In this document: positions 1 through 64,000 of the stretch, piece by piece
Layout of the letters: every line of letters begins with the position of its first letter
Numbering within the stretch: the first letter of the stretch is position 1
IMG/VR virus record: IMGVR_UViG_3300033149_000928
Coordinates: 20,414 to 84,413 of that record
DNA: 64,000 nucleotides
Strand: one strand, 5' to 3'
DNA from: a virus
Made by a program: the position numbers and the translations under genes
The notes under the pieces: generated by a model
The model's database searches: none
What the model was told of the DNA's origin: nothing
Seen by the model: the letters and a program-made list of their open reading frames with translations, nothing else

Positions 1-894
1 AATTGTTTGACGTACCCATCCACTTGTCAAGGCAATATTTTCTGGTGTATTTTCTGCAGTCCAATTTGTTGCCCAAGTTGGATTTGAACCAGAACTATTC
101 CATGCACTTACAACATCAGAAGTAACAGAATCTGCTGTACTGTCCCATGCAAGTACAGCTGCTCTTACATTTGCTAAATTACCATCCCCTTTAATATAAA
201 AAGATAAACTCGCTACTCCTCCAATAATTTCCTGTGCATTTTTCGCTTCAATAATTTTACATAATCCCATTTTTTTACTAGCAGTTTCAATATCAAATTT
301 CCAACTATATCTAAATCCAGTTGGAGCATCAGTATCTTGAGTAATATCTGAGATATCATTCCCATCACTCAGAAGAATTGTTCTATCTAACAAGTAAGTA
401 TCATCATTATTTGCAGGAGTTGTTGTAGAATCAAAAATTGTTCCTTGTTGCGCTACCTGCATAGCACCGTTAATAAGAATATTCCCACCTACACCCTTAG
501 TATTAAGAGTATTCAAGGCATCAGATACAAAAGCACCAGATACATTTGAATCATTATCTACTTGACTCGCATCATAATCAGAGGCCACAGCTACTACTGC
601 TCCTGTCCTAGTGAAAACACTAGATACTGCGGTGGTAGCTATCGTTTCCCAACTATCCCCATCATCAACATATAATGTACTATTATCTGTTGCCCAATAA
701 AATCGGCCTGACTCCCCGGCAGAAGGCCGGGAAGCCAGTGTACCGACAAGACACCTTCCAGCGATAAGATTACCTGCCCCATCGCCAACGAATAGCTCTT
801 TGGTGTCCGTGGTAAATCCAAGCTCGCCAGCGGCAAGGGTAATGCCATCTAACTGAGCCTTTGTTCCACGGCGAACTTGAATATCCACGGCCAT
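1..894 (-). CDS. Tail fibre / receptor-binding protein, partial (runs off the window's left edge)
   Basis: Not in the ORF track. Hand translation MAVDIQVRRGTKAQLDGITLAAGELGFTTDTKELFVGDG... stays open to base 1. AAGGAG RBS upstream. Mtd/hyaluronidase-type N-terminal attachment motif. Confidence 0.8.
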   Translation of the reverse strand, partial: MAVDIQVRRGTKAQLDGITLAAGELGFTTDTKELFVGDGAGNLIAGRCLVGTLASRPSAGESGRFYWATDNSTLYVDDGDSWETIATTAVSSVFTRTGAVVAVASDYDASQVDNDSNVSGAFVSDALNTLNTKGVGGNILINGAMQVAQQGTIFDSTTTPANNDDTYLLDRTILLSDGNDISDITQDTDAPTGFRYSWKFDIETASKKMGLCKIIEAKNAQEIIGGVASLSFYIKGDGNLANVRAAVLAWDSTADSVTSDVVSAWNSSGSNPTWATNWTAENTPENIALTSGWVRQTI

Positions 895-964
895 CATAAG
901 CTCCTTGTGTAACCCATTGATTTAGTAAATCAAAGTGGTGAGTATACTTCCTCGCCACTCTAAA

Positions 965-2572
965 TTAGAATGAACCACCATCAACCGCAGCAACGGAAAG
1001 CGTTCCAGCAGCATGAGTAAGAGAATCATTGTCAATGGTAAGACCAACACCATTAGCACCAACAGTAACTTGACATACAGTTGCACCAGTTGTATCATCA
1101 GGATCGACTGAGAGTGTACTTCCACCACCACCTGCAATACCATTGCCTTGTGTTGCCAACTGCAACTGTGCTGAGCCATCAGCCTCGATACCGACACCAT
1201 CAATCGCAGCCACATCTACCGCAACACCATTAGCTCCTACACTGACAGGAACCAAATCACCACCAGACTCTGAGTCAGGATCAACAGAAAGTGTTGAACC
1301 ATTACCACCAGCAATACCATTACCTTGAACAGCTAGACGGAGATTAGCTGAACCATCAGCCTCGACACCAGTACCGGCAATCGCTCCAATATCAACACCG
1401 ACACCATTGGCTGTGATATTAGCTGGCTGGATATCTGAACCCGTTTCCGAGTCGGCATCAACGCTAAGCGTGGAACCATTACCACCGGCAATACCATTAC
1501 CCTGTGTTGCAAGGCGGAGATTAGCTGACCCATCAGCTTCAACACCAGTACCAGCAATCGCTGAAATATCAACACCAGCACCATTAGCAGTAAGATTTAC
1601 AGGTTGGACATTTCCGCCAGTCTCAGAATCAGCATCAACACTCACGATATTCGTGGTGATGTCGATACCGTTACCAGCACTAAGGCCCCCACCTTGGTTA
1701 ATAAGTACCCAAGCACCAGTAGGTACAGTACCATCGAAGGCATACTGATTATTATCGTAATAGCCCTCTTGAACCATTATAGCATTGCCTTCAACTGCAT
1801 CTCCTGAGGCAACACCAGTTAATGATGTTCCATCGAAGTCAACTACCTTACTATTATCCGTATTATCCGTATATGGAGAGATAAGTGCCGTACCAGTATC
1901 GGGGGCTAAAGCGGCTCTTACACCATCAGCAACAAAACCACCAGCACCAGTGGTAATTTTGACCCATGCTGATCCACTATATTCCCAGATATCACCAATT
2001 GCTGCCGCTGCCATACCTGCCGCACCATCAGCAGTTGAAACCGTATAGGCGTCACCAGTATTAGTTAAGACTTCGATAACCGATGCCGCAGCGTTACCAA
2101 CGAGATTCAGAACATCAATCGGCTCTTTCCAACTTGTACCGGCAACCGCAGCATTAATAGCGGTCTGAATCTTAGAGGCAGTCCAAAGTTCAGAGGTCGT
2201 AGTTCCGCCATCATCGACAGCTTTCCCTGAGTCCTGACCTTTACCGTTGGCATCAAGACTTACGAGGTTATCTTCAGTACCGCCGATATCCGAAGTGATC
2301 TCGTCCCACGTTGCACCGTTATCCACAAACAACTCGTCAGTATCAGTAGCATAGAATAACCTACCAGCGACTGCCGCTGAGGGGATACTACCAATAGCAG
2401 CCATAATAACACGACCAACGAGTAGATTAGATGCACCATCACCTACCCATAGTTCTTTTTGGTCATCGGTAGTGAAACCAAGTTCACCCGATGCTAATGT
2501 AATTCCATCGAGAGCAGCCTTTGTACCTTTTCGTACTATGATAGTAACACCATACCAATTGCGGATTCTCAT
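965..2572 (-). CDS. Tail fibre-like virion protein with three to four internal ~59-aa repeats
   Basis: Same VRKGT..LASGELGFTTD..ELWVGDG N-terminal motif. Repeats of SVDADSETG..ANGVGVDI.AIAGTGVEADGSANLRLA.QGNGIAGG. Ends in DGGSF. Has the MRIRNWYG leader. Confidence 0.75.
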   Translation of the reverse strand: MRIRNWYGVTIIVRKGTKAALDGITLASGELGFTTDDQKELWVGDGASNLLVGRVIMAAIGSIPSAAVAGRLFYATDTDELFVDNGATWDEITSDIGGTEDNLVSLDANGKGQDSGKAVDDGGTTTSELWTASKIQTAINAAVAGTSWKEPIDVLNLVGNAAASVIEVLTNTGDAYTVSTADGAAGMAAAAIGDIWEYSGSAWVKITTGAGGFVADGVRAALAPDTGTALISPYTDNTDNSKVVDFDGTSLTGVASGDAVEGNAIMVQEGYYDNNQYAFDGTVPTGAWVLINQGGGLSAGNGIDITTNIVSVDADSETGGNVQPVNLTANGAGVDISAIAGTGVEADGSANLRLATQGNGIAGGNGSTLSVDADSETGSDIQPANITANGVGVDIGAIAGTGVEADGSANLRLAVQGNGIAGGNGSTLSVDPDSESGGDLVPVSVGANGVAVDVAAIDGVGIEADGSAQLQLATQGNGIAGGGGSTLSVDPDDTTGATVCQVTVGANGVGLTIDNDSLTHAAGTLSVAAVDGGSF

Positions 2573-2655
2573 TACATTTCTCCTATGTGTAAATTGATTT
2601 ACTAAATCAAAATCTAAAGCCAGTAATTAAAAAGCTCCCATTAACTAAAGTCTCA

Positions 2656-2820
2656 CTAGAAACTCCCACCATCCAACGTGTCTACGTCAAGTTTCCCCTT
2701 TATCCAAGTGTAAATTGCCAAGAAAGTAATATTATAGGAGGTAAGCGCCTTGACAAAATACGCTATACTCGCATCCGTTATTGTACTCGTACCTAACGCA
2801 GACAGTTTCTGATCAGCCAT
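2656..2820 (-). CDS. Small virion-associated protein (54 aa)
   Basis: Hand translation MADQKLSALG...DTLDGGSF*. GGAGG RBS. Shares the DGGSF C-terminus with the next gene. Confidence 0.6.
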   Translation of the reverse strand: MADQKLSALGTSTITDASIAYFVKALTSYNITFLAIYTWIKGKLDVDTLDGGSF

Positions 2821-2833
2821 GTTTAATCCTCCT

Positions 2834-3010
2834 TTAGTCTTCTAATAGTAATCTATCACCAGATTCTAAAAGTAAATTGTCCCCTGTTTCAAGCAATAAA
2901 GCATTGATAGCACCAGTAGGCTCCTCTCCTAGTACCGTGGTTAAGATATCCTGAACAATAGATAATCGGAGAACTGATCTCATACCTCTAATAACCCTAC
3001 GTCCCATCAT
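2834..3010 (-). CDS. Small protein with LLLExGDxLLLE motif
   Basis: Start trimmed to MMGRR after GGAG. The motif is common in small phage structural-module proteins. Confidence 0.55.
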   Translation of the reverse strand: MMGRRVIRGMRSVLRLSIVQDILTTVLGEEPTGAINALLLETGDNLLLESGDRLLLED

Positions 3011-3369
3011 ATTCTCCTTTGCTGCCAGAACATAGCACCTATAGGTATACCGATTAATACCCAAATAATTGGGTACATATAGATATGCTCATTATTAGTG
3101 ACATGAAGGATAACGTCTCCAATAAGAGAGATGACAGCTAAAGTAACAAGTATGAAAGGTTTCTGTATTGCTTTCTCTTTTACAGGAACAAAGAAATGTC
3201 CCATTAATACACCTATCACAAGTGGCAACGTTAAACAACGTAAACCGTAGAACATAATAACTTCGGATATTGTATCTCCACGTTCGGGATTCATGAAAGG
3301 TACAATATCCCAAACTATTAGTCCGAGTGCCACTACTATTAGAATAATTTTAGTTATTTTTCTTAGCAT
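3007..3369 (-). CDS. Four-TM membrane protein (holin-like)
   Basis: Four hydrophobic segments and a basic C-terminus, located in the late module. Confidence 0.55.
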   Translation of the reverse strand: MLRKITKIILIVVALGLIVWDIVPFMNPERGDTISEVIMFYGLRCLTLPLVIGVLMGHFFVPVKEKAIQKPFILVTLAVISLIGDVILHVTNNEHIYMYPIIWVLIGIPIGAMFWQQRRI

Positions 3370-3377
3370 CTTTAGCC

Positions 3378-3500
3378 CTAGCTTTTTCCTTTAGCCCTAG
3401 CCTTAGCATCTTTAGCCTTCTGTTTGAGTTCCTTATTACTCTTAAATTCTGGTACAACAATTGCTACTTCTTCCTTAATTTTTTTTATCTTCTTAGCCAC
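3378..3500 (-). CDS. Small Lys-rich hypothetical protein (40 aa)
   Basis: GTG start after GGAG. Fills the gap between neighbouring genes. Confidence 0.4.
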   Translation of the reverse strand: MAKKIKKIKEEVAIVVPEFKSNKELKQKAKDAKARAKGKS

Positions 3501-3520
3501 TTTATCTCCTATGGTAGTTC

Positions 3521-4180
3521 TTATGGACAAGTACGCAGAATATGTATTAACTTAATATTAACATCAACAGAACCTATAGACTCATAACGAAATCTAACAT
3601 AGATACCAGCAGGAATAAGTTTTGCATCTGAACAACAACACTCAAACTCCCAATTAGCCCATACATAATTAGTAGCTGCGAATTGTCCTAATACAAAATC
3701 TGCTCCATAGCCAAGAATATTATCGACATCAACCATTTCCACTTCAACATAATCCCCATCCTCTGGGTTCGCATCTAATTTAAATCCTATTCCTTGTAAC
3801 ATCATATTTTCAGTGTATTTTACTTCATGTTCTAATGTTTCCTCAGCCGTAGCTGTAATATTATATCCTTTACGGAAAATATTATAACCTGTAAGTTCCT
3901 GGAAACCATTCACTTGAACAGGTGCAGGTATATCCTCTGGATTAGGTACACCTGTATGGGCCTCTACAATTGCTTGGAGAGTTGTTTGGTCTCCAGAGGA
4001 CAATACATCTTTAAACCATATGTCTACGGTATCTCCATCCATATCAATATAGTCAACCGCTATTGATATCGAGGATGCGGATATCTCCTCTTGCAATGTC
4101 GTTAAATCTGGTGTTGCTTCTGTTAAACCCGTAAAATCAGTAGTTATTGATTTCGCGTATTTAGTTGGGGTTGGCATCAA
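3521..4180 (-). CDS. Putative virion structural protein
   Basis: 219-aa acidic ORF coupled to its upstream gene in the tail module. Confidence 0.6.
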   Translation of the reverse strand: MMPTPTKYAKSITTDFTGLTEATPDLTTLQEEISASSISIAVDYIDMDGDTVDIWFKDVLSSGDQTTLQAIVEAHTGVPNPEDIPAPVQVNGFQELTGYNIFRKGYNITATAEETLEHEVKYTENMMLQGIGFKLDANPEDGDYVEVEMVDVDNILGYGADFVLGQFAATNYVWANWEFECCCSDAKLIPAGIYVRFRYESIGSVDVNIKLIHILRTCP

Positions 4181-5793
4181 TTAATCCTCCACAATACAAG
4201 TCTAACTCTACGTATACTTACTTGCTTACCAGATGTAGCTGATGCATAGTCTATATCAAAAGTATGTGCTGCATTAGTTAATGTCCTAATAGCGAAACCA
4301 GCCGTAGCCTCATAGCTATTAGTATCTGTTTGAATATTTTGATTCGCTAAATCAGTAGAATTATCTTCTTGTACACGAAAAGCAACATCAGTGCTAGTAC
4401 CATTTCTAGCTACCTCAACCGACCATCCAACATAGTAATCTCCAGCTGGAATAACACTTGTAAGCATCGTAGCTTTCGTTTGCCAACTTACACTTGTAGT
4501 TGATGATACGCCTTCAGACTTAGCTTCGTGAAATTGTGAACCAAATATAGCGTCTATAGCTGTATTGAGATTACCAAGTTGTACCCGTTTCTTTGCGTTT
4601 GCTACAGCGGAGTCCTCAATAACTATAAGATCAGTTGCTATTGGTGTGGACTTCTCAACAATAGAAACAATCTCACCTGATATATTGTCATGTATAGCAG
4701 TTGCATCAGCACCATCATCTACTGAAGGATTTGGATATGTTCCATTTAAATCCCCACCTGCTGTTCCAGTTGGTATACGGGGTGTAGTAGTATCATCAAG
4801 TGTCGCATCTGTAATCTTAGTATTTAGATTTGCAAGAGTATCTGCTATATGTGCCGACCCACCAAGCGCATGTGTAATACCTGTACTTAAAGTACTAAGT
4901 AAAGCTTTCTTTTTACTATAAGAATCCGCACTATCTTCAATAATAATAATATCTGCATTAACAGGGGTACCCTTCGCACTAATAGCATTAATCTCACCAG
5001 GTATATTATCATGGATAGCTACATGATCGTCGCCATCTGGTAGACCAAGAGTACCTCCACCAGTTATTGAGGTAGTACCAGATACTTCCGTAGCAGTAAG
5101 ATATAACGTACCAGTATCCACATCATAAGCTGTAGATGCCTCAAGTATCGAAGTAACTACGGATACCGTACCAGTACCATCAACCTCAATACCAGTACCA
5201 CTAGGAGCTTCAATATGTTCTACTGTAACAATAATACTACCAGTATCATCAACATATAATGCTGTACCTGCTCCGCTAACCTCAATATGATTAAACTTAG
5301 CGAAGATTTTACCAGTTGTAGCTGCGTCTCCAATAGCGATACCAGTATCAACTAAAGCTTCATGTCCTATGAGTTCAAGTTCACCAGCAGCACAATGAAC
5401 ACCGTTGGCTCCACTTGTTGCTTCAAGGATTTCAATAAATGCTTTTGCTCTACCTGCTCCAGCAGTTTTTGAAATTACTGTTCCACTCGCAACTATACAC
5501 CAATGAGCTAAGAGATATGCTTCATCTCCAAGAATATGATTACCTACAAGCTTAGCAAATGGAGCTTTCAAAACTACATAAGGTGGTATTGTTAAATTCT
5601 CAGTATATATCCCACCATCGACAACTAAAATACCAATAATATTAGAGGCACTAGGAGTATCGCCACTAGCAGCCGCAAGAGCAGCAGTAGCTGTTAAGAA
5701 TGGTTCACTAAGACTTTTGCCTGTATTGGTATCTAAACCATACTTAGCAACATAATATTGCTGTATAGAATCTGGCAATGGAGTATACGCCAT
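4177..5793 (-). CDS. Tail fibre/spike protein with beta-helix-like N-terminal region
   Basis: YYVAKYGLDTNTGKSLSEPFLT is a DUF1565/pectin-lyase-like start. Internal duplication (AIHDNI.GEI..I..K.TP...D.I.IEDSA). GGDLNGTYPNPSV fibre motif. Confidence 0.65.
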   Translation of the reverse strand: MAYTPLPDSIQQYYVAKYGLDTNTGKSLSEPFLTATAALAAASGDTPSASNIIGILVVDGGIYTENLTIPPYVVLKAPFAKLVGNHILGDEAYLLAHWCIVASGTVISKTAGAGRAKAFIEILEATSGANGVHCAAGELELIGHEALVDTGIAIGDAATTGKIFAKFNHIEVSGAGTALYVDDTGSIIVTVEHIEAPSGTGIEVDGTGTVSVVTSILEASTAYDVDTGTLYLTATEVSGTTSITGGGTLGLPDGDDHVAIHDNIPGEINAISAKGTPVNADIIIIEDSADSYSKKKALLSTLSTGITHALGGSAHIADTLANLNTKITDATLDDTTTPRIPTGTAGGDLNGTYPNPSVDDGADATAIHDNISGEIVSIVEKSTPIATDLIVIEDSAVANAKKRVQLGNLNTAIDAIFGSQFHEAKSEGVSSTTSVSWQTKATMLTSVIPAGDYYVGWSVEVARNGTSTDVAFRVQEDNSTDLANQNIQTDTNSYEATAGFAIRTLTNAAHTFDIDYASATSGKQVSIRRVRLVLWRIN

Positions 5794-5814
5794 GTCATTC
5801 CCCTATAATATTAC

Positions 5815-6564
5815 TTAGAGTACCCACCATTCTGTACCATCACAGAATACATCTAAGGATTCATATTGTGCTGTGATATCTTTGGTTAAAGAATCATCAA
5901 TAGTCTCAGTACCATTACCATCGAGAGTCACATTATTTGCACTGGCATTTAACTTCTTAACTCGATACAGTACTCCAGAAGAGGAGGCTACTGCTGGTAA
6001 ATTAATAGTTATAGCTCCACCTGTTGTATCGCAAAGTATAATACCCTCACCACCTGGAGTATATGGACTATCGGTATTATCAATATGTACGAAAGTACCA
6101 TTTCCAGGAGTTACCCACTCTAATCCAGTTGCTTTAGAATTATTAGCAGCAAGTTGCTGTCCATTTATTCCTACTGGAAGTCGAGATATCGCATCATCTC
6201 CAGTACCTGCTAGGAGATCACCTTTCGCATCAACGGTGGAAACCATTAATGCACCAGCACTAGCTACATTAGTAGGGTCAGTGATATCTGCTAGAGCCTC
6301 AATGCCATCTAACTTAGCGATCTGAGCAGCAGTCGCTACTCCCTTTTGTACTGCCGTGGCATCCTGGATATCATCAGTACCATCTGTATGGTCAGTAGCA
6401 TGTAAGAGTTCAGCTTTGGTATCTGCAATATCCCGTACTGCTTTCTCTGTAGCTAATGAAGTATCAACACCTGGAGTACCAATAGATGTTGCTACATCAT
6501 ATCCATCTTCAATATGATTTCCATCAGCAGCCTTTGGGATTTTTCCTGCTGTGAGATCAGCCAT
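5815..6564 (-). CDS. Tail fibre-associated protein
   Basis: AKGDLLAG...RLPVG.NGQ.L fibre motif. C-terminal DTTGGAITINLP...NVTLDGNGTETID domain typical of phage fibre proteins. Confidence 0.65.
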   Translation of the reverse strand: MADLTAGKIPKAADGNHIEDGYDVATSIGTPGVDTSLATEKAVRDIADTKAELLHATDHTDGTDDIQDATAVQKGVATAAQIAKLDGIEALADITDPTNVASAGALMVSTVDAKGDLLAGTGDDAISRLPVGINGQQLAANNSKATGLEWVTPGNGTFVHIDNTDSPYTPGGEGIILCDTTGGAITINLPAVASSSGVLYRVKKLNASANNVTLDGNGTETIDDSLTKDITAQYESLDVFCDGTEWWVL

Positions 6565-6599
6565 ATCATTTCCTTTGATTTACTAAATCAAATTGTAAT

Positions 6600-7040
6600 T
6601 TAGATAGCATATACCGGCTCTTCATCAGTATTATAAATTTGCTCTTCATCCGTATTGAAAAGTCCTTCGGGAGCACCAAGATTCACTCCCATTAATTCAA
6701 AGCTAACCTCATAAGAACCACAGTTAGTATCTCTCTGTGTTATAATATCCATAGGGTTGGAGATAACAACTCCTTCCCAAACTTCATTGTTATGATCTGT
6801 TATTTTAATCTGTTCACCAGCAGAGGCTATCAAAATAGCTTCAAAATCCTCTTTTGTGGTTTTCTTTAAATTACTAAAGGAGAAAGTACGCATCTCCTTA
6901 TTAGGCCAACCTGCATCTTTAACACTTTTAACCTCTCCACCTATAGTTTCACGGTTAACTGCGTAAGTCCTGAGACTATGGGTATCTCCCAATTCTGGGT
7001 TTCGTAAAGCAACATAACCACCATCGTAATAAAAGATCAT
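6600..7040 (-). CDS. Distal-tail-like protein
   Basis: Size and position downstream of the tape measure gene. Confidence 0.5.
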   Translation of the reverse strand: MIFYYDGGYVALRNPELGDTHSLRTYAVNRETIGGEVKSVKDAGWPNKEMRTFSFSNLKKTTKEDFEAILIASAGEQIKITDHNNEVWEGVVISNPMDIITQRDTNCGSYEVSFELMGVNLGAPEGLFNTDEEQIYNTDEEPVYAI

Positions 7041-7537
7041 CCTGCCGCTCCAGAAACCGTATAAGTAATATTAAGGGTATCACTCGCAACAGCAGAGACA
7101 TTCCCATCAAGGAAAAGTCCAGTTGCCCAAAGTGTTCCCGTTGATCCACCTTTAGCACTATCACTAGTAAGGAAAAGTCCAGAAATTGTAGTTGTTCCAT
7201 TTATATTGAATACAACAAAAGAACTATTAGTAATCTCTTTACTGGCGGCGGCATCCGGTCCCCATGCTTGACGTACAGCTTCTGTGTAGGTCTGATCTTC
7301 GGTCCATCCTGGGTGGCTAGCCATCGTATCGGCAGCAGCAAGATCACCGATAACCGCATCATTGATTAAACCTAGATACCATGCGGCGATTTGAGTATCA
7401 TTATGGAACTGAATACCAAGGATGCTGTCGATACCCACATCGACAACACCATTCTTGAATTCATAATTCCCGATAACTTTCCCATCGCGTATATGTTCTA
7501 ACTTGAAGGTTCCTTTAAAATTAATGCCGGTTTTCAT
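7037..7537 (-). CDS. Tail tip / baseplate-type protein
   Basis: NGVVDVG..WYLGL..DTMASHPGWTE..DTLNITYT is a common phage tail protein pattern. Lies directly after the tape measure gene. Confidence 0.55.
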   Translation of the reverse strand: MKTGINFKGTFKLEHIRDGKVIGNYEFKNGVVDVGIDSILGIQFHNDTQIAAWYLGLINDAVIGDLAAADTMASHPGWTEDQTYTEAVRQAWGPDAAASKEITNSSFVVFNINGTTTISGLFLTSDSAKGGSTGTLWATGLFLDGNVSAVASDTLNITYTVSGAAG

Positions 7538-7587
7538 GGGTACTGTCTCCTTTGATTTAGTAAATCAAAGCGGCGAAGCCGCCTCCC

Positions 7588-10500
7588 TCAAAACCTAAGT
7601 GTCTTTCTACGGATTTGTCTCTGTAAGAGTTTCCCAACCTTAGTAACGTCATAAGCTTCATTGCCACTGGACTGCATATTGATATTCACATCACCAACAT
7701 TGGTTACAGAGCCGCCACCTTGGAATGGTTGGATACCGGCATTCATAGCTACGAGTTGCGTATGGAACTTCCTAGCTGATCTTGCGTTCATCACGAACTC
7801 ACCAGGAGTAAGCATAGCGGGTACGGTGTCTGTACTTCCTGGGACATCTCCTCCTGCTGCTCTACCTAATGGACCGACTTTATCTCTAATTTGAGCTAAT
7901 AAAGCTGGAATATCTACTGTTTGTGCTTTCTCAATCTTCTTTAAGTGGTCGTTCCTATCTCTATCCGCTTGTTCAGTGAGGCCAAAGGTTTTATCGAATG
8001 CTTTTCGAGATTCCTCTACTTGCTTTTTCGATGCCTCAGTTAATTTCTTTAGTTCACTAACTGCATTATTATCTCTAGTAATTCTAAATAACCTCAATAC
8101 CGCATCTTCAAAAGTACTAATTGCAGCGACACCTTCTTCCGATCTTTGGCCTCTAAAGAAAGGAGCTAGTTCTTGTTGTGATCTCTCGAAATCTTCAATA
8201 GTTTTTATTAATACTGCTGCACCCTTAGCTGTTGGGTCTTTTAAGAACGGAGCTAAATCAGCTCTGAATTTAGCAAAATCTGGTCCTAATTTTGCAAAAG
8301 TACTTATAAGATCAGTTCTAGCCGCAGGTTCTGATCCTCTTAATTTAAGTTCTGCTTCCTTTTGTACTTTTATTCTATTCTTAAGCCCTTCTTCCTGGAG
8401 TTTGATTGTCTTTCTTACAGTTTCTAGTTCTTGTTCCAAAAGTTTCTTTTTAAGGGTTTCCTCTATCTGTGCTTCTTTCTTAGCTAATTGCTCTTGAGCA
8501 ACTATGGCAGTTTTAGGGTCTTTTACACTGGCCTTTTCAATGGTCTCTCTTGCTTTATCAACATCTTTTAAGGCTTTTAATAAATTAACTATTTGTTCAT
8601 CAACATCATCTACCCCGATTAAATCTTTAACTTTGAGTTTACTTATTTCTCTTGACTGCTCTTGTATAAGTTTAAGATTCTTTTCCCGTCTTTCTGTTTC
8701 TTCTTTTGCCTCCTTTGTGGCTTGTTTTGCTGCTTCCGCTAATTCCTTTTCAAATTCAATTCTCTGTTTTATAAGTGCATTTTGTGCTTTTGAAATTTCA
8801 AGTTGTTCAATCTCAATAGGTTGACGTTCTTTGATCTCTTGAGTAATATTTGCTGTTACTGTTAATAATTTTCTAATACGTTCGTTATTTTCTCTTTCAA
8901 AACGTTCTTGATCTCGTTGAGCTTTAAGTACTGCCTTATCTTTGCTTTGTATACTCTTAATCTCACCATTTACACTAGTAATACTTATTCGTGCACCGGC
9001 TCTTATTCTAGCATCAATCTTATTTTCAAAAGTCAATCTCTTATCAGCCGCTTTAAGACGTAAATTTTCTAAATCTGTAGCGGCTTTCTTTCCCCGTTCC
9101 CGTAATTTATTAACTTCCTTCTCATTAGATTCATTCTTCTCCGCTGTATCTGATTGGAGTTTAGCTGCTTCCTCAAGTAATTTCTTTGTTATATCAAAAG
9201 CTGCCCTTGCATTACGTTGAGATTGTTGGTCAGTACCCGTTATTGAGATAGCAGCAACAAATTGTTTTTGAGCTTCAGCTATAAGTAATCGTTGTTTTGC
9301 TTGAACATCTACTGCACTATCTAATTGTTCTCTAAGTATATTACTAGCTAATTCTCTTTTGAGGTCAGCAATATTCTTAGTAGTTTGTTCAATAGTCTTT
9401 TCTGAGTCCTTAAGAATATCATTAAGGTCTTTAATGCCTGCTTGTATTGACTTAATAACATCTTGGTATGCGAGTTTAAGTCCATTTGCTAATTCTTTAT
9501 CTAGTCCGACTTGAGTATCTAATTGTTTACTTAATACACTTTGGACTTGAGCTATAGCCGCTTTAGCTAAGCGAAACTCTACTTCATATCCACTCTCGAT
9601 AATTTTGAGTCGTGCTGTAGTTTGATCTTTAAGTTTCTTAACAGATTCATTATAGAAATCATCTGCTTCTTTAATAGCTTCATCATAGGAATTAGTGACT
9701 GAATCAAAGGCTAATTTGAGTCCTATACCTGCCGCTGTCAGTCCCGCAACAAGAGCGCCGAAGGGAGTGACAATGATAGCTAAATTTAGACTCACAAGTG
9801 CAGCAGCCGCTAAACCAATAGCTGGGGCTAAGAAAACAGTAATAACACTAGCAAAGAGCTTAACACTATCAGATAAAGATAAAACATTATCATTAACAAA
9901 TTTAATTGTATCAATAAGGTCTCTACCAATTTCCTCAGTAAAGAAGTTCTTAATCTTATTTACTTCGATACGGATTTCTCTACCCGTATTAGTTAAGGTT
10001 TCTTTAAGAGCCACTTCATAAGATGCTTGAGCCTCTTGGAGTTCTTTCCAGTTATTTTCAAAAGTCTTGAGACCTCTACCGGCAAAGACCATTGCGCCAC
10101 TGATAGCACGAATACGTCCAAAGATTTTACCTAATTCAGAAGAACTACCCTTAGTACGTTCTTCAATTTTCGCAAGTACACCACCAAATCCGAAAGCAGC
10201 AATTGCAGCTTCACCAGATACAACACCCCATTCTCTAAAGAGTTTAGTCATTTCCGCAGTTGGGCGGATTAATTTTAACAAAATGTTGCGAATTGCTGTT
10301 TGGGCCTTTTCGAATGGCACACCACGTATTGTAACTGTAGTAATAGCAGCGGCAAGGTCTGTAAATGAAAGCCCTAAATTAGCTGCCGGAACAGCACTTT
10401 GTCCTATAGTATTTGCCATTTCATCAAGACGCACACGACCAAGTTCAATCGTCTTAAATGTTTGTGCTGCTATATTTGCAGTATCATCAAGGGTAAGATT

Positions 10501-11649
10501 AAAAGCATTCTGTACAGCAGAAAGAAACTGTACTGAAGCAGCGGCATCTGAAACACCAACAAGTGCTAATTCATTAGCAGATTTTAAGAAACCAAAGGCT
10601 TCCGCACCTTTAGCTACTTGGTTAGATAAAGTTTGATATGCAGCTTCAGCTTGATCTAATAAATCAAAACCAAAGGCATCACTTAGTTCACGTAATCCTT
10701 CTGCCCATCTATCGGTAGTGAGTTGATTCTGTTGAGAAATCGTTCGGATTTCTGAGATACGTATACTAAACTCAATCGCATCTTCCGTTGCTCTTTTCAC
10801 TTCTTGAATAAATTTACTTACTGCTCTATGGATAACTTGCACAACGACAACACGTAAGAATGTTTGCCATGAGAGAGTAAGTTTTTGTACCCGATCTTTA
10901 GCAGTATCTAAACTTTCATTTAATGGTTTAGTTGAAGATGCGACTCCAATAAGCTGACCATTGACACTGGTTAAAGTTGCAGTAAGTTTTTGTCCATCTG
11001 TAGTTGTAGCATTCCAGATTTCTTGAGTACGATTTGATGCCGTATTTATTTTCTTTGATATTATAAGTCCTTCTAATTGACCTTTATTCTTTTGTTGTTG
11101 TAAAAGATTAAGTTCATTTTGTGCTCTCTTCATTTGATCGGCAAGTTTATTTTCAGCGCGTATTCTTGCTTCCGTTGTTTGTGCTTGCTTGATCCTAACA
11201 CTAAGTAAATTATTCTCTGCATCTGCAACAACTTGCACTGTATTACCAGTGGCATCTAAACCCGACCTAACTAATTTTTGTAATTTACCATTCTTATCAA
11301 GTACAGTATTAATTCTTAAGAGTGTTTTAATACGTTGATTAGCTACTTCATCAGCACGTAATCCTGCTTTAGTACCTTCTTTTAAAGGAGGAATAACTCC
11401 TTCTTGAGCCGCTATGTAATCCTCAAGTTGTTTTATTAATTGACCTAATCCCTTAAATGACCCTACCTCAGTATTAAATTTACTCATACTCTCAGTAAAT
11501 GCTGCTACACCTTTATTTAAATCTAAGAATGCATCTCTTAATTTATTTATTTCTGCAATAGAATCCCTAGTGTCGAAGACAATATCTCCGCCAAACTCTT
11601 CGCCACCATACCATTTACGATTTTTGATTTGGTAAATCAAACTGTCCAC
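7588..11649 (-). CDS. Tape measure protein
   Basis: 1353 aa, helical/coiled-coil, with a TP901-type TMP core, a central TM segment and a C-terminal GG.VPG..DTVPAMLTPGEFV motif. Confidence 0.9.
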   Translation of the reverse strand: MDSLIYQIKNRKWYGGEEFGGDIVFDTRDSIAEINKLRDAFLDLNKGVAAFTESMSKFNTEVGSFKGLGQLIKQLEDYIAAQEGVIPPLKEGTKAGLRADEVANQRIKTLLRINTVLDKNGKLQKLVRSGLDATGNTVQVVADAENNLLSVRIKQAQTTEARIRAENKLADQMKRAQNELNLLQQQKNKGQLEGLIISKKINTASNRTQEIWNATTTDGQKLTATLTSVNGQLIGVASSTKPLNESLDTAKDRVQKLTLSWQTFLRVVVVQVIHRAVSKFIQEVKRATEDAIEFSIRISEIRTISQQNQLTTDRWAEGLRELSDAFGFDLLDQAEAAYQTLSNQVAKGAEAFGFLKSANELALVGVSDAAASVQFLSAVQNAFNLTLDDTANIAAQTFKTIELGRVRLDEMANTIGQSAVPAANLGLSFTDLAAAITTVTIRGVPFEKAQTAIRNILLKLIRPTAEMTKLFREWGVVSGEAAIAAFGFGGVLAKIEERTKGSSSELGKIFGRIRAISGAMVFAGRGLKTFENNWKELQEAQASYEVALKETLTNTGREIRIEVNKIKNFFTEEIGRDLIDTIKFVNDNVLSLSDSVKLFASVITVFLAPAIGLAAAALVSLNLAIIVTPFGALVAGLTAAGIGLKLAFDSVTNSYDEAIKEADDFYNESVKKLKDQTTARLKIIESGYEVEFRLAKAAIAQVQSVLSKQLDTQVGLDKELANGLKLAYQDVIKSIQAGIKDLNDILKDSEKTIEQTTKNIADLKRELASNILREQLDSAVDVQAKQRLLIAEAQKQFVAAISITGTDQQSQRNARAAFDITKKLLEEAAKLQSDTAEKNESNEKEVNKLRERGKKAATDLENLRLKAADKRLTFENKIDARIRAGARISITSVNGEIKSIQSKDKAVLKAQRDQERFERENNERIRKLLTVTANITQEIKERQPIEIEQLEISKAQNALIKQRIEFEKELAEAAKQATKEAKEETERREKNLKLIQEQSREISKLKVKDLIGVDDVDEQIVNLLKALKDVDKARETIEKASVKDPKTAIVAQEQLAKKEAQIEETLKKKLLEQELETVRKTIKLQEEGLKNRIKVQKEAELKLRGSEPAARTDLISTFAKLGPDFAKFRADLAPFLKDPTAKGAAVLIKTIEDFERSQQELAPFFRGQRSEEGVAAISTFEDAVLRLFRITRDNNAVSELKKLTEASKKQVEESRKAFDKTFGLTEQADRDRNDHLKKIEKAQTVDIPALLAQIRDKVGPLGRAAGGDVPGSTDTVPAMLTPGEFVMNARSARKFHTQLVAMNAGIQPFQGGGSVTNVGDVNINMQSSGNEAYDVTKVGKLLQRQIRRKTLRF

Positions 11650-12158
11650 CTAGTAGTCGAGATTAGATTTTTATTTAAATATTTTCTAATTATAGGAAAA
11701 ATATTCTCTACTATATATTTTTCTGTTTGCAATCCTGCTTCTTCGATAGTTCTCCAAGGTGTATTGGGTATTGCAGTAGCATCGTATTCATTCTCTTCCC
11801 AGTAATTAACTCCTGGTGCTTTGTTAAGATCAGCTACAGTAGAAGAGAAACCAAAAATATATAAACCTCTTTCTATTACCCAAAAAGCTTTACCTTGGTC
11901 TACTCCTGTACCTACATTCTTACCTTCTCGATTCGGTTCTTCTGCATCATCATAATTAATTGTCAACCCAAATTCAATAGCAGCGGCAGTTAAAGATGCT
12001 CTTGCTTGTCCAGTCCATGCAGGTACTGAATCCTTTCCTATCATACCTTGAATAAAATATTGAGCGGCCTTATAAAGCATACCTTTCATAAGATCATCAA
12101 TATCCCGTTCGATAGTTTTCTTAATATAAGGCATCTTAATTTTAGCTACAAATTTCAT
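11637..12158 (-). CDS. Tail completion protein (HK97 gp10-like)
   Basis: VPAWTGQARAS resembles the P..TG..R.S motif of this family. Confidence 0.5.
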   Translation of the reverse strand: MKFVAKIKMPYIKKTIERDIDDLMKGMLYKAAQYFIQGMIGKDSVPAWTGQARASLTAAAIEFGLTINYDDAEEPNREGKNVGTGVDQGKAFWVIERGLYIFGFSSTVADLNKAPGVNYWEENEYDATAIPNTPWRTIEEAGLQTEKYIVENIFPIIRKYLNKNLISTTRWTV

Positions 12159-12388
12159 GTTAATTTTGCTCCAAGCATTGCCGCTTGCCGTTCGTCATCT
12201 TCGATCTCACGAATCTGATTATATGATATAAGGAGAGCTTGTGTCCATACATTACACTCGTCCCAAGCCTTATCTGCACCTTCTGGTACAATCCCCATAC
12301 GTTCACAAGCTCTCCATATAGAATATAACTCCGTGCGGAAACGGGGAAGTACTATTTTTCTGACCCCGCCTCCTGAGAAGCTAAAAAA
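12155..12388 (-). CDS. -1 frameshift extension of the tail assembly chaperone (gpGT-like)
   Basis: T-TTT-TTA at 12388-12382. The -1 frame stays open for ~77 codons (FSFSGGGVRKIVLPRFRTELYSIWRACERMG...) to a TGA that overlaps the next ATG. Confidence 0.75.
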   Translation of the reverse strand, partial: FFSFSGGGVRKIVLPRFRTELYSIWRACERMGIVPEGADKAWDECNVWTQALLISYNQIREIEDDERQAAMLGAKLT

Positions 12389-12822
12389 CGTTTCCGTGCC
12401 TCTTCAATCTTATCACTATTAAGTCCTTGGGCATTCGTGACACCCATTATAACTCTCAATACTTCCGCCTCAGAAAGCCAAGTACCTAATTCCTTTTCAT
12501 AGTTCTTCCATGTATCGGGCTTACCCATATCAATGGTATCCCACTCAAGACCTTCAGTTGCTTCAAGGGACTTGAGAACTTGCCATGCGTACTTCGCAGT
12601 ACCATATTCATCAATAGCTTTAAGGAACTTCGGGTCATCAACATTTAGTTCCTTACGTCCACCAGGGAACATCTTCTCCGGTGGGGTAGGTCTTGGAAAC
12701 ATGTTATTGAAATCACTATAATCCAAAACAGCTTGTGCTTTAATGATAATCGTATCTTCACCACGAATGATCGGAATAATTTCAACAGCAGGACCATTAA
12801 GTACCACACCTTGAATCTTCAT
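12352..12822 (-). CDS. Tail assembly chaperone (gpG-like)
   Basis: Follows the major tail protein and ends with an in-frame slippery heptamer. Confidence 0.75.
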   Translation of the reverse strand: MKIQGVVLNGPAVEIIPIIRGEDTIIIKAQAVLDYSDFNNMFPRPTPPEKMFPGGRKELNVDDPKFLKAIDEYGTAKYAWQVLKSLEATEGLEWDTIDMGKPDTWKNYEKELGTWLSEAEVLRVIMGVTNAQGLNSDKIEEARKRFLASQEAGSEK

Positions 12823-12846
12823 TACAAACCCTTTCTTCCCTCAAAC

Positions 12847-12887
12847 TTGCTCCACGGTTTGATTTACTAAATCAAACCGTGGAGCAA
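12847..12887. terminator. 41-bp perfect palindrome (20-1-20) built around the 17-bp motif; possible terminator/operator after the major tail gene
   Basis: TTGCTCCACGGTTTGATTTA-C-TAAATCAAACCGTGGAGCAA. Confidence 0.6.
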
Positions 12888-12894
12888 CAAAAAT

Positions 12895-13416
12895 CTACTG
12901 ACGCACAATCAGAGCATCAGTGGCATTACACTGACCTGTAACCGCAACAGTACCAGCAGAAAGATCATGTGCAAGACTCGTATAACGGAAGTCAGGGAGC
13001 GTGATAATTTCATCAAGCTCACCACCACAAGGTGGCACATAATCCACTTCAATATCAACCGCGTAGGGTTCACATGGGTCAGAAGAACTTGATACCCAAC
13101 CCGATGCTTCACCACGCTGCTTCAATGCATCTTCAACAGTCGGTGTACCTGCCGCCGTTGTGGACACAGCCTGGAGGAACTCCCAGGTAAAATCAAAACG
13201 AACGTCAATCGGCTCTTCGTCACCTTCCTTAACGGTGTCAAGGAGTCCACGGTCACGAACATACTCGATATTCTTTCGTTCATCATAAGTGAGAGTACCC
13301 TCACCAATCTTCACTTCAAGACTTTGCTGCGCAGACCCAACACCACCATCTTTAAGCCAGATGGTGGCATTTTTGAGATCAATCTGTGCACCATACCATC
13401 TACGATCTCGAAACAT
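12895..13416 (-). CDS. Major tail (tube) protein
   Basis: 173 aa, acidic and beta-rich, upstream of the frameshifting chaperone. Has the MFRDRRWYG leader. Confidence 0.75.
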   Translation of the reverse strand: MFRDRRWYGAQIDLKNATIWLKDGGVGSAQQSLEVKIGEGTLTYDERKNIEYVRDRGLLDTVKEGDEEPIDVRFDFTWEFLQAVSTTAAGTPTVEDALKQRGEASGWVSSSSDPCEPYAVDIEVDYVPPCGGELDEIITLPDFRYTSLAHDLSAGTVAVTGQCNATDALIVRQ

Positions 13417-13419
13417 ATC

Positions 13420-14154
13420 TTACTCCTCAGCAAGTTCCATTGTATAGTGACGTTCTACACCTGCCTGTAAGACTTCAGCGGCAGGTTGTAGCTGACCAAA
13501 ATGACTTACCTGAAGGTTCTTACGTTTACCATCTTGTGCTTGTAAGCAACCTAAGAAAGTATCATCATCCTGGATTTCCTTCCCATAACGATAAGTGAGG
13601 ATATTATTCGTGAACAACGATGTAACGAAATCTGTCTGTAAACGAATATTATGGAAATCCTTATCACTTTTCGGTACGGTAATGATCGCGTTCACTTCCA
13701 CAATTAATTTCCACCAGCCCTTTGAAAATTGCTGAAAGAAAGGACCGTCTACACGAAGCTCAAAAAATTCTAATTGATCTTGAGTCTCGCGATGTTCTCC
13801 TTCGAGGAACATGAAAAGCCCTGATCTCAAGTCCTCGAAGTGTTGACAAATAGAAGCATAAATCCAACGCCCCCAGTTGGCATTTACGCCTCCGCTCGGT
13901 GACGCCCCCGTCACTGAGAAATCTACACTATCTGATACGGTTCCTGTAGAGCCGATTGACATGACCCTGCCAGTATAATCTCCAGGAGCTACACCTTCTA
14001 TCTCGATTGTTCCGTTGCCAATAATTGAATTAATGGTATGCCATCTATTGTTATTACGGGTAGTGAAGACGAGAACATTAATTGATCCCGCTTCCGCACC
14101 CGTTATAGTTGCTGTTGAACCAACGATATTAAGCGTTGGGATAGCTGTTGGCAT
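13420..14154 (-). CDS. Tail terminator-like protein with an N-terminal Ig/FN3-like extension
   Basis: Position just upstream of the major tail gene. Beta-rich N-terminal ~85 aa. Confidence 0.5.
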   Translation of the reverse strand: MPTAIPTLNIVGSTATITGAEAGSINVLVFTTRNNNRWHTINSIIGNGTIEIEGVAPGDYTGRVMSIGSTGTVSDSVDFSVTGASPSGGVNANWGRWIYASICQHFEDLRSGLFMFLEGEHRETQDQLEFFELRVDGPFFQQFSKGWWKLIVEVNAIITVPKSDKDFHNIRLQTDFVTSLFTNNILTYRYGKEIQDDDTFLGCLQAQDGKRKNLQVSHFGQLQPAAEVLQAGVERHYTMELAEE

Positions 14155-14626
14155 TAGTTATTCCTAAAGCATTCAATAGTATTTGGATGTTATTACGTCC
14201 CTTAATAGCCACATTAATATGTGGATATTTCCGTTTGAGTTGACTCTCTCGTACCGTATCTCCAGTATAAACTACGTATGGAATATTACGGTGGTTACTC
14301 TCGAATTCTTCAACTATTTTCTTACCGCTATCTTTTTGTTCTAGATTCAAATCAATAATAGCGCAAATTATTGATATGTTCTCTTCATGTAAAATATCTA
14401 ACGCATCTATCGAATTATCAATGACTTTTGATTTAATATGTTTTGATTCAAGTATCTTCTGTAGATACTGAGCTACATGAGCGTCATCTTCAATAACAAG
14501 ACAGAAACCATCAGGACAAGTTGCTTGCCTCAATGCAACACGGGTATGTTGCGAACTTGAGAAGAAGTCTGAGATTGTTTTCTTATTCATCATCAGATTT
14601 ACCAGCCTTGTAATTCTGAAGAGCAT
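14129..14626 (-). CDS. Single-domain response regulator (CheY-like receiver)
   Basis: LVIEDD acidic pocket, AIIDLNL phospho-Asp, VVYTG and a conserved K. The true start may be ~14590. Confidence 0.75.
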   Translation of the reverse strand: MLFRITRLVNLMMNKKTISDFFSSSQHTRVALRQATCPDGFCLVIEDDAHVAQYLQKILESKHIKSKVIDNSIDALDILHEENISIICAIIDLNLEQKDSGKKIVEEFESNHRNIPYVVYTGDTVRESQLKRKYPHINVAIKGRNNIQILLNALGITNANSYPNA

Positions 14627-14813
14627 CCTTGACCTCTACCATTAGACTATTAGAAGTCCGTATTAACTCTGCTAGGCCACCCATTAATTCTTTACATTCT
14701 GAAATCAAGGACTCGACCTGTCCTTGCTGGTTTATATTTTGTTTATAGAGTACCCCTATGGCTGCTGCGAGAGCACCTATAACACCGATGATAACTGAAA
14801 GAGGGATTTCCAT
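14583..14813 (-). CDS. Single-TM coiled-coil protein (holin-like)
   Basis: N-terminal TM helix followed by an amphipathic helix. Confidence 0.5.
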   Translation of the reverse strand: MEIPLSVIIGVIGALAAAIGVLYKQNINQQGQVESLISECKELMGGLAELIRTSNSLMVEVKDALQNYKAGKSDDE

Positions 14814-14840
14814 ATTTTTCCTTTGTACTTATGCTTGTGT

Positions 14841-15128
14841 TTACTGACTAATACGCACTAAAGCTGTACCACTACCATAATCACCTACTTTAAAACCAAT
14901 ACGATAGTAGATATTTTTCTCAGGATCATCGCCTACTTTTTGGTCATTTAATGTGAAAGCTTCAACATCAAACCAATCTTGCCCATTAAAAGAACGTTGA
15001 AGAGTAACAGTACCCGTCCAAGTTCCAGAGATGGACATATTAAAGACTTCATTCCTTAAACGTATTACTGCGAAGTCATCTGCTTGTGATATACTCTTTT
15101 CAGTTGCAGCTATCGCATCGGTAGTCAT
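14841..15128 (-). CDS. Small beta-sandwich virion protein
   Basis: SISGTWTGTVTLQRSF.G..W.DV motif, common in phage structural modules. Confidence 0.6.
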   Translation of the reverse strand: MTTDAIAATEKSISQADDFAVIRLRNEVFNMSISGTWTGTVTLQRSFNGQDWFDVEAFTLNDQKVGDDPEKNIYYRIGFKVGDYGSGTALVRISQ

Positions 15129-15628
15129 ACTGTACCCTCCACTTCCTCAAAGAATTCGATTTGGGCACTTACTTCTTTATTGTGCCATTCAAAAGGTAAT
15201 TGTTGAACAGTTTGTTTAGCTACAATATACATTGCTAATCCATCAGCATAAGAGTTTACCTCTTTTAGATTATAACGCTTATGCTGATAGATTAAGTGCC
15301 ATTGTAAATCAACCTTTACAGTATCTCTAACTGCACGTGGGAGGTCTTTTGTCTCTATGATGTAATCCCTAATTCCCATATCATAATAAGCACCATACTG
15401 GAAATTCTTATTAGCAGCAAGGAAAGTAAGGTCATATGCAAATTTCCGCATTAATTGTTTAGGTAGTGGTATCCCTCTTTTGATTTTATAAACATTATAA
15501 TCCATAACTATCTCACCAGTTTTAACATTATTGCTACTACTGGTGACTTGATATAAATACATACGATCACCATACTGTCTTTTCAGACGGTATAGTAATC
15601 TCTTCATTTGTGCTTTAATGGTGTACAT
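15125..15628 (-). CDS. Head closure / head-tail joining protein (putative)
   Basis: Position after the capsid gene, and size. Confidence 0.5.
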   Translation of the reverse strand: MYTIKAQMKRLLYRLKRQYGDRMYLYQVTSSSNNVKTGEIVMDYNVYKIKRGIPLPKQLMRKFAYDLTFLAANKNFQYGAYYDMGIRDYIIETKDLPRAVRDTVKVDLQWHLIYQHKRYNLKEVNSYADGLAMYIVAKQTVQQLPFEWHNKEVSAQIEFFEEVEGTV

Positions 15629-15701
15629 TTTGTTTATTTCTTTTGATTTAGTAAATCAATTTGGCTCAGCCAGTGGCGTAGCCAGTGGCGCAGCAGAGGG
15701 T

Positions 15702-15734
15702 GGGGTGAGTGAGCCACAGTAGCTCACTCACCCC
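15702..15734 (-). terminator. GC-rich hairpin after the major capsid gene
   Basis: GGGGTGAGTGAGC-cacagta-GCTCACTCACCCC, 13-bp stem, 15 bp past the stop codon. Confidence 0.6.
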
Positions 15735-15748
15735 AGAGCAAGGCGACA

Positions 15749-17143
15749 CTACCCAAGCAACACCGCACCCAAGTTCGTATCAAGAACCTTCACACCACAA
15801 AGGAGGTCCACGGTCACTAAGTGACCCTGAGACGTACCATTGTAAGTGATCGTAACGCGAATCGCGACACCATTAGCACTCGCCACGGCACTCAAAGCAC
15901 CAGTACCGGCTCTCGGAAGAGCAAGAGGACGCGAAACAAAAGTAATAGCATTCCGATGGAAAGCAAAGTTATAGCTTCCAGCGGGACCAATACACACATC
16001 GTCATTATTGGCAATAGCAGCACCAAGAGGACGATCCAACGTGATACCGATAAGAGCATTAACCGCAATGATCGTATAGATATCAGTTGTGGTGGAATCA
16101 CCGAAGGTCACGAACTGACCAACCTGCGGGGCGACCGTGAAGCCATCAATCACGATTTCCTTGGCGTAACCAGCCGCGTAATCACCGACCTTATTGACTT
16201 CACCAGGAGTATAAACCGTGATATCAGCATCATCCACGACAGCCGTAGAAAGACCAGGAGCAAGAACCGTGATAGTAGTCGGCGTAGCACCGACAACCGC
16301 TGAGACGACCCGAAGAGGAGTCATATCCCCTTCAATGGTAATCCATGAGCCAGCCGCGATTGCAGCACTGAAACCATCAACCGTAAACACGGTTGAACCA
16401 GCCGCATAACCAGCGCCAAAATTAATCTCGCCAGCCGTAACGGTATTACCCACAGCGACCGAGGACATATGCTGATCCATGTAGTTATCAAAGCCAAGCT
16501 TACGGCCCATGCTAGCTTCACGGAGAGCAGTACCTTCGTCACCAACGGTATTTGCGGTTAAGAAAATCTCAGTATCTAGAGCCTGAGTCTCACCATCAGG
16601 GTTCCAAACGAGATTCCTTCCCTGAGCATATGCCAGATTCTCGTTCATGACCTTACGAGTCTGGAGCATATACTGCTTAGCGGTCGTACCACTGAGACCA
16701 CCAATCATTCCAGCTTCATTAGCCAGGAACTGGGGCCATTGACCAAGGATAACCTTATCGGTTGCCTGGGCAATGGAGAGAACCGCAGGACCAAGATGGA
16801 CTTCGATCAAGTCCTTCATGGACTTCGACAGTTCGCCATCCTTAATGGTAAAAGATGTATGGAAGTGCTGATCCAGAGGAACCTGGATATTCGTGAGACT
16901 CGCATCCTGTACCGTCACATCATCATTATCGGTCTTCCTCTCAGCCGTAAATGTACCGGGCTGACGAGTATTGACGAGATCGCCTTGACTCGCAATTTCC
17001 ATCGAGAAATCCCGATGAACGAGATTAGCAGCGACCATATTTTCGGTTAAGATAGCGACAGACTCATTAGCCCAGACTTCCGGGATAAGTGCATCGTTAT
17101 CATTGACACCGTACCAACTTCTACTTCTAACGTATCGAAACAT
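15749..17143 (-). CDS. Major capsid protein (P22 coat-like HK97 fold with inserted domains)
   Basis: LIPEVWANE..L.ENMV.ANLVHRDF, GRKLGFD.YMDQ, NFAFHRNAI...SRPL and DLLCGVK.LD motifs. Confidence 0.9.
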   Translation of the reverse strand: MFRYVRSRSWYGVNDNDALIPEVWANESVAILTENMVAANLVHRDFSMEIASQGDLVNTRQPGTFTAERKTDNDDVTVQDASLTNIQVPLDQHFHTSFTIKDGELSKSMKDLIEVHLGPAVLSIAQATDKVILGQWPQFLANEAGMIGGLSGTTAKQYMLQTRKVMNENLAYAQGRNLVWNPDGETQALDTEIFLTANTVGDEGTALREASMGRKLGFDNYMDQHMSSVAVGNTVTAGEINFGAGYAAGSTVFTVDGFSAAIAAGSWITIEGDMTPLRVVSAVVGATPTTITVLAPGLSTAVVDDADITVYTPGEVNKVGDYAAGYAKEIVIDGFTVAPQVGQFVTFGDSTTTDIYTIIAVNALIGITLDRPLGAAIANNDDVCIGPAGSYNFAFHRNAITFVSRPLALPRAGTGALSAVASANGVAIRVTITYNGTSQGHLVTVDLLCGVKVLDTNLGAVLLG

Positions 17144-17169
17144 GGACTATCTCCTATTTCCTTGTTTGT

Positions 17170-18120
17170 TTACTTCACTTCGTCTAAAATGTTTTTGCCA
17201 TCTTTCTTCAGTTTCTCTCTTCTTGCAATGTATTGCTCCGTGGTTAAGTTCCCCACGTCAACACTACCACCAGAGCCTTGGACTCCGGCTGCATCCCCTA
17301 ACCCACCAGTGACGTTAGCCTTGAAGAGATTCCCGTACTGCTGTGGGATATCCTTCATCTTTGCTACGGCTTCCGCAACCGGGAGATCAAGTGTAACAGG
17401 TTTACCATCACCATCCACACCAGCTAATTTGGTTCGAGGAATCAAATTACCTGTGGCCTTACCCTCTCCATCCAATTCCTCGGATAGAGTAGTATTCGGA
17501 ATTAACAGAGTAACGATTTGTGGGGGCGAAAACGCATCGTTAGCTACTGCGGCATCCAAGATAGCTCTACTAATTGTCTCGTTTGTATACCGCTCTTGAA
17601 GAGCGTTGAGTTGATTTTGTAAATCAGTTACCTGTGTTGCATTCTCATTCTTGATTCGATCTTGTTCCTGTTTTGCAAGTTCCTCCTTTGTTTTAAGTTG
17701 ATCGTTGAGTTCTTTGACTTTACCAGTGAGTTTAACTTTTTCTTCAGCCGTTAGACTGCCAGATTGAAGAGCTATGACTGTATCTTCAAGCTCAGTAACT
17801 TTAGATTGGAGTCCACGCTTATTATTAGCAAGCATCTTATTCACTTGTTCTTGCGTGAAGGTTTTAGGTTTAGTTCCACCTTCTCCGCCACCTTCTCCGC
17901 CAATACCGTCACCAGCACCATCGCCATCACCTGCTCCAGCGCCATCTCCTGCTCCAGCACCATCTCCAGCACCATCTCCAGTACCATCTCCGCCACCTTC
18001 TCCGCCACCTTCTCCTTCACCATACCAACTACGATCTTTGATTTTGTAAATCAAAGATGCTGGTACACACATACTAACCACATCACTCATACTAACCACA
18101 TCACACTCAAACATCTCCAC
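17170..18120 (-). CDS. Capsid scaffolding protein
   Basis: Gly/Asp linker, KTFTQEQVN motif and coiled coil, upstream of the capsid gene. Start uncertain (may be near 18054). Confidence 0.85.
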   Translation of the reverse strand: MEMFECDVVSMSDVVSMCVPASLIYKIKDRSWYGEGEGGGEGGGDGTGDGAGDGAGAGDGAGAGDGDGAGDGIGGEGGGEGGTKPKTFTQEQVNKMLANNKRGLQSKVTELEDTVIALQSGSLTAEEKVKLTGKVKELNDQLKTKEELAKQEQDRIKNENATQVTDLQNQLNALQERYTNETISRAILDAAVANDAFSPPQIVTLLIPNTTLSEELDGEGKATGNLIPRTKLAGVDGDGKPVTLDLPVAEAVAKMKDIPQQYGNLFKANVTGGLGDAAGVQGSGGSVDVGNLTTEQYIARREKLKKDGKNILDEVK

Positions 18121-18125
18121 TCCTT

Positions 18126-18575
18126 CTATGTAGCCCTATTGACCTCTAATGACTGAGGGTCTACTAAGTATGGCTTCAAGTATTGCCAAGCTAAAGTGCT
18201 TGGTATACCGGCCTGTAGATGCTCAGGTACAAAAGATCGGTCATAGGTAGACCTCGCCGATGCGAGTCCTTGAGACTTCATCCCAAGCAATTCAATTTCT
18301 TTATCGGGATCAACATCATCTAATAATACAAGTGCGAGTTCCGCACATGCATTCTGGATATCTTCTGGTATAGTCGTATCATCATAGCGTGGGAACTGCT
18401 GTTCTTGATCGGCGGCATTCTTCTCACCAATGAAATTTAATCTATCAATACGCAAAGTGGCCTCTTTAAGGGCAACAAGTTGGGTATCCGAATCTTCATC
18501 ATCCCATGCGCCAGTATTAAGACGTTCAGCGAAATGAGCATCGGCATCGGCTACGGTTATGTAGGGAATAGTCAT
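18126..18575 (-). CDS. Head-tail adaptor (family often labelled DnaT-like)
   Basis: YITVADADAHF..R....W, Q..FPR and IP.DIQNAC.ELA motifs. Confidence 0.7.
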   Translation of the reverse strand: MTIPYITVADADAHFAERLNTGAWDDEDSDTQLVALKEATLRIDRLNFIGEKNAADQEQQFPRYDDTTIPEDIQNACAELALVLLDDVDPDKEIELLGMKSQGLASARSTYDRSFVPEHLQAGIPSTLAWQYLKPYLVDPQSLEVNRAT

Positions 18576-20356
18576 TTCTGCCCTCCACGCGTTTTATCTT
18601 TAACATCAATATCCATATCTTTATTATTTTGAGTCTTATTCTTCTCGTCATCTGCACTATCAAGTTCAGTATCGAGGTCATTTACTCCTCTTGCGCCTGC
18701 GCCTGCGCTTGCGCCAGCCATTTCTGAGGCTTTTGTCTGTGCAATTACGATACGTGCAGCACGTTCTGCGTGTTCTTCCTTGGCTTTCTCGACCTCGCCC
18801 TTTGGATATCCCTTAGCTTCGGATGCTGTCTCCACAGATAGTAACCCATCCTCAATATCCTGGTGGATCGTATTACTGTCTTGTACTGGAATCTTACTCG
18901 CGTCGATCTCCCTATAAACCTTAGTTAATGTCTCTAATTCCACCTTATCAGAGAGAAGAGTAGTTGCAATTTGCTTCGATATCTCTTTTTTATAGGTCAT
19001 ACTAGCGACATCTCCACGCAAATCTGATAATTTCTCTGATTCCTCTAATCTTTGTTTATCATCTTTCAGAGAATAATTTGATGGATATTTCACTGTAGCT
19101 TGTTTAGTGGCTTTCTCGTACATAGCCCAAAAACCTGCGACTTTCAGTTCGCCATGCTCAAGTTCTTGACCGATATATGATAAACCTGCCTCTAATGACT
19201 GATCTGTAACCGCTAGGGCTTCCCCAACGGTGTTCCGTGGGACTAGATTCTCGACTGCGAGGTTAATTAACTCCTTTATATCGCGTTTTAACTGTTCTTG
19301 CTTCTTCATTGAGATTTCAAGTGGCTCAGAAGAGGGGTGGATATATGACGGACGTTCAGTACCTTTAGGATATTTGCGCCCTCTAGTGGCTCCAGTAACG
19401 ATTTCCTGAGTTTTACTCGTTGCAGCGGCTCCAGCGGTACCTGGGAGGTCAGAAGATGAAGTTACCTCTCCTGTTGCACCTGTTGCTCCTGCATTATTCT
19501 GTCTTAGATGGCCACTAACGATTCTTGGGTCATATTGTTCCGTATAGAACGGGAAATTACTCTTAAAGGAGTAGTTCATATCAGCGGAAGCTAGATTTAG
19601 GAGAGAGACTTGGATATCTGCGACATCCACTAATAAAGATTGGGATAACTCAAAGACCACAAAGGGAATCTTAGGGATATTAAGTTCTGTGGTAGCTGTC
19701 TCTGCCCCTTCTTCATTATAAATAGTTACTAAAACTGTTCCCTCTGGTGTTAAGCGGAAATATCTATATTCCTCTGCCACATCAACAGGTAGAAGTGTGA
19801 TGGGGTCGATAACATTAACGAACTTCCTCAATAATAATGCTGCAAATTCATCTGGCTCGACATCAGTACGCATAGTCCATGAACGGATATCTTCACGACG
19901 GTAAATATATGTGTAAGGGTTCTTCCCTACTTGTTCAAACTGGGATTCCCCGATATCTTTAGGCATATCAACGAAAACACCGACCTTACCCATTGAGATC
20001 AGTTCCGGGAGGACCGTACAGCCAATGAAATTATTCATTGTGCTGTTCTCACGGTCAACACCTTTATCTCTGCCCTCGATGGCATTCATATAGCTCGGAG
20101 TGCCACCTTTACGTGTGATGTCCTGCATACGCTGGAAAATGGAGTTCTTAATCTCATTAAGTGAGGACTTCGCAAAGGAGGGACTATATGAGATATCTTT
20201 CCTATCTTCGTAATCACTTTTGTTTTCCCTAGTAGAGAAATACTTCAAGTACTTATTTAAGAAGGCTTGACCACCAGTATATGTAAGTCTCCACTTCTCC
20301 CATTCTGGGACAAGTATATCATATGCTGGATGTGTGATTGTAGTGATATCAGCCAT
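18572..20356 (-). CDS. Portal protein
   Basis: HPAY....W...R..Y.GG..YL.....E....Y..R N-terminus (DUF4055-like). Follows the terminase. Confidence 0.85.
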   Translation of the reverse strand: MADITTITHPAYDILVPEWEKWRLTYTGGQAFLNKYLKYFSTRENKSDYEDRKDISYSPSFAKSSLNEIKNSIFQRMQDITRKGGTPSYMNAIEGRDKGVDRENSTMNNFIGCTVLPELISMGKVGVFVDMPKDIGESQFEQVGKNPYTYIYRREDIRSWTMRTDVEPDEFAALLLRKFVNVIDPITLLPVDVAEEYRYFRLTPEGTVLVTIYNEEGAETATTELNIPKIPFVVFELSQSLLVDVADIQVSLLNLASADMNYSFKSNFPFYTEQYDPRIVSGHLRQNNAGATGATGEVTSSSDLPGTAGAAATSKTQEIVTGATRGRKYPKGTERPSYIHPSSEPLEISMKKQEQLKRDIKELINLAVENLVPRNTVGEALAVTDQSLEAGLSYIGQELEHGELKVAGFWAMYEKATKQATVKYPSNYSLKDDKQRLEESEKLSDLRGDVASMTYKKEISKQIATTLLSDKVELETLTKVYREIDASKIPVQDSNTIHQDIEDGLLSVETASEAKGYPKGEVEKAKEEHAERAARIVIAQTKASEMAGASAGAGARGVNDLDTELDSADDEKNKTQNNKDMDIDVKDKTRGGQK

Positions 20357-20461
20357 CTTATATTGTCCTTCTGTTTAATAACTTATATTTAGTAACTATG
20401 CTTCTTTTGATTTACTAAATCACAACCTCATTTGACTCACCTGAGCCGCGTAGCGGCTCCC

Positions 20462-22120
20462 TTAGTCAGTAATATCATGGCTCCCAGACATCTCCGCAGC
20501 GAAGTTCAGTGCTAATTCATTATATACACGTGCATGTGCATGGTGGTCAGCATCGGAACCACATACATATTTGGCTGTGGGATTACCATGTTGATTACGC
20601 TCATATATACGTACAGGTGATTTAATATGATCGCGATACTCTATACCCGTGTCTACCGGGAGACTGATAGTGCGGTTGCGGAACCGACTCAGTGCCATAT
20701 CTAACCAGGAAGTCCTATCAACGGTGATGGAATGTTCGATCTCCTGTCCAACCGCGATGGCTTTGCCCTGTATACCTGGACCATAGAAACATATCTTCAC
20801 GTAACCGAGGAAACGTTGCGCGAACTCGAAAGACTTTCGTCTTTCGGGCTGAGCATCAATAACTGCATATTGAATCTGGTAGGCATTCATTAATAGGTCT
20901 AGTTCCTCGAAATTCCTGACCTTACCTTGTTTAAGTATACGCACGTGTGCCTCAATATTAAGGTCAGAGGTCATGCGTGTGGATGGGAAGCCCCATTCAC
21001 CAATCTCATAATGTAACCATGTGCCAACGTCAATACCCATTGTACGCATCTTATGTGTGGCAGGAGCACCGTTCTTATATTCCTTAATGCATTGGTCAAT
21101 CTCAGGATCGGTGACACGTGCGCCATCGACGATGTGGGGTAGACCGAGTTTGGAATTATAGAACTCCTGTTCATCAGCCGCATTGCTCAAGCCATTTATA
21201 TATGACTTAGCCAACATTGCTGGGTGTACTGTCATCGAGTACATTTGGTTAATATAGAAGCCTCTGTTGTCGCTGTCCCTTTTAGTACTATCAGCTTGAG
21301 GTATCCAGTAGCCACCCTGTAGATAATGGACCTTATCTTCATGTGACAATTCACGTTTACACTCTGTACAGATGAGATGTGAGACTTTATAATTTTCCTC
21401 ATTAATAACAATAGACTCAGGATATATTAGCTCAATGGCCTTCGCACAATGTGGACATGGGAAGAAGAAATGTTCTTGTGTGGACTCATTGAAGTATTTG
21501 TTGATACCGGCGTTATTAATACTAGGAGTGGATATACCCCACACCTGCCATATTAATTGTCCTGATGTACGCTCGAAGACTAGGGGTATATGTTCTTGTG
21601 TCATTTCTTCGAGTTCATCAAGTACGATTAGACCTGCTGGCACGGACTTTAACCCAGCGCGGGAGCGACTCCCTCTAATGTATAAGTTCGCTGATCCTGC
21701 TCTCTTATGCCCGACGTTCTTCGTCTCAGTGAATAGTCTTTGGAGATAGGGTGATAGCTCCACCGCAGGATCAAATCTTGCCGCAGAGAAATCGCTTGCA
21801 TCAGGGGTTTTCGCTGGTAGTACATATAAGCAAGACACCCCGTTCACGTCGATCTCAAAGAATACTTTATTAAGGACAGTCTCCGTATATCCCATCTGTG
21901 CGGCTTTTTGTCCCCACACGAAGGTTGTATCGGCATCATGCATAGCCTTGAGCCAAGGATGGTGGAGAAAGGTCCACGCTCCGGGGAATGGCTTACCCAT
22001 GACCCTGTAGTTCTCAGCCCATTGTGAGCATCTCTTAATAGAGCGTCTGTTCAAGCCAGTGGCTAGACGCTCTAAGAAGATGGCTTCTATGCTACTATTT
22101 TTTGGTTCTGTTGCCACCAT
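20462..22120 (-). CDS. Terminase large subunit (lambda GpA-like)
   Basis: KAAQMGYTE Walker A, IVLDELE Walker B, ISTP motif III, CPHC/CTEC Zn sites, MGIDVG nuclease motif. Confidence 0.92.
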   Translation of the reverse strand: MVATEPKNSSIEAIFLERLATGLNRRSIKRCSQWAENYRVMGKPFPGAWTFLHHPWLKAMHDADTTFVWGQKAAQMGYTETVLNKVFFEIDVNGVSCLYVLPAKTPDASDFSAARFDPAVELSPYLQRLFTETKNVGHKRAGSANLYIRGSRSRAGLKSVPAGLIVLDELEEMTQEHIPLVFERTSGQLIWQVWGISTPSINNAGINKYFNESTQEHFFFPCPHCAKAIELIYPESIVINEENYKVSHLICTECKRELSHEDKVHYLQGGYWIPQADSTKRDSDNRGFYINQMYSMTVHPAMLAKSYINGLSNAADEQEFYNSKLGLPHIVDGARVTDPEIDQCIKEYKNGAPATHKMRTMGIDVGTWLHYEIGEWGFPSTRMTSDLNIEAHVRILKQGKVRNFEELDLLMNAYQIQYAVIDAQPERRKSFEFAQRFLGYVKICFYGPGIQGKAIAVGQEIEHSITVDRTSWLDMALSRFRNRTISLPVDTGIEYRDHIKSPVRIYERNQHGNPTAKYVCGSDADHHAHARVYNELALNFAAEMSGSHDITD

Positions 22121-22123
22121 TTC

Positions 22124-22672
22124 CTACTCCGCTACCGTTATCCGAGCCATAGCCGAATTAATTTGCGCCGCTATATTTTTGATACGTTCTTCATCATCCA
22201 CTTCTGCCGTGATGATTTGGATCAATTCGTCAGCAAGTTGGATCGCTTTATTCTTATCTAGGAGTTGTCCGAGATTGATCTCAAGTTTGTGACAACTCGC
22301 GACTAGTTTCTCGATGCTTAACACCAGTCCAGAGATGGCGGTCGAGCGCATCATTAAATCGCCTTCATCATTACAGGCATTAATTTGCGCCTCTAATAAC
22401 ATCCTTAGGACGCCGATCTCTTCACGGAGTCCCTTAATAGCGGGATTAGTTGTGAAGTCTGAGAACCGCTGTTTAAATTTCCGTAGGTTATACATAAACT
22501 TTTGTTTTTCATCTTGTACCTTCATAACTAATGCCCCTGTATGTGCTTCACAGTAGTTTGCCCCTGGGACTGCTTTATACCTGCATTGATTATTATTATG
22601 TATAGCCTGACAGCGCCGAGGGTCGTCATCACGCAATATTAATTGTCTTTCACTGTTGGGGTTCTCTGGCAT
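22124..22672 (-). CDS. Terminase small subunit (putative)
   Basis: N-terminal C-x8-C-x9-C-x2-H Zn motif and helical body, immediately upstream of TerL. Confidence 0.65.
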   Translation of the reverse strand: MPENPNSERQLILRDDDPRRCQAIHNNNQCRYKAVPGANYCEAHTGALVMKVQDEKQKFMYNLRKFKQRFSDFTTNPAIKGLREEIGVLRMLLEAQINACNDEGDLMMRSTAISGLVLSIEKLVASCHKLEINLGQLLDKNKAIQLADELIQIITAEVDDEERIKNIAAQINSAMARITVAE

Positions 22673-22972
22673 ATTAATTATTCTTTGTTTTAGTCTTTAC
22701 TATTGTTGTATACTTCGTCGAAGAGTAAATACTCCACACTTTATTATACGCTAAATCGCAAGAAAAAGCTAGGCTTTATTTATTATTTTATTTCGACGAA
22801 GAGGGTGTCTTTTAGTTGTAATAAACCTTTACCCTCCCAAAAAAATATGAAATTTCTTTGGGTCGAAATTAGAAAACACCCTCTTATTTTTTCGTGTATA
22901 TGGAGGTACTTATTTAACTTTGTTTTATCCACCCCTCCTTCTTTGATTTAGTAAATCAAGATTCTTATGGGT

Positions 22973-23072
22973 GGGTATAGGGTATAGGGTATAGGGTATA
23001 GGGTATAGGGTATAGGGTATAGGGTATAGGGTATAGGGTATTGGTATAGGGTATAGGGTATAGGGTATTGGT
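22973..23072 (+). repeat. Tandem heptamer (GGGTATA)n, ~14 copies with two TGGTATA/GGGTATT variants
   Basis: Directly visible in the sequence. Confidence 0.95.
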
Positions 23073-23254
23073 CCTTGAGTCACTTGGACTGAGGGTTTTA
23101 GGTGCTTGTTAGTAATTGTTGGCTAAAAATACAGGAGTGTGGGATAGTGGTGGGGAGTGGGGGGGTTGTTCTAAGGTCATGCCGAGATTTCTTCCGATTT
23201 AACCCTCCCACCGGGCAAAGCTGTCAAGCCTCCCGGTGGGGTCGCGTCTTGAGC

Positions 23255-23539
23255 CTAGCAACCCGGCAAGCTGCGGCGTATCAACCGCTGAAGATTGTAC
23301 GCTTCTCCGAGTGTGATCTTGTCACGCGCAAAAGCTTCATCCAACAATTCGACAAGGGCTTCCCTCATTCTGTCCGTGTGCTCCTGGCCCTTGCCGTGCG
23401 TCTGTTTGGCTTGTGCTTCGATAAACTTGTGAAAGGTGAGAGAGTAATCGGGGCGGGTCGGGGTTGAAATGGCGGCAATGTTCTTTGCGGCTATTCTCTC
23501 GGCTATTGACAGTCGTGGTCCGTGGTAAGTGAAAATCAT
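23255..23539 (-). CDS. Hypothetical protein
   Basis: GGAACGAG RBS-like sequence and ATG, in the GC-rich segment. Confidence 0.5.
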   Translation of the reverse strand: MIFTYHGPRLSIAERIAAKNIAAISTPTRPDYSLTFHKFIEAQAKQTHGKGQEHTDRMREALVELLDEAFARDKITLGEAYNLQRLIRRSLPGC

Positions 23540-23586
23540 TTCTCGTTCCTCCGGTCAACGGGTTTGATTTAGTAAGTCAAAACAAT

Positions 23587-23623
23587 CCCCTTGCATCCAT
23601 ACAATTTGTATAGATGCAAGGGG
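23587..23623 (-). terminator. Hairpin downstream of the ParB-domain gene
   Basis: CCCCTTGCATC-CATACAA-T-TTGTATA-GATGCAAGGGG, followed on the minus strand by ATTGTTTT. Confidence 0.6.
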
Positions 23624-23637
23624 CAAGGGTCAAGTGT

Positions 23638-24588
23638 TTACTGACGGCTCGCGCAAGTCGCATCAAGCTCGGCAAGCTCGGCCAAGGCGTCCCGTTCCTC
23701 TTCTCCTTCCCCTGGCTTATCGAACAAGGCTCCGAGAGCCTTGAAAACGTCGCTACTGAAAGTCAGCTTCCGATCAGCGATAAGCTTCCCGGTCAATTTG
23801 TTCGGGGCTTTCTGCTCGGCGGGGTCGGCTTTCTCTTCGACCGCTTTGACATGGGCCGAGAAGATTGCTTCGACCTCTTCGGGGGTCTTGGCGTTGCTCA
23901 TTTTGCTGACAACGTCGTTGGGATACATCTTGGCCTTGCGTGTTCCGGCGTTGCGTTCGTCGTATACACCCTCTTGATGCTTGGTGGGTAGCTTGGCAAT
24001 TTTGGCAACGGCTTGCAATGCGCCGCGAGATGCTTTCTGCGCTTCCTGAACGCTGTCGGCATTTTTGCTCGCGGGGGAAATGCGGTGGAGAATTTCCCTT
24101 GACCGTGACCACAAGAAGCTGACCACTGTGTGGTCGGTCAAGCCCAAATCGGTCATAATGCCGACTAAGGCGCGGGTGATATCTCCGAGTCCCTTCTCCA
24201 CGATACCAGTGCCGGTATCGTTCAAGGCAAGGAGCATCGCTCCGGCATTGTCGCCAGTGTAAACAAGGCATGGCACCTTGCTTTCGCCATCGACATACTG
24301 CAAGCGCCGATTGCCTTGGATGGTCTTACCATCGGGGAAGATCACAGCCGGAAATTGTGGGTTCCAGCCGGTCGCCATGCTGTCGGACAAGGCGGCATCC
24401 CCGAAGGCATCAGGGGTGAGGGTGCGGGGGTTGTCGTCCCAGATTGAAAGCGTGTTGGCTTTCCGGTATTCGATCTTTTGACCGTTGACCGTGGGGATGG
24501 CTGAGGCCGCTTTCTCCCCTGCTTCCTGCTTCTCGGCTTCACGCTTCTCGGCTGCGGCTTTCTTCTCTTCATCAGACATTTTCGCCAT
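23638..24588 (-). CDS. ParB/Srx N-terminal-domain protein
   Basis: WDDNPRT...LSDSM..GW...PAVIF.DG..IQGNRRL. Start trimmed to MAKMSDEE after GGAG. Confidence 0.65.
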   Translation of the reverse strand: MAKMSDEEKKAAAEKREAEKQEAGEKAASAIPTVNGQKIEYRKANTLSIWDDNPRTLTPDAFGDAALSDSMATGWNPQFPAVIFPDGKTIQGNRRLQYVDGESKVPCLVYTGDNAGAMLLALNDTGTGIVEKGLGDITRALVGIMTDLGLTDHTVVSFLWSRSREILHRISPASKNADSVQEAQKASRGALQAVAKIAKLPTKHQEGVYDERNAGTRKAKMYPNDVVSKMSNAKTPEEVEAIFSAHVKAVEEKADPAEQKAPNKLTGKLIADRKLTFSSDVFKALGALFDKPGEGEEERDALAELAELDATCASRQ

Positions 24589-24930
24589 GATATCGGTTCT
24601 CCATTTCGGGTTTGTGGTCCTTGTGCCGTCCATACGGCGCAAGGATGTAGCGTTCTCTATGCTATAGGCTTTTCCTCCGTCTGCGAGTCTTTGATTTGAT
24701 AAATCAAAATTTGCTCTTGCTTGCGGGTCAAGGTGGTCAACATATCGGGCATTCTCCCAACATAGGACAAGGCTACAAGCCGTATCACTATTTTTGATTT
24801 GATTTTCTTGATTTGATTTTTGGTTTTGGTTTTGGTTTTGCTTTTGGTTTTGGTTCATGGTTTTATCCTTTCAAGACACTATAATAGAAGCATATCCCAT
24901 GCCAGACTCTAGGAATTTTGTGCATTATTG

Positions 24931-26282
24931 TTACTCGTTGATATGTATAGACTTACCGGATCGACTATGCCTATTTCTTGTAAGTCCCTTAAAAGTCCCG
25001 ATACTACAAGATATCTTGTAAGTCCTTATGTGACAACGACTTATGAGTGCAACATTTCATTACCTTTGTGGGATTTCCCCACAGTCTCGATTTTTACTTC
25101 TAACCTGTTGATATATAAGGCTTTACCGAGTCTTAAAATCCGACATTGATTCTTGATTTCCTACACTTTTTGTGTAACGATATGTTAAGTCTATATATGA
25201 TAAAAGGTTATGGGGTATGGGTCGCTCAGAATACTATCATATGCTATCATGCCTGATATGGGCTTATATAATGTATTAAAGCAAGTATTGTTCCAGTTTT
25301 GATAATTTCCGATATTAGTTGACCTTATTTTTGATTTTGGTTTATGATTTGATAAACCAAAACCAAGTGTCGGATTTTCCTACGGCACTTTCTGCCGCAT
25401 CATTTTGACACGGCAATTTCTGCCGCTGTAACAAAAGCTTACTTTTGTAACATATTTTTGCGTTTTGTAACAAAAGTTTACTTTTCGACCGATTTTCGTA
25501 TATCCTAGTTTATGCCGGACCCGGTTCGTGATAGATATTCCGGGAAAATTATTGATTTAATAAATCATTTTCACTTTTACAGGGCGGGTTTCATGTTTTC
25601 GGACATCGAACTCTGATAGCGGATAATTCATTTGGACACTTTAATTTTGGTACATTATTCTCTGAGTATTGGTCATGGATGTGGAATATGGATATTTGGG
25701 TGAATTGTAGGTTATTTGGGTGTGGATTATAGGGTGTTTAAAGATGATTTTCACGCATCGGATCTCGGCCAGACAAAACAACAAGACTATGGTTTTCGGT
25801 TTCGGTTCTCGATTGATGGTTTACACGTTTTCGTGTAAGAGACAGAATCGAGGTTATGGGTTTCTCAGACCCCATATCCCTTTACGTAGCAACAACTTAC
25901 TACTTTCCTATATCCCGTAAGTTTTATGTAAGTCTTGATTTCCTACACATAATTAATTTCACTCAGATTATTACATAACCTGTAAAGTCCTAATAGAGCT
26001 ACAAAGCCCTCCACATGTAAAAGCCTTTACACGAAAAGCTGATATTTTCACTCCTTATCTTTTGTTTAGCTTATCGACGAAATAAAAGTACTTATGAGAG
26101 TATATGAGAGTATATGAGAAAGTGTAGGATTCCACCACACTTCTCGTAAGTCGTTGATATGTATATATATATATGTACCTAAAAACGTGTATTTAATATA
26201 AGTCGTTTTCACAAATGCCTTTACCGAATCCCCATTACGTTTTCCTCAGTTTAGACGCAAGCCTTTTGAGGTCAAGGACTTA
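24931..26282. repeat. Cluster of 25-bp imperfect inverted repeats, consensus TAAGTC-N13-GACTTA
   Basis: Copies at 24931, 25019, 25101, 25186, 25875, 26147, 26199 and 26258. Confidence 0.7.
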
Positions 26283-26764
26283 CTACTTCTACTTACTGAC
26301 TGTTTTCTGAGTCACCCATATGGAACAATTATATAATATCTTTTATATGGGGTTAACTGAAAACCATCCAGTTAGTAAGCCCCCGATCCACGGCTCTCGA
26401 CCCCTCTAAGCCTACCCACCAGCAAAGTGCTGAGCATGGGTATACTCCATCCTAAGCCGCTTTGTCAACTTTCCGGGGGCATTGGACCTTGAGCCAAGGC
26501 AAGCCCTTAGAATCGACGACTAACTTAGTCGTAAAGCAAAACGTAAAGAAATGAAAAGAGTAAAAGCACCTGACAGAAAGAGTAAAGCAATGGTAACGAT
26601 ACATTACACACTGAGAAAGGTAAAGGGAAAGGTAAGGTAATGTTACATAGTAACGTATCGTTACACTAAGGGACCAAATAAAATAGCCCAGGAACATATG
26701 TCCCTGGACCACTAGCCAATACCATATTAATTTTAGCCACAATCACAACTCTTGATTTACTAAA

Positions 26765-26962
26765 TCACGTAACCACTGTCACATTCATATAGGATAATAC
26801 ACACCCATCAATAACATCTCGGTCTGAACCACTAATCTGTGGTGTAGTAGATAATATACGATGGACCTCGGCTAAGGCAACATCAGAGAGGGCTGCTGGA
26901 ACACGTACATCAGTACCACTAACCTTAACTACATTAATATTAACAGTAAGAGCAACATTCAC
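26765..26962 (-). CDS. Hypothetical protein
   Basis: GGAGG RBS, part of the tandem small-gene array. Confidence 0.55.
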   Translation of the reverse strand: MNVALTVNINVVKVSGTDVRVPAALSDVALAEVHRILSTTPQISGSDRDVIDGCVLSYMNVTVVT

Positions 26963-26974
26963 GGCTACGCCTCC

Positions 26975-27187
26975 TTAACTAGTAACCTTACCCAACGTCC
27001 CAGACACACGGTCCACGACTATTTGAGCACAAGCCTTACAAACAGGTAGTCCAGTCCCATCTAACAAGTAATGCACCGCATGACCAATACTCTCATAGCA
27101 AGGTAAAGAAGTGACATCCTTCCCACATACAGACAAATTACCTTCTGACCAGATATCACGTATACACAAAGAGGGCTGTTTCATCAA
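26975..27187 (-). CDS. Hypothetical Cys-rich protein
   Basis: ORF track, GGAGG RBS. Confidence 0.55.
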   Translation of the reverse strand: MMKQPSLCIRDIWSEGNLSVCGKDVTSLPCYESIGHAVHYLLDGTGLPVCKACAQIVVDRVSGTLGKVTS

Positions 27188-27208
27188 TCATCCTCCGGCT
27201 GCGCCACC

Positions 27209-27421
27209 CTAACGACCCAATGTCCCACCCAACGTATTCTCCACTTGCGTCAATGCCTTATCGAGATCACTTACAGGCATGGCGTCAACAATGGCATCAA
27301 GGTCCAGACTAAGCTGACCACCAGAATACACACGCTTGAAACGGAACTGCTGACCCTCAGTACAAGTAGTTAAACCCTCTTTAATAGTCTGCCTAGCAAA
27401 CGCCTCAATAGTTTTATTCAT
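27209..27421 (-). CDS. Hypothetical protein
   Basis: ORF track, GGAGG RBS. Confidence 0.6.
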   Translation of the reverse strand: MNKTIEAFARQTIKEGLTTCTEGQQFRFKRVYSGGQLSLDLDAIVDAMPVSDLDKALTQVENTLGGTLGR

Positions 27422-27623
27422 GGGCTACGCCCTCCGGCTGAACTGTTAAATGTATCCTATGCTTTACCTCACATTTCGAGCATAAATGTATTGTCCCACA
27501 TTCACAATCATGTCCATCCCAATAACAAGGATACTTACTACCACACTCTGGACATGTGAACCAAGAATTATAATGCCAGAAAGTAGGACATTTAAATAGA
27601 TAATGGAATAGCTTCTTAATCAT
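27414..27623 (-). CDS. Hypothetical Zn-finger protein
   Basis: CPEC, CEC and CSKC motifs. Confidence 0.55.
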   Translation of the reverse strand: MIKKLFHYLFKCPTFWHYNSWFTCPECGSKYPCYWDGHDCECGTIHLCSKCEVKHRIHLTVQPEGVAHE

Positions 27624-27696
27624 ACCGTCCCTCCATCATAAACCTCAACCCGTTCACTACTACACTTAGGGCATATGTCTGGAAGCAGCCTCATTA

Positions 27697-28149
27697 TTAT
27701 CCCGATACCCACCCAATAGCCTGTCCTATTTCCGCTAGGGTAAGGTCCAAAGGATCACCACTGTCACAACCGGAACCATCGACCTCGGCTCCAGGACAAA
27801 GGCGATTAAGCAAAGAATGAATAGCCTTTTGCCACCGTCCCTGCTCCTTAGCCACTGGACCTTCATCCTCACCCATTTGATTTAGTAAATCAGAGAGTGT
27901 AATACGTAAAGCCCAATAATCTTCACGTTTAATCCATTCTCCAATACGAATACTTGATCCACTATCATCCTCAACCTCAACAAAATGTGGAGAATTATTA
28001 TCTGGTGGACCATCGAAAATTATATTAATGGCCTGTGGAGGAGTAGAGGCAAAAATAGTAAGAGGAGCAGGTTGATTACTAGACATAGGCTCAATAGTCC
28101 TATCCTTCATACATACATACTCTAAAGTAAGTATACGTCCCAGCCTCAC
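27697..28149 (-). CDS. Hypothetical protein
   Basis: ORF track, start uncertain. Confidence 0.55.
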   Translation of the reverse strand: MRLGRILTLEYVCMKDRTIEPMSSNQPAPLTIFASTPPQAINIIFDGPPDNNSPHFVEVEDDSGSSIRIGEWIKREDYWALRITLSDLLNQMGEDEGPVAKEQGRWQKAIHSLLNRLCPGAEVDGSGCDSGDPLDLTLAEIGQAIGWVSG

Positions 28150-28282
28150 CCTCTATAGACATCTCAATATCTTCATCCCGCATAGCGAGATTCAATTCCC
28201 TACCCTCCTTAGTCCGAAGAGTAAGGCCACGATAGACTTCCTCCAAAACGATACAGCCAAGCTCATTAACGTCAATCTTCAT
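28100..28282 (-). CDS. Hypothetical protein
   Basis: AAGGAG RBS. Confidence 0.55.
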   Translation of the reverse strand: MKIDVNELGCIVLEEVYRGLTLRTKEGRELNLAMRDEDIEMSIEGEAGTYTYFRVCMYEG

Positions 28283-28292
28283 AAGTACTCCT

Positions 28293-28529
28293 TCAACACC
28301 GATAATGTATTGGATCGCGTAAATCTAAACCACAAGCCTTACAAGAATCATCCTGTGGGCTACCTTCCTTAGCCACATGAATATGTCCGAAGGTCTTTCT
28401 TAGACTTGCTATTTCAAGACCCATATTATCATTTGCCCTTGGACTATACTCTTTAATCAAACCCTCAATCCAATCTTGAGACTCTGTTATTTTATCCACT
28501 ATGACCTTCCCTCCAGTCCCTAAGTACAC
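28293..28529 (-). CDS. Hypothetical protein
   Basis: ORF track, C-terminal CKAC..H motif. Confidence 0.5.
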   Translation of the reverse strand: MYLGTGGKVIVDKITESQDWIEGLIKEYSPRANDNMGLEIASLRKTFGHIHVAKEGSPQDDSCKACGLDLRDPIHYRC

Positions 28530-28815
28530 TCTCCAAACCCGTATGAACCCTATCCACCATATTCCAACTCCGTTTCCATCGTGCCTCAGCTAGAAGATTA
28601 ACACTCTTCTCTATAGTGCTAATTAGCTTCGAGGTCAGTTGTCTTTGAGTGATAGTACCCCAAATCTCCTCACTTACCTTTGTAGTCGTTTGATGATCTA
28701 TTGGATTTTGATTTGCTGAATCATTATCCTGTAGCCCCATACTACTACGAACAGCCTTATTACAACAAGGCTGAGGTCCAGTGAATCCATGTTCATTACA
28801 ATGCCACATACTCAT
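28492..28815 (-). CDS. Hypothetical protein
   Basis: ORF track, coupled start/stop. Confidence 0.55.
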   Translation of the reverse strand: MSMWHCNEHGFTGPQPCCNKAVRSSMGLQDNDSANQNPIDHQTTTKVSEEIWGTITQRQLTSKLISTIEKSVNLLAEARWKRSWNMVDRVHTGLESVLRDWREGHSG

Positions 28816-29105
28816 ATGTCTAATCCTCTCTTCTTTAGTCGAGCAGCTAAAGCTGCACCGCTAGGAATATCTATCCCAGGATTCATTTTACGTATCGCAC
28901 GTAGAGAAACATTAGCCTTAGCCCTCTCCCTCTCCCTATACTCTTCAGTTACCCTCGCAGACTCAATACGCTCAGCCTCAGTCGGAGTACCATTATTCTC
29001 ATAAGCACGACACTGGGGATCACAAGTCCCAAGAGAAGGATGGCAATTTACTGGGATTGATTCCTTTGTATTGAACCACTTACAACTTCTCTCGCCCCAT
29101 GACAT
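28812..29105 (-). CDS. Hypothetical protein
   Basis: ORF track, GGAGG RBS. Confidence 0.55.
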   Translation of the reverse strand: MSWGERSCKWFNTKESIPVNCHPSLGTCDPQCRAYENNGTPTEAERIESARVTEEYRERERAKANVSLRAIRKMNPGIDIPSGAALAARLKKRGLDI

Positions 29106-29106
29106 C

Positions 29107-29550
29107 TCAATCCTCCGTTGCGCCGCTTTGATTTAGTAAATCAACAATCTGATCTTGATAATCAACCCAAGCCATAATATATCTACGCTTCCTTTCGATT
29201 GGCTCTTCATTTCCAGGATAAGAACAACTCTCACTGTCACTGTCCATACGTTTGGGGTTAGCAACGAACTCCCTACAAGCTATAGGCCGATGGCGTTCTT
29301 CCTTAATCTTACACCCTGTATCCGTTAATAACGTACATATCCCTGCGCCCGTTGTATTCACGATCTCCCTTGGATCATGTGTAACCCTTGGTCGCATGAA
29401 ATAGCAACGTGAGAGTCTATCTACTAGAGCTATATCACCATCCCTTGGATCACCGACCCACCAATCGAAGATGAAGTCTCCTTTAACAGCGGCTAGGAAG
29501 TCTCCAGCAGGAACATCCTCTGGAAATGCTGACAACATTGCCCGCCACAC
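29107..29550 (-). CDS. YkgJ-like cysteine-cluster protein
   Basis: CTLL...GCKI.....RPIACREF motif. Confidence 0.55.
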   Translation of the reverse strand: MWRAMLSAFPEDVPAGDFLAAVKGDFIFDWWVGDPRDGDIALVDRLSRCYFMRPRVTHDPREIVNTTGAGICTLLTDTGCKIKEERHRPIACREFVANPKRMDSDSESCSYPGNEEPIERKRRYIMAWVDYQDQIVDLLNQSGATED

Positions 29551-29581
29551 TCAGCACATACATGAATAGGGTCACTCATAC

Positions 29582-30037
29582 TTATCTCCTAATCAAGAAA
29601 TCTCGCTCAATATCCTTTTGATTTAGTAAATCATTATATAGATGCCAGTTCTCAAAGGATGTAGGTTTACCTTCATCTGTTAAGAGATTACCATGATAGG
29701 CTAACATGAGTGCATCTAAACGGTGTTCTCCATAATGACTGGGGTTAGCTCCTGCTTCTTTAATAAATTTACCTAACTCACCCTGCATCAATACCGACCC
29801 GCGTGGATCACAAGGTAATTTGCTATTAGGTACTTCATATTGAAAACAATCCTCACCCATAGCCCACCAACAGGTATTCATAGCCCATGTGACAATTGTC
29901 TCAGGGGCATTAATACTAATCTCTTTAATCTCATTCCATGTTCGGTAACACACTATTTTCATACTAAACCTCCTATACTTATCTCCTAAACAAACACTAC
30001 GGAGTACAAACAAAATAACATTTCTTCTGTGTTGCAT
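29582..30037 (-). CDS. Hypothetical protein (start likely at MKIV, ~29962)
   Basis: ORF track, GGAGG before the internal ATG. Confidence 0.6.
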   Translation of the reverse strand: MQHRRNVILFVLRSVCLGDKYRRFSMKIVCYRTWNEIKEISINAPETIVTWAMNTCWWAMGEDCFQYEVPNSKLPCDPRGSVLMQGELGKFIKEAGANPSHYGEHRLDALMLAYHGNLLTDEGKPTSFENWHLYNDLLNQKDIERDFLIRR

Positions 30038-30486
30038 GATCCATGTACCCTATAACCTTTAAATAAGACATCTCCTTATCTAACAGACGCGCCGAGTGAA
30101 CTCGTCAATTTCATCATCCGATCTTATATCTCCTATGACAAGTAACTCTTCCATCAGAGTCTGGAGTTTAACCCCTCCATTATGTCGCATAATTATACCG
30201 TGGATACGGTCCTGTATCATAAGTTAAGCTCCCGCGCCGTCCACTTAGTCTCGAAAGCAAGTCCTCTTGTCCCGATAGCCCCGCACTTCGGACACCATAA
30301 TATCTGTACTGGTCTAAGAAGATTACTTCCCTTATGTCCCATGAATACTGAGTCCTTATGCTTACACTTTTTATGTTTCTTCTTACCCATGACTATTTCT
30401 CCTTAGGTACATTACCTTTAAACACAAGACTACGCATATCCAACAGGTGCGCTTCCATAGCCTCTAAACACCCTCGCTCATAACTC

Positions 30487-30732
30487 TTACCAGCAGGTAG
30501 CCCACACTCCTGGATCGCCATCCTCCCGATGACTACGTGCCACAACTCCATCTAGTAGCCCATCTATCCTCTGCATACGCTTAATATTGCAATTAAAGCA
30601 ATAATTCTCACTCCAAGCAGTCCCGGCAGGCTGAGAGCAACCCTCAGTAACGCAAAGCTTACCAGTCCGATAGCGAGGATTATTACCTTCGGAATCGGGG
30701 TTGAGATAATTATCTCTAGCGTCAGTCATCAT
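30487..30732 (-). CDS. Hypothetical Cys-rich protein
   Basis: ORF track. Confidence 0.55.
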   Translation of the reverse strand: MMTDARDNYLNPDSEGNNPRYRTGKLCVTEGCSQPAGTAWSENYCFNCNIKRMQRIDGLLDGVVARSHREDGDPGVWATCW

Positions 30733-31532
30733 TCGCCCTCCATGATAATGTTAATCTCGGCCTGTAGGTGCTTCCCGCCGTAGAAGTCGTCGTGCTCACG
30801 CATGATTCGGATTGCCTTCGCTTGTGCCTCTACGATCTTCGCAAGCCTCAACCGGTCGGCGACAACCTCCCTGTGATAATCTATACTTGGCATCGGGTCG
30901 CATGTCTTCCCTCGCGCTATCAGCTTCTCTACTGGGGATTGGGGTTGGTCATGGTTCTCAAGGAACGGTATCCCGGTGGGGCCAAGCTCGACTTCTTTAG
31001 GTTTTATATCCTCGTTCAAGTCGCCGTCATATTCTATCTTTGGCTCCACTTCCGGCATCTTCTTGCCGTCCTTGAGTTTGATACGATAAAACTTTAATTT
31101 TCTTTGCGCCTCGAAAGGTCCGTGCTTAACATTTACAGTATGCCAATCAAATTTGGTATGACTATCCCAATGATATTCCTCTTGAATACATCCCTGCGGC
31201 GCTAGGTTGCGGAGTAACTGACGTACCCATTCCTCTACATCCTCATGTGATAGCCGTGGCTTCAAGGAATATGGGATTTCATCAGCACAACAATAACCTT
31301 CTTCCCTTAACTCCATACCCTCTCGCTTATAGATTTCTGTGACACTTTGTGTATCTGAGTTTTGATTTACGGCTACGCCATTTTGATTTACTAAATCACT
31401 TTTACCTTTCCACCCACAACCGATTTCTTTGTCCTTTCGATTCGCACATACTAGAATCCCACCCTCTATAGCTGTAAAGAAAACACCTTCACACCCAGGA
31501 CATTTGAATAGTGATTTGAAGTCAGACATCAT
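30729..31532 (-). CDS. Hypothetical protein, paralogue of 32048-32950
   Basis: Shared DLVNQNG.AVNQ, RQLL..LAPQGC and RIKL..GK.P.VE blocks. Confidence 0.65.
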   Translation of the reverse strand: MMSDFKSLFKCPGCEGVFFTAIEGGILVCANRKDKEIGCGWKGKSDLVNQNGVAVNQNSDTQSVTEIYKREGMELREEGYCCADEIPYSLKPRLSHEDVEEWVRQLLRNLAPQGCIQEEYHWDSHTKFDWHTVNVKHGPFEAQRKLKFYRIKLKDGKKMPEVEPKIEYDGDLNEDIKPKEVELGPTGIPFLENHDQPQSPVEKLIARGKTCDPMPSIDYHREVVADRLRLAKIVEAQAKAIRIMREHDDFYGGKHLQAEINIIMEGE

Positions 31533-31825
31533 TACTCCTTGTAATCAGGTAACAGTCTCTTCGCCTCTCTACATGCATCAACCATAACATTATAATCATC
31601 AACCTCGTCCTCACAAGCATGGACGAGTTTATCTAGTGCTGCTTGTAGTATGGGTATAGAGGAAGGTACTGTTTTCTTACAGGTTAATACCCCACCTTCA
31701 CTGAAATTAGAACAACACATAGGATCGCAGTCTGGTCCCCTTTTATGTCCCTCAAAATGTGGACAGTCTTCTGTCGTACATCCTTTCTCTACACCTTCAC
31801 AGTATAGTAGATCATCAGTCATCAT
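31532..31825 (-). CDS. Hypothetical Cys-rich protein
   Basis: ORF track, GGAGG RBS. Confidence 0.55.
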   Translation of the reverse strand: MMTDDLLYCEGVEKGCTTEDCPHFEGHKRGPDCDPMCCSNFSEGGVLTCKKTVPSSIPILQAALDKLVHACEDEVDDYNVMVDACREAKRLLPDYKE

Positions 31826-32047
31826 GACCCCTCCATAACCTCAAGCATATCCCGGATACATTCCACAAGAACCTGTATTCTATCCTCAGTAGTCAGTTGA
31901 AGAATTCTATGTGAATCAGCGAACTCCAACGCTTGTTTTGCTTTAATATCCTTGGATCAGTTGAGGTCGTAAGTGGTATAAATGGCACGGGTACTGGCTC
32001 CAAGGGCATCGGTACTTTCTTCGGTGCTGGTTGTGGTAGTGACATAG

Positions 32048-32950
32048 TTACTCCTTTTCTTTTTGATTATCCTTCCCGAATATCTTCTTTATATCTTCTA
32101 GTGACTTCTCTACATCTTCTGGAGATACACCCTCCATCATCTTAGCTTCACGTTCCTCACTATACATATGGTCCCAATTCGATTTCCTCACCTGTCTCCA
32201 ACCATAACCACAAGTACATATCCCATCCGTGGGGCTATTATTTATAAGAGAAGCATAAATAGTACAATCACCATCATGTCCATCGCGATGGATTGGCCCT
32301 GCTCTCCGCTCTTCTTTCTTAGGTTCTTTGAGTCTTTCATTAAGAGAAGGATCAACTTTTATTCTTCTCTCCACTTTCGGTAGTTTACCATTCTCTAGTT
32401 TAATACGGAAATCAGATAAACTATGTCGTGTGTCTGGATTCCTTGTAACACCCCACACTTCATGTTCTGGTATCCCACTCATATATTCCACACATCCTTG
32501 CGGTGCAAGGTCATGTAGTAGCTGACGGGTAATTCTCTCTTCCGGTACCCACATATCTTTTGAGTGTAGTCCTTTGAGGTAATTTACTCGTTCATCACCA
32601 CAAACATAACCTGGATATCGTTCTTGATTTACGGCTGTGCCATTTTGATTTACTAAATCACCCATCCGATGCTCCAAACATCCAAGTTTCCCACATTGAT
32701 CACATACCTTCGTCCCACCAACTAGTACTCCTTTATCCTCACCATACTCATTACGCTCTGACTCTTCGAGTACAAGTACAATATGATCTCGCTCCAATGA
32801 TTTTGGTTGTTGTTTTAGCCATGCTAAATCTTCTTCAATCACCTTCCCGTACGCGTGTCGTGTTAGTTTAGTCACGCCTAGTCCTCCCATTCTCACAATA
32901 AGGACAATTAATAGTCTTACACATCGCCGCTGGATGATCCTTGTAATCAA
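32048..32950 (-). CDS. Hypothetical protein, paralogue of 30729-31532 (true start probably ~32875)
   Basis: Shared blocks as above. Confidence 0.65.
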   Translation of the reverse strand: MITRIIQRRCVRLLIVLIVRMGGLGVTKLTRHAYGKVIEEDLAWLKQQPKSLERDHIVLVLEESERNEYGEDKGVLVGGTKVCDQCGKLGCLEHRMGDLVNQNGTAVNQERYPGYVCGDERVNYLKGLHSKDMWVPEERITRQLLHDLAPQGCVEYMSGIPEHEVWGVTRNPDTRHSLSDFRIKLENGKLPKVERRIKVDPSLNERLKEPKKEERRAGPIHRDGHDGDCTIYASLINNSPTDGICTCGYGWRQVRKSNWDHMYSEEREAKMMEGVSPEDVEKSLEDIKKIFGKDNQKEKE

Positions 32951-33251
32951 CAGAGGCCTCTAACTTGTCCCCTATGAGTACAACCTTCCTACCCGTACCG
33001 TTACACTTCCCACAAAGTCTCACTTCCCCGAATAGCCCTCTAATGTTCTCAAGGAAGTGATCTAAATGAGCCATCTCCCCTTCATTCATATATCGCCCCG
33101 CTATGAAGCGTATACCTTTCAAGTAAATCTCCACTTGATCCATTATGTGGCCATTCATAGCTATAGTCCTCCAGAGCCGCGTAGTGAATACATAGCGGCT
33201 CACCAATTCCCTCCAGCCGTATCCGCCTCCCCAAACGTACAAGGACCACAC
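32868..33251 (-). CDS. Hypothetical protein with CxxCxGxG Zn motif
   Basis: CGKCNGTG and CPYCENG. Start probably at MNGH. Confidence 0.55.
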   Translation of the reverse strand: MWSLYVWGGGYGWRELVSRYVFTTRLWRTIAMNGHIMDQVEIYLKGIRFIAGRYMNEGEMAHLDHFLENIRGLFGEVRLCGKCNGTGRKVVLIGDKLEASVDYKDHPAAMCKTINCPYCENGRTRRD

Positions 33252-33487
33252 ATCCTAGTAGTCGGTACTGTAGGTTTCTCTCCACATATAATACAAGGCT
33301 CAGTCCAATCTGGCTCAATAACTACTGCCTCAATAGCATATTTATGGCGCTCAAGGATAGCGATTGCTCGCTTAAATTCATTTATCATACCATTGAGGTC
33401 TACTGTACGACGGACATCAGCCATTTTTGTTCGGAGCTTTGCTTGTATATCTTTAGGGAGTCGTACCCATTCTCCATGTTCAGCCAT
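33200..33487 (-). CDS. Hypothetical Zn-finger protein
   Basis: CIIC and CGPC. Confidence 0.6.
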   Translation of the reverse strand: MAEHGEWVRLPKDIQAKLRTKMADVRRTVDLNGMINEFKRAIAILERHKYAIEAVVIEPDWTEPCIICGEKPTVPTTRMCGPCTFGEADTAGGNW

Positions 33488-33502
33488 AATAATATGCCCT
33501 TT

Positions 33503-33922
33503 CTATCCCTCCTCCAAGCCCGTAATAGGAATAATCTTCTTAACAGCCGTTAGGAAGGCATGATAATCTTTACTCTCACTATTTTGGAGACCATCCCAGA
33601 TATCAACTACCTGAGCCAAGGTTATATATTGTGCTGCAAGTATCTCAGTATGGTCATCCTCAAGATTCTCGTCACACCATTTAACCCCTTTAAGGAAAAG
33701 AACCTTTTCTAACTCTAATAATCGTTTCTTTTTATCCATAACAGTACCACCTGATTCAGATTTTTCATGTATTGCATGGTCAAGAGCAGATTTACATTGT
33801 TCATATTCTTTATATTCAGGTTCATCGAAAATATAAATAATCCAAAGATTTGCTTCAGTAGCAGTCATCAGGGCATGACAACCACCAATCAAACCTACAG
33901 GGTAACGTTGGTTATCTTTCAT
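33503..33922 (-). CDS. Hypothetical protein
   Basis: ORF track. Confidence 0.6.
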   Translation of the reverse strand: MKDNQRYPVGLIGGCHALMTATEANLWIIYIFDEPEYKEYEQCKSALDHAIHEKSESGGTVMDKKKRLLELEKVLFLKGVKWCDENLEDDHTEILAAQYITLAQVVDIWDGLQNSESKDYHAFLTAVKKIIPITGLEEG

Positions 33923-34358
33923 TATTTATCCCTTTAACAGTAATAGTAGTTTCAACGATCTTTTCAAACATCTCCAAAGTCATTCCATTAAGATACTCTT
34001 TCATATCTTCAAATATCACTTTGAGTTCAGGCTCTGTAATATATCGCTTGATGCCGAAGGGAGGCTCAACGTTATCTTTACACCATGCTTTGGCCTTCTC
34101 ATAAAGACGTTTAGTTATTTCCTGATGCTCTTCACGAAGTTTAATTATTTTACTTGGAGCACTCGATTGAGTATAGGGATTAGCATTGTTTGCTAATTGA
34201 CACTCCAAGATATCTACACCCATTACAATTACCCCTCTACGTATATAATCTGGATCATTTTCTATATACTCATGCCAAGCGTTTGCTTCCTTACAAGTGA
34301 GTACAGTATTGTATCCACCACAAAGTTCTCTTGGTTGCCCTAAATCTACATTTTTCAC
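33912..34358 (-). CDS. Hypothetical protein, similar to 33503-33922
   Basis: Both have (L/I).GG.....T..EAN.W near the N-terminus. Confidence 0.6.
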   Translation of the reverse strand: MKNVDLGQPRELCGGYNTVLTCKEANAWHEYIENDPDYIRRGVIVMGVDILECQLANNANPYTQSSAPSKIIKLREEHQEITKRLYEKAKAWCKDNVEPPFGIKRYITEPELKVIFEDMKEYLNGMTLEMFEKIVETTITVKGINNER

Positions 34359-34360
34359 GG

Positions 34361-34735
34361 CTATTCCTCCGGGTTATCATTTAGAGTAAAATCACTACTT
34401 ACCTCACAATCTACACGTTCCTTAATGAAGGGATGGGCACCCATATTAGTTTTATCCCCAATAATTTTGATTTGATAAATCACACAAGGCTGGAACTTCC
34501 CAAAAAATACCGAAGAGCCTAAACGATGATTATTCATTATCTGGAACCCACCATAGATACGCCGTAGCCTTTTAACACGCTTCAGTGCCCCTGATATTGA
34601 CCTACCATATTTGACTTTGATCTCCGGTTCATCATCCTCGGTCCATGTAATAACGAAACGAGTACCCTCAATCTGTCCTTGTATGAATCCTCTTGGTCCA
34701 TGCCATTTGCCTTTAGTGTCTTGTAAGTACATCAC
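34361..34735 (-). CDS. Hypothetical protein
   Basis: ORF track, GGAG RBS. Confidence 0.55.
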   Translation of the reverse strand: MMYLQDTKGKWHGPRGFIQGQIEGTRFVITWTEDDEPEIKVKYGRSISGALKRVKRLRRIYGGFQIMNNHRLGSSVFFGKFQPCVIYQIKIIGDKTNMGAHPFIKERVDCEVSSDFTLNDNPEE

Positions 34736-35421
34736 TCCTCCTTAAACAGTGATCCAGATTCCCAGTCTTTATACTTAGGCTGCACTCCAGCCCAATGTAT
34801 CTTTAATAAAATATCAACCCTCCCATATTTAAAACATCCATCCCTACAAACTGCACAGTGACCAGTCTTATGCTCAAAGGTCTTAGGACAGCGAAAACGT
34901 TTCTCTTTACGTTGTGGCTCTCCAATCCGTACTGTTGACCATTTCTGCTTAACTAATAAACAATATTCTTCCCAAGTAGTAGATGGGTCTATAGAAGCTA
35001 GTACCCTGGCATTACGTCGTGGCATAATAAATTGCCTAATATAACGATCTATTTCAACATCTCTCCATCCTCTTGTTGGTATCCAGAATAACACTTCTGG
35101 ATTATATTGAAGGAGATCAAACACCTTATAGACATCTAAGATTGTAGCAAACGCTTCTCCTCTTGTACAGAGTCTAATGCGTTTAACCTGTTTCTTCTTT
35201 CTTTTAAGAATAACATTTAAAATTAATCCATCTAAATGCTGTCAGAATTTATCATTAATCTTATCGCGAGTCAGCATTCTTTTACCTCGATAATTATAGA
35301 TAGGTATATTATAACAATATAATTTACAGAAATCTGACTGATGCTTACACGATCCACGGCCACGATCAATAGCCCATAATCCTATCTCTTTACAATATCT
35401 AATCGACCCGTAACTCGGCAT
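34732..35421 (-). pseudogene. GP88/radical-SAM-like Cys-motif protein interrupted by one in-frame TGA (35242-35244)
   Basis: Hand translation MPSYGSIRYCKEIGLWAIDRGRGSCKHQSDFCKLYCY...KF*QHLD...RIRLCTRGE...FWIPTR...CP......HCAVCRDGC is one continuous frame. Confidence 0.6.
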
Positions 35422-35809
35422 CCTTCTCTTCCTTCCATTGATTTTGTAAATCAGAAGCTAATTCTAATAGATCATTAGCATATATAGATTGGGCCATTCT
35501 ACCTTCACTAAGAGTCATAAGTGCTTGAATAATTCTTTGTCGCTTAATCTTGGTATCATGATGCTTTTTACCTCTTCGTTTAAGTTTATTCTTTCTATTA
35601 GTAGTAGGATACTTTTCACAAAGTTCTTGATACCATTTTGGATTCGTATTATTAATAACCCTGACACTATGATTACTGTGCTTAGACTCTGGTGCTTTAC
35701 CTAAACCTACTTCCAGTTTATTCTTTTTCAATTGAGTTAACATTATAGATAGAGTTAAACGCAAGTGTTTTGGAGCAATAATCCGTGACCATTTCTGATC
35801 CTTATTCAT
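35399..35809 (-). CDS. Hypothetical basic protein
   Basis: ORF track. Confidence 0.6.
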   Translation of the reverse strand: MNKDQKWSRIIAPKHLRLTLSIMLTQLKKNKLEVGLGKAPESKHSNHSVRVINNTNPKWYQELCEKYPTTNRKNKLKRRGKKHHDTKIKRQRIIQALMTLSEGRMAQSIYANDLLELASDLQNQWKEEKDAELRVD

Positions 35810-35976
35810 TATGGTCCCTTACTACTCTCCCTTAATGCGATGAACAACACGTACTTTTACTACTACAGTCGTACCATTAGGAACACTATCCCCATCCTCA
35901 TGGACAATAGGTATATCCATCCATACCATTCCTCTTTTATTTGTGAACTTATCTTTCTTCTTAATTAACCAACGCA

Positions 35977-36264
35977 TTATTCTCCTCCAAGATTCATATC
36001 GTCATCACTCTCGGTTTTCCTCCATACAGTTAGGATATCATCCTTAACCTTATCTAAAGCACCAAGTAACCAATTCCCACTGTAGTTTCCTGTATCAAAG
36101 TCTACTGTGAATGGTGGACTATGTTTACTTTGATCTGTATTATTCGGATCAATAGCAACTATTGCAAAAGGTATCCTCCTGCGTCTTAACTCCATACAGA
36201 TTTCATCTACCGTGGCTAGTCTTAAATCATTCATGGTCACTGATCCTCCGGCCAAATAAAACAA
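35977..36264 (-). CDS. Hypothetical protein
   Basis: ORF track, likely start at MNDL after GGAGG. Confidence 0.55.
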   Translation of the reverse strand: MFYLAGGSVTMNDLRLATVDEICMELRRRRIPFAIVAIDPNNTDQSKHSPPFTVDFDTGNYSGNWLLGALDKVKDDILTVWRKTESDDDMNLGGE

Positions 36265-36414
36265 TCAGCTTTACCAATAAGGACTGCCCATGCCTCACGT
36301 AGACATTGAAGATATGTCCTATAAGGTATAGGTCTAGCAGGTACCCATTTACCGTTGATTTCTGTCTGAGTTTCTGATGCACATTTCATTAAGTCTTTCA
36401 GTATCCACATACCC

Positions 36415-36720
36415 TTACTCCTTATGGAAGAAGTGCCTATTCCCTTTATTGATAGAACGTAGAACTGGTGTCCTTACTTCCCTTGGCCTTGACTCTTTAA
36501 CCACCACCCATGATTCCCTAGTCCTTATATTATTTTGTATCTTCTTTAATTGTTCTGCTGCCCATTCATTTGCTGCCCATTCATCTTGATAAGGTTTTAT
36601 GTCCACACTATCATGTTCAACCTGCACTCCCCATTGACAGTTTTGACAATCTGTATCAGAACAGGTAGGGCTATATTCAGTATAGTTACTCCAAGGTTTT
36701 GTACAAGTAAAATGTATCAT
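36415..36720 (-). CDS. Hypothetical protein
   Basis: ORF track. Confidence 0.5.
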   Translation of the reverse strand: MIHFTCTKPWSNYTEYSPTCSDTDCQNCQWGVQVEHDSVDIKPYQDEWAANEWAAEQLKKIQNNIRTRESWVVVKESRPREVRTPVLRSINKGNRHFFHKE

Positions 36721-36974
36721 TTACTATCCTTCGCAGCCTCGCCGTTTTGATTTACTAAATCATTATCTTTATCAAATTCTGCAAGCTTCTTATTCAATTG
36801 TTTAAGTTCCAGTTCCTGTTGCTTCTGAATTATCTGCATTTTAAGCGTGGGAGGATAAGTCCTAGATTTCCAATAAGAGAGCAAACAAATAACAAGGAAG
36901 ATAGCTAAAGTATATCTAAACCAATTCTCTTTAATATTTTCAAACATCAATAGCCTCCTTATCAACTTCCACAC
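36717..36974 (-). CDS. Hypothetical single-TM protein
   Basis: TM helix plus coiled coil. Start likely at MFEN. Confidence 0.55.
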   Translation of the reverse strand: MWKLIRRLLMFENIKENWFRYTLAIFLVICLLSYWKSRTYPPTLKMQIIQKQQELELKQLNKKLAEFDKDNDLVNQNGEAAKDSK

Positions 36975-37221
36975 TAAGAGTAAACTTCCTCACAGCATCT
37001 TCCTTATATTGAATACCCATAGCCCTAAGTAAATCACTAGGGTAGAGTCTCCAGGTTATATCCCCACTAGCGACTCCATCTTTCTTCATTTCATCTTGGA
37101 CTTCTCTTTCCATTAACCAAGGGTCTCTACCGCAGATTCTAATGTATTCTTCCTCAGTGACATCCCAACAGAAGCACTCATTATCTCCACTCCATGATCC
37201 AGTTATCGTTATCTCTTTCAT
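36940..37221 (-). CDS. Hypothetical protein
   Basis: AAGGAG RBS. Confidence 0.6.
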   Translation of the reverse strand: MKEITITGSWSGDNECFCWDVTEEEYIRICGRDPWLMEREVQDEMKKDGVASGDITWRLYPSDLLRAMGIQYKEDAVRKFTLSVEVDKEAIDV

Positions 37222-37258
37222 CTTGGCTCCTTAAACATACACATTGATTTAGTAAATC

Positions 37259-37953
37259 ACTCTATAGTACAGTATAAAACTACACCTTACCTTCACACAA
37301 CCTTACTATACACAACTATGCAATACCTTTACATAACAAGACAGCACGGTATAAGACCATACCCTTACTTTACTTTACCTCGCGGTACTGTACTTTACTG
37401 CACCTTCACAACACGTTACTAGAGGCCACTACACAATACCCTCACCTTACCCTCACCTAACAAAACACAACATGACAAGACTATACCATTACCAGACAGT
37501 ACACTACCATGCGCTACGGTGCCTCACCTAACTTCACCTTTACCCAACACTATGGGACAGTACACTACCTTGACAATACCACACAGTATTTTACGTAACA
37601 CTACTACACCATCGCGATACTTCGCCAGACTATACCATAACCACACAGTACCATAACCGTACCGGACAAGATATGACCTTACCATACCATTACCCTACGT
37701 AACCTAACTATACCTTTACTGCACAAAACGAACTAGACCCAACATCGCCATAACGGGACTACGCGTGACTACGCGTGACTACGCGTGACTACACCATTAC
37801 TCGACCCAACCGAACCCCACAGTACCATACCTTTACATCACCTAACCCAACCGCACCATTACAAGACTTCACACCAGATAACTATGCCTTACCATTACTC
37901 TACCCAACACCACCCCTCTACACCATTACTAAACCAAACGTGACCGTACCATC
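37259..37953 (-). ncRNA. Putative guide-RNA array: 114 NNN-GT pentamers in 21 hexamer-delimited units (VIPR-like)
   Basis: Minus strand reads GATGGT ACGGT CACGT TTGGT TTAGT AATGGT GTAGA GGGGT GGTGT TGGGT AGAGT AATGGT... The full hand parse accounts for all 695 bp with a single 4-mer exception. No minus-strand ORF of 60 aa or more. RNA status is inferred. Confidence 0.75.
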
Positions 37954-38584
37954 ACTTCTTCTCTTTCTCGCCACCCTTCTCTCCCACAATCTCATAACTG
38001 ATCCGACCCTTACCACTATTATGCCACTGTCCAAGGGCATTGCGCTTACCATAGTCAAGCCACTCAATGATGTTTGGCCTTAGTTTCTCGTCATAGGTTT
38101 TAATAGTGAATACCAATATATTACCAGCCGGAACGGTTTCGCTACGTGCTAGCGCAACACGCTCACCCTTTGGACCTTGTATCCTTAGTGGACGTATGCA
38201 GATACCCATAACAGGAGGATTACCATCAGGCCCGATAATCATAATCTTTCTCGGAGCGATGAAAATTAATCCATCAATGATCTTCTTGTAAGCAGTCATT
38301 CCTTTACTCTTCGTACCCTCTACCCTACGCAAAGCACTACAGGCATTCTTGAAGAACCCCTTAATCAGATAATCATAGATGAAAGGCTGACCGTTATCAT
38401 CACGATGGAAAACTGTTGTCTGCTTCTTTACTTCGTCCTCGACTTCGGGTAAGGTTGACACTTCATCTGGATCAACACCCTCAGGACGTTTTGAGGCGAT
38501 GAACTCTTCATAGAGTTCTGGATTCGCACTGGCTGTCCCAAGCATCTCCTCAATCAAGGTCGCTTTGATCTGCATCTCAAACAT
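37952..38584 (-). CDS. Stand-alone RAMP / Cas7-like protein (Vipr-like candidate RNA-guided effector)
   Basis: N-terminal strand ATLIEEMLG, PFIYDYLIKGFFKNAC helix (compare P.I....IKG..R), SETVPAG....FTI, and a C-terminal Gly-rich loop LGQWHNSGKGRI. No other cas genes in the window. Confidence 0.8.
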   Translation of the reverse strand: MFEMQIKATLIEEMLGTASANPELYEEFIASKRPEGVDPDEVSTLPEVEDEVKKQTTVFHRDDNGQPFIYDYLIKGFFKNACSALRRVEGTKSKGMTAYKKIIDGLIFIAPRKIMIIGPDGNPPVMGICIRPLRIQGPKGERVALARSETVPAGNILVFTIKTYDEKLRPNIIEWLDYGKRNALGQWHNSGKGRISYEIVGEKGGEKEKK

Positions 38585-38637
38585 GGTTTCTCCTTCAAAA
38601 GAAACACAAACAAACGGCTACGCCACATATTGATTTA

Positions 38638-38907
38638 CTAAATCAAAATTTCAAACACATGAACTACTAAAGTGCCCTTCATCATTTGGAAAGTACCAAT
38701 ATACTTCTTTATATCTGTATGGTTAACTTCATGTCCAGTACCGTGTAATGCAAAGGTTCTTCTTTCATTTTCCTTTGAGTCATCAACTAAAACCCAAAGA
38801 CAAGGTATACCATTCTGCATTTGAACAGTAAGAATTTTAGAATTCTTTGGCATTAGGATATCTAAAGTGTCATTTGTTTCTAGTGGATATTTCCATATTG
38901 TTTTCAT
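38638..38907 (-). CDS. Conserved phage hypothetical protein
   Basis: MKTIWKYPL...MP...IL.VQ.Q...CLW..V...GTGH...YIGTFQ...VHVFE is a widespread phage family. Confidence 0.75.
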   Translation of the reverse strand: MKTIWKYPLETNDTLDILMPKNSKILTVQMQNGIPCLWVLVDDSKENERRTFALHGTGHEVNHTDIKKYIGTFQMMKGTLVVHVFEILI

Positions 38908-39128
38908 CAGTATCGTCCCTCCCGCGAGTGAGAATGACTATATACAAATTCCTCAAGTTTTCTTACTCTTTCCTCCATTGTTAAAGCATCAATAGCCTCA
39001 AAATATTCATTATGTTTTTCTTTATTGGTCTCTGCCTTACAATTAAAACACATATCACTTCGTGGTCGGACTGAATGATGTGTCTCCTCACACCCTATAC
39101 ATGTCCAGTGTGTTATATATGCCATCAA
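38907..39128 (-). CDS. Hypothetical Zn-finger protein
   Basis: CIGC and CFNC. Confidence 0.6.
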   Translation of the reverse strand: MMAYITHWTCIGCEETHHSVRPRSDMCFNCKAETNKEKHNEYFEAIDALTMEERVRKLEEFVYSHSHSREGRY

Positions 39129-39134
39129 TATCTC

Positions 39135-39320
39135 CTAACCAATTGAGTAACCAATGTAATGTGGCCACGTGAAAAACAGAACAGCATAATGAGCTATTCT
39201 ATGTTTCTCTTTGACTGTATCACACGTAGATTGATTCATACCACAAGCAATTAACCATCCAATGATCCATATGAAGATCATTAGTAGTTGTAGATCACTT
39301 AGCATTATGGTTCCTTTCAC
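39135..39320 (-). CDS. Small membrane protein
   Basis: Two hydrophobic segments and a WP motif. Confidence 0.5.
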   Translation of the reverse strand: MKGTIMLSDLQLLMIFIWIIGWLIACGMNQSTCDTVKEKHRIAHYAVLFFTWPHYIGYSIG

Positions 39321-39544
39321 TTCAAATATACAAACTCCTTAACCTTCCCTTGCCATCTGTATTCAAGAATACCCACACCCTCCATAGCGTTGAGAGAGTC
39401 AAACAGAACACAGACCTCAAGTTTCTCCTCTCCGATCTTCACTAATTCCGCATATAACTCCGTGACAAGACCTACCATCTTCATACCACCGGAATGCTTA
39501 TTCAGTATCTCCTTTATTAATTTCTGGACTTGTTTTGATATCAT
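39317..39544 (-). CDS. Hypothetical protein
   Basis: GGAGG RBS. Confidence 0.55.
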   Translation of the reverse strand: MISKQVQKLIKEILNKHSGGMKMVGLVTELYAELVKIGEEKLEVCVLFDSLNAMEGVGILEYRWQGKVKEFVYLK

Positions 39545-39565
39545 GTAGTGTCCCTCCCTACTGTC

Positions 39566-40528
39566 CTATCGTTCTCTACCCATCCCAGGTATATCCTCTG
39601 GATTCATCGGACCTGTATCCAGGAAATCACACCTTGCCTTATTATCCTCTAGTGATAACCCCGTAAAGAAGTGTCCACTATGACAACGCTCCCAGATTTT
39701 ACAAGCATGATTGAATAGCTCTGTCTGATAACGCTGACTCACGGTACAACGATGCTGTGCTATACCATATACGTTTTGATTACCACAGATAATCTGGTCG
39801 ATGGCTACGATGAAGTCACTCCCCACTTCCTCCCCTAACAACCAACCATAGATTGCCAACTGCCTACCCCAGTCCTTATTCACTAGCTCAAGGGTATGTG
39901 TTAAATTAATTTTGATACCATGTAGGAAACCCTCAAACACATCCTTATGCTGCCGTCTCTTATATGTGAGGGCATCAGCTAGGATATTAAGATAGCCCTT
40001 ACATGGGGAAGGCTTCTTCTTACTAAAGTATCCATTGACCTTCCAATCCAGGATCACTCGACCACCATCCTTGTGCGTGAAGTACAAGTCAGGCTTACCG
40101 AGTAGAGTAGGTGGACCTCCCACTTGATTTGTTAAATCACAGAACTGACTACTAATAGCTCCTTCAAGTTTGAACTCAAACTTAGCATCAGTGCAATCAC
40201 CAAGCATAATCAAGAGATCAGCAGCCGCACCATACTTAACATAGAAGTCGAAAACCTTCTTCCCGATCTTCCATGCTTCATCCCGATGCTGTTCTTCAAC
40301 TTGATCCTCGAAAATTGTTCTACGCTCGAATTGTGGGTCGTCACCCATCTTTAGCTCTTTATACAGATAGCTTTTGATGAAGGCATCGAATGCACTACCA
40401 ACAGCCATAACTAATAGCTGTGGGTCACGTGGGGTTTTCGTATCAGCAAGATACCTTTCATAGAAGTCCTCTTCATTTGTATCGAAACACTTGATACCAC
40501 TTGGCGACAGGTACGGGATAGTTCTCAT
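39566..40528 (-). CDS. PD-(D/E)XK family exonuclease
   Basis: YLSPSGIK, GSAFD, GKPD...ILDWK and QLAIY motifs. Confidence 0.75.
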   Translation of the reverse strand: MRTIPYLSPSGIKCFDTNEEDFYERYLADTKTPRDPQLLVMAVGSAFDAFIKSYLYKELKMGDDPQFERRTIFEDQVEEQHRDEAWKIGKKVFDFYVKYGAAADLLIMLGDCTDAKFEFKLEGAISSQFCDLTNQVGGPPTLLGKPDLYFTHKDGGRVILDWKVNGYFSKKKPSPCKGYLNILADALTYKRRQHKDVFEGFLHGIKINLTHTLELVNKDWGRQLAIYGWLLGEEVGSDFIVAIDQIICGNQNVYGIAQHRCTVSQRYQTELFNHACKIWERCHSGHFFTGLSLEDNKARCDFLDTGPMNPEDIPGMGRER

Positions 40529-40731
40529 TATAGCTCTCCTATAGACCGATTGATCTTTTCCAAAGACGTTTCAATATTATGCAAACTAGTAATTAATTCC
40601 ACCATAAGGATTTGATTTACTAAATCAACAGGTTCAATATCATCAGGTATTCCATCAAGGTCTACCTCTGTTTTATACATCTTTTTTAGTCTGTCCAGAC
40701 TCTTCATCCTTTTCCTCCATAAGTAATTCAA
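40528..40731 (-). CDS. Hypothetical protein
   Basis: ORF track. Confidence 0.5.
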   Translation of the reverse strand: MNYLWRKRMKSLDRLKKMYKTEVDLDGIPDDIEPVDLVNQILMVELITSLHNIETSLEKINRSIGEL

Positions 40732-40999
40732 GTAACTCCATAATAGGGAACGTATAACTCCTTTCCTCCATCATCTTCACTCGATGCTCACGTATTGCTT
40801 CACTGATCCCAGGATACGTAGCCAGTAGCTCGCTCTCGGCTTCCGCCATATGACCACAAGCTAAGTACCAGTGACTAGGATAACCCAGGCGCGATTCGTC
40901 CATCAACACACTGGCCTGTGCTAAATGTTTCAGGCCACAGTTCAAGCAACTTTCCCGCATCGTGATACTCCCCAACTTTAGCTTTGATATGACTCCCAT
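40673..40999 (-). CDS. Hypothetical protein
   Basis: ORF track, start likely at MRES. Confidence 0.55.
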   Translation of the reverse strand: MGVISKLKLGSITMRESCLNCGLKHLAQASVLMDESRLGYPSHWYLACGHMAEAESELLATYPGISEAIREHRVKMMEERSYTFPIMELLELLMEEKDEESGQTKKDV

Positions 41000-41183
41000 C
41001 CTCCAAAGTAACCATCATATAGGCTTCCTCCCCATGTGGAGTAATCCCAAGATCATGGTCACATTCTTCACATCTCACATGATGCGCGATACGTGTAAAC
41101 AAGACCGTATGGTGTGGACTCAAGAATGTATGGTGTAGGAATACTGGTTTCACTATATACTCTCCACCACAGTCACATGCCAT
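40875..41183 (-). CDS. Hypothetical Zn-ribbon protein
   Basis: CDC and CEEC, AAGGAG RBS. Confidence 0.55.
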   Translation of the reverse strand: MACDCGGEYIVKPVFLHHTFLSPHHTVLFTRIAHHVRCEECDHDLGITPHGEEAYMMVTLEDGSHIKAKVGEYHDAGKLLELWPETFSTGQCVDGRIAPGLS

Positions 41184-41204
41184 TATTTGCTCCTTTAGCC
41201 CTAA

Positions 41205-41720
41205 TTATATATTCCCAAGCTCATTACGGATTTGTTCTTTAGCCTCTTTAACTGCTTCTCCAAAGATATTAGACATCATTGCTTTAGCCATACTTGGGGC
41301 TAATTCCTCAAGTTTCCTATTCAGGTAGTCAGAAGTGAATTCCTCTATACCTTTATTAGAACCATCCCACGTTGTATTTGTTTTGAGGTTCGAGTTATTT
41401 AGAACTTTCTCAATCTCACTTTTAAGATACTCTCGAATCGCTTGCCATACCTCTGCACGGAAAGGTGTAACATGAATTTTTAAAGTCTCACGATACTCTT
41501 TAGGGTTATGATAGTTACTACTGCTATAAGAATGTATCTTTGACTCCCATTCCCATTCTTTTGTGTGCTCAAAGAATGCCTTAACCTCTTTATTAATCAT
41601 CTCTTCCCATTGCTCTTGAGGAATAAGCATCCCAAACGTAGATTGTACTGTTTCTGCGATACGAGCTTTTAGTTGTTCAGGATTGAATTGAACCACACTC
41701 TTATCTTCAGCATCAGACAT
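41205..41720 (-). CDS. Hypothetical protein
   Basis: AAGGAG RBS. Confidence 0.65.
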   Translation of the reverse strand: MSDAEDKSVVQFNPEQLKARIAETVQSTFGMLIPQEQWEEMINKEVKAFFEHTKEWEWESKIHSYSSSNYHNPKEYRETLKIHVTPFRAEVWQAIREYLKSEIEKVLNNSNLKTNTTWDGSNKGIEEFTSDYLNRKLEELAPSMAKAMMSNIFGEAVKEAKEQIRNELGNI

Positions 41721-41751
41721 TATTTCTCCTTAAATTGATTTAGTAAATCAA

Positions 41752-42075
41752 TCAACCACTATTAATTGCCCCACCATCAGCCCCAAGGATATTAGGTTTC
41801 TCGAACTCCTTCTGTAACTTCTCCTTCTCAATATCCATATACTTCTGCGCTTTGAGATACGCATTCTCTACATCAGTAGCGTTTGGAATATATACTGTCC
41901 TCCTTGTCTGTGAACCATCGGGAAATGTGATATCCAAGAAAGTAAAGTAATTCCTCATATCTTCATTGTTAATATTCACATGTTCCTCAATAATGGCATT
42001 CATTTTGAGATACCGATTAATACGGTATGTCGGTATAGCTTTCATTTGGTGGTGTTTATCTATGGGTTTATCCAT
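41752..42075 (-). CDS. Hypothetical protein
   Basis: ORF track, coupled. Confidence 0.6.
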   Translation of the reverse strand: MDKPIDKHHQMKAIPTYRINRYLKMNAIIEEHVNINNEDMRNYFTFLDITFPDGSQTRRTVYIPNATDVENAYLKAQKYMDIEKEKLQKEFEKPNILGADGGAINSG

Positions 42076-43058
42076 TACGCCTCCCTAATACCTAAAGCCA
42101 CGAGAATATTCTCCAGTTCCTTGACCTCTTCACTACGCAAATAGGATTTATTCTTTGCTATCCAGTCATTTAGACGCTCCTTTGGACTTTTCATATAATC
42201 ATAAACGAAATCAACCATTGACCTTACAGCCTTGGCCAACCAATCTGGGACGATTCTAAATTTCTTTGACTTAATCTTATCTTGTTCATTAATACCGATA
42301 GGCATAGTATTACCATATCTCGTAGTCCATGCCTTCGCAATTTTCTTATCATTACGAGCGCCATTATAATCAGATACATCAACCTTATCACTTTGAGCGA
42401 TGTCAATGATCTGTTCCCCATCGAGATACTGCCCTGCCACCCACTGGATATCAAAGAGACTTGGTAGACTACGATCTCTTGTTAGTCCAACATCTTTAGG
42501 AGTGAAATTATAACTATATTTGAGCTTCGGGAAACGACAAACATAGAGTCCACCAACATATATCTTGCCACCTTTACCTATTATACCATAAGGTGTGGAG
42601 CTATCTCTTATGCCCTCAATAATTTTGTTCATTATTTCTTTGTACTCATTATATCTTATCTCCAACTCAACCATCACTTGATCCATGTTACAGCGAATAA
42701 CATCAATAGCTAGGACTTCATCCTCATAGATTGTGCTATCAATGATCTTCGGCTCCCATAATTCTGATCCAGTATAAATCCTCACAGCCCTACCCATACG
42801 AGCAAACACCAACATAGCAAACTTAAAGCCCTCACCATATTGGCCGCGCTTATCGCCGCGCTTATTAACATTCTTATCAGTTTTCCCAAGGAGTAACTTG
42901 TCCCGACTGAGGGTGCCGGGATTCATGATACTGAGAGTACCATCCTGGTAACTATGATGGTACTTACCACTATCCATTGCATTCTGGAAGAACTCTCTCG
43001 CACCTTCCCAGATGCCCCAGTGTTTAACATAGTTCTTGTGGATGGGATATTCAAACAT
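42075..43058 (-). CDS. GHKL (HATPase) ATP-binding protein
   Basis: REFFQNAMD (N-box), LLGKTDK...RGQYGEGFK and G.IYVGGLYV. Confidence 0.75.
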   Translation of the reverse strand: MFEYPIHKNYVKHWGIWEGAREFFQNAMDSGKYHHSYQDGTLSIMNPGTLSRDKLLLGKTDKNVNKRGDKRGQYGEGFKFAMLVFARMGRAVRIYTGSELWEPKIIDSTIYEDEVLAIDVIRCNMDQVMVELEIRYNEYKEIMNKIIEGIRDSSTPYGIIGKGGKIYVGGLYVCRFPKLKYSYNFTPKDVGLTRDRSLPSLFDIQWVAGQYLDGEQIIDIAQSDKVDVSDYNGARNDKKIAKAWTTRYGNTMPIGINEQDKIKSKKFRIVPDWLAKAVRSMVDFVYDYMKSPKERLNDWIAKNKSYLRSEEVKELENILVALGIREA

Positions 43059-43102
43059 GATTAATAACCTTTCACTTCCACAAACTGATTTAGTAAATCA
43101 AA

Positions 43103-43402
43103 CTAAAACGGAACCTCAGCAAACAGAAATTCATCTTCCATCCAACCTTCATCCCACCACCAATCGTAAGATACACAAGTATCAAATATACTGATATAAT
43201 CATCTGCATTTTGTTGTTTCCTAGCAATAAGCACATCAATAATGACAGCAGCCTCCCCACGTGTAGCGGGAGGTTCCCTGTCCGGGAGCATCTTCTTTAT
43301 GTACCTAAGTTGCTTACGTGTTGGTGGTAATTGCTTCCACTCTTCACCGATATCCTCTGGTAGTGTTGGTATTGGTGGTAGTTGTAGATGTTCTATATTC
43401 AT
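43103..43402 (-). CDS. Hypothetical protein with PT.KQ..YI..M...T.GEA..IID motif
   Basis: Common small phage domain, GGAGG RBS. Confidence 0.6.
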   Translation of the reverse strand: MNIEHLQLPPIPTLPEDIGEEWKQLPPTRKQLRYIKKMLPDREPPATRGEAAVIIDVLIARKQQNADDYISIFDTCVSYDWWWDEGWMEDEFLFAEVPF

Positions 43403-43548
43403 ATATCCTCCTTCCTCCTTAAAAGTGGCTTCCTACACACCATCGCGCCCTTCTTTGATGCCGCCTCGGTCAGCCAGAATAGACGGTGGGGTTTATTCAA
43501 GTCGGACCCATACCGACCCCACGACCCCGAACTAGGGGAGGTTATTAT

Positions 43549-43637
43549 TGGTACCCAGGGAGGGACTCGAACCCTCACGCAGCTTACGCTGAATTGATTT
43601 TAAGTCAATTGCCTCCTGCCAATTGGGCTACCTGGGC
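43549..43637 (-). tRNA. tRNA-Leu (anticodon TAA)
   Basis: GCCCAGG...CCTGGGT-A-CCA acceptor stem, ATTGA-CT-TAA-AA-TCAAT anticodon arm, long variable arm, GAGGG-TTCGAGT-CCCTC T arm. Confidence 0.95.
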
Positions 43638-43647
43638 TTATTAGACA

Positions 43648-44106
43648 TTATTTTGCTTCCTTAGCCACAACACGGGCCTTAGCTCTAGCTTTCTGTTCCA
43701 TACGAAGATTACCCCATATCTTTATATTCTTAAAATCCATATCTCCTAATTTATCACTCTTCAAAATCATCCTACCCCAATCTCCCTGAATCTTAGTCAT
43801 TTTATCTTTACCGAAATGAAAGATCACAGGGCGCGTAAAACGTACCGGGAACCCACGTTGATAATTCATCTCCTTTGCATACATACGAGTAAGAAGCTCA
43901 CCTTCGAAGATCGTTAGCTCAATATCCTTCATAATACTTGCTTCAAGGATGTCATTAACTTGAGCCGTGGCTTTGACCTTTTTATTTTGATAAGTGACCT
44001 TCTTATTTAGAAAATATAATCTCGCAAAACAGAAAATAAAGAAAAGAAAACCCAGAGTAAGTAGGAAAGTTTTAACTATGGTCTTAGCCCTATCAGTTAT
44101 AGTCAT
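43648..44106 (-). CDS. Membrane-anchored protein, weakly LptC-like
   Basis: N-terminal TM helix, F..P.I....I.GD.G......I.I.GNL pattern. Confidence 0.45.
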   Translation of the reverse strand: MTITDRAKTIVKTFLLTLGFLFFIFCFARLYFLNKKVTYQNKKVKATAQVNDILEASIMKDIELTIFEGELLTRMYAKEMNYQRGFPVRFTRPVIFHFGKDKMTKIQGDWGRMILKSDKLGDMDFKNIKIWGNLRMEQKARAKARVVAKEAK

Positions 44107-44357
44107 GTCTTTATCACCCCCGTACTCGCTTCAATCTCTGCTTGATTTAGTAAATCAGAAATATACTCCATCTTCGCATATGTCTCACAGATTACAGCCG
44201 GAAGGAGTGTTGCTGGACCTTCACAACTCATAACGAGATGTACCATCCCTTCATCAGACTTAGCATAAACTTCTTCATACTCTATATCATATGCGCTGAG
44301 TATCTCCTTGATATCAATACATCCACCACAGAGTTCTCTTGTTATAATTTTAAGCAT
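44103..44357 (-). CDS. Glutaredoxin-like protein
   Basis: CGGC...K..L....IEYEE...LP. Confidence 0.65.
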   Translation of the reverse strand: MLKIITRELCGGCIDIKEILSAYDIEYEEVYAKSDEGMVHLVMSCEGPATLLPAVICETYAKMEYISDLLNQAEIEASTGVIKT

Positions 44358-44491
44358 TATCTGCTCCTGCTTTGTCTGCTACTCCCACATTACCTCCCAA
44401 AATAATACAAGAGGCCACAGTATCCCCATACCTATTAATATTACTATTAACCAAGGTAGTGGAATCTTTAATCTACAATACTTCTTCTCAC

Positions 44492-45313
44492 CTAATCCCC
44501 TTCCGGTTGCAACACCGGCTCCGAAGAGATAGATTGCTGCAAATATAAGCATACCAGTTGACATAATGGTGTGTACCTTTCTTTAGCTGGCGCGCCTATT
44601 TGATTGTAATATGCATACGGCCAGTTCTTTGCTGGCCAAGGACTCGGTGCTCTATTAACAAACGCTACTACGTCCTCTCTATAAGTCGTCCCTCCCATAG
44701 CCGTTTTCGCCTGTACCGGGAATGTAGCATCACATATCTCACCATAGATATACATATAAAACGGATTATCATACGCAAGCCAATACATACTAGAAGGTGG
44801 CTTCTCAGCCATCAATAGATGTGCTAAGAAAACGGAATTAACGTGTTGACGTAGTACTTTGACATGTTTAACGAGATGTCCAAATAGCCAGCCTATCTTA
44901 CAATAAAGCCACGCTTGTCCATGTACATTTGGTACCCATTTCCTATCTATCACCACCCCTTGTTGAATAGCCCAGGATAAGGCTGCTGGACCAGCGAATG
45001 ACTGAGGCTTCCTCTTCACCCACATATCCTTATACTGTTCCCAACCGTCCATAGGTGTATAGCTAAAGTTCCGTGCATCTTTACCACAGGAAATGAGTAT
45101 CTTCACATATTCTGTACACTTGGCTACTAGCTCATGCTCTCTTGCGATATGTGCTGCCCCTAATAACATACTGACATGGAACATCCCGTCGATGTAATTC
45201 GTTGTCTTAAACGGTAATACATGACTATAACAATAACCATCGAACCCTGCTAATACTTGTGTTCTGATTGGTTCTCTGATTGACTTATTAAGCTGTTCTC
45301 TGATTGGCTCCAT
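44492..45313 (-). CDS. Hypothetical protein
   Basis: 273-aa ORF, GGAG RBS. Confidence 0.65.
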   Translation of the reverse strand: MEPIREQLNKSIREPIRTQVLAGFDGYCYSHVLPFKTTNYIDGMFHVSMLLGAAHIAREHELVAKCTEYVKILISCGKDARNFSYTPMDGWEQYKDMWVKRKPQSFAGPAALSWAIQQGVVIDRKWVPNVHGQAWLYCKIGWLFGHLVKHVKVLRQHVNSVFLAHLLMAEKPPSSMYWLAYDNPFYMYIYGEICDATFPVQAKTAMGGTTYREDVVAFVNRAPSPWPAKNWPYAYYNQIGAPAKERYTPLCQLVCLYLQQSISSEPVLQPEGD

Positions 45314-45321
45314 GATACTCC

Positions 45322-45924
45322 CTATCTAGTATGATATAACATCATAGCCTCTGGAAAACGCCCCCACATAGCGGATAACTCTCTATCTCCATACATTGAT
45401 TTGAAGTCTTTATTTTTATTCTCAGTGATATTTACTTTTGGTATTGTCGTTGTTGGTAGTTTAAGGGTCTCCATAACTAAGTTAAAGTCCTCTTGCAGAT
45501 ACTCATAACGCATATACTTATGACCAGCGGCTCTCAGTTGAAAGAATAATTCACTATCGACTTGTAGATATGTATGTTGATATTGATTTATGAAATCAAA
45601 GAACGAGCCATCAGAACCTTTAGGACCACCCTCACTTTGTGACTTATGCCATTGAGGATTGACTATCCACCATGATACGAGTACATCAAGAGGATCACGG
45701 ATCGTTGTGAAGATATATTCATTACCAGTGATATCATAGAGATGGTTATTGGTACTGTTCTTGGTACTGTTCTTGGTACTGTTCTTGAGTTCATGTAACT
45801 GAGCATGGTGTGCCTTAGTGGATATCCCACCAGGACACACCACACTCAGTGCTTCTTCTGTAGCCATAGAAGCAGTCCTTGGATGTGCTAAGTATATGAA
45901 ATGATCTTTCATTATGAAGCTCAT
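45322..45924 (-). CDS. Sulfotransferase family 2-like protein
   Basis: FIYLAHPRTASMA (5'-PSB-like), FTTIRDPLDVLVSW (3'-PB-like) and RYEYLQEDF. Confidence 0.7.
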   Translation of the reverse strand: MSFIMKDHFIYLAHPRTASMATEEALSVVCPGGISTKAHHAQLHELKNSTKNSTKNSTNNHLYDITGNEYIFTTIRDPLDVLVSWWIVNPQWHKSQSEGGPKGSDGSFFDFINQYQHTYLQVDSELFFQLRAAGHKYMRYEYLQEDFNLVMETLKLPTTTIPKVNITENKNKDFKSMYGDRELSAMWGRFPEAMMLYHTR

Positions 45925-46118
45925 ATTTTCTTCCCGAACGGATTATCTTGACACTTCTGGCAACGTCCACTCTCGTTGTATTCTTGAATCGCTTTACTAT
46001 CCCGGAACCCACTAATATTAATCACCCTTCCGCAAAGTGTGCACTTCTTTATACCACAAGCTAATCTCATTCTTTCTGCTTGCGTTATATGAGGCATTAG
46101 TCCTCCCTTTCCCTCCAA
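45921..46118 (-). CDS. Small Zn-finger protein
   Basis: CTLC...FRD...EY..SG.CQKCQD is a common phage family. Confidence 0.6.
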   Translation of the reverse strand: MEGKGGLMPHITQAERMRLACGIKKCTLCGRVINISGFRDSKAIQEYNESGRCQKCQDNPFGKKI

Positions 46119-47215
46119 TAAGCCGCTTCCTGTGGTATCCCATCCTTCGTTTTCCCGCGATACTTAAACGTGACTCTCATGCCTCTTGGGAAACAACATG
46201 CCTCCATCCAATCTGGAACTTCTGTCTCAGGATTCTGCTCTGCCCATTCCTTTGCCCCAGGACTGCCCATTGTTATTCCAGGTTGTATTGGTTTTCTATT
46301 TGGTACTCCCCATAGCTTACGCTCTTCATCCGTGAATCCACTTAACTCCATCCTCTTCCCATTGTCCAGTTCCAATACAAGCGCACCCATGAGTCCGAGT
46401 AACTTGCTACCCTTATCCGTAGCCCTTCCAGTGATATACCCTGTCACCGTTCCCTCAGCATCGTCGCGCTTCTTGACCTTGAGTAGATCATGGCTACGAC
46501 AAGGCAACCAAAGGGACTCAGGTTTCCTGAGTATAAGTCCCTCACCACCTGCTTTAGATACATATTCAAGTTCTTGATTTACTAAATCAATTGCCTTCTC
46601 AGTCTGGAACGGCAATCTCTCTTGATGATGTTGGTAAGCCGGACCGTGCGAAGCACAGTACTTCCCAATCAAAGCATAGGTCGTCTGGAAGATATTAGTT
46701 TGATCTGGGATATATGCTAAGCTAGATATATCCGTATCAGTATAAATCCATGAGCGTATACCCTCAAACTTTTTCTTATAGTTTACAGTGTTAATGAATC
46801 CATCCATGAAGATACGGTCGAAGCTAGGCATATCAATAATAGGATATGTGACCTCTGCCCATAATTCAGGATCAGGGGTCAGAGCCTTAACAATACTCAT
46901 TAATTCTTGTCTTGGTCCTGCTCTGTAGAGTTCTCCGTCGAGTGGCACCCTCGGTAAACGATCCAGATAATTAGCAGGAGCATGTATAACATTGCCATAG
47001 CGTGACCAAAGGCCAGTAGCAACTGGTCTAACAACGTACCTTCCATCTTTATCGTTATTTGCCCAAGGAACATCATCCTTAAACATCCCCCTCGTTAATC
47101 CACCATCCCAATAACAACGCATACCATCGAGCTTCTCAGACATATACCAACCACCGATGCCATGCTTTGCTGGCTTATAGGTGTGGGCTAACATTAGGTA
47201 CTCACGTTTTGGCAT
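46097..47215 (-). CDS. ATP-dependent DNA ligase
   Basis: SEKLDGMR (motif I), LDGEL, GEGLILR, LLKVKK and a C-terminal OB domain. Confidence 0.92.
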   Translation of the reverse strand: MPKREYLMLAHTYKPAKHGIGGWYMSEKLDGMRCYWDGGLTRGMFKDDVPWANNDKDGRYVVRPVATGLWSRYGNVIHAPANYLDRLPRVPLDGELYRAGPRQELMSIVKALTPDPELWAEVTYPIIDMPSFDRIFMDGFINTVNYKKKFEGIRSWIYTDTDISSLAYIPDQTNIFQTTYALIGKYCASHGPAYQHHQERLPFQTEKAIDLVNQELEYVSKAGGEGLILRKPESLWLPCRSHDLLKVKKRDDAEGTVTGYITGRATDKGSKLLGLMGALVLELDNGKRMELSGFTDEERKLWGVPNRKPIQPGITMGSPGAKEWAEQNPETEVPDWMEACCFPRGMRVTFKYRGKTKDGIPQEAAYWRERED

Positions 47216-47877
47216 CAGACTTCCTCCAGATAAGGAGCCATACGTTTTTGTTCTTTTTGATTTAGTAAATCAACAAGTTGATTGACCTTTTGTTTAGAAT
47301 TAACACGATAATAATTTAACCACATTTTACTTTGTTTTAAAGTTAAAGTGCCCTCAATAATAGTAGCTGTAATTCTACGTTGAATATTGAACCCATCAGT
47401 ACGGTATTCATATACCCATCTAGTATTACATATTATCTCCATTTCTATTCGATCTTTCTCTTGTAGTGCCTTTCGTTTTTCTTCACGTAATTTCTTTTCC
47501 TTTTTTACTTCCTCCCATTCACCATTAGCAATAAGCTGTACTCGTTTCTCATTTGCTATCTTTATAGCATGTTGCTTATCTTTAGCCCAACAAGTTACAT
47601 GAAGTTTAAGTGTAAGCATATCAATATGTATATCACCAACTCTAGCAGCATATACAATATTTGTTTTATCTACATGTGAATCCCCATTATATTCCATATA
47701 CACACTCCATAGAGAATAGTCTTTAGAGGGTCTACTAGAAAGAGGATTCAACATAAACTCTTCAACTTGTCCTCCTGTTGCTTTCGCAACCTCTTCAGCT
47801 AATTCCTTATTCTCAAAAACTCCACATATATGATAATCAGAATACTCCCCTTCAGTTATAACATATATCTCAGGCAT
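47215..47877 (-). CDS. Hypothetical protein
   Basis: IYVITEGEYSDYHICGVF N-terminal domain. C-terminal half resembles 48387-48671. Confidence 0.7.
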   Translation of the reverse strand: MPEIYVITEGEYSDYHICGVFENKELAEEVAKATGGQVEEFMLNPLSSRPSKDYSLWSVYMEYNGDSHVDKTNIVYAARVGDIHIDMLTLKLHVTCWAKDKQHAIKIANEKRVQLIANGEWEEVKKEKKLREEKRKALQEKDRIEMEIICNTRWVYEYRTDGFNIQRRITATIIEGTLTLKQSKMWLNYYRVNSKQKVNQLVDLLNQKEQKRMAPYLEEV

Positions 47878-48155
47878 CAGCCTTCTCCTTGATTTACTAA
47901 ATCAGACTTTGGTTTTATTCCCATTTCGCGACATGCTTTAGCCATCTTCCTATCAAGCTCTTGACCTGCCTCAAGAATCAAAGCCTTCTCTTGTGGGGCT
48001 TTCCTTATTAACTCAGTGAAATACATATTACCAGCATCTAAAGCCTTACTCCAATCTTTTGTAGAATCAAAGACATTTGTAATAAGTTCAAATGCAGTTT
48101 GTTGAATCTCCATTCGTTTTTGTTTAGCCCTTAGTTTTCGTTCCTTCCTATTCAT
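47877..48155 (-). CDS. Hypothetical protein
   Basis: ORF track. Confidence 0.6.
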   Translation of the reverse strand: MNRKERKLRAKQKRMEIQQTAFELITNVFDSTKDWSKALDAGNMYFTELIRKAPQEKALILEAGQELDRKMAKACREMGIKPKSDLVNQGEG

Positions 48156-48156
48156 T

Positions 48157-48390
48157 TTATTTCCAATACTGTTTAGGTTCAGGGGTATTCAGGATATTCT
48201 TAACTAAAGCCTCACCTTTTGCTGTTGCCATATATCCATGTGCAGGATCATCATACAATAACTCAGCTTTAAGTAGCATGTTTATTGTGGCTTTATATAA
48301 TGATTCCTTTGTGAGAGGACAATCTCCTTCCATATAGGTATACCAAGTCAGGACTAAGATATCCATGTAGTCTAATGGTTTACGCATCAC
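48157..48390 (-). CDS. Hypothetical protein (winged-helix-like)
   Basis: LL...LL......Y..T.KG pattern. Confidence 0.55.
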   Translation of the reverse strand: MMRKPLDYMDILVLTWYTYMEGDCPLTKESLYKATINMLLKAELLYDDPAHGYMATAKGEALVKNILNTPEPKQYWK

Positions 48391-48671
48391 GATCCTCCAC
48401 CACAGTAAGGTGCAACTATGTCATTCTGATATTGATTTAGTAAATCATTTATATGAAGGGCCGCTGCTTGTGTTGATCCTCCTGCTCCTGTATTAACATA
48501 GCAATAGGGCATCCATTCTTCACTATTACGATAAAAGAAAGTATTTCTATCTTTATCAATAATACCTTTTACTCTACGTTCAATATCAATACCGTCCCCG
48601 GTACGGAGTTCTTTGATACGGTACTCATAAACGATTCTGATACCAGAATCTGTCATGGCTTGTTCAGACAT
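48387..48671 (-). CDS. Hypothetical protein
   Basis: AAGGAG RBS. Confidence 0.6.
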   Translation of the reverse strand: MSEQAMTDSGIRIVYEYRIKELRTGDGIDIERRVKGIIDKDRNTFFYRNSEEWMPYCYVNTGAGGSTQAAALHINDLLNQYQNDIVAPYCGGGS

Positions 48672-48763
48672 ATTCTCTCCTTATAATAAGTACACGGTTC
48701 ATCTCAATACATGCCACAGTCACCTGTGGTCATCACATACTTTACACTTGGGCATCCTTTCCT

Positions 48764-48997
48764 TTAGCTTGGCATATCTTGGGCCGAAGAATCATCTAAT
48801 TCTTCATCAAGCTGGACACCATCATGATGACAAAGAGCAGCTAAAACACCATGAAGGAATTCCCAATTTTCACACTGAATAATTTCATATCCTCTCTTAG
48901 TTTCATCTACATCATAATCAATATTAGCATCCACAAGAATCTGTTCCACTTCATCTTTATCAATCCAATTAGGTATTACTACGGCTGTAGTTGGCAT
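48764..48997 (-). CDS. Hypothetical protein
   Basis: AAGGAG RBS. Confidence 0.55.
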   Translation of the reverse strand: MPTTAVVIPNWIDKDEVEQILVDANIDYDVDETKRGYEIIQCENWEFLHGVLAALCHHDGVQLDEELDDSSAQDMPS

Positions 48998-49242
48998 CTC
49001 ATTCTCCTTAGTAACATACCTTGATTTACTAAATCAAACTTATTGAATCTCTCCACATCCAGAACAAATATAACATTCTTGTTCACTATCCCATTCCCCA
49101 ATTAGATTTAAACCCTTCTGCAATACAGGAACACTCAACATCTTCAGCCTCATACCAAGGTTCTTTATTTTCACACATTATCTATCTATCCTTCACCCCT
49201 ATATCCATCATCTTATCAATGAGCTTTTGGACTCTTTCATTC

Positions 49243-49470
49243 CTACTTAGCATCCTTGGCCTCCTGTATTGCTCGCGATATCTCGAAAACACTTTCACTA
49301 CTATATCGCCTACCACCATTCTTTACATAGATGATAGTACGATCCATATACTCAGTCCTGTCTCTACATCTATCCACACTTACTATTTTACTAACATCAA
49401 GAGTCTTGAGTTTAGAGTTCGCATTCGCCGGGATATACTCGATACGTCTAATAACAATAGCCTTAGCCAT
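49243..49470 (-). CDS. Hypothetical protein
   Basis: AAGGAG RBS. Confidence 0.55.
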   Translation of the reverse strand: MAKAIVIRRIEYIPANANSKLKTLDVSKIVSVDRCRDRTEYMDRTIIYVKNGGRRYSSESVFEISRAIQEAKDAK

Positions 49471-49495
49471 GACTGTTCTCCTTATAAGCCAATAG

Positions 49496-49524
49496 GCCCA
49501 GGCCCACGGATAGTGGGCTAGGGC
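49496..49524 (-). terminator. GC-rich intergenic hairpin
   Basis: GCCCAGGCCCAC-GGATA-GTGGGCTAGGGC. Confidence 0.45.
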
Positions 49525-49533
49525 TTACGGCTA

Positions 49534-49770
49534 TTAATCACGAAGGATGTAACTATTATCCTCCGCCCATTCCCCTAATTCCCTATCATTAAACATTTCA
49601 TCAGGGGTAAAATTATCATTAATATGAGTCTTTAATTCTTCCTTCCCAAATACTTCCACTGGTTCCATATTCTCTTTGATCCATTCAAGGATATCATTGA
49701 GAAGATCGAAGTCAAACTTATCTTTTAGTTCTCTCTCGAAACTCTCCATCTGACTATCAGTAGCACCCAT
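49534..49770 (-). CDS. Hypothetical acidic protein
   Basis: AGGAG RBS. Confidence 0.6.
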   Translation of the reverse strand: MGATDSQMESFERELKDKFDFDLLNDILEWIKENMEPVEVFGKEELKTHINDNFTPDEMFNDRELGEWAEDNSYILRD

Positions 49771-49795
49771 ACTATTCTCCTGGTTAGTTAGTTAC

Positions 49796-50764
49796 TTAGT
49801 TACCTACATACGAATTAGCCAATTCAAACGCCCTCTTCTTTACCTTGAACCCAGGGCCATACAGCACTGACTCGAACCTTTTCTCCTCTCTACCTACTGT
49901 CCCGCGAAAACGCATCTGGTGATCGGCAAACTGTGTAACAGCATTATATGCACCCCACATGGTTCCCTGTTGATTCTCCGCTTGGTAATTCGTTTTGACA
50001 ATGTTCCGCGTATCTTCCTTATCACCGAACAGTTTCTCAGTGTAAGCAAGGAAGTCCCCTGGATTGATTTTACAAGTCAAAAAGCTCTCAAACTTCTCTC
50101 CGACCTGATTGAAATAATCCTCAGCAATACCGAGGGTCTTCCTAGCATCATCCACACGATCATGGACATTGTTCGTATGCTTGAGTCTTACTATCTGTTC
50201 ACCTTTACCATCAAGCGCAGCACGTAGTGTATTATTACACACTACACGGATCGGGGACCAAAATACCGTGAAGCCAATTGACCCATCATGTCCATTGACA
50301 ATGATAAGGTATTTCTCGATACGATCCTCGCCACCGATCAATAGCTCTGTGGGGCATTTCACAGTCCAGAAGACCTTACGTCCACCGAACAATGCACCAC
50401 AGCATTCCACTACATTGCCATCACCAATGAGTGCTTGGATGAAGGCTGCTTGATCCTCATTCTGGATTGGTGTATAACGGTTCCCTACAGTCCCGAAATA
50501 CTCACCCGTATCCTCACGGATAATTGCTCTGGTGTCGGGGATAGTACGAGTATAGTCTCCTTCATACAGGGCATCAGGTACAGCATTATCGGGAAGAGTA
50601 TATTGAAGATCAAGAAGCATAATTCTCCAACGCAAGTGTGCTAGATCAAGAGCCTCGTCAGTTGTCATATGTTCCTTAACCATTTGCCCCAAACCATGCC
50701 AAGGTTTCTGTCCTGCGAAAGCCGCTTCGATAACTCCATTACGTTCTTCAAGTTCGTGAGCCAT
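49796..50764 (-). CDS. DUF932 family phage/plasmid protein
   Basis: MAHEL...PWHGLG, Y.PIQN, G.L.GGR.VF, N.HDGS, PIRVVCNNTL and GT.WGAYNAVT. Confidence 0.88.
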   Translation of the reverse strand: MAHELEERNGVIEAAFAGQKPWHGLGQMVKEHMTTDEALDLAHLRWRIMLLDLQYTLPDNAVPDALYEGDYTRTIPDTRAIIREDTGEYFGTVGNRYTPIQNEDQAAFIQALIGDGNVVECCGALFGGRKVFWTVKCPTELLIGGEDRIEKYLIIVNGHDGSIGFTVFWSPIRVVCNNTLRAALDGKGEQIVRLKHTNNVHDRVDDARKTLGIAEDYFNQVGEKFESFLTCKINPGDFLAYTEKLFGDKEDTRNIVKTNYQAENQQGTMWGAYNAVTQFADHQMRFRGTVGREEKRFESVLYGPGFKVKKRAFELANSYVGN

Positions 50765-50988
50765 TTGTTTCTCCTATAGGCATACTTTAGTTACACTTTG
50801 ATTTACTAAATCAAACTAAATCTCAGTGGCTACTTTATGGAGCGAACCATCATTAGCCATTTGATAGAAAGCTCCATCAGCCTGCAACAAACAAATATCC
50901 AGAATTCCAGCTTCAACAGAAGTTATATCACTTTCAGTTACTTCATCTTGCTGAATCATTGTACCATCTTCAAAGATCAAAAGATACT

Positions 50989-51225
50989 TCATTCTTGCTC
51001 CTTCACATGTTCAAGAATAGCTTTCAGACCAACACGTAAAGCTCCTTCTGATCCCATACGAATAACATTTGAGTTACTACCATCATACTCCCGAATCACA
51101 AGACCATTATTCCTAGTGAACAAACAAATACGACTGTCCCTGAGTTCAATTAGTCTATTTTCTATTGCTTTTCTACCTACCTCAAGGAATTCATCATTCT
51201 CAATGATCTCTTCAATGGTTAGCAT
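50989..51225 (-). CDS. Hypothetical protein
   Basis: Trimmed to MLTIEE after AGGAG. Confidence 0.55.
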   Translation of the reverse strand: MLTIEEIIENDEFLEVGRKAIENRLIELRDSRICLFTRNNGLVIREYDGSNSNVIRMGSEGALRVGLKAILEHVKEQE

Positions 51226-51247
51226 TTCTCTCCTTTGATTTAGTAAA

Positions 51248-51646
51248 TCAAAACGCCGGACAGGGACATTTGACCTTGACCCCGCAACCCTCACAAACAT
51301 ACGTATATGTTGCGTCCGGTTCCACTGTTCGGAAGTCCCCACACTGAGGACATTCGATCTCTCGATCCTCACTACCGAATAGGACACTTTCAAGATGTTC
51401 GATACTCGTATCCTCAGTGCCTAAGACGATCTTGAAGGATTCTTCCTTATGACCATCCTTATCTGTCTTGGGCACCGCTTGACGTTTCTGGAATTCTGTC
51501 CCTATGCTGATGTTCTTTCCGTGTTCAAGACAATGCTCTTCACACATATTGGCCCAACGTCCACCGTGCATTGTCGGAGCATCATACTTCGCATTCTTGT
51601 CACAGAAATCGCATTTCGGAAGCGTGGTTACTTTCTTGATTTTCAT
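51248..51646 (-). CDS. Double Zn-finger hypothetical protein
   Basis: CDFC..YDAPT..G.WANMC..H, CPQC and CEGC. Confidence 0.65.
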   Translation of the reverse strand: MKIKKVTTLPKCDFCDKNAKYDAPTMHGGRWANMCEEHCLEHGKNISIGTEFQKRQAVPKTDKDGHKEESFKIVLGTEDTSIEHLESVLFGSEDREIECPQCGDFRTVEPDATYTYVCEGCGVKVKCPCPAF

Positions 51647-51885
51647 TTGGGTTCTCCATAGCTACCAGCAGGGATATCAATATCTGTGTTCCCATAATGT
51701 TCTTCCCATCTGGATATATTGATAATAGGGTGTCCTTCTTTCAATCCAGAAGTTGTATCTGTTGCCTCTTGGACGTATTCAATCTTTAAACAATATTCTC
51801 GATCTGGATCTTTTATTGCAACCTCCTTATCTAATTGATCTTGATTTAGTGAATCAAGCCAGTCTTTAAGTTCCCTGTAGGTCAT
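51643..51885 (-). CDS. Hypothetical protein
   Basis: MTYREL...L..L...QLD family. Confidence 0.6.
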   Translation of the reverse strand: MTYRELKDWLDSLNQDQLDKEVAIKDPDREYCLKIEYVQEATDTTSGLKEGHPIINISRWEEHYGNTDIDIPAGSYGEPK

Positions 51886-52145
51886 ACCGTTTCCTTCCCC
51901 TTAATCTCCAGACCTTTATAAGTACCTTCACCATCATCTCTCGGCTTGTCGATCTCACAAAAACTTGCACTAGGAAAGTTCCGGTTCATGTAGTTATTAA
52001 ACGCAGAGTTATTCCGACATCTACCTCTGACATGCTTTGCAAACTTGACCAACCACCATAACTCTTGTTCTGTTAGAGTCCCAATATCTCGTTCAAAAGC
52101 CGTTTGGAACTCTTCCTTTACTTCTGGTCCATCAAACCTAATCAT
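51882..52145 (-). CDS. Hypothetical protein
   Basis: GGAGG RBS. Confidence 0.6.
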   Translation of the reverse strand: MIRFDGPEVKEEFQTAFERDIGTLTEQELWWLVKFAKHVRGRCRNNSAFNNYMNRNFPSASFCEIDKPRDDGEGTYKGLEIKGKETV

Positions 52146-52580
52146 TGCAATCCTCCTTCAGCCAAGCCTTCACTATCTCAGGACTACCCCAACATGCACT
52201 TGGCATCTCATTGTGGGCATAGTAGACTATCTGAGGAAGAACCCACATATTATTATGGTCGGCCCTTCCAACTGCTTCCCGTAAATCATTCTCAAGAACC
52301 GCCCTTAAGAAATCTCCAGTAGGTATCCGACTATTAACATAATCTTTGAGAGAGAGAGTAATGTATTCATTGGAATATCAGAGGCATCAGAGATATTATA
52401 CATTACTCTTCTCCTCACGTTCCTGTCCATCGAGAGCTTTCTGAATGATAGCCGTGACTTCATCGCTATCCGTAACCACATCCAAACCAAACTGCTCACC
52501 GATCACTTGCATGATTTCTCTCATTGCAAACTCTGCACGATCAATCATCTCAAACTTCCTTTCTGATTTACTAAATCAAA

Positions 52581-53201
52581 CTACTTCCCGCAACATGCAC
52601 ACGTATGGCTCTTGGGTTTAAGTATTGAATCATGTGTACCTGCGGGAAGATAACTATAAATATTATTACGTTCATCACTTTGAAGAACATAAGAATATAC
52701 TGGTACCCATTTCTCAAAATCAGTATCCCAGATCAATAATCGACTACTTCCCATTCTATACCTAAAAGTCCTATCAGTACCTAACCAATATACTTGAATC
52801 TCTCCACCTTTACCTAAAAGTTCCCAAGCTTCTTCCTTAGTCAATAGACCAGTGGAAGTAGGTTTAATCTTAGGTTTAGGTTTCTTATACATAAACCATC
52901 CAGTATCATGACCACCACCCAAGAGATAAGACAGTTTACTTTTGTAGTTATCTGTCTTAGAACTACTTGTGGGTCTAAGAAGCATCGACCCTGTTCTCAT
53001 GTTGCGCTCAATATACTCTTCTTCCGGCCAATTCTCATGTCTAATCTTATGTCCATCAAGCCATCTCTTCTGAGCTAGTTTCTTATTCATTATCTTCCTC
53101 CTCTTCAAACTCCTCATACGAAAGCATTTCTTTACCCATTTCGATATGTTCACAATCTCCTGTATAAACAGACTTATTGCATGTACACAACCATTCTCCA
53201 T
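52581..53201 (-). CDS. Hypothetical protein (start likely MNKK, 53090)
   Basis: ORF track. Confidence 0.6.
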   Translation of the reverse strand: MENGCVHAISLFIQEIVNISKWVKKCFRMRSLKRRKIMNKKLAQKRWLDGHKIRHENWPEEEYIERNMRTGSMLLRPTSSSKTDNYKSKLSYLLGGGHDTGWFMYKKPKPKIKPTSTGLLTKEEAWELLGKGGEIQVYWLGTDRTFRYRMGSSRLLIWDTDFEKWVPVYSYVLQSDERNNIYSYLPAGTHDSILKPKSHTCACCGK

Positions 53202-53400
53202 CTCTCAAACGTACTGTATGTTTCTTAGTTCTTTTCTCATTCCAGAACCGATACCGTTTGATAGCCGCATCTTTTGCGAAGTACTCTTCTTGTAGTTCCC
53301 TGAGTCTACTTTCGCTATACGGCTCCGCAGGTTCTACTCCCATTATGACTGAGCCGCCCTTCGCTGTCCATACCCACGGTTTCTCTCGGAAGTCTGACAT
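53083..53400 (-). CDS. SWIM zinc-finger protein
   Basis: WLCTC........CEHI. Confidence 0.65.
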   Translation of the reverse strand: MSDFREKPWVWTAKGGSVIMGVEPAEPYSESRLRELQEEYFAKDAAIKRYRFWNEKRTKKHTVRLRDGEWLCTCNKSVYTGDCEHIEMGKEMLSYEEFEEEEDNE

Positions 53401-53566
53401 CAGTTATCTCCCATTCCGTATCAGTGTCTACACATATCAACTGAAGAATTTTCATATCCAGTGTTTCCTGTGAGTACTGATCTAGGAGCCGGGGATTTAA
53501 ATTCACTTCAACATATTTCGTTACGGTTTCCCCATCAGGACTCGTGGCTTCCACTACTAGTTTCAT
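53315..53566 (-). CDS. Hypothetical protein
   Basis: AAGGAG RBS. Confidence 0.5.
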   Translation of the reverse strand: MKLVVEATSPDGETVTKYVEVNLNPRLLDQYSQETLDMKILQLICVDTDTEWEITDVRLPRETVGMDSEGRLSHNGSRTCGAV

Positions 53567-53578
53567 TACAATCTCCTT

Positions 53579-54241
53579 TTAAAGTCTTTTCCTTAACTTC
53601 TCCTGTACCTTCAAAAGTATTTGCCAAATATATCCAGTAGAGACTCCAAGCCTCTTGGCAATTTCATTATTTGTGTAACTCATTAATTTTAGTTCAACAA
53701 TCTTTCGTTGCATACCCGGAAGTTGATTTAGGAAATCATTTATGATAATATCGTCTTCATCATATTGCGGAGGCAATACTACATTCTCGGCATCATTATA
53801 ATATTCACCAGCATCTTGATCCATACTGCGATTAGCTATTGACATTGTATATGGAACTAAATCCGCCGGGCCTCTTATTAACTTATCATTTTTTAGGTAA
53901 TCAGAGATGTGGGAATGAATTTTTAATGTTATGTATCCTGAGATATTATCATGGTCCAGATGCTCACGTGCTCTATCTACTGCTTTAACTAAACCTAACA
54001 TAGCAGCCGATACTATATCATCTTTCTTATGAGGATATCGTCCAACATAACCACCACATATTTGGAGGGTAAGTCTCACATGCCCAAGTATTAAATCATC
54101 TTTAACACTATCATCGCCTTGCTTGTGAGCTTCTGTCTTGGCGTGGAGTTCTTCTTCGGACATTTGATTTGGTAAATCAGATTGTCCAAGTGGGTGTACT
54201 ACGCTGTATCTGATTCTCTTCTTTATATTTCCTAGGTACAT
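53579..54241 (-). CDS. Sigma-70 family RNA polymerase sigma factor
   Basis: Region 2 (LILGHVRL...DDIVSAAMLGLVKAVDR) and region 4 HTH (YTNNEIAKRLGVS). Confidence 0.8.
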   Translation of the reverse strand: MYLGNIKKRIRYSVVHPLGQSDLPNQMSEEELHAKTEAHKQGDDSVKDDLILGHVRLTLQICGGYVGRYPHKKDDIVSAAMLGLVKAVDRAREHLDHDNISGYITLKIHSHISDYLKNDKLIRGPADLVPYTMSIANRSMDQDAGEYYNDAENVVLPPQYDEDDIIINDFLNQLPGMQRKIVELKLMSYTNNEIAKRLGVSTGYIWQILLKVQEKLRKRL

Positions 54242-54244
54242 TTC

Positions 54245-54660
54245 CCTCTCCCTTTAGTTTTGATTTACTAAATCAAAAAGTTTGATTTGATTTAGTAAAA
54301 TAATATAAGAGCCGTGGAATTGATTTGATTTATTGTTTTGATTTTCTCCTTTGGGTCCAGATATAGAGCCGCATATATACATTATACTCTATAGACTATC
54401 TTAGTCAAACGATATTATCGGAAATCCCGTATGTCCTTATATATCAACAGGTTACAAGTGCAAATAATCCACAATTTCTCTCGGATAATTTTGCATATAC
54501 TTTGGCACGATATTTGCTAGTTAATCAAAATAAAACTATAGAATCAAAATAGTAAATCAAATCAAAATATACCTATAAAAATCAAATCAAAGATTTAATA
54601 ATATTTAAAATTTGATATCAAATTTGATTTACTAAATCAAATAACTATTATACACATTAT
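54245..54660 (-). promoter_or_regulatory. AT-rich intergenic control region dense in 17-bp palindromes and half-sites
   Basis: Full sites at 54260 and 54624, many TTGATTT/AAATCAA half-sites, and a 25-bp IR at 54430. Confidence 0.6.
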
Positions 54661-55080
54661 CTAATTAATTTTCCTTATCATCCAGAACTCCTCCCAATTC
54701 TCATTAAAGGGTCGCTTGTATCCTGTAGGATCATATATCATTTGATCCTTACAATTCCAAGCTACGACATGTCCAGTATCATACATGAGAACACCATTCT
54801 CTTTATATAATGGTGCACGACATTGGAAATCAATCTGTCTATTATTTATCGTGGTACTCTTGAAAAAGGGCATACATACATAATCAACCTCATAGATCAC
54901 TGGCAACATATCTTCAATCTGTATACCACGAAAACGCCTCGGACCAACCTCCTTTGGATAAACTATCTCTTCAGGATTATGGACTAGGAACTTCTCTAAC
55001 ATCTCTACCGTGTCTCCGGTACACATTGCTACCGAAGCTATGACACATCCATAATCAGTGGTTTGTTTTAACAGGTTCAA
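54661..55080 (-). CDS. Peptidase C39-like cysteine protease
   Basis: KQTTDYGC (Q-x5-C), GHVVAW and IYDP. TTG start after AGGAG. Confidence 0.65.
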   Translation of the reverse strand: MNLLKQTTDYGCVIASVAMCTGDTVEMLEKFLVHNPEEIVYPKEVGPRRFRGIQIEDMLPVIYEVDYVCMPFFKSTTINNRQIDFQCRAPLYKENGVLMYDTGHVVAWNCKDQMIYDPTGYKRPFNENWEEFWMIRKIN

Positions 55081-55519
55081 GAAGCATCTCCTCTTTAATC
55101 TCTCTATAATAATCCGCTGTCTTTTGGAGTTCAAAATTAATCCCACAACCCCATATCCCTACTACAATACTACGCGCCTTGAGCCACATTACAATAGGTA
55201 TTAACTCCTGATTTGAGGTTCCAATAATTATTTCGTCTACCTTTAAAGAACGATTAACAGTCTCTAAAACGATATCAATAACGGGATTATAAAACTTCAT
55301 TCCTTTCCCTAGTTCCTTGAACTTGACTCGATAACCATAGTTTCGTAAGGCATCCCGAAATGTAAAGGCTTCCTCAGTCGGGATAGCTCCATAAGCAATG
55401 ACTTCATCATCGGAGTTACACCATTCTTCTATGAGCTTATTATAGTCAATCCTTTGACCTTCAAATTTTCGACTAACACAATAATGTAGATTCCCTGTAT
55501 CTAGTAAAATGAGACGCAT
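55055..55519 (-). CDS. NYN / LabA-DUF88 domain protein
   Basis: LLDTGNL...IDY.KL, DIVLE and IIIGTSNQELIP (degenerate SGD.DF.P). Confidence 0.7.
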   Translation of the reverse strand: MRLILLDTGNLHYCVSRKFEGQRIDYNKLIEEWCNSDDEVIAYGAIPTEEAFTFRDALRNYGYRVKFKELGKGMKFYNPVIDIVLETVNRSLKVDEIIIGTSNQELIPIVMWLKARSIVVGIWGCGINFELQKTADYYREIKEEMLLEPVKTNH

Positions 55520-55520
55520 C

Positions 55521-55889
55521 TTAATTCTCCGGGTGCGTAAGATTCTCCGTCCAATCGTCCCGGCAATCCGGTAGGTTATTGACATTGCAGAAATGATTTG
55601 CTAAATCACAAGGCTCTGCTGATCCATGCTTGGCACCGAAAGTAGCTGTTATACTACGGGTAGTTAGCCATGCTACAAATCCTATGACTGATTCCCTAGC
55701 ATTAAGACAAGATACTTCAACCCCCATTTTATCTAATTCCTCTTTAGCTTTTGGTGTAGGTTTACCCAATTCAGCAATAGTAGTATCAACTTCCTTTTCT
55801 AATTCTATTTTTCCTTTTTCTACTTTCTCTGGATCATTAGATTTAGCAAGACTCTTCATTAAATCATTCATCTCTTTTTCTTGTTGCAT
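55521..55889 (-). CDS. Hypothetical protein
   Basis: AGGAG RBS. Confidence 0.6.
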   Translation of the reverse strand: MQQEKEMNDLMKSLAKSNDPEKVEKGKIELEKEVDTTIAELGKPTPKAKEELDKMGVEVSCLNARESVIGFVAWLTTRSITATFGAKHGSAEPCDLANHFCNVNNLPDCRDDWTENLTHPEN

Positions 55890-55898
55890 ACTATTCTC

Positions 55899-56246
55899 CT
55901 AGTGCAAGTAAAATACCCAATTCGCTGGTTTATGTAATTTACAAAATTCTAAATCACTATCACCAGTAAGTATCCAGACACCACTACCATGAGCACATAA
56001 CTTTGGAAACGTCTCTAATTGCGCTCCAGTGAATTTCGAACCTTTCATATCTGGAAGTTTAACCTCGATCCAACGATACCCATAACGAACATGACAAGCG
56101 AATAGATCAGGGAACCCACTCTGATACATATTCCCATGTGTTGATTTAACAAACCATTCCTCATACCTCAACCGTTTAATAATAGCTCGTTGGATTACGG
56201 CTTCTGGTCCTTTGCGTCCTTGGTTTTTGTAAGGTTTGGTACGCAT
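55899..56246 (-). CDS. VRR-NUC domain nuclease
   Basis: E..IQ..I, GFPDL, WIEVK and Q motifs. Confidence 0.85.
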   Translation of the reverse strand: MRTKPYKNQGRKGPEAVIQRAIIKRLRYEEWFVKSTHGNMYQSGFPDLFACHVRYGYRWIEVKLPDMKGSKFTGAQLETFPKLCAHGSGVWILTGDSDLEFCKLHKPANWVFYLH

Positions 56247-56482
56247 TCTGCCCTCGTAATATTTATAAGAATCTGAGCCAATTTAAGTTTATCATCAGTA
56301 GCAGGGCTAGTAGGTTTCATATCCTGAGCTTCATGTAACAACTCAATACTACGGTTAATATAATATTGAGGATTCCCACAGTCAAGAATCACTTGGAGTT
56401 GTTTGTTTTCCTTTCCCCTTACGATGCACTCCCTTAGGAGTTTTCCCTGTAACTTTATGCTTAGACTTCTCTTTTTTGGCAT
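56195..56482 (-). CDS. Hypothetical protein
   Basis: ORF track. Confidence 0.5.
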   Translation of the reverse strand: MPKKRSLSIKLQGKLLRECIVRGKENKQLQVILDCGNPQYYINRSIELLHEAQDMKPTSPATDDKLKLAQILINITRAECVPNLTKTKDAKDQKP

Positions 56483-56792
56483 CTGCTTTCTCCTTTTTCA
56501 CCTGTTCTGTATACACACGTTTAACTTCATACATTTTCTTCTTTAATGCTTCCCTAGCTTTCCGAAGTATAACTTGTTCTTGGAGATCATTTAGCCCTAA
56601 TAAAGCATACCTCTCCCAAATTTCATCTGGCACTAAATTCTTTGCTGCAACGTAATCTTTAAACGTCTCCGAAAGAGCTTCCGTGGTTAAATGGCTCGGA
56701 AATTTTAGCCCTAATTTCTTCAGTTCTATTCTTATTTCTTCGTCGCTGACCTTTTCCGGCCTCCGAAGAGGGCGTCGTGCCGGTACTGCCAT
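56382..56792 (-). CDS. Hypothetical protein
   Basis: GGAGG RBS. Confidence 0.6.
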   Translation of the reverse strand: MAVPARRPLRRPEKVSDEEIRIELKKLGLKFPSHLTTEALSETFKDYVAAKNLVPDEIWERYALLGLNDLQEQVILRKAREALKKKMYEVKRVYTEQVKKEKADAKKEKSKHKVTGKTPKGVHRKGKGKQTTPSDS

Positions 56793-57168
56793 CTTGATCC
56801 TCCTCCTTTATATAAGTATAACTTGGAAAATATAACTGTATTGCTACTTCATGATTTTTGATTTGTGAAATCAAAATATCTCGGGCTTCTCTTCCCCAAT
56901 TCGGTATACGTAATTTCTGTGCAAGTTGACGTATCTTCATTATTCCCCAATCTTCAAGAGTTTTACTTTCTTGGATATCCATATCAATAATATCGAATAT
57001 AGTATCTGAAACTATATTATGTAAGAAATCTAAAATAGTTTCAAGTGTTTCTTCATCTATTTCATCACGCTGGAGATAATATTCTAAACGTCTAAATCTA
57101 TTTATTTTCTTCCTTATCTCCAGAAGTACATCTACTTTTCTCCCCATGATTTTATCCCTACTTTCCAA
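56659..57168 (-). CDS. Hypothetical protein
   Basis: ORF track. Confidence 0.55.
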   Translation of the reverse strand: MESRDKIMGRKVDVLLEIRKKINRFRRLEYYLQRDEIDEETLETILDFLHNIVSDTIFDIIDMDIQESKTLEDWGIMKIRQLAQKLRIPNWGREARDILISQIKNHEVAIQLYFPSYTYIKEEDQDGSTGTTPSSEAGKGQRRRNKNRTEEIRAKISEPFNHGSSFGDV

Positions 57169-59354
57169 TCCATAGATATTAATGGCACATTAGGTCTAAA
57201 CCTTTCTAATATTCCATCACTGATCTCTTTAGTCTTAGCCGCATACTCTGGAAGTACTGGACACATTATTTCATCGTGAACATTCATAGGCATTACAATC
57301 CATTTACTTACTCCAACTGGTTGGAGTCCCCATAAAGCTAACTCCAGTTCTTTAGTTATAGTAGCCCCTGGTGATTGGATAACATGATTACCAGCAGCCC
57401 TCATATTTTGACCTTGGATATTGAAAGCCGCAGCATATAACGCTGACTGAAGTGCCCCTGAAACAGTCTGATCACGATCACGCCTATGGACTTTGATTTT
57501 ATATCTCTTCCATTCTTTCGGAGGGTCTTGAGCTAAATCAAATAGTGCTTTGCAAATACGATTCTCAAGAGTAAAGTATCGTTTAAAATTAAACATACTC
57601 TCAACGTAATCTGCTGGATCATGCCATTCTACGGCTGTGCCGATACCTCCAGGTTGCCTCATACTACAGAATGCGTCAAAGACTTTTTGTCTTGACCTAT
57701 GTACTCCTGGGAACTTCTTCCCGAAACCTTCATGTGCTTGTAATGCTATCTCTGGAGAGATACCAAGCTTAGTCTCAAGAGTATATTCTGTGCCGCCATA
57801 TGCCATTCCAAATACACCTTGTTTACCATCTTTATAACGTGTACCATTAACATATTGATTGAGGAAAGCTCCTGTATTTTCTTCCTCGATGATCTCTTCG
57901 TAAGTTGATCCTGGATAGAGTTCAATAGCGAAGATAGCATGTATTTTCTTACCTTCAAGTAATGCTTCTCGAAGTTTAGGATCATCCCATTCTGCTTCCA
58001 TTAATGTAACTTCAAATGAGTCATAGTCACCACCACATAATATCATACCTTTAGGTGCTAATCCAAATTTAGATCGAACTTTCTTATCTTTCTTAATACC
58101 TTGAGGGTTGAGTCCATCAGAGCCTGACATCCTTGTACTCTTCGTTCCGATGACACTGAACCCTGCAAAGAATTTCTTAGCTTTGATAAGTTTACCATAA
58201 AGTTTAATTTCTTCTGTAGCTTCCCTTGCATCGAGAACTTGCTGTGCGGCCTTGGCTGCTGGATGAATCTCCTCTCCCTGACGCCATTTAGCAATCTCTT
58301 GTAATACAACTTTCTTTGTACTTGACTGGACAACGATCCTCTCAGTTTCATCCATATATTGGATAACATATTTACGTGCTTGTGTTGGAGCAGTAGGTGC
58401 GCTTTCTGCTACTACCTTAGCTTGATTTGCTAAATCAATTATCCCTTCAACATCAATCTCGAACCCATGCCATCTTACTGCACCAACCATACAAGCCAAT
58501 TCCGAATCTGTATCCCCAGGTTCGGGATCATTGAAATGATGATATAGACCTCTAGTGTAGACAACATCATCTTTCGCGTAGCGTTTAGCAATCGGATTAT
58601 GCGCCCAATATGCAATATGATGCCGAAGTATCTCAGGCCAACTCCCACCATAAGGGACATACTTATCTTCCTTTGGCATCCACTCTTTCTCGATACCTAC
58701 TTCGTGACCCATAAGAAGGATGTCATCTTCCTTGACCCCTAATGCGTCTATGGCAAGAGCTTTCAATGCAGAAGAGGAATCGAACTTCAATTCGATATCC
58801 TTAAAGTCTGTATTCATCTCCCCTTCATCATCAATAATATCCCTTACTTGCCATTGTGGAGTATCCTTCTTCTTTCTCCTGGCAAAGTATATATCATTAA
58901 GAGGTATTAATTCTTCAAGTTTAGCCGCTAAACTACGTGCTAATACCGTTGGAACACGTTTAATACGTATCGGCTTACGATTCATAGTTGATTGATATGG
59001 ACCTTTCCTCGCATGTAACATAAGATCACATGCCGCAGCGGGTCTCAAACAAGGACCGTTAGTTGCAGCATACTCTCCCTCTGCTAATACAGGAATAATA
59101 TCCTCTGGTATATCGTGATGATTCGTATGCTGGAGGAACATCGTATAAATCTTGCAAAGATGGAAATGATCAAATGCCAAGTTGAAGCCTACAATCTCAT
59201 TCTCCATGAAATATTCAATAAGCTTCATTGTCTCATAGATAGGAACCTTCCAGATATTGTGGAGGACAATAGGACCATCTTCCTCAGCATACTGAATGAG
59301 GACTGCTGGACCCTTGAATCCACAGGTTTCTGTATCTATGTATATTCTAGCCAT
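57132..59354 (-). CDS. Family A DNA polymerase with 3'-5' exonuclease
   Basis: ExoI DTET, ExoII FNLAFD, ExoIII YAKDD. Motif A DYDSFE, motif B R...KQGVFGMAYG, motif C VHDE. Confidence 0.92.
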   Translation of the reverse strand: MARIYIDTETCGFKGPAVLIQYAEEDGPIVLHNIWKVPIYETMKLIEYFMENEIVGFNLAFDHFHLCKIYTMFLQHTNHHDIPEDIIPVLAEGEYAATNGPCLRPAAACDLMLHARKGPYQSTMNRKPIRIKRVPTVLARSLAAKLEELIPLNDIYFARRKKKDTPQWQVRDIIDDEGEMNTDFKDIELKFDSSSALKALAIDALGVKEDDILLMGHEVGIEKEWMPKEDKYVPYGGSWPEILRHHIAYWAHNPIAKRYAKDDVVYTRGLYHHFNDPEPGDTDSELACMVGAVRWHGFEIDVEGIIDLANQAKVVAESAPTAPTQARKYVIQYMDETERIVVQSSTKKVVLQEIAKWRQGEEIHPAAKAAQQVLDAREATEEIKLYGKLIKAKKFFAGFSVIGTKSTRMSGSDGLNPQGIKKDKKVRSKFGLAPKGMILCGGDYDSFEVTLMEAEWDDPKLREALLEGKKIHAIFAIELYPGSTYEEIIEEENTGAFLNQYVNGTRYKDGKQGVFGMAYGGTEYTLETKLGISPEIALQAHEGFGKKFPGVHRSRQKVFDAFCSMRQPGGIGTAVEWHDPADYVESMFNFKRYFTLENRICKALFDLAQDPPKEWKRYKIKVHRRDRDQTVSGALQSALYAAAFNIQGQNMRAAGNHVIQSPGATITKELELALWGLQPVGVSKWIVMPMNVHDEIMCPVLPEYAAKTKEISDGILERFRPNVPLISMDWKVGIKSWGEK

Positions 59355-59373
59355 AGGTAATACCTAACAATCC

Positions 59374-59715
59374 CTACGTCACATCCTCTGCACCCTCAGT
59401 GAACCCATCATTATATCCCATGTTATATTGATCTTCTACCTTCTTCTTTAACCTTGCAATATAAACAATAACTGCCTCAACTGCTGACATACCATTAGGA
59501 TATTGTTCGTTAGTTGTAGGTAAATCACAATCTTGTTCCAAGATGAAATCTGCTAACTGTTGACAATTCTTACAAGTATCAGTGTCCTTATTATCCTTAC
59601 CCATTAGTCCATACTCCCATATAGTACATATTACCCATAACCTTACGTATCCGCTTCCAATCTGGGAAGTCCCTTGCTGCCCAAACACTACTATGATAAT
59701 TAAACTTATTACCAT
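59374..59715 (-). CDS. Hypothetical protein (start likely MGKD, ~59604)
   Basis: ORF track, GGGAG before the internal ATG. Confidence 0.5.
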   Translation of the reverse strand: MVISLIIIVVFGQQGTSQIGSGYVRLWVICTIWEYGLMGKDNKDTDTCKNCQQLADFILEQDCDLPTTNEQYPNGMSAVEAVIVYIARLKKKVEDQYNMGYNDGFTEGAEDVT

Positions 59716-60106
59716 AACACCAATACCCAGGCTTATCAGTATTCTTAGTATTATTATCCCAGATAAGGGGTGTTACTAAAATAATCTTCCCTCCACATAT
59801 TCTCTTCGCATCTTCTAAAACCAACTCTCCACGACGTTTGGATAAATGTTCAATGAAATCTATCATTAGTACAACGTCAAATTCTCTATCGTCAAAAGGG
59901 AATAGTTCATCATTGAGGTCTATAGTATAATTAGGTTGAACATTAGGCCAAGCGTCCAAGGTTGTAGCATTAGGTAAATGTTTAGAGTATTGCTTATCCC
60001 CGCATCCAACATCGAGAATACTATCAGTAATCTCAACATTTTGATTTACAAAATCAAATAGCTTTTTCATTTGATAAACAACTTTCCAATTAACAATATG
60101 GGCCAA
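59597..60106 (-). CDS. Class I SAM-dependent methyltransferase
   Basis: ILDVGCG, PFDD.EFDVV...DFIEHL and LVTP. Confidence 0.8.
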   Translation of the reverse strand: MAHIVNWKVVYQMKKLFDFVNQNVEITDSILDVGCGDKQYSKHLPNATTLDAWPNVQPNYTIDLNDELFPFDDREFDVVLMIDFIEHLSKRRGELVLEDAKRICGGKIILVTPLIWDNNTKNTDKPGYWCYGNKFNYHSSVWAARDFPDWKRIRKVMGNMYYMGVWTNG

Positions 60107-60246
60107 AGAAGATAATCTCCATCTGTATTAAGATTGAATCTTAACAAATAGAAAATAAAAATAATTGGAACTATACACACTACAAGAATCGCCAGTGGTA
60201 TAGATAATATAATACAAATAATTTTTCGTATTAATCTTCTCATACC

Positions 60247-61125
60247 TTACGTCCTCTCAGCATTCACATCCATACCTGCCATCGAAGCAACACTCTCAGA
60301 CGGTATAATATATGGCCGACCTGCTTTATCTGCTATCGCTCTAATCTCCTGATAAATTGCATTATCAGTAATCTCACCTGTAGCCCAAGCCAAACAACGT
60401 GTACCAAAATTATTTCCTACTGACTCTTGGATATGATCCATCATTATGAAAATTTCATTCTTCCTTCTGAGTCTTCTCGCAAGTGATGACTCCGTTTTCT
60501 TCATCCTAATAATCGGAGTCTGTTCTCCTTTTTCCTTTGCCACTTTAATTTTCTTAACCGCCTCGAACTGCATTTCCTTTGTCGGTAGATTCTTGAGATC
60601 ACGAATCTGATGTTGAGTAATGAACCCTGCTGCCGCTTGTTCCTGAATCTCATTAGGTAACTGCAAGAGATAAGTTCTAATCTGTACCCAACCAAAGGAC
60701 TTCCCTAATTCCGCAGCGATCTCCTGCATAGTCATATTAAAACTATTTAGATGCTTAACAGCTTGAGCCTCTTCTACGATGTTAAGGTCTTTACGTAGGA
60801 GATTTTCTCGAAGATTAATAATCCTTGCATCTTTATCATTATCAACCCCACTAATTACACACTTAATAGTTTTAGCCCCTAATACTTTATGTGCTGTAAA
60901 TCTCCTGAATCCCGCTATAAGTCTCCAAGGATATTCCGTCCCAAGATGTTCCTTCTCATACTTCTGGATAATGACAGGAGCTAATAAACCATTCTTCTCG
61001 ATATCCCTTGCAAGTTCTTGTACATCCATCGGAGCGATATCACCACGACAATTAAAACTTTGATCTACAAGAATCAACTTCAACGGAAGATTCATAATCT
61101 CATTATTTGTGATAGTTTCAGGCAT
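60247..61125 (-). CDS. ParB/RepB/Spo0J family protein
   Basis: FNCR, LARDIEKNGLLAPV, LIAGFRRF, NLRENLLRKDLN..EEA, and HTH (QEIAAELGKS). Confidence 0.88.
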   Translation of the reverse strand: MPETITNNEIMNLPLKLILVDQSFNCRGDIAPMDVQELARDIEKNGLLAPVIIQKYEKEHLGTEYPWRLIAGFRRFTAHKVLGAKTIKCVISGVDNDKDARIINLRENLLRKDLNIVEEAQAVKHLNSFNMTMQEIAAELGKSFGWVQIRTYLLQLPNEIQEQAAAGFITQHQIRDLKNLPTKEMQFEAVKKIKVAKEKGEQTPIIRMKKTESSLARRLRRKNEIFIMMDHIQESVGNNFGTRCLAWATGEITDNAIYQEIRAIADKAGRPYIIPSESVASMAGMDVNAERT

Positions 61126-64000
61126 TCGTTTCTCCTTCTTCTCCAGACTCACTACCATATACAATAGTATCAACTTCTCTAGGTAGTTTCATTGTCATAC
61201 AATTCTTCATAGCTCCAAGACTCATAGCCTGGAGATCACGTTTCTTCTTTAGATTCTCTAGTATAAGGACATCTGTTTCCAGGTGAATAATATCAATAAT
61301 AGTAGCACCAAGATTGACATCCATACCTGAACGGTGGATACGATCTTCTGACTGTATCCTACTCTCAGCATTGAAGTCATTACTATAATAAATGATGACT
61401 GGAGATGCTGTAAGATTAAGACCCATACCAGCAGCCCCAGGTTGACCAACAAAAGCTATACGCGGATATTTCTCTAATAGTTCTTTCCGGCGTGGATGGG
61501 TACGATCCATAGCGATAAGGAGTTCATCACTATTTGTTGCTTGGTTTGGATCATCACCTATGGGATTGAAGATATGCCATCCTCGACCATCTACACGTAA
61601 TACAACCCATTTCCTTTCAGTACAAGTCGATGTAATACGATCAATGGACCCAGTGAAACCACCATAGATTACTACTCGACCCTCTTCATCATATTGATCT
61701 AGTAAATCAATAAGGACATTAACCTTTGGGCAGGGCACTTCTTGTACTATACGTGTTTTCTTATCTACTTCTTTTCTTCCACCACACGTATCACAAATAA
61801 CCATTTCCCCTGTAACTTCTTCATCTTCACTTGGTCCCATCCTACTCATTTTAGTATTTAAATCTTCTTCATTATTATTACCTTCTTCATTTTCTTCCTC
61901 TTCACTCTCATATACAGCCGCATTAACTTCTCCAGCGCCTTTACAACGTGGACAGGTTTCTTTACCTACAACCTCTTCCCGATACTGGAATCCATCGCTC
62001 AGTTCCCTTGCCAATGTCAAACCAGTTACAACTCTAGGGGCTGTATCAATAATAGTCTTAGCTACTTGCAATATGGATTGTGTTGGTTTACACTCAATAA
62101 TTTTGTATGTTTTCGCAGGGAGATCAAGACAATCTTCTTTGAAAATAACTACTGCAAGTCCCTTCATACGACGATAAAGTGCCTCTATTTCATTCTTTGA
62201 CTTAGTGAAATGATGGGAACTTACACTTGTTAAGTCATGGTTAATATGATCCTCGAACTCACCACATTCTTTACATTTATTTTCATCATCTAGCCAAGTT
62301 ATTAGATAAGGGTATGTGCCTCCGGTAATCTGTTGTTCACGTTGAACAATTAATCCAAGTCTATTTTTGAATTTATTAATATCTCCTTCTTTTAAGAAAC
62401 CTGGACAACTTACTTCACAATTATGAGCTACAAGACCATTAGCAGAAAAACAATGTTCCTCTGGTACTGTAATATCATAGACATCTTCGATCTTATCCTT
62501 AGTTATTGAAGTTATTTTTGCTGTTTCTTTTGCTCTCCAAGTATGTCTATTTTTTATTCTCTTTTTTAATTTTTTATTTTTTCTAGGTATATTAAAGCCT
62601 ACTCTCTCATAAAAACGTACAGCTTCATTCCCTATTATTATTAATTCATAACTAATTAAAGAAGTATTAATTTCTCTACCTTTTATTTTTGATTTTTTAT
62701 TCTTTTTAGTTTGTAATGTACTATAAATACCTAAAGACTGCAACATTAATTGAACTTTATATATTCTATCTCTATTTACTTGACTCAAGGCTACATACAA
62801 TGTTGATTTCCTAACGTATCCATCAGCATCAAAAAATCCACTAAGAAATCCTTTTATGAAATCACTAGATGCAGATAACATAAGATTAGATATTTCTTTT
62901 TTACTATTTAGCTCCCATTCTTTTATTAATGAATTTATTTTACCCCCATAAATACGTTGAGATTCTCCTTGTATAGATATATTACTTTGATTAAGAATCT
63001 CTTGAACATAAGGCATAATACAAAAATCATCAGGGAAAAATTGCAATAAACCTCGTCCATTTTTATCTATTGATCCATCCCCATATAACAAACCAATAAT
63101 ATATCCATCTTCATATGTTCCGATACCATTCCAAGTATGGTAATGTCCAGAGTTAGATACTACAAGATTATCTCCTTCTTTTAATTCTTGTAATTCTCTC
63201 CAAATTGGAAAACTATCATAATCAACCATAAAACGATGATCTTCTGTAGCCCTTACTGAATAACCTTCTTTTGTTTCGATCTTATATAATTGTTTTGTTC
63301 CTGTTTTAAAGAAACCCTCCGTTTTAATCTTTTTCCCATTCACTATAATATAGCAAGTTTGATTTACTAAATCTTTAACGCTTCGTATACCTTCACTAGT
63401 GTTAATGTAGGTATCGGCAGGTATGCACTGGTTGTACCAATCAGCCGGACTCTTCGGTGCTGGAGAACCAGACAATAAGAGGCAGAAACCCTCCATTTTC
63501 CAGTCCTCTCTGATACCTTCAGCAAGTTGTAAAGCCGCTTGACTTCTAAGTGCCGTAGGTGTTTTAATTTTTGAGGACTCATCAAATATCACTCCATGTG
63601 GGGCTTTATCGTTACCGATCCACCCTCCAATAGTATCTCGTAATCCCTCATAGGTCATTACCACAGGTTTAACTTTACAATCCCATTTCGAAAATTCTAA
63701 TCTAGCTGCTTTCAATGCACTTCTCGGTCCGATCCAATACCAATCATCAAACCCACTTTGCTCCATAACCTCAATAGCCGCAAGGGATTTCCCTGTATTT
63801 TGATGATTAATACCATCATCTGTAAAATAATTTCCATACTTAGGTATCGTCAAATCATAGACTTTTTGATTTGGTAAATCAATGAACTCCGCATTCCTTA
63901 GTGGCAATACCTTCATTCTCTGCAATGAAGCAGGGAATAAATGTTCCGACTCTCTCGCTACTATGAAATGTCCAGGCTTCTCGAAATCTATCTGCTTTAT
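61118..64000 (-). CDS. SNF2-like superfamily 2 helicase with two inteins, partial (open to the window edge)
   Basis: TGKS, VIFDES, LLSGSP, GMGLNLT and QSEDRIHR motifs. The frame has no stop up to 64000. Confidence 0.9.
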   Translation of the reverse strand: MKQIDFEKPGHFIVARESEHLFPASLQRMKVLPLRNAEFIDLPNQKVYDLTIPKYGNYFTDDGINHQNTGKSLAAIEVMEQSGFDDWYWIGPRSALKAARLEFSKWDCKVKPVVMTYEGLRDTIGGWIGNDKAPHGVIFDESSKIKTPTALRSQAALQLAEGIREDWKMEGFCLLLSGSPAPKSPADWYNQCIPADTYINTSEGIRSVKDLVNQTCYIIVNGKKIKTEGFFKTGTKQLYKIETKEGYSVRATEDHRFMVDYDSFPIWRELQELKEGDNLVVSNSGHYHTWNGIGTYEDGYIIGLLYGDGSIDKNGRGLLQFFPDDFCIMPYVQEILNQSNISIQGESQRIYGGKINSLIKEWELNSKKEISNLMLSASSDFIKGFLSGFFDADGYVRKSTLYVALSQVNRDRIYKVQLMLQSLGIYSTLQTKKNKKSKIKGREINTSLISYELIIIGNEAVRFYERVGFNIPRKNKKLKKRIKNRHTWRAKETAKITSITKDKIEDVYDITVPEEHCFSANGLVAHNCEVSCPGFLKEGDINKFKNRLGLIVQREQQITGGTYPYLITWLDDENKCKECGEFEDHINHDLTSVSSHHFTKSKNEIEALYRRMKGLAVVIFKEDCLDLPAKTYKIIECKPTQSILQVAKTIIDTAPRVVTGLTLARELSDGFQYREEVVGKETCPRCKGAGEVNAAVYESEEEENEEGNNNEEDLNTKMSRMGPSEDEEVTGEMVICDTCGGRKEVDKKTRIVQEVPCPKVNVLIDLLDQYDEEGRVVIYGGFTGSIDRITSTCTERKWVVLRVDGRGWHIFNPIGDDPNQATNSDELLIAMDRTHPRRKELLEKYPRIAFVGQPGAAGMGLNLTASPVIIYYSNDFNAESRIQSEDRIHRSGMDVNLGATIIDIIHLETDVLILENLKKKRDLQAMSLGAMKNCMTMKLPREVDTIVYGSESGEEGETNA
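62420..63427 (-). mobile_element. Intein with LAGLIDADG homing endonuclease (336 aa)
   Basis: Q|CIPADT ... ATEDHRF ... IGLLYGDG ... LSGFFDADG ... VYDITV...ANGLVAHN|C. AT-rich relative to its flanks. Confidence 0.92.
63797..64000 (-). mobile_element. C-terminal part of a second intein, inserted in the helicase Walker A motif
   Basis: KVYDLTIPKYGNYFTDDGINHQN|TGKS (block F/G pattern). Confidence 0.8.

Follow-up and report, generated by a model that had tools for sequence, protein, structure and literature searches.

A dense, evenly spaced 17-bp palindrome in an uncultured phage genome is a candidate docking site for a symmetric DNA-binding protein

The genome of an uncultured phage (84,413 bp, with a 114-bp direct terminal repeat) carries a 17-bp palindrome, TTGATTTASTAAATCAA, at 69 sites with three or fewer mismatches (25 perfect, 24 with one mismatch, 13 with two and 7 with three). 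We propose, with a probability of about 0.5, that a symmetric, dimeric DNA-binding protein encoded by the phage docks at these palindromes, and that this protein is probably one of its two partner-less members of the ParB family. This reading is favoured by the excess of sites, selection at the DNA level, symmetry, a weak RNA hairpin, conservation with turnover, lineage-specific palindromes, even spacing, the presence of two ParB-like candidates, the surplus of sites upstream of one of their genes, and half-site arrays.

The window, the whole 64-kb stretch of DNA analysed, contains 18 perfect copies, compared with none in each of 100 dinucleotide-preserving shuffles, and 55 copies with up to three mismatches (0.42 expected; shuffle maximum 4). 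The 15-bp core TGATTTANTAAATCA occurs 32 times, comprising the 18 perfect 17-mers, 13 further sites and a single additional one, at 25553, whose central base is A. A first-pass annotation had described a genome-wide palindrome in about 50 copies, and this was confirmed: all 18 of its perfect copies were recovered at their coordinates, its 13 further core sites are all present (some shifted by one base, as the start of the 17-mer had been quoted), and its 16 variants are all among the matches with three or fewer mismatches. Eight sites are additional to that set (4339, 10651, 25552, 28708, 45583, 54287, 55593 and 56858). The regular high density also holds, with a computed value of one site per 1.16 kb (55 per 64 kb) in place of about 1.3 kb.

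Heuristic ORF calls initially placed 43 of the 69 genome sites within ORFs and 26 between them; after refinement of start codons, 41 were fully coding, 4 straddling and 24 fully non-coding, although non-coding DNA makes up only about 13% of the genome. Most ORF-internal sites (39/43) translate as x-D-L-x-N-Q-type peptides, the other four being read in a second frame as L/V-I-Y/S-Q/K-I-K. This second frame through the palindrome opens only if its TAA is altered. Selection acts at the DNA level and not on protein, because all 17 DL[VL]NQ peptides (0.032 expected) use the exact motif codons GAT TTA STA AAT CAA and few sites survive synonymous shuffling: called CDS contain 26 sites with at most one mismatch and 9 perfect copies, compared with means of 2.18 (maximum 6) and 0.31, respectively, in 200 synonymous-codon shuffles. 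The enrichment thus withstands the codon-preserving control that had been suggested for it. Copies previously noted in genes for DNA ligase (46574), DNA polymerase A (58422) and a helicase/intein ORF (61694, 63359 and 63866) were confirmed, with one intein seen where two had been named.

When sites were oriented by transcription, the central base was C in 31, G in 27, A in 6 and T in 5, and the similar numbers of C and G indicate no strand bias or directionality. No conserved promoter element was found flanking the sites, where conservation extends to one A at most. The RNA hairpin of the 17-bp motif is marginal (-2.0 kcal/mol) and that of the homologous 13-bp motif in the relative G002 is nil (-0.1 kcal/mol). 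Judged from sequence, the palindrome behaves like a symmetric, putative protein-binding site acting at the DNA level; its symmetric centre, weak hairpin and codon choice support the earlier suggestion of an 8-1-8 dyad for a dimeric DNA-binder. Spacing is more even than random, with coefficients of variation of 0.68, 0.69 and 0.76 in G000, G001 and G002, respectively, versus about 0.99 for random positions (P <= 0.0006 for all three) and 1.06 for random subsets of gene starts, and is therefore compatible with coating or marking of the chromosome.

Table 1. Palindrome copies and associated features in the window (mm, mismatches to the 17-bp motif)
Feature	Position	Strand	Description
Copy	917..933	.	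0 mm, between ORFs, 19 nt from ORF 1..897 start
Copy	2594..2610	.	0 mm, between ORFs, 21 nt upstream of ORF 965..2572
Copy	4339..4355	.	3 mm, within ORF 4177..5793 (TDLANQN)
Copy	6575..6591	.	0 mm, between ORFs
Copy	7552..7568	.	0 mm, between ORFs
Copy	10651..10667	.	2 mm, within tape-measure ORF (FDLLDQA); G001 same place: perfect
Copy	11624..11640	.	1 mm, tape-measure ORF 5' end (second frame or 5' of true start)
Copy	12859..12875	.	0 mm, between ORFs; kept in G001
Copy	15643..15659	.	0 mm, between ORFs
Copy	17611..17627	.	2 mm, within ORF 17170..18120 (TDLQNQL); G001: same variant
Copy	18038..18054	.	1 mm, near ORF 17170..18120 5' end
Copy	20407..20423	.	1 mm, between portal-side ORF and terminase ORF
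Copy	22943..22959	.	0 mm, 3' end of + ORF 22703..22951
Copy	23564..23580	.	1 mm, between ORFs
Copy	24691..24707	.	2 mm, within ORF 23638..24858 (FDLSNQR)
Tandem half-site array	24795..24819	-	Four TGATTT on + strand, offsets 0, 5, 14, 19
Copy	25552..25568	.	2 mm (central A), non-coding region
Copy	26752..26768	.	1 mm, between ORFs
Copy	27877..27893	.	1 mm, within ORF 27697..28149 (SDLLNQM)
Copy	28708..28724	.	3 mm, within ORF 28492..28815
Copy	29128..29144	.	0 mm, ORF 29107..29550 last 21 nt (VDLLNQS)
Copy	29618..29634	.	1 mm, ORF 29582..30037 3' end (NDLLNQK)
Copy	31383..31399	.	1 mm, within ORF 30729..31532 (SDLVNQN)
Copy	32645..32661	.	1 mm, within ORF 32048..32950 (GDLVNQN)
Copy	34467..34483	.	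3 mm, within ORF 34361..34735, second frame
Copy	35438..35454	.	2 mm, ORF 35399..35809 3' end (SDLQNQW)
Copy	36747..36763	.	1 mm, between ORFs
Copy	37244..37260	.	1 mm, between ORFs
Copy	38630..38646	.	0 mm, overlaps ORF 38638..38907 stop
Copy	40124..40140	.	3 mm, within ORF 39566..40528 (CDLTNQV)
Copy	40612..40628	.	0 mm, between ORFs
Copy	41735..41751	.	0 mm, between ORFs; a start lies 14 nt downstream
Copy	43085..43101	.	1 mm, between ORFs
Copy	44142..44158	.	1 mm, ORF 44103..44357 3' end (SDLLNQA)
Copy	45583..45599	.	2 mm, within ORF 45322..45924 (FDFINQY)
Copy	46574..46590	.	0 mm, within DNA ligase ORF (IDLVNQE); G001 same place: perfect
Copy	47257..47273	.	0 mm, ORF 47215..47877 3' end (VDLLNQK)
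Copy	47889..47905	.	1 mm, ORF 47877..48155 3' end (SDLVNQG)
Copy	48432..48448	.	1 mm, ORF 48387..48671 3' end (NDLLNQY)
Copy	49021..49037	.	0 mm, between ORFs
Copy	50798..50814	.	0 mm, between ORFs
Copy	51235..51251	.	0 mm, immediately 5' of AGGAG-ATG start
Copy	51841..51857	.	1 mm, ORF 51643..51885 5' end
Copy	52563..52579	.	1 mm, between ORFs
Sigma-factor gene	53579..54241	-	220 aa; Sigma70_r2, r4
Copy	53723..53739	.	2 mm, within sigma gene (NDFLNQL); G001 same place: 3-mm copy
Copy	54164..54180	.	2 mm, sigma gene 5' part (SDLPNQM)
Copy	54260..54276	.	0 mm, sigma leader, ATG 18 nt 3'
Copy	54287..54303	.	2 mm, sigma leader
Tandem half-site array	54321..54344	.	Downstream of promoter-like hexamers
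Sigma70-like hexamer pair	54381..54408	-	TTGACT-16-TATAAT, 11/12; consensus match only
Tandem half-site array	54554..54589	.	Upstream of promoter-like hexamers, opposite orientation
Copy	54624..54640	.	0 mm, upstream edge of sigma regulatory region
Copy	55593..55609	.	3 mm, between ORFs
Copy	56858..56874	.	3 mm, within ORF 56659..57168, second frame
Copy	58422..58438	.	1 mm, within DNA polymerase A ORF (IDLANQA); G001 same place: absent
Copy	60041..60057	.	1 mm, ORF 59597..60106 5' part
ParB-like 2	60247..61173	-	308 aa; ParB_N, HTH_ParB, KorB domain; candidate reader or clamp
Copy	61694..61710	.	1 mm, within helicase ORF (IDLLDQY); G001 same place: absent
Copy	63359..63375	.	2 mm, within helicase/intein ORF (KDLVNQT)
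Copy	63866..63882	.	1 mm, helicase ORF 5' part (IDLPNQK)

The motif is kept in one relative, whereas more distant relatives carry private palindromes in its place, lineage by lineage. That relative, G001 (69 kb), can be aligned over only 20.4 kb, with nucleotide identities of 64-76%, yet carries the same motif in 57 copies, bearing out the conservation in related phages that the first-pass annotation had asked about; among 18 sites with an alignable orthologous G001 position, a site was kept at 10 and absent at 8. One exceptional G001 alignment spans 74 bp at 86% identity. Private palindromes include GATTAWTAATC in G002 (130 kb; 80 exact copies, 183 including one-mismatch variants), TGGTAnnnnTACCA in G003 (24 copies), AGTTAnTAACT in L180 (20 copies in 21 kb) and TGATAccggaTATCA in L254 (8 copies). 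A dominant palindrome (at least 5 copies) was present in 23 of 52 survey loci, each at least 12 kb and chosen for ParB-like 1.

Two proteins with ParB_N and HTH_ParB domains are encoded by the phage and by all five relatives tested. The ParB-like 1 gene lies beyond the window (genome positions 3154-4110) and its product has degenerate CTP-binding motifs. ParB-like 2 has canonical-looking GxRRxxA and ENxxRxDL motifs (GFRRFTA and ENLLRKDL), scores 23.7 bits against the KorB domain (cut-off 22.3 bits) and has Noc proteins as its best solved relatives (E = 2.5e-18). Across 15 lineages, 30 sites fall in the 500-nt stretch preceding ParB-like 1, versus 5.6 expected from density, and G002 and L243 contribute six each; this excess is due in part to the general preference of sites for non-coding DNA. 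Against a ParB reader, the gene pair does not predict the lattice, as the 23 of 52 loci indicate, and G005 encodes three ParB_N genes without a dominant palindrome. Whether a locus has the motif was not correlated with any gene in the 10 kb on each side (best Fisher P 0.075). At positions 173 and 201, which set specificity in ParB/Noc (Jalal 2020), ParB-like 2 differs across three same-motif genomes (F/T/Y and H/Y/H, respectively). The recognition helix of ParB-like 1 varies among these three genomes too, and a crude test of residues against half-sites gave no significant association (P 0.16).

Extra copies and tandem half-site arrays surround the host-type promoter-like sites of the operon containing ParB-like 1, of the rightward early block and of the sigma-factor gene. 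This last gene has two variant copies inside it and both copies and arrays in its leader. This arrangement suggests that a lattice-binding protein would probably also control early transcription in a KorB-like manner.

A live alternative is that the palindromes are read by an unrecognised DNA-binding protein, because about three quarters of ORFs lack a family match. The TerS candidate (ORF 22124-22672) has no Pfam or PHROG match and was not confirmed as a family member. In favour of the ParB-like candidates, a six-frame search found no HTH_3 proteins, and the sole receiver-domain protein is a single domain of 165 aa. As to function, coating, silencing, segregation and marking had all been put forward earlier, of which coating or marking fits the even spacing. 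A stoperator-type lysogenic silencer is unlikely, since a search for a tyrosine integrase found none and the palindromic sites are not oriented as such a silencer would have them. Segregation is likewise improbable, no ParA-type ATPase (PF13614) having been found in six frames. Sigma factors recognise directional promoters, not palindromes, which disfavours the phage sigma factor as the reader.

Returning to docking of a dimeric phage protein, we infer binding at the sites by a ParB-like protein, and the lattice may serve to coat or mark the chromosome and/or to exert genome-wide transcriptional control. The phage maintains one site per ~1.2 kb, forming an evenly spaced lattice over the whole chromosome, with sites placed in short intergenic gaps where possible and otherwise in coding sequence as D-L-x-N-Q. 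Among published repeats, the nearest counterpart is a 17-bp dyad of unknown function in Cluster O mycobacteriophages (PMC4351075). The closest mechanistic model is KorB/OB of plasmid RK2, on which KorB controls transcription.

The 17-bp palindrome TTGATTTASTAAATCAA, with two 8-bp arms about a central C or G, was present at every position at which the first-pass annotation had placed it by eye. The window contains 18 perfect copies, against none in 100 shuffled sequences, and 32 copies of the 15-bp core; all 13 core sites and all 16 variant sites of that annotation were recovered, and eight more sites exist. Counting copies with up to three mismatches as sites, we found 55 in the window where 0.42 were expected, and 69 in the whole 84,413-bp genome (G000). 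The proteome (25,507 residues) contains 17 DL[VL]NQ peptides, of which amino-acid frequencies predict 0.032, and all 17 are spelled GAT TTA (C/G)TA AAT CAA; TTA, CTA and GTA each make up only 13–34% of the codons for their amino acid. The enrichment expected to survive a codon-preserving control did so, with 26 coding sites of at most one mismatch observed against a mean of 2.18 and a maximum of 6 in 200 synonymous shuffles. From this codon choice, selection is acting at the DNA level. Within the sites an A is retained at positions where G would be silent (third base of TTA in 65/69, of CAA in 64/69) and the central codon keeps its second-position T less well (52/69), which suggests that proteins gain their relief at the central codon.

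By raw ORFs, 43 of the 69 sites lie inside an ORF and 26 between ORFs, and with refined starts 41 are fully coding, 24 fully non-coding and four cross a boundary, all of these counts being approximate because the gene calls are heuristic (greedy longest ORFs, followed by start refinement with a Shine-Dalgarno rule). The consensus leaves one frame per strand open: 39 of the 43 intragenic sites encode D-L-x-N-Q-type peptides, and the remaining four use the second frame, opened by a change of TAA to CAA or a similar codon. Non-coding DNA makes up about 13% of the genome, and sites are about threefold enriched there. The centres of 29 of the 69 sites lie 8–60 nt upstream of the nearest start codon (random mean 5.6, maximum 14 in 1000 trials), with a site-to-start distance that varies from about 9 to 42 nt. 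Among relatives, such start association was seen for 17 of 50 sites in G001 and 45 of 183 in G002, but for only 1 of 24 in G003, where 21 of the 24 sites are not fully non-coding. We read the start-proximal placement as marking where a site costs least rather than as a start-codon signal.

The sites are also more evenly spaced than chance would give. The coefficient of variation (CV) of inter-site distances was 0.68 in G000 (n = 69), 0.69 in G001 (n = 57) and 0.76 in G002 (n = 183), compared with about 0.99 for uniform random placement; simulations gave a CV as low as the observed one, or lower, at a frequency of 0.0002 for G000 and 0.0006 for G001, and in 0 of 5000 runs for G002. Spacing in G003 (n = 24; CV 0.885) was indistinguishable from random. 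Since random 69-member subsets of gene starts are uneven (CV 1.06; 0 of 5000 as low as observed), placement at gene boundaries does not explain the even spacing.

Oriented by transcription, the central base is C in 31 sites, G in 27, A in 6 and T in 5. No conservation of the flanks was found except for a weak A after the site. Folded as RNA, the element reaches −2.0 kcal/mol (32% of the ensemble) and the related 13-bp motif of G002 only −0.1 kcal/mol, and variants change one arm with no compensating change in the other; on this weak hairpin and lack of pairing covariation, an intrinsic terminator or other structured RNA element was rejected. Readings of the palindrome as a Chi-like site or a pac site were also rejected. 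We regard it as very probable that the sites are a protein target at the level of the DNA.

The window covers bases 20414-84413 of the IMG/VR virus record, which carries a 114-bp direct terminal repeat and is rated complete. Family searches identified a tailed phage, with a tape-measure protein, a P22-type coat protein and a GpA-type large terminase, together with a family A DNA polymerase, a DNA ligase OB domain and a helicase containing an intein and a LAGLIDADG domain. This is the only intein that we saw, where the first-pass annotation had counted two. A set of 114 further ORFs included two proteins with ParB_N and HTH_ParB domains (ParB-like 1 and ParB-like 2), an RNase T-type exonuclease and a DUF5906 primase/helicase-like protein, and also matched an NYN-domain protein, a receiver domain and several transferases. 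In one examined set, 27 of 30 ORFs had no Pfam match at E 0.001 or better. Nucleotide and protein searches of 50,697 phage records found no close relative; the best identities in that collection were 24% for the terminase (TerL), 33% for the capsid protein and 34% for ParB-like 1. A block of about 17 kb of small ORFs has no blastp match in the relatives G001–G005 and a single Pfam family, DUF7352; it contains 16 of the 55 window sites, a density no different from that of the rest. Two ORFs share a near-identical stretch (DLVNQNG.AVNQ) around their palindrome copies, which suggests paralogy or a repeated module, and the 5′ end of another carries a low-complexity N/Q-rich run (AAC CAA repeats) that continues into a half-site array and may be coding or leader. 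Positions are collected in the table.

Features of the phage genome, in window coordinates or in coordinates of the whole genome (G000)
Feature	Position	Remarks
216-aa core protein adjoining ParB-like 1	G000 2463-3113	
ParB-like 1	G000 3154-4110	
ParB-like 1 leader	G000 4150-4305	
Half-site arrays (four)	G000 4322-4346; window 24795-24819, 54321-54344, 54554-54589	three adjoin sigma70-like hexamer pairs
Single-domain response-regulator receiver protein, 165 aa	window 14129-14626	inside structural module
Block of small ORFs, about 17 kb	window 22700-39560	
ORF with N/Q-rich run	window 23638-24858	
ORF with DLVNQNG.AVNQ stretch	window 30729-31532	
ORF with DLVNQNG.AVNQ stretch	window 32048-32950	
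DUF7352 match	window 38638-38907	
Sigma factor	window 53579-54241	regions 2 and 4
NYN-domain protein (nuclease)	window 55055-55585	
ParB-like 2	window 60247-61173	
Helicase ORF	window 61118-63925	intein with LAGLIDADG domain at residues about 200-502

An exact-motif scan of viral contigs returned one contig with many copies, G001 (69 kb), and otherwise chance single matches. Bacterial and archaeal genomes gave at least 120 exact matches, each a single site and, among those listed, in unrelated taxa; thus nothing in them points to a host, or to the motif being a host feature. G001 is 75% complete and syntenic with G000, with which it aligns over only 20.4 kb at 64–76% DNA identity, except for one 74-bp match at 86%. 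The motif is conserved in this related phage, which holds 57 sites with up to three mismatches. A proposed comparison of homologous positions gave a divided answer: at the 18 G000 sites that could be aligned through their proteins, G001 keeps the site at 10 and has none at 8, the latter including the polymerase site and one helicase site. The positions of the motif therefore turn over while the motif itself stays fixed.

More distant lineages, collected as capsid relatives (42 loci) and ParB-like 1 relatives (97 found, 80 kept), bear other palindromes. In G002 this is GATTAWTAATC, with 80 exact copies, or 183 when five one-mismatch variants are included, in 130 kb. Others are TGGTAnnnnTACCA (24 copies in G003), AGTTAnTAACT (20 copies in 21 kb of L180), GATTTnnnAAATC (19 copies in L225), TGATAccggaTATCA (8 copies in L254) and TGAGTtcaAACTCA (6 copies in L257). 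The arm and spacer layouts among these six are 5-1-5, 7-1-7, 5-3-5, 5-4-5 and 5-5-5. Defining a dominant palindrome as one with at least five copies and at least 0.28 per kb, we found one in 23 of the 52 ParB-like 1 loci of 12 kb or longer; the top count was three or fewer in 24 and in between in five. The relative G005 (102 kb) has no dominant palindrome, and a search of motif-poor relatives for low-copy GATT...AATC palindromes near ParB-like 1 gave nothing convincing.

Both ParB-like proteins combine a ParB_N with an HTH_ParB domain, and 5/5 further relatives tested had two or three ParB_N genes. ParB-like 2 scored 39.3 bits against PF02195, 47.4 against PF17762 and 23.7 against the KorB domain PF08535 (cut-off 22.3); among solved structures its best relatives are Noc proteins (E 2.5e-18), with the KorB structure 8qa8 at E 1.6e-5. 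The canonical CTP-binding motifs of ParB are GERRxRA and ENLQRxDL, and the N-terminal domains contain, as sequence motifs only, GFRRFTA and ENLLRKDL in ParB-like 2 and GLQRFNA and TNLHKIET in ParB-like 1. A six-frame search with PF13614 found no AAA_31 ParA, and the 69 sites are evenly spread rather than being a few parS sites clustered near parB, both of which weigh against the ParABS segregation role raised at first pass. Stoperator-type silencing, raised with it, fits poorly with sites that are palindromic with a C or G centre and with a genome in which a search for tyrosine integrases found none.

The two ParB-like proteins and the sigma factor are the only recognisable sequence-specific dsDNA-binding helix-turn-helix (HTH) proteins of the phage, and no HTH_3 protein was found in its genome. 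No gene within 10 kb of ParB-like 1 was present or absent in step with the motif (best P 0.075), so the protein that would bind the sites, their reader, is more likely a core gene. The core protein of 216 aa that adjoins ParB-like 1 has no family match; its structure was modelled at pLDDT 89, and the only structural matches of the model were weak ones to OB-fold ssDNA-binding proteins (RB69 gp32, BRCA2 OB and PrgE; best E 0.04). This neighbour is therefore probably not the reader but an ssDNA binder.

The leader of ParB-like 1 contains two perfect palindromes, which form the outer part of 27-bp inverted arms; each arm consists of a palindrome and a GC-rich 10-bp extension, and the spacer is 76 nt. 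As RNA, the leader folds at −54.5 kcal/mol (z −7.35); an Rfam search over it (3900-5100 of L110, the ParB-like 1 locus of G000) returned only sub-threshold miRNA rows. The layout recurs in the relative G004 and, with GATTAWTAATC, in G002 and L243 (six copies each). In 15 lineages taken together, 30 sites fall within 500 nt upstream of ParB-like 1 where 5.6 are expected from site density, an excess to be read in the light of the relatedness of the lineages and of the roughly threefold enrichment of sites in non-coding DNA generally. A second site type, the tandem half-site array (TGATTTGATTT-n4-TGATTTGATTT), occurs at four places; isolated half-sites are at chance level genome-wide (85 against 79 expected). 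The TTGATT of a promoter-like match (10 of 12) that faces the rightward block comes from one array, and an 11-of-12 match ahead of the sigma gene, TTGACT-16-TATAAT, has an array on each side; these are consensus matches only and not above shuffles in number.

We propose that the palindromes are docked by a symmetric protein of the phage, for which ParB-like 1 and ParB-like 2 are the likeliest candidates. Sites kept at even intervals would bring the whole chromosome within reach of a site, and the denser arrays at early promoter-like regions would provide autoregulation and control of the sigma gene. We put the probability that the reader is a ParB-like protein at about 0.5, and we infer that the purpose of the sites would be either coating or marking of the DNA or genome-wide transcriptional control. 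A broader and more tentative reading, which we think possible but would not favour, is that uncultured tailed phages of one clade, in which at least 97 contigs encode a ParB-like 1 relative, maintain a private form of chromatin. Each lineage would write its own palindrome at even steps of 0.7–3 kb or so, within coding sequence too; by loading everywhere, a ParB-type clamp with no partner would coat or mark the phage chromosome from end to end; and site code and reader would co-evolve lineage by lineage. If true, this would constitute a self-identity system, with which phages could time gene expression, protect their DNA from host defences or tell it from host DNA.

The main alternative to a ParB-like reader is that a different symmetric DNA-binding protein, of phage or host and outside the family libraries, occupies the sites, with the ParB-like proteins as bystanders that have a few sites of their own. 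The large share of ORFs with no family match leaves room for such a protein, and several relatives have ParB-like genes but no dominant palindrome. Positions 173 and 201 determine specificity in ParB and Noc (Jalal et al. 2020, PMC7383237); the aligned residues of ParB-like 2 are F/T/Y and H/Y/H across three genomes with an identical motif. In ParB-like 1, on a comparison of recognition helices by eye, the residue pair N-H is unique to the three genomes of class A, to which this phage belongs, and is replaced by T-E in G002, I-Q in L180 and Y-A or V-x elsewhere, a pattern that phylogeny alone would also give; a crude Fisher test of covariation (Y or other residues by GATT or other half-sites: 7, 1, 6, 6) was not significant (P 0.16). 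The authors of the Cluster O mycobacteriophage study also list several candidate DNA-binding proteins and doubt a role for the ParB-like protein in genome stability (PMC4351075). Against another binder stand the failure of any accessory gene near ParB-like 1 to track the motif, the short list of recognisable HTH proteins and the site clusters in ParB-like 1 leaders of several lineages, each with its own motif. On balance we consider another binder rather unlikely.

It is improbable that the sites are instead targets of a methyltransferase, another base-modification enzyme or a nickase serving self/non-self discrimination or anti-defence. Enzyme targets are typically palindromic, even spacing would suit a marking function, and the phage encodes methyltransferase-like, radical SAM, glycosyltransferase and sulfotransferase-like proteins. 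A fully specified target of 15–17 bp is, however, far longer than usual modification sites, the half-site arrays at promoter-like sites resemble cooperative protein binding, and nothing links these enzymes to the motif. Action of the sites as RNA, in the form of a hairpin 5′ of ribosome-binding sites that is processed, stabilises the 5′ end or is bound by a translational regulator, is very unlikely: the start association in G000, G001 and G002 and the NYN-domain protein, a possible regulator or nuclease, would accommodate it, but the hairpin is weak, what is conserved is sequence rather than pairing, the spacing to the start codon varies, many of the fully coding sites lie deep in long genes, G003 hardly shows the association and the centre base has no strand bias.

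The sites might also be recombination or mosaic-boundary sequences, or a spreading micro-element that shuffles gene cassettes, with any binding secondary; the 16 sites in the matchless block lie mostly at gene boundaries, and two repeat-flanked indels have been reported in Cluster O (PMC4351075). This is very improbable, given that the sites have no conserved flanks or target duplications, occur in core genes at orthologous positions in G001 and show an even spacing and lineage-specific change that recombination does not predict. The initial TTGATT of the motif resembles a −35 hexamer, and the gene of the phage sigma factor is surrounded by copies, but a role as promoters or promoter-associated elements read by that factor is very unlikely: no downstream −10-like element is conserved, because no flank is conserved beyond the weak A; many sites end 9–20 nt before a start codon with a ribosome-binding site between; the two-fold symmetry is perfect, with no orientation bias; and sigma region 4 binds DNA as a monomer.

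A 2015 study of Cluster O mycobacteriophages described palindromes dispersed through lytic phage genomes (PMC4351075), and a 2025 survey reports many orphan ParB-fold proteins in phages with no sites assigned (PMC12704722). In the literature searched, which lay outside subscription journals, no function had been assigned to dispersed palindromes of lytic phages and no description of a phage ParB-palindrome lattice was found. The present genome is an unusually clean and dense case (69 copies, measurably even spacing), and the analysis adds to the Cluster O description evidence at the level of codons, the even spacing of sites and a large clade of uncultured phages with its own palindrome in each lineage. 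Because related phages carry different palindromes, they form a ready-made comparative series in which it can be asked which ParB-like protein reads which palindrome and whether CTP drives sliding. If the ParB reading is true, KorB/Noc-type biology would extend from plasmids and chromosomes to virulent-type phages, and many orphan phage ParB genes would be explained.

Several known systems resemble the one proposed here. Cluster A stoperators are, as in this phage, tens of short sites across a phage genome, mostly at gene boundaries with some in coding sequence. They are asymmetric, oriented with transcription and serve a lysogenic repressor (discussed in PMC4351075), whereas the sites here are palindromic and unoriented, in a genome in which no tyrosine integrase was found. 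Microbacterium phages of Cluster EG have 18-bp palindromes 14–22 bp upstream of starts that are kept despite diverged flanks, and in Cluster EI phages a sigma-factor gene accompanies two diverged ParB-like genes that lie side by side, all of which we count as likenesses (Jacobs-Sera et al. 2020, PMC7302621). Unlike here, the Cluster EG palindromes number only 8–10 and lie at one genome end, and the Cluster EI repeats are 30 bp long with five copies (PMC7302621).

The closest phage parallel in layout is Cluster O (Corndog and relatives; Cresawn et al. 2015, PMC4351075), siphophages of roughly 70 kb that, like this phage, have a 17-bp palindrome, encode a ParB-like domain protein and lack an integrase and parAB. 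Both have more than 30 copies (34 in Corndog, PMC4351075; we counted 26 in its right-hand 34.8 kb). As here, the Cluster O repeats are intergenic, near gene 5′ ends and intragenic, are unoriented to transcription and are absent from host genomes; the authors expect them to be bound by a dimeric protein and, for most sites, rule out a role in controlling transcription initiation (PMC4351075). The repeat sequence differs (TGTTCGGNNNCCGAACA, 7-3-7, against 8-1-8 here), site density in our phage is twice as high, and the phages are unrelated, Corndog gp90 and ParB-like 1 sharing 24% identity over 119 residues (E 5e-5). Sites in Corndog do not cluster at its ParB-like gene.

Noc of Bacillus subtilis with its NBS sites is a ParA-less ParB paralogue that has tens of dispersed palindromes, as here (Jalal et al. 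2020, PMC7383237). The Noc specificity residues Q173, K179/K184 and R201 (PMC7383237) are not reproduced in ParB-like 2, which in our alignment has F/T/Y at 173 and H/Y at 201. A membrane-targeting N-terminal helix was not evident by eye in ParB-like 2. Site density is far higher in the phage than for Noc, and the sites lie on the element's own genome.

The OB operator, bound by KorB, is an odd-length palindrome with a central C/G, like the motif here. KorB of the IncP-1 plasmid RK2 is a ParB-family protein with the KorB-type domain that ParB-like 2 also matches (McLean et al. 2025, PMC11790492). Its sites are both promoter-adjacent and distal (PMC11790492), and in the phage copies and arrays stand at three promoter-like regions with the majority of sites fully coding; that the regulator controls its own operon is plausible. 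The two differ in number, with 12 sites in 60 kb of RK2 (PMC11790492) and about 69 in 84 kb here, and in the many phage sites that are written into coding sequence. The IncC partner has no match here (PF13614, six frames) and no KorA was recognisable among the family matches, and the replicon is not a plasmid but a tailed phage that has terminal repeats. As a mechanistic model for the palindromes of this phage, KorB acting at OB sites on RK2 is the best.

What the first reader, a model, noticed from the sequence alone, without database searches (positions are those of the whole stretch)
37259..38584. Solitary RAMP/Cas7-like gene fused to a pentamer-coded non-coding array: candidate non-CRISPR RNA-guided system
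Seen: the 210-aa gene at 37952-38584 (-) is followed, starting inside its TGA stop, by 695 bp with a strict 5-nt period. The sense strand reads GATGGT ACGGT CACGT TTGGT TTAGT | AATGGT GTAGA GGGGT GGTGT TGGGT AGAGT | AATGGT AAGGC ATAGT... A nearly invariant GT (sometimes GC/AT) alternates with three variable bases. A 5-nt period is incompatible with coding, and the variable positions rule out a simple microsatellite. No cas1/2/3/5/6 genes and no CRISPR repeats are in the window. Established: RAMP/Cas7 proteins have an RRM fold with a C-terminal Gly-rich loop (here LGQWHNSGKGRI) and polymerise on guide RNA at a fixed number of nucleotides per subunit. Inference: each subunit grips the constant GT while the variable bases form a discontinuous targeting code, possibly against competing phages or host genes. 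From memory this matches the recently reported phage VIPR systems (RAMP plus alternating GGY/NN RNA), which I cannot verify here. This array is NNN-GY, so it may be a variant code.
Basis: partly seen in the sequence, partly recalled or inferred. Interest (0 to 1): 0.95.

Follow-up and report, generated by a model that had tools for sequence, protein, structure and literature searches.

The report
Phage VIPR system, staggered guide array
This gut-type phage carries a genuine copy of the CRISPR-like VIPR system described in 2026 preprints, a small Cas7-like protein gene followed by about 22 short five-base-repeat guides, so it is real and tidy but belongs to a known kind.

Summary
A 210-aa gene (37952-38584, minus strand) runs, from inside its TGA stop, into about 695 nt of T-N-N-N-G pentamers (37260-37953). 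The period is not strict: a one-base slip at a GG splits the array into 22 blocks of 2-10 units.

This matches VIPR (Vipr protein plus vrRNA array), published in bioRxiv 10.64898/2026.04.26.720920.
- A profile of the protein family hits CRISPR RAMPs at the glycine loop: Cas7 E 2.5e-6, Csm4 E 2.5e-4.
- It aligns over 186 columns to the SUSP1 Vipr family, at moderate confidence: hhalign probability 66.7%, E 5.3e-5.
- 169 of 176 homologous loci have a period-5 array abutting the gene.

The "variant code" is not new. The paper lists YNNNG repeats and "staggered" arrays, although its text does not count the staggered kind among those confirmed by small-RNA sequencing.

This clade differs from the studied type II: no 3' tail, no conserved accessory gene, guides of mostly 5-8 units.

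I found no targets, and the reading rule stays open.

This scan has found the same system on other DNA many times (163 notes).

Verdict: new member of a known kind, moderate interest.

The parts
37952..38584 (-). vipr gene: 210-aa Cas7/RAMP-like protein, with the glycine loop at residues 183-194 (LGQWHNSGKGRI)
   Evidence: ORF. No Pfam or PHROG family. The family profile A3 hits PDB Cas7 at E 2.5e-6 and Csm4 at 2.5e-4. hhalign to the SUSP1 Vipr family gives probability 66.7%, E 5.3e-5. 2149 representative clusters at E<=1e-3.
38590..38596 (-). Shine-Dalgarno-like GAAGGAG, six bases upstream of the ATG
   Evidence: Read directly from the sequence.
37260..37953 (-). vrRNA array. 134 pentamers T-N-N-N-G in 22 blocks of 2-10 units. 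Blocks are separated by a +1 slip at GG, most often T-A-A-W-G-G-T-R. The array starts inside the TGA stop of vipr.
   Evidence: No fold beyond shuffles (z -1.33). No Rfam family. No convincing promoter or terminator between gene and array.
37757..37792 (-). Perfect 10-nt x 3.6 tandem duplication (two units) inside the array. It looks like a recent expansion.
   Evidence: also visible as TCACG CGTAG repeated three times.
38625..38651 (.). Palindromic phage motif TGATTTA-S-TAAATCA just upstream of vipr; one edge of the cassette
   Evidence: 42 strand matches in the window against 0.03 expected.
37239..37265 (.). Second copy of the same palindromic motif, just downstream of the array; the other edge of the cassette
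38638..38907 (-). Upstream neighbour, an 89-aa DUF7352 protein. It is not a conserved partner of vipr.
   Evidence: PF24043 at E 8e-26 and phrog_3848. A homologue lies near vipr in 1 of 84 loci, the window itself.
36940..37221 (-). Downstream neighbour, 93 aa, no known family. It is not a conserved partner.
   Evidence: 1 of 84 loci.

Best explanation
This is a VIPR (Viral Interference Programmable Repeat) cassette of an uncultured 84-kb phage. It has one vipr gene and a co-transcribed 'staggered' vrRNA array, and nothing else.

Likely mechanism, inferred by analogy with the SUSP1 type II system:
1. vipr and the array are made as one transcript. The array is G/U-rich and unstructured.
2. One Vipr protomer binds each pentamer. 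It grips the constant G (stacking on W187 of the glycine loop) and the following T (pocket including H188), and presents the variable bases.
3. The extra G at each block junction breaks the 5-nt register and/or marks a cutting site. The 695-nt RNA therefore yields about 22 short guides.
4. The ribonucleoprotein filaments bind double-stranded DNA of competing mobile elements through a gapped code and silence them.

Shown here: the anatomy, the family-wide coupling of gene and array, the glycine-loop similarity to RAMPs, and fast evolution of the variable positions.

Inferred only: transcription, processing, the binding mode, the reading rule and the targets.
For: 1. Gene-array coupling. A period-5 array abuts the homologous gene in 82 of 83 viral loci and in 87 of 93 metagenome and genome loci. 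The periodic G lies on the gene-sense strand in all 82 array-bearing viral loci but one, L024.

2. Protein.
- The 101-sequence family profile hits Cas7 (21bh/8yhd) at E 2.5e-6, and Csm4 at 2.5e-4 and 1.8e-3, all at the last strand plus glycine loop.
- hhalign against the SUSP1 Vipr family (confirmed as Vipr by PDB 36pp_D) gives probability 66.7%, E 5.3e-5, over 186 colinear columns.
- Size is 210 aa against 195 aa for SUSP1 Vipr.

3. Published anatomy matches. The paper names pentamer vrRNAs, YNNNG as an alternative repeat, and staggered arrays in which the end of one vrRNA is the start of the next.

4. Conserved punctuation. 937 of 1013 phase shifts are +1. GG is present at 914 of 935 +1 junctions, with the flanking logo Y-A-A-N-G-G-Y-A-N-W-G.

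5. Evolution. Among related arrays the substitution rates at unit positions 1-5 are 0.077, 0.107, 0.121, 0.134 and 0.024, against 0.033 in the flanks.

6. Protein-RNA covariation.
- SUSP1 R179 contacts the pyrimidine of GGY and aligns with residue 188 here.
- Loci with R188 have C as the commonest base after the G in 104 of 126.
- Loci with H188 have A in 11, T in 4 and C in 4 of 19.
- The trend holds within GC bins.
- The window has H188 and T.

7. Context. The genome is a complete phage (direct terminal repeats). It has no Cas1 and no CRISPR array.
Against:
- Pfam's RAMP model finds nothing in the genome at E<=10. It hits 1 of 39 family members, at E 0.17.
- The smaller profile A1 did not find SUSP1 Vipr at all. 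Outside the glycine loop the A3-A2 alignment has low confidence.
- No target was found under any of nine skip rules, in 1.26 million local positions, beyond shuffled controls. Four exact IMG/VR scans also found none.
- The array has no 3' tail, pseudoknot or ribozyme, and no conserved vap gene is nearby. This departs from the only mechanistically studied type.
- Blocks of 5-8 units give only 10-16 specified bases under the published NN rule. That is short for unique targeting.
- I have no expression data; no sequencing run was listed.
- The covariation and the substitution counts use related loci that are not independent.
Confidence: 0.85

Rival explanations
1. The protein-RNA pair is real but does not guide DNA silencing. 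The long array would act as a decoy or sponge, for example titrating the Vipr proteins of rival phages, or it would target RNA.
For: - No DNA target was found.
- Guides are very short: the commonest block size is 5-6 units.
- There is no vap gene.
- The abstract of 10.64898/2026.10.15.759431 reports that vrRNAs can work as redirecting decoys in satellites.
Against: - The cassette carries its own vipr in all 176 homologous loci examined, which were found through that gene, unlike orphan decoy RNAs.
- The variable positions evolve 3-4 times faster than the flanks, as expected for guides in an arms race.
- My target searches had low power: exact matches only, or about 1.3 Mb of local DNA.
Confidence: 0.08
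2. The period-5 tract is a DNA-level element, such as iterons, bent DNA or a recombination hotspot, bound by the neighbouring protein. It would not be an RNA.
For: - No promoter, terminator or RNA family was detected.
- I have no expression data.
Against: - The periodic G is strand-specific and on the gene-sense strand in all 82 array-bearing viral loci but one.
- The array starts inside the stop codon.
- The protein's best matches are RNA-binding RAMPs.
- In the homologous SUSP1 system the repeats are shown to be RNA bound by Vipr.
Confidence: 0.04
3. The periodicity is a compositional accident or a degenerate microsatellite with no function.
For: Tandem Repeats Finder does not call the array, apart from one 10-nt duplication.
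Against: - The signal is about 7 sd above the genome background.
- It recurs next to the homologous gene in 169 of 176 loci.
- The GG punctuation is conserved.
Confidence: 0.01

Closest known systems
VIPR 'staggered vrRNA arrays' with alternative YNNNG/NNNNG repeats (bioRxiv 10.64898/2026.04.26.720920: main text, methods 'VIPR type classification', legend of fig. S18)
   Same: - A stand-alone Vipr-like gene on a phage.
- Pentamer repeats in which only G (plus Y) is constant.
- Consecutive guides with no spacer or tail, offset by one nucleotide.
   Different: I could see neither fig. S18, fig. S17 nor the type tables (supplements are closed, figures are not held). So I cannot say which of the seven types this is, or whether the GG junction logo, the 5-8 unit block size and the lack of a vap gene are described there. 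The paper's text says the ribozyme and single-vrRNA architectures were confirmed by small-RNA sequencing, and it does not include the staggered one.
Type II VIPR of Escherichia phage SUSP1 (KT454805.2; Vipr = PDB 36pp; papers .720920 and .720927)
   Same: - A phage-borne protein of about 200 aa with the glycine loop G-x-G-[DQ]-W-[RH]..G-[RK]-[FI].
- A 5-nt repeat RNA next to the gene.
- One protomer per repeat is presumed.
   Different: - SUSP1 repeats are YNNGG, with 9-16 units in one register (15 in the copy I parsed by eye), followed by a structured 3' tail. Here the repeats are YNNNG, in blocks of 2-10 units with +1 slips, and there is no tail.
- SUSP1 has vap1 next to vipr. Here no partner is conserved.
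- The G1-reading residues of SUSP1 are H17 and D177. Here they correspond to a gap and to Q186, which fits the loss of the first G.
- Sequence similarity is only remote: E 5.3e-5, probability 66.7%.
Class 1 CRISPR Cas7/Csm3 backbone filaments
   Same: - RAMP-type glycine loop.
- Presumed polymerisation on a guide RNA with a fixed number of nucleotides per subunit.
   Different: - No CRISPR repeats and no cas1.
- The step is 5 nt rather than 6 nt.
- The guide information is non-contiguous.
- The system is phage-encoded.

Membership tests
VIPR system | Small stand-alone Vipr protein with a RAMP glycine-rich loop | tested here: met
   The protein is 210 aa. The family profile hits PDB Cas7 at E 2.5e-6 and Csm4 at 2.5e-4, across the last strand and the glycine loop. 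The single sequence gives E 0.23.
VIPR system | RRM core plus thumb domain (RAMP fold) shown by structure | not testable with these tools
The ESM Atlas holds a confident model of its own (pTM 0.80), but its neighbours are unnamed viral clusters. A RAMPs cluster appears only at feature score 0.77, which is a lead and no more.
VIPR system | Homology to an experimentally characterised Vipr (SUSP1, PDB 36pp) | tested here: inconclusive
   - hhalign A3 against A2: probability 66.7%, E 5.3e-5, 186 colinear columns.
- With the smaller profile A1: probability 28.6%, E 6e-4, glycine loop only.
- An HMM search of the SUSP1 genome with A1 found nothing.
VIPR system | Adjacent tandem pentanucleotide array with constant G(G)Y and hypervariable N positions | tested here: met
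   T-N-N-N-G, with G in 95% and T in 76% of 147 units. This is the YNNNG variant named in the paper. An array is adjacent in 169 of 176 homologous loci.
VIPR system | Not associated with a CRISPR array or cas genes; mostly viral or proviral | tested here: met
   The genome is a complete 84-kb phage with terminal repeats. No Cas1 and no CRISPR-like repeats. Other cas families were not searched one by one.
VIPR system | vap accessory gene next to vipr ('typically', per the paper) | tested here: not met
   None of six window neighbours recurs in the other 83 loci. Clustering of all flanking ORFs in 84 loci leaves vipr as the only conserved sense-strand gene. The paper counts six vap genes for seven types, so at least one type may lack one. 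That is my inference.
VIPR system | vrRNA is expressed and co-purifies with Vipr | not testable with these tools
   No sequencing run was listed. This needs experiments.
VIPR system | Targets obey the gapped NN-x (1-nt skip) rule | tested here: inconclusive
   No excess over shuffled guides for any of nine rules. IMG/VR exact scans gave 0, 6, 1 and 0 hits, and none extended.
Type II VIPR (SUSP1-like) | 9-16 in-register YNNGG units followed by a conserved structured 3' tail | tested here: not met
   Blocks have 2-10 units with +1 slips and no tail. Fold z-score is -1.33. No Rfam match. Position 4 is G in only 31%.
CRISPR-Cas class 1 | CRISPR repeat-spacer array and an adaptation or effector cas operon | tested here: not met
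   Pfam RAMPs found no hit in the genome at E<=10.

The most novel reading that the evidence does not exclude
In this very large Vipr clade the reading rule may differ from the published NN-x code in two ways.

- Loss of the G1 pocket (the H17 position is gapped, D177 is Q) may free position 4, so that each protomer presents three bases.
- The conserved GG '+1 slip' may act as a register-breaking full stop that sets guide length at about one filament turn (5-8 protomers), with no RNA tail, ribozyme or accessory protein.

Specificity would then come from a three-base-per-unit code, or from several adjacent short filaments acting together.
Probability: 0.25. Interest if true: 0.6.

Novelty: new member of a known kind. 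Interest (0 to 1): 0.4.

Why it matters
VIPR is a months-old discovery. Its mechanistic rules come from the type II systems (SUSP1 and the P. fulva prophage), with the structures from SUSP1.

This locus belongs to a much larger, mostly gut and rumen phage clade: 2149 representative clusters at 50% identity. The clade is found in contigs assigned to Clostridia, Coriobacteriia, Bacteroidota, Planctomycetota and other groups.

Its members use the least-studied format: YNNNG or NNNNG units, staggered short guides, no tail and no accessory gene. The window offers a compact 1.4-kb cassette bounded by two copies of a phage motif. It could be cloned to test three open points:
- how staggered arrays are cut;
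- whether position 4 is read;
- how 10-16 specified bases can give specificity.

As a find in itself it is a confirmation, not a new kind of system.

Tried and rejected
The metagenome scan found no relative above 51% identity. megablast of the locus against phage records found nothing. tblastn found only 4 records, at 46-47% identity.
- Expression: no RNA holder was listed and no run was listed at all.
- Targets, local: I tested nine skip rules on the window's 14 blocks of 6 or more units, against the phage genome plus all loci held then. Only trivial self-matches of the period-5 rules appeared.
- Targets, family guides: 334 family guides (cores only) showed no excess over shuffles.
- Targets, block pairs: I scored 250 sampled block pairs of 534, with junction offsets 0-2. 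The best hit had 2 mismatches of 22 (a guide from L080 against L013). I judged it chance.
- Targets, IMG/VR: four exact scans gave 0, 6, 1 and 0 hits, and none extended into neighbouring units or blocks.
- Conserved accessory gene: none found. A 39-locus cluster turned out to be common HTH regulators joined by single linkage.
- Hammerhead or other known RNA: none.
- Host or taxonomy: the phage DNA polymerase has no tblastn match in the phage collection at 1e-20, so the host stays unknown.
- Type assignment within the seven VIPR types: not possible. The supplementary tables and data are closed, and figures are not held.
- Rejected reading: a coding tract with frameshifting. A 5-nt period with +1 slips gives no consistent frame, and the ORFs in the tract are short and low-complexity.
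Full report
OBSERVATION

The window is bases 20414-84413 of an 84,413-bp IMG/VR virus record with direct terminal repeats, rated 100% complete.

On the minus strand, a 210-aa ORF (37952-38584) has a GAAGGAG ribosome-binding site. From inside its TGA stop it is followed by about 695 nt with no convincing ORF.

The tract has a strong 5-nt period:
- Identity is 0.47 at lag 5 and 0.445 at lag 10, against 0.21-0.26 at lags 1-4.
- Over the whole genome, the period-5 excess in 200-nt windows has mean -0.011 and sd 0.043. The array reaches 0.30. Only three other windows pass +3 sd, and weakly.

A phase tracker shows that the unit is T-N-N-N-G. G is present in 95% and T in 76% of 147 units, positions 2-4 carry 0.14 bits or less, and position 4 is G in only 31%.

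The register is not strict. It moves by +1 at a GG every 2-10 units, which gives 22 blocks and 134 units. The tracker called 16 +1 junctions and all 16 have GG, usually as T-A-A-W-G-G-T-R. A perfect 10-nt x 3.6 duplication lies inside the array.

WHAT IT IS

bioRxiv 10.64898/2026.04.26.720920. I read the Results, the Discussion and methods sections 18 and 20, plus passages of the figure legends. It describes:
- VIPR: a phage-borne ancestral RAMP (Vipr) and vrRNAs made of YNNGG pentamers.
- A 1-nt-skip gapped code for double-stranded DNA.
- Seven types.
- Alternative repeats NNNGG, YNNNG and NNNNG.
- 'Staggered arrays with overlapping vrRNAs', in which the end of one vrRNA is the start of the next.

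bioRxiv .720927, sections 5 and 6. It gives the filament structure:
- One protomer binds per repeat.
- G1 is read by H17 and D177.
- G2 is read by R138 and W178.
- The pyrimidine sits in a pocket that includes R179.

10.64898/2026.10.15.759431, abstract and outline only. It shows the role in competition between phage and satellite.

The window's unit is therefore the published YNNNG variant. Its +1 junctions fit the published description of a staggered array.

PROTEIN

No Pfam or PHROG family matches. Pfam's RAMP model finds nothing in the genome, and it hits only 1 of 39 family members, at E 0.17.

The family is large:
- 799 clusters at 90% identity with E<=1e-3.
- 2149 representatives at 50% identity, of which 879 have E<=1e-30.

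A 39-sequence profile gave PDB Cas7 at E 0.013 and Csm4 at 0.041. A more diverse 101-sequence profile (A3) gave the following, all over the last beta-strand and the glycine loop:
- Cas7 (21bh/8yhd) at 2.5e-6.
- Csm4 at 2.5e-4 and 1.8e-3.
- Csm3 at 0.74.

I located SUSP1 Vipr in KT454805.2. A profile of its family matches PDB 36pp_D, named 'SUSP1 Vipr protein', at E 1e-81.

Profile-profile comparison of the two families:
- With A1: probability 28.6%, E 6e-4, glycine loop only.
- With A3: probability 66.7%, E 5.3e-5, over 186 colinear columns.

The loops are alike: YG..GLGQW[RH]NSGKGR[FI] against NAG..IGLGDWRPRFGRF.

In that alignment, SUSP1 W178 corresponds to the invariant W187 and R179 to R/H188. 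The two G1-reading residues have no equivalent here: D177 is Q186 and H17 falls in a gap. That fits the loss of the first G in the repeat, but it is an inference from a remote alignment.

The ESM Atlas holds a confident model of its own (pTM 0.80), but its structural neighbours are unnamed viral clusters.

GENE-ARRAY COUPLING

In 80 IMG/VR loci plus 3 GenBank gut-phage records, 82 of 83 have a period-5 array abutting the gene, upstream or downstream or both. L038 is the exception.

In 13 metagenome loci and 80 loci from GTDB genomes, 87 of 93 do. Three of the six misses are contigs of about 2.5 kb or less with one flank missing or cut to under 300 bp.

The periodic G is on the gene-sense strand in all 82 array-bearing viral loci but one.

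The staggered layout holds across the family:
- 937 of 1013 phase shifts are +1. The others are 33 at +2, 31 at -1 and 12 at +3.
- The commonest block size is 5-6 units.
- GG is present at 914 of 935 +1 junctions, within the logo Y-A-A-N-G-G-Y-A-N-W-G.

By contrast, the SUSP1 array copy that I parsed by eye has 15 in-register units and a hairpin tail.

EVOLUTION AND COVARIATION

In 107 alignments of related arrays (75-99.9% identity; the pairs are not independent), the substitution rates are:
- Unit positions 1-5: 0.077, 0.107, 0.121, 0.134 and 0.024.
- Flanking, non-unit sequence: 0.033.

So the constant G is protected, and the three N positions evolve three to four times faster than the neighbourhood. 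In one group of near-identical phages (L022 and relatives), the upstream arrays are 99% identical while the downstream arrays are only 75-84% identical.

Across 147 loci, the residue at position 188 tracks the base after the G:
- With R188, C is the commonest base in 104 of 126 loci.
- With H188, the commonest base is A in 11, T in 4 and C in 4 of 19 loci.

The trend persists inside GC bins. The window itself was missed by my regular expression. It has H188 and T. The result is suggestive of direct readout by the glycine loop, but it has not been corrected for phylogeny.

SURROUNDINGS

The cassette lies in a minus-strand block of replication genes: DNA polymerase, helicase, ligase and a ParB-like protein. 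Its GC content (0.44-0.47) is higher than that of its flanks (0.34-0.40).

It is bracketed by two copies of a palindrome, TGATTTA-S-TAAATCA. That motif occurs 42 times (strand matches) in the window against 0.03 expected.

Between gene and array there is no convincing promoter or terminator. There is no Rfam family, and the array folds no better than shuffles (z -1.33). This is consistent with co-transcription and an unstructured guide RNA.

None of six neighbouring genes recurs near vipr in the other 83 loci, and no other sense-strand gene is conserved. This clade therefore seems to have no vap gene.

TARGETS

All searches were negative:
- Nine skip rules on the window's blocks.
- Nine skip rules on 334 family guides, and three rules with junction offsets 0-2 on 250 of 534 block pairs. 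These gave no excess over shuffled guides in about 1.26 million local positions.
- Four exact scans of IMG/VR. These gave 0, 6, 1 and 0 hits, none extending into flanking units.

The power was low: the collection scans needed exact matches, and no host genome is known.

The reading rule therefore remains open. Under the published NN-x code, a 5-8 unit block specifies only 10-16 bases.

VERDICT

This is a real, well-formed VIPR cassette. It is a new member of a kind published in 2026, in the least-studied format: YNNNG units, staggered array, no tail, no vap.

Its hope of a new code is not, because that variant is already named in the paper.

This scan has noted the same system on other DNA many times (163 notes). 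That includes the same format (e1-5666124, e1-5869227) and relatives of this protein.

What remains worth testing is how staggered arrays are processed and read. The paper's text does not list them among the architectures confirmed by small-RNA sequencing. Supplementary tables and figures that I could not see may already answer part of this.

Noticed in passing
window, about 30 intergenic sites, e.g. 912-938, 12854-12880, 29613-29639, 36742-36768, 47252-47278, 61689-61715: A 15-bp palindrome, TGATTTA-S-TAAATCA, recurs 42 times (strand matches) against 0.03 expected. It mostly lies between genes and it brackets the VIPR cassette. It is probably a phage-specific operator, promoter or terminator signal.
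   Followed up: partly
window 26520-26660 (+), inside the ORF-poor gap 26213-26764: An A/G-rich stretch with weak 5-nt periodicity (excess 0.15, second only to the array), hairpins, and the palindromic motif next to it. It could be a solo vrRNA-like or some other non-coding RNA. The evidence is weak.
   Followed up: partly
window 22973-23068: The heptamer GGGTATA repeated 13.9 times at 95% match. Unexplained.
   Followed up: no
L018 4026-6575 (IMGVR_UViG_3300035520_000350, a 243-kb contig): A relative carries a period-5 array of at least 2.5 kb that runs to the end of the fetched locus. It has 61 blocks and 474 units.
   Followed up: no
L022, L023, L026, L028, L031, L032: arrays at 2601-2925 and at about 3501-3875: In near-identical phages the upstream arrays are 99% identical, while the downstream arrays are only 75-84% identical. 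The two arrays of one cassette evolve at very different speeds.
   Followed up: partly
P0241 (458 aa) and P0244 (432 aa): Two family members match the Vipr profile in two stretches. They may be tandem double-Vipr fusions, or gene calls merged across two genes.
   Followed up: no
L179 (Promethearchaeota MAG contig WJMJ01000154.1) and L171 (Anaerolineales MAG): These homologues have full flanks but no period-5 array at my threshold. They may be orphan vipr genes, or their repeats may be too degenerate to detect.
   Followed up: no
window 37800-38400 against 35000-37000 and 38600-39200: The vipr gene and the array have GC 0.44-0.47, against 0.34-0.40 in the flanking genes. This fits a horizontally acquired cassette.
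   Followed up: no

Follow-up and report, generated by a model that had tools for sequence, protein, structure and literature searches.

A punctuated pentamer array in a phage genome is probably a staggered VIPR guide-RNA array whose one-base register shifts delimit guides

A 695-nt tract of pentamers in a phage genome, whose phase is shifted by one base at 21 places, is probably the guide-RNA (vrRNA) array of a VIPR system, in which the six-base units that cause the shifts delimit individual guides. The tract lies in the window analysed here (the 64,000 nt from positions 20,414 to 84,413 of IMG/VR record IMGVR_UViG_3300033149_000928), which belongs to a complete virus genome of 84,413 bp with direct terminal repeats, where it is unique of its kind. 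VIPR was described in 2026 preprints (bioRxiv 10.64898/2026.04.26.720920) as a CRISPR-related DNA-silencing system of phages, made of an ancestral RAMP of about 20 kD and of vrRNAs built from tandem pentamers; a preliminary description of the present sequence had not recognised it as such. The array would thus be a fresh example of an already described system, and it leaves the known picture of VIPR unchanged. We report its anatomy, the conservation of this anatomy throughout the family, and the cassette-like evolution of its blocks.

The array starts at the stop codon of a vipr-like gene and ends 41 nt ahead of the ATG of the next gene (37221; other coordinates in Table 1). Its minus strand comprises 239 G, 234 T, 152 A and 70 C. 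The indicator spectrum of GT dinucleotides contains a single sharp peak, at a period of 5.15 (power 9.05), with a harmonic at 2.57 (power 4.58) and all remaining peaks below 1. The autocorrelation of GT is high at lag 5 (75) and again at lag 36 (72). When this strand was parsed by dynamic programming in the frame xGYNN, with an offset of 3 nt, position 2 was G in 105 of the 113 pentamers and position 3 a pyrimidine in 112 (T in 102, C in 10), the other positions being variable; position 1 was G in just 47. Successive inter-hexamer intervals hold 4,5,6,4,6,8,6,4,6,2,4,7,5,9,6,1,6,7,6,6,6 pentamers, and the smallest block has 1 unit and the largest 10, most having 5 to 8. With the six-base unit at the vipr stop codon added to the 20 internal ones, and a 4-mer (AGTT, start 37734), the lengths add up exactly (21 x 6 + 113 x 5 + 4 = 695). 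These results agree with the preliminary description, which had proposed that 21 hexamers reset the pentamer phase and had given the same series and the same sum; its counts of hexamer types (AATGGT six times, AAAGGT four times, and so on) also match the hexamers and following units of our parse. Rfam gave no match at E <= 1 for positions 35000 to 40000 of the window, and the array RNA appears to have no special structure, as 3 of 20 shuffled sequences fold equally well (z = -1.54). Scored for codon-likeness, the variable dinucleotides of 84 internal units had log-likelihoods of -3.94 to -4.18 bits under every model.

Table 1. Features of the array and of the adjoining gene (positions in the window)
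Feature	Position	Strand	Details or basis
vrRNA array (probable)	37259..37953	-	134 units: 113 pentamers xGYNN, 20 hexamers, one 4-mer; 21 blocks
vipr-like gene, 210 aa, small stand-alone RAMP-like protein, C-terminal glycine-rich loop LGQWHNSGKGR	37952..38584	-	ORF
First junction GATGGT, overlaps vipr stop codon TGA	37948..37953	-	sequence; parse offset 3
Register-shift hexamer AGTAAT, then GGTGT	37925..37930	-	parse
Register-shift hexamer AGTAAT, then GGTAA	37894..37899	-	parse
Register-shift hexamer TGTAAT, then GGTGC	37858..37863	-	parse
Register-shift hexamer TGTAAA, then GGTAT	37832..37837	-	parse
Register-shift hexamer AGTAAT, then GGTGT	37796..37801	-	parse
10-nt tandem repeat, 3.6 copies, within one block (putative periodic guide code)	37757..37792	-	Tandem Repeats Finder and parse
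Register-shift hexamer CGTTAT, then GGCGA	37750..37755	-	parse
Register-shift hexamer AGTAAA, then GGTAT	37715..37720	-	parse
Register-shift hexamer GGTAAT, then GGTAT	37689..37694	-	parse
Register-shift hexamer GGTTAT, then GGTAC	37653..37658	-	parse
Register-shift hexamer GGTTAT, then GGTAT	37637..37642	-	parse
Register-shift hexamer CGCGAT, then GGTGT	37611..37616	-	parse
Register-shift hexamer TGTCAA, then GGTAG	37570..37575	-	parse
Register-shift hexamer GGTAAA, then GGTGA	37539..37544	-	parse
Register-shift hexamer GGTAAT, then GGTAT	37488..37493	-	parse
Register-shift hexamer GGTGAG, then GGTAA	37452..37457	-	parse
11-nt tandem duplication, giving a two-unit block and both GAG hexamers	37437..37458	-	Tandem Repeats Finder and parse
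Register-shift hexamer GGTGAG, then GGTAT	37441..37446	-	parse
Register-shift hexamer TGTGAA, then GGTGC	37405..37410	-	parse
Register-shift hexamer AGTAAG, then GGTAT	37364..37369	-	parse
Register-shift hexamer TGTAAA, then GGTAT	37328..37333	-	parse
Register-shift hexamer TGTGAA, then GGTAA	37292..37297	-	parse

The hexamers carry a motif of their own. Position 5 is A in all 20 internal hexamers, and position 6 is T in 10, A in 7, G in 3 and C in none. The unit that follows always starts with G (20 of 20) and nearly always with GGT (19 of 20, as against 30 of the 112 units following pentamers), and the fourth base of block-initial units is invariably a purine (21 of 21), giving the junction consensus N-A-D then GGY-R. 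Bases fixed to this extent (the A and the purine in particular) cannot encode arbitrary targets. At each of the 21 junctions, the register moves by +1 at a GG doublet. The spacing from hexamer to hexamer is markedly even: its variance is 3.6, against a mean of 33.0 for permuted orders, and none of 2000 permutations was as low. A drift of hexamer types along the array, noticed earlier, is also seen in post hoc tests (n = 20): hexamers with T at position 6 lie towards the gene (Mann-Whitney p = 0.007), and those with G at position 4 are distal (p = 0.019). Separately, the two distal GAG hexamers stem from a single 11-nt tandem duplication.

Homologous loci share this organisation. A same-strand G-periodic array is present within 2.5 kb of the vipr homologue in 158 of 173 loci, and the array signal lies above the 99.9th background percentile in 74 of 80 viral loci, with a peak period of 5.12 to 5.18 in 58 of the 74. 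Detectors based on GT or on GY were insensitive for these arrays (9 and 20 of 87 loci, respectively), and a permissive scorer overran whole GC-rich loci. The junction is conserved as well, being present in all but one of 145 distinct arrays (144) that adjoin homologous genes. Among the 2264 hexamers of the 145 arrays, the next unit is GG-initial in 83% of cases, versus 17% after pentamers, a tally that leans towards the junction because every 6-nt xGG unit was re-registered to a GG start; position 5 is A in 69%, versus 38%. Ambiguous hexamers can be resolved either way, and a parse based on G only puts the extra base across the junction, so that G1 after the hexamer falls to 0.04. Even hexamer spacing was found in all 16 other arrays tested (P at most 0.037). 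Across 146 arrays, the median is 6.6 units per hexamer. Mean block size depends on the lineage, from 4.9 to 7.4 units in the homologous arrays tested, and the 36-nt, 'crRNA-sized' unit put forward earlier must therefore be taken as lineage-specific.

Two explanations that dispense with guides may be considered at this point. The first is replication slippage in a simple repeat, the array being a functionless by-product. Tandem duplications of 10 and 11 nt do exist within it, but slippage does not account for two fixed positions being kept while the others vary freely, nor for a grammar retained in all but one of the 145 arrays when the Vipr proteins of the compared loci are just 36 to 56% identical to that of the window, and we regard it as extremely improbable. 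The second is a signal at the DNA level: as two periods of 5.15 bp make up one helical repeat of 10.3 bp, GT/AC steps, coherent across 695 bp, could phase a protein that wraps or packages DNA. Such a signal predicts no strand preference, yet array and gene share their orientation in the 158 loci mentioned above; in addition, the period arises from discrete hexamers with their own motif, and not from a smooth drift, and the equivalent tracts of phage SUSP1 are reported to be RNAs co-purifying with the protein. It too appears highly improbable.

The comparison of related phages adds evidence of a different kind. In 11 clades (Vipr identity of at least 80%), arrays share ordered blocks, with insertions or deletions of whole blocks, swaps and duplications. 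Endpoints of homology blocks fall near junctions (starting 0 to 8 nt before, or ending 0 to 8 nt after) in 449 of 1065 cases, for a null expectation of 284.6 +/- 13.9 (maximum 333 over 1000 draws), the 0-8 nt interval having been set after inspection of earlier endpoint results and the endpoints not being independent. One homologue of the window's Vipr-like protein (P0002) is 82% identical to it, and the best relatives available for the comparison of arrays are 50 to 56% identical; gain and loss of units were therefore followed in other clades only. Hexamer-bounded blocks thus act as cassettes that are exchanged, lost and gained between related phages, which supports the proposal of the preliminary description that hexamers separate individual guides, as do the even spacing, with its guide-sized blocks, the conserved junction and the fit to staggered vrRNA arrays discussed below. 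In contrast, the CRISPR-like polarity it had suggested is not general, since turnover in the 11 clades affects either end of the array as well as its interior.

The 210-aa product of the adjoining gene has no match in Pfam, PHROG or NCBIfam. In all, 799 homologues were collected, and 513 relatives were found in viral contigs. Compared with the PDB, the family profile aligns with Cas7 chains (21bh/8yhd, E = 0.017) and with Csm4 (E = 0.2), both at the glycine loop (G-loop); the nearest named Atlas cluster is RAMP (0.77), a lead only. Against the family of SUSP1 Vipr, hhalign returned E = 0.0012 and a probability of 19.6%, at the G-loop only, where Q186, W187 and H188 align with SUSP1 D177, W178 and R179. 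On sequence grounds, the protein is a putative RAMP-like Vipr homologue, with weak homology to a proven Vipr. Blastn against cultured phages found no similar DNA, and tblastn matched just four uncultured faecal phage records.

SUSP1, a phage with a type II VIPR (KT454805.2; Vipr ALH47069.1; PDB 36pp), resembles the window in having, in a phage genome, G/T-rich pentamers (GGT-NN) on the strand of the gene, and a Vipr of about 200 aa with a G-x-G-x-W-R...G-R-F glycine loop. It differs by its four separate vrRNAs, each reported to be capped by a structured tail of about 40 nt, by a protein alignable with ours at the G-loop only, and by its vap1 gene, for which no counterpart was found at the window locus. 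Moreover, G1 is conserved in SUSP1, while in the window it is free except at block starts. As D177 is reported to read G1 in SUSP1, the replacement of this residue by Q would fit the missing conservation.

A closer match is provided by the staggered arrays of the preprint (bioRxiv 10.64898/2026.04.26.720920), which names 'NNNGG, YNNNG, and NNNNG' as alternative repeats. The window's unit, Y-N-N-x-G, is the published YNNNG. From what the preprint gives of staggered YNNNG systems, they share with the window a stand-alone small RAMP-like phage gene adjoining a long same-strand pentamer tract, two fixed positions with the rest variable, a one-base offset between successive units, and a lack of CRISPR repeats and cas genes. 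According to the legend of its fig. S18, successive vrRNAs of staggered arrays come from positions overlapping by 1 nt, and it is from this legend that we equate the hexamer with the 1-nt stagger. Small-RNA sequencing, as described there, confirmed only the other two array types, not staggered arrays. The text of the preprint, in which 'staggered' occurs 3 times and 'hexa' 0 times, gives neither a consensus for the junction nor statistics on block length, and does not describe any turnover of cassettes; its figures or tables may hold such results. VIPR loci are said there to have 'typically' a vap, which is not an absolute criterion, and of the seven types, II to VII are the only ones to which the main text assigns named vap genes. 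At the window locus, none of the 14 neighbouring ORFs that we searched for an accessory gene is shared by any of 93 related loci (E <= 1e-4), and no Cas family was detected among neighbouring ORFs in Pfam. With no conserved neighbour, the window's family would fit type I, only by elimination on the types as the main text presents them.

Other guide systems were also compared. Class 1 CRISPR, with its Cas7 backbones, resembles the window in that a RAMP would assemble along the guide RNA and flip bases out at regular intervals, and its arrays likewise consist of short variable cassettes with a conserved separator and with cassette turnover between relatives. The period, however, is 5 nt in the window and 6 in Class 1 CRISPR, and the 'repeat' of the window is a one-base register shift with about six conserved bases, instead of 25 to 40 nt; unlike Class 1 CRISPR, the window has no cas1/cas2, leader or consistent polarity. 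A CRISPR-like array with repeats of its own was rejected, as Tandem Repeats Finder gave only repeats of 10, 11 and 15 nt; among direct repeats, the best family corresponds to the junction context itself (68 to 92% identity). TIGR-Tas systems are phage-associated loci with arrays of guide units of about 36 nt and without CRISPR repeats, in which Tas proteins have a Nop domain and each unit contains two short spacers. The window differs in its RAMP-like protein and in a guide written in pentamers.

The question arises as to how a one-base shift could delimit guides. The array would be co-transcribed with the vipr-like gene that ends at its start. By analogy with SUSP1, each pentamer would be bound by one protomer holding the fixed G-Y, and the variable bases would be presented for gapped pairing with double-stranded DNA. 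At the GG doublet, the first G would be in phase with the upstream units and the second G with the downstream ones; because the doublet splits the registers, a single-register filament would be unable to cross the junction. N-A-D/GGY-R would mark the boundary at which a guide ends and its successor begins, so that the 695-nt transcript would contain 21 short guides. The hexamers may be sites of RNA processing or start and stop marks for filaments, the two roles put forward in the preliminary description; cleavage may take place at the junction, and the guides may serve in DNA targeting.

Alternatively, VIPR RNA may stay uncut and fully coated by a continuous filament, the extra base being a geometric adjustment needed about once per helical turn, and not a separator. 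Hexamer spacing is indeed very regular, the median of 6.6 units comes near the six protomers that are reported to form one turn of the binary filament of SUSP1, and blocks follow one another with no intervening tail, hairpin or ribozyme. However, the same parser run on the four published SUSP1 vrRNA tracts found 12 to 15 units in each and 0 hexamers, so the slip is not forced by filament geometry. The spread of block sizes, within the window as between lineages, and the conservation of the junction in sequence, beyond mere length, are further arguments against this scenario, and the turnover of single blocks between relatives would break a long continuous guide. We therefore consider it unlikely.

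If hexamers do separate guides, blocks of 5 to 7 repeats specify about 10 to 14 bases under the published two-base rule, which is short for a specific guide. We tentatively suggest, with more doubt than confidence, that in this large VIPR lineage the slip is the entire punctuation, in place of tails, ribozymes or repeat handles: by itself it would stop one filament and start another, and the guides, spanning roughly a single helical turn (5 to 7 protomers), would be ultra-short. The RNA could perhaps function uncut, as a 'beads-on-a-string' multi-guide silencer whose blocks are exchanged like CRISPR spacers without acquisition machinery, and the D to Q change in the G-loop would free G1 as a third variable base except at filament starts.

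No natural targets were found in the local sequence set or in the viral contigs. Searched against 1.68 Mb, the 96 blocks of at least 7 units gave a single perfect match at each of skips 0, 2 and 3 and 0 at skip 1, with no excess over the controls, which gave 10, 5, 3 and 10 at skips 0 to 3 when three shuffles were summed. Among the viral contigs, 4 matches to a 16-base core taken from the longest block were obtained, none of which extended, and an 18-base pattern matched 10 stretches, all of them simple hexanucleotide repeats. Targets read at three bases per step received no support either, with 1 full-length match versus 1 to 4 in controls, and 177 matches of 14-mer seeds versus 177 and 166 in shuffles. 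The array might also not guide its own protein at all, and act as a decoy or sponge that titrates or redirects the Vipr of a competitor: stand-alone vrRNAs encoded by satellites are reported to redirect phage VIPR to decoy sites (10.64898/2026.10.15.759431). Given that the array begins at the stop codon of its own vipr, on the same strand, and that this linkage extends to the 158 loci out of 173, such a role seems very improbable.

First described only months ago, VIPR is a class of RNA-guided DNA binders from which the RAMPs of CRISPR have been proposed to descend. The window offers a compact and complete example, probably of the staggered kind, with a single gene and a single array of 21 blocks in a phage of 84 kb, that is directly clonable. 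Through the comparative results, namely a near-universal N-A-D/GGY-R junction, block lengths specific to lineages, breakpoints at junctions and type II tracts free of hexamers, the delimitation of guides without tails or ribozymes becomes a testable question.

The array is G/T-rich on the minus strand (239 G, 234 T, 152 A and 70 C) and consists of five-base units with G-T at a fixed place. The spectrum of the GT indicator has one sharp peak, at a period of 5.15 (power 9.05), everything else besides its harmonic being at most 1, and in the autocorrelation lag 5 (75) and lag 36 (72) are nearly equal. Parsed by dynamic programming in the frame xGYNN, after a 3-nt offset, the array yields 113 pentamers, 20 hexamers and one 4-mer. 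The preliminary description had given the number of pentamers per unit as 4,5,6,4,6,8,6,4,6,2,4,7,5,9,6,1,6,7,6,6,6; the parse reproduced this series exactly, and that account of the array was correct in all details checked. Its 21st hexamer, GATGGT, coincides in part with the upstream gene's stop codon. Two blocks, as we call the units between hexamers, contain tandem duplications, of 10 nt at 37757-37792 (3.6 copies) and of 11 nt at 37437-37458 (2 copies). In the guide resulting from the former, GT and CA take turns as the variable dinucleotide, and this pattern matched only hexanucleotide microsatellites in viral contigs. We found no special fold for the array RNA.

Features of the vipr-like locus (window coordinates)
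Feature	Position	Strand	Remarks
Array	37259-37953	minus	non-coding, between two minus-strand genes
vipr-like gene	37952-38584	minus	210 aa; ends at array start
Gene just upstream of vipr	38638-38907	minus	DUF7352 / phrog_3848

All 20 hexamers have A at position 5; T, A and G occur at position 6, C never. The unit that follows always starts with G (20/20) and in 19 cases with GGT, whereas GGT opens 30 of the 112 units found after pentamers; all 21 blocks have a purine as their first variable base. The variance of hexamer spacing is 3.6, against 33.0 when unit order is permuted, and not one of the 2000 permutations gave so low a value. Direct-repeat families inside the array centre on the junction context (the hexamer and the following GG unit). 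This second-level grammar is not due to chance.

Of 173 loci with the homologous gene, 158 have a same-strand G-periodic array at most 2.5 kb from it (78/80 viral, 10/13 metagenome and 70/80 genome loci), several of the negative loci being short contigs. At a stricter threshold, 74 of the 80 viral loci are positive, with the array upstream in 41 and downstream in 33, and 58 of these 74 have their peak at a period of 5.12-5.18. We then surveyed junctions in 145 distinct arrays comprising 2264 hexamers, duplicates and arrays with fewer than five hexamers being excluded: the next unit starts with GG after 83% of hexamers versus 17% of pentamers, an enrichment seen in 144 arrays, and A occupies position 5 in 69% versus 38%. 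The sole exception is the lineage of the most distant relative, L005/L104 (36% protein identity), where the junction reads GTAWA, then TGTAT. L005 carries arrays on both sides of the gene (747-1908 and 4830-5184; L104 is the same 121-kb contig), with a T-G rather than a G-G doublet. Each of the 16 further long arrays that we tested also had regular hexamer spacing (P <= 0.037). Block size differs between lineages, averaging 4.9 units in L014, 5.6 in L041, 6.5 in the window and 6.9 in L024. The preliminary description had named homologous arrays without any conserved hexamer as evidence against its reading; on these results, that refutation does not apply. A jumbo-phage relative (L017:5740-10397, same contig as L003; IMGVR_UViG_3300035520_000350, 243 kb) has an array of several kb downstream of vipr, far longer than the 695 nt of the window, with 84 hexamers, just 50% of which are followed by GG.

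The question arises as to whether the hexamers separate individual guides, as had been proposed, or answer a geometric need of the protein filament. When blocks were labelled by similarity in four related loci (L033, L034, L056 and L054), strings such as '....ABCDEFGH.IJK.L' and '.....ABCD.FGHMNIJOP.L' were obtained: whole blocks are replaced, inserted or lost in arrays that are otherwise collinear. The same turnover was observed in 11 clades (Vipr at least 80% identical). Among 1065 distinct internal endpoints of BLAST homology between related arrays, 449 fall at junctions (a start up to 8 nt before one, or an end up to 8 nt after one), compared with 284.6 +/- 13.9 for random placement (maximum 333 in 1000 draws), although this asymmetric window was picked after a first histogram had been seen, and the endpoints share ancestry, so that the counts overstate independence; a symmetric +/-3-nt window gives 293/1065 versus 238 +/- 13.6. 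Moreover, the junction bases are fixed and therefore unable to spell arbitrary targets. As for geometry, the filament of Escherichia phage SUSP1, which carries a type II system of VIPR, a CRISPR-related phage DNA-silencing system, is reported to have six protomers per turn when free and five on DNA (10.64898/2026.04.26.720927). Its four published vrRNA tracts (one upstream, three downstream), run through the same parser, have 12-15 in-phase units and 0 hexamers, unlike the window array with its 20 internal ones; on this basis, filament geometry does not require the one-base slip. Cassette turnover, breakpoints, fixed junction bases and the SUSP1 tracts together support hexamers as probable separators of guides.

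The drift of hexamer types along the window array was also borne out (p = 0.007 and p = 0.019). It is no evidence of CRISPR-like polarised growth, however: depending on the clade, turnover is gene-proximal or distal, and it is also internal. The clade of L021, L022, L025, L027, L029 and L030 (IMG/VR) has arrays on either side of vipr. Upstream, the array is nearly identical in these six of the seven clade members, L038 differing; downstream, it changes from block to block. GGTAT is the last unit before the tail in 3 of 4 SUSP1 vrRNAs (L091:27621-27966) and, in the window, the unit that most often follows a hexamer (8/21); a conserved GGYAT unit could thus mark the 3' end of a guide, not its 5' end.

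Natural targets of the window blocks were not found in our local sequence set or in viral contigs. Under the two-base rule, a block of 5-7 repeats defines no more than about 10-14 bases, and target searches based on uniqueness are therefore low in power. A target search with a code of three bases per step gave no support, and a test of codon-likeness of the variable bases gave no signal.

The vipr-like protein has no match in Pfam, PHROGs or NCBIfam. Its homologues number 799 in a large protein collection, 513 in viral contigs and 157 in prokaryotic genome contigs (the closest of the latter 56% identical), these contigs belonging to gut Clostridia, Coriobacteriia, Bacteroidota, Planctomycetota and one Promethearchaeota MAG. 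Genome bins with the family also include Acidobacteriota, and the Asgard archaeal bin is L189 (WJMJ01000154.1, Promethearchaeota MAG); contamination by viral contigs is possible. The ESM Atlas model is confident (pTM 0.80), its structural neighbours being all unnamed viral clusters. We located SUSP1 Vipr at KT454805.2 28474-29061, minus strand: of the 13 residues that the structure preprint names, 12 agree with this protein, which PDB 36pp, 'SUSP1 Vipr protein', also matches (E = 2.2e-130). The preprint has T175 contacting Y3, and the GenBank protein (L091:28474-29061) has V at 175. The window family matches SUSP1 Vipr (E = 0.0032) and a 27-member alignment of its family (E = 0.0012) over the C-terminal glycine-rich loop only, both weakly (probability 10-20%), and its profile matches the G-loops of PDB Cas7 (E = 0.017) and Csm4 (E = 0.2); RAMPs are reportedly not recoverable by sequence search (10.64898/2026.04.26.720920). 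In hhalign, window Q186, W187 and H188 (this last being R in most family members) are aligned with SUSP1 D177, W178 and R179, which are described as reading G1, stacking on G2 and holding Y3, respectively (10.64898/2026.04.26.720927). In this comparison of two families, loss of the Asp in the window family would fit the lost conservation of G1, with G2 and Y3 kept.

The virus record is complete (84,413 bp, terminal repeats) and holds one array. Scanning from vipr through the array to the next gene gave no convincing terminator, only weak sites, one within the array (37363-37343). The DUF7352 / phrog_3848 gene lies beside vipr in 0 of 93 related loci. Because none of the 14 neighbouring ORFs recurs there, the mobile unit is gene plus array, without a conserved accessory gene. 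In the main text of the VIPR preprint, vap genes are named for no types other than II-VII (10.64898/2026.04.26.720920); by elimination, type I would then be the fit for a vap-less window family.

According to that preprint, VIPR comprises a ~20-kD ancestral RAMP (Vipr) and tandem-pentamer vrRNAs, with GGY fixed and NN variable, which pair with double-stranded DNA, every third target base being skipped; it has seven types, the alternative repeats are 'NNNGG, YNNNG, and NNNNG', and its array forms include 'staggered arrays with overlapping vrRNAs' (10.64898/2026.04.26.720920). A third VIPR preprint is 10.64898/2026.10.15.759431. Neither a junction consensus nor a regular block length specific to each lineage appears in the main text of the first, and the same goes for cassette turnover with junction breakpoints and for the absence of hexamers from type II tracts, all of which may be in its supplements; 'hexa' does not occur in its text, nor 'staggered' in that of the structure preprint (10.64898/2026.04.26.720927). 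The window unit, Y-N-N-x-G, has the YNNNG form. In each window junction, such as ...T-A-A-T-G-G-T-A-T..., the first G ends a Y-N-N-x-G unit in the upstream register and is also base 1 of G-G-Y-N-N in the downstream register. Where two pentamer registers overlap by one base, parsing them as one yields a hexamer. Going by a figure legend (10.64898/2026.04.26.720920), we infer that the window hexamer is equivalent to the published stagger. The window system probably belongs to the VIPR kind, in its staggered YNNNG array form.
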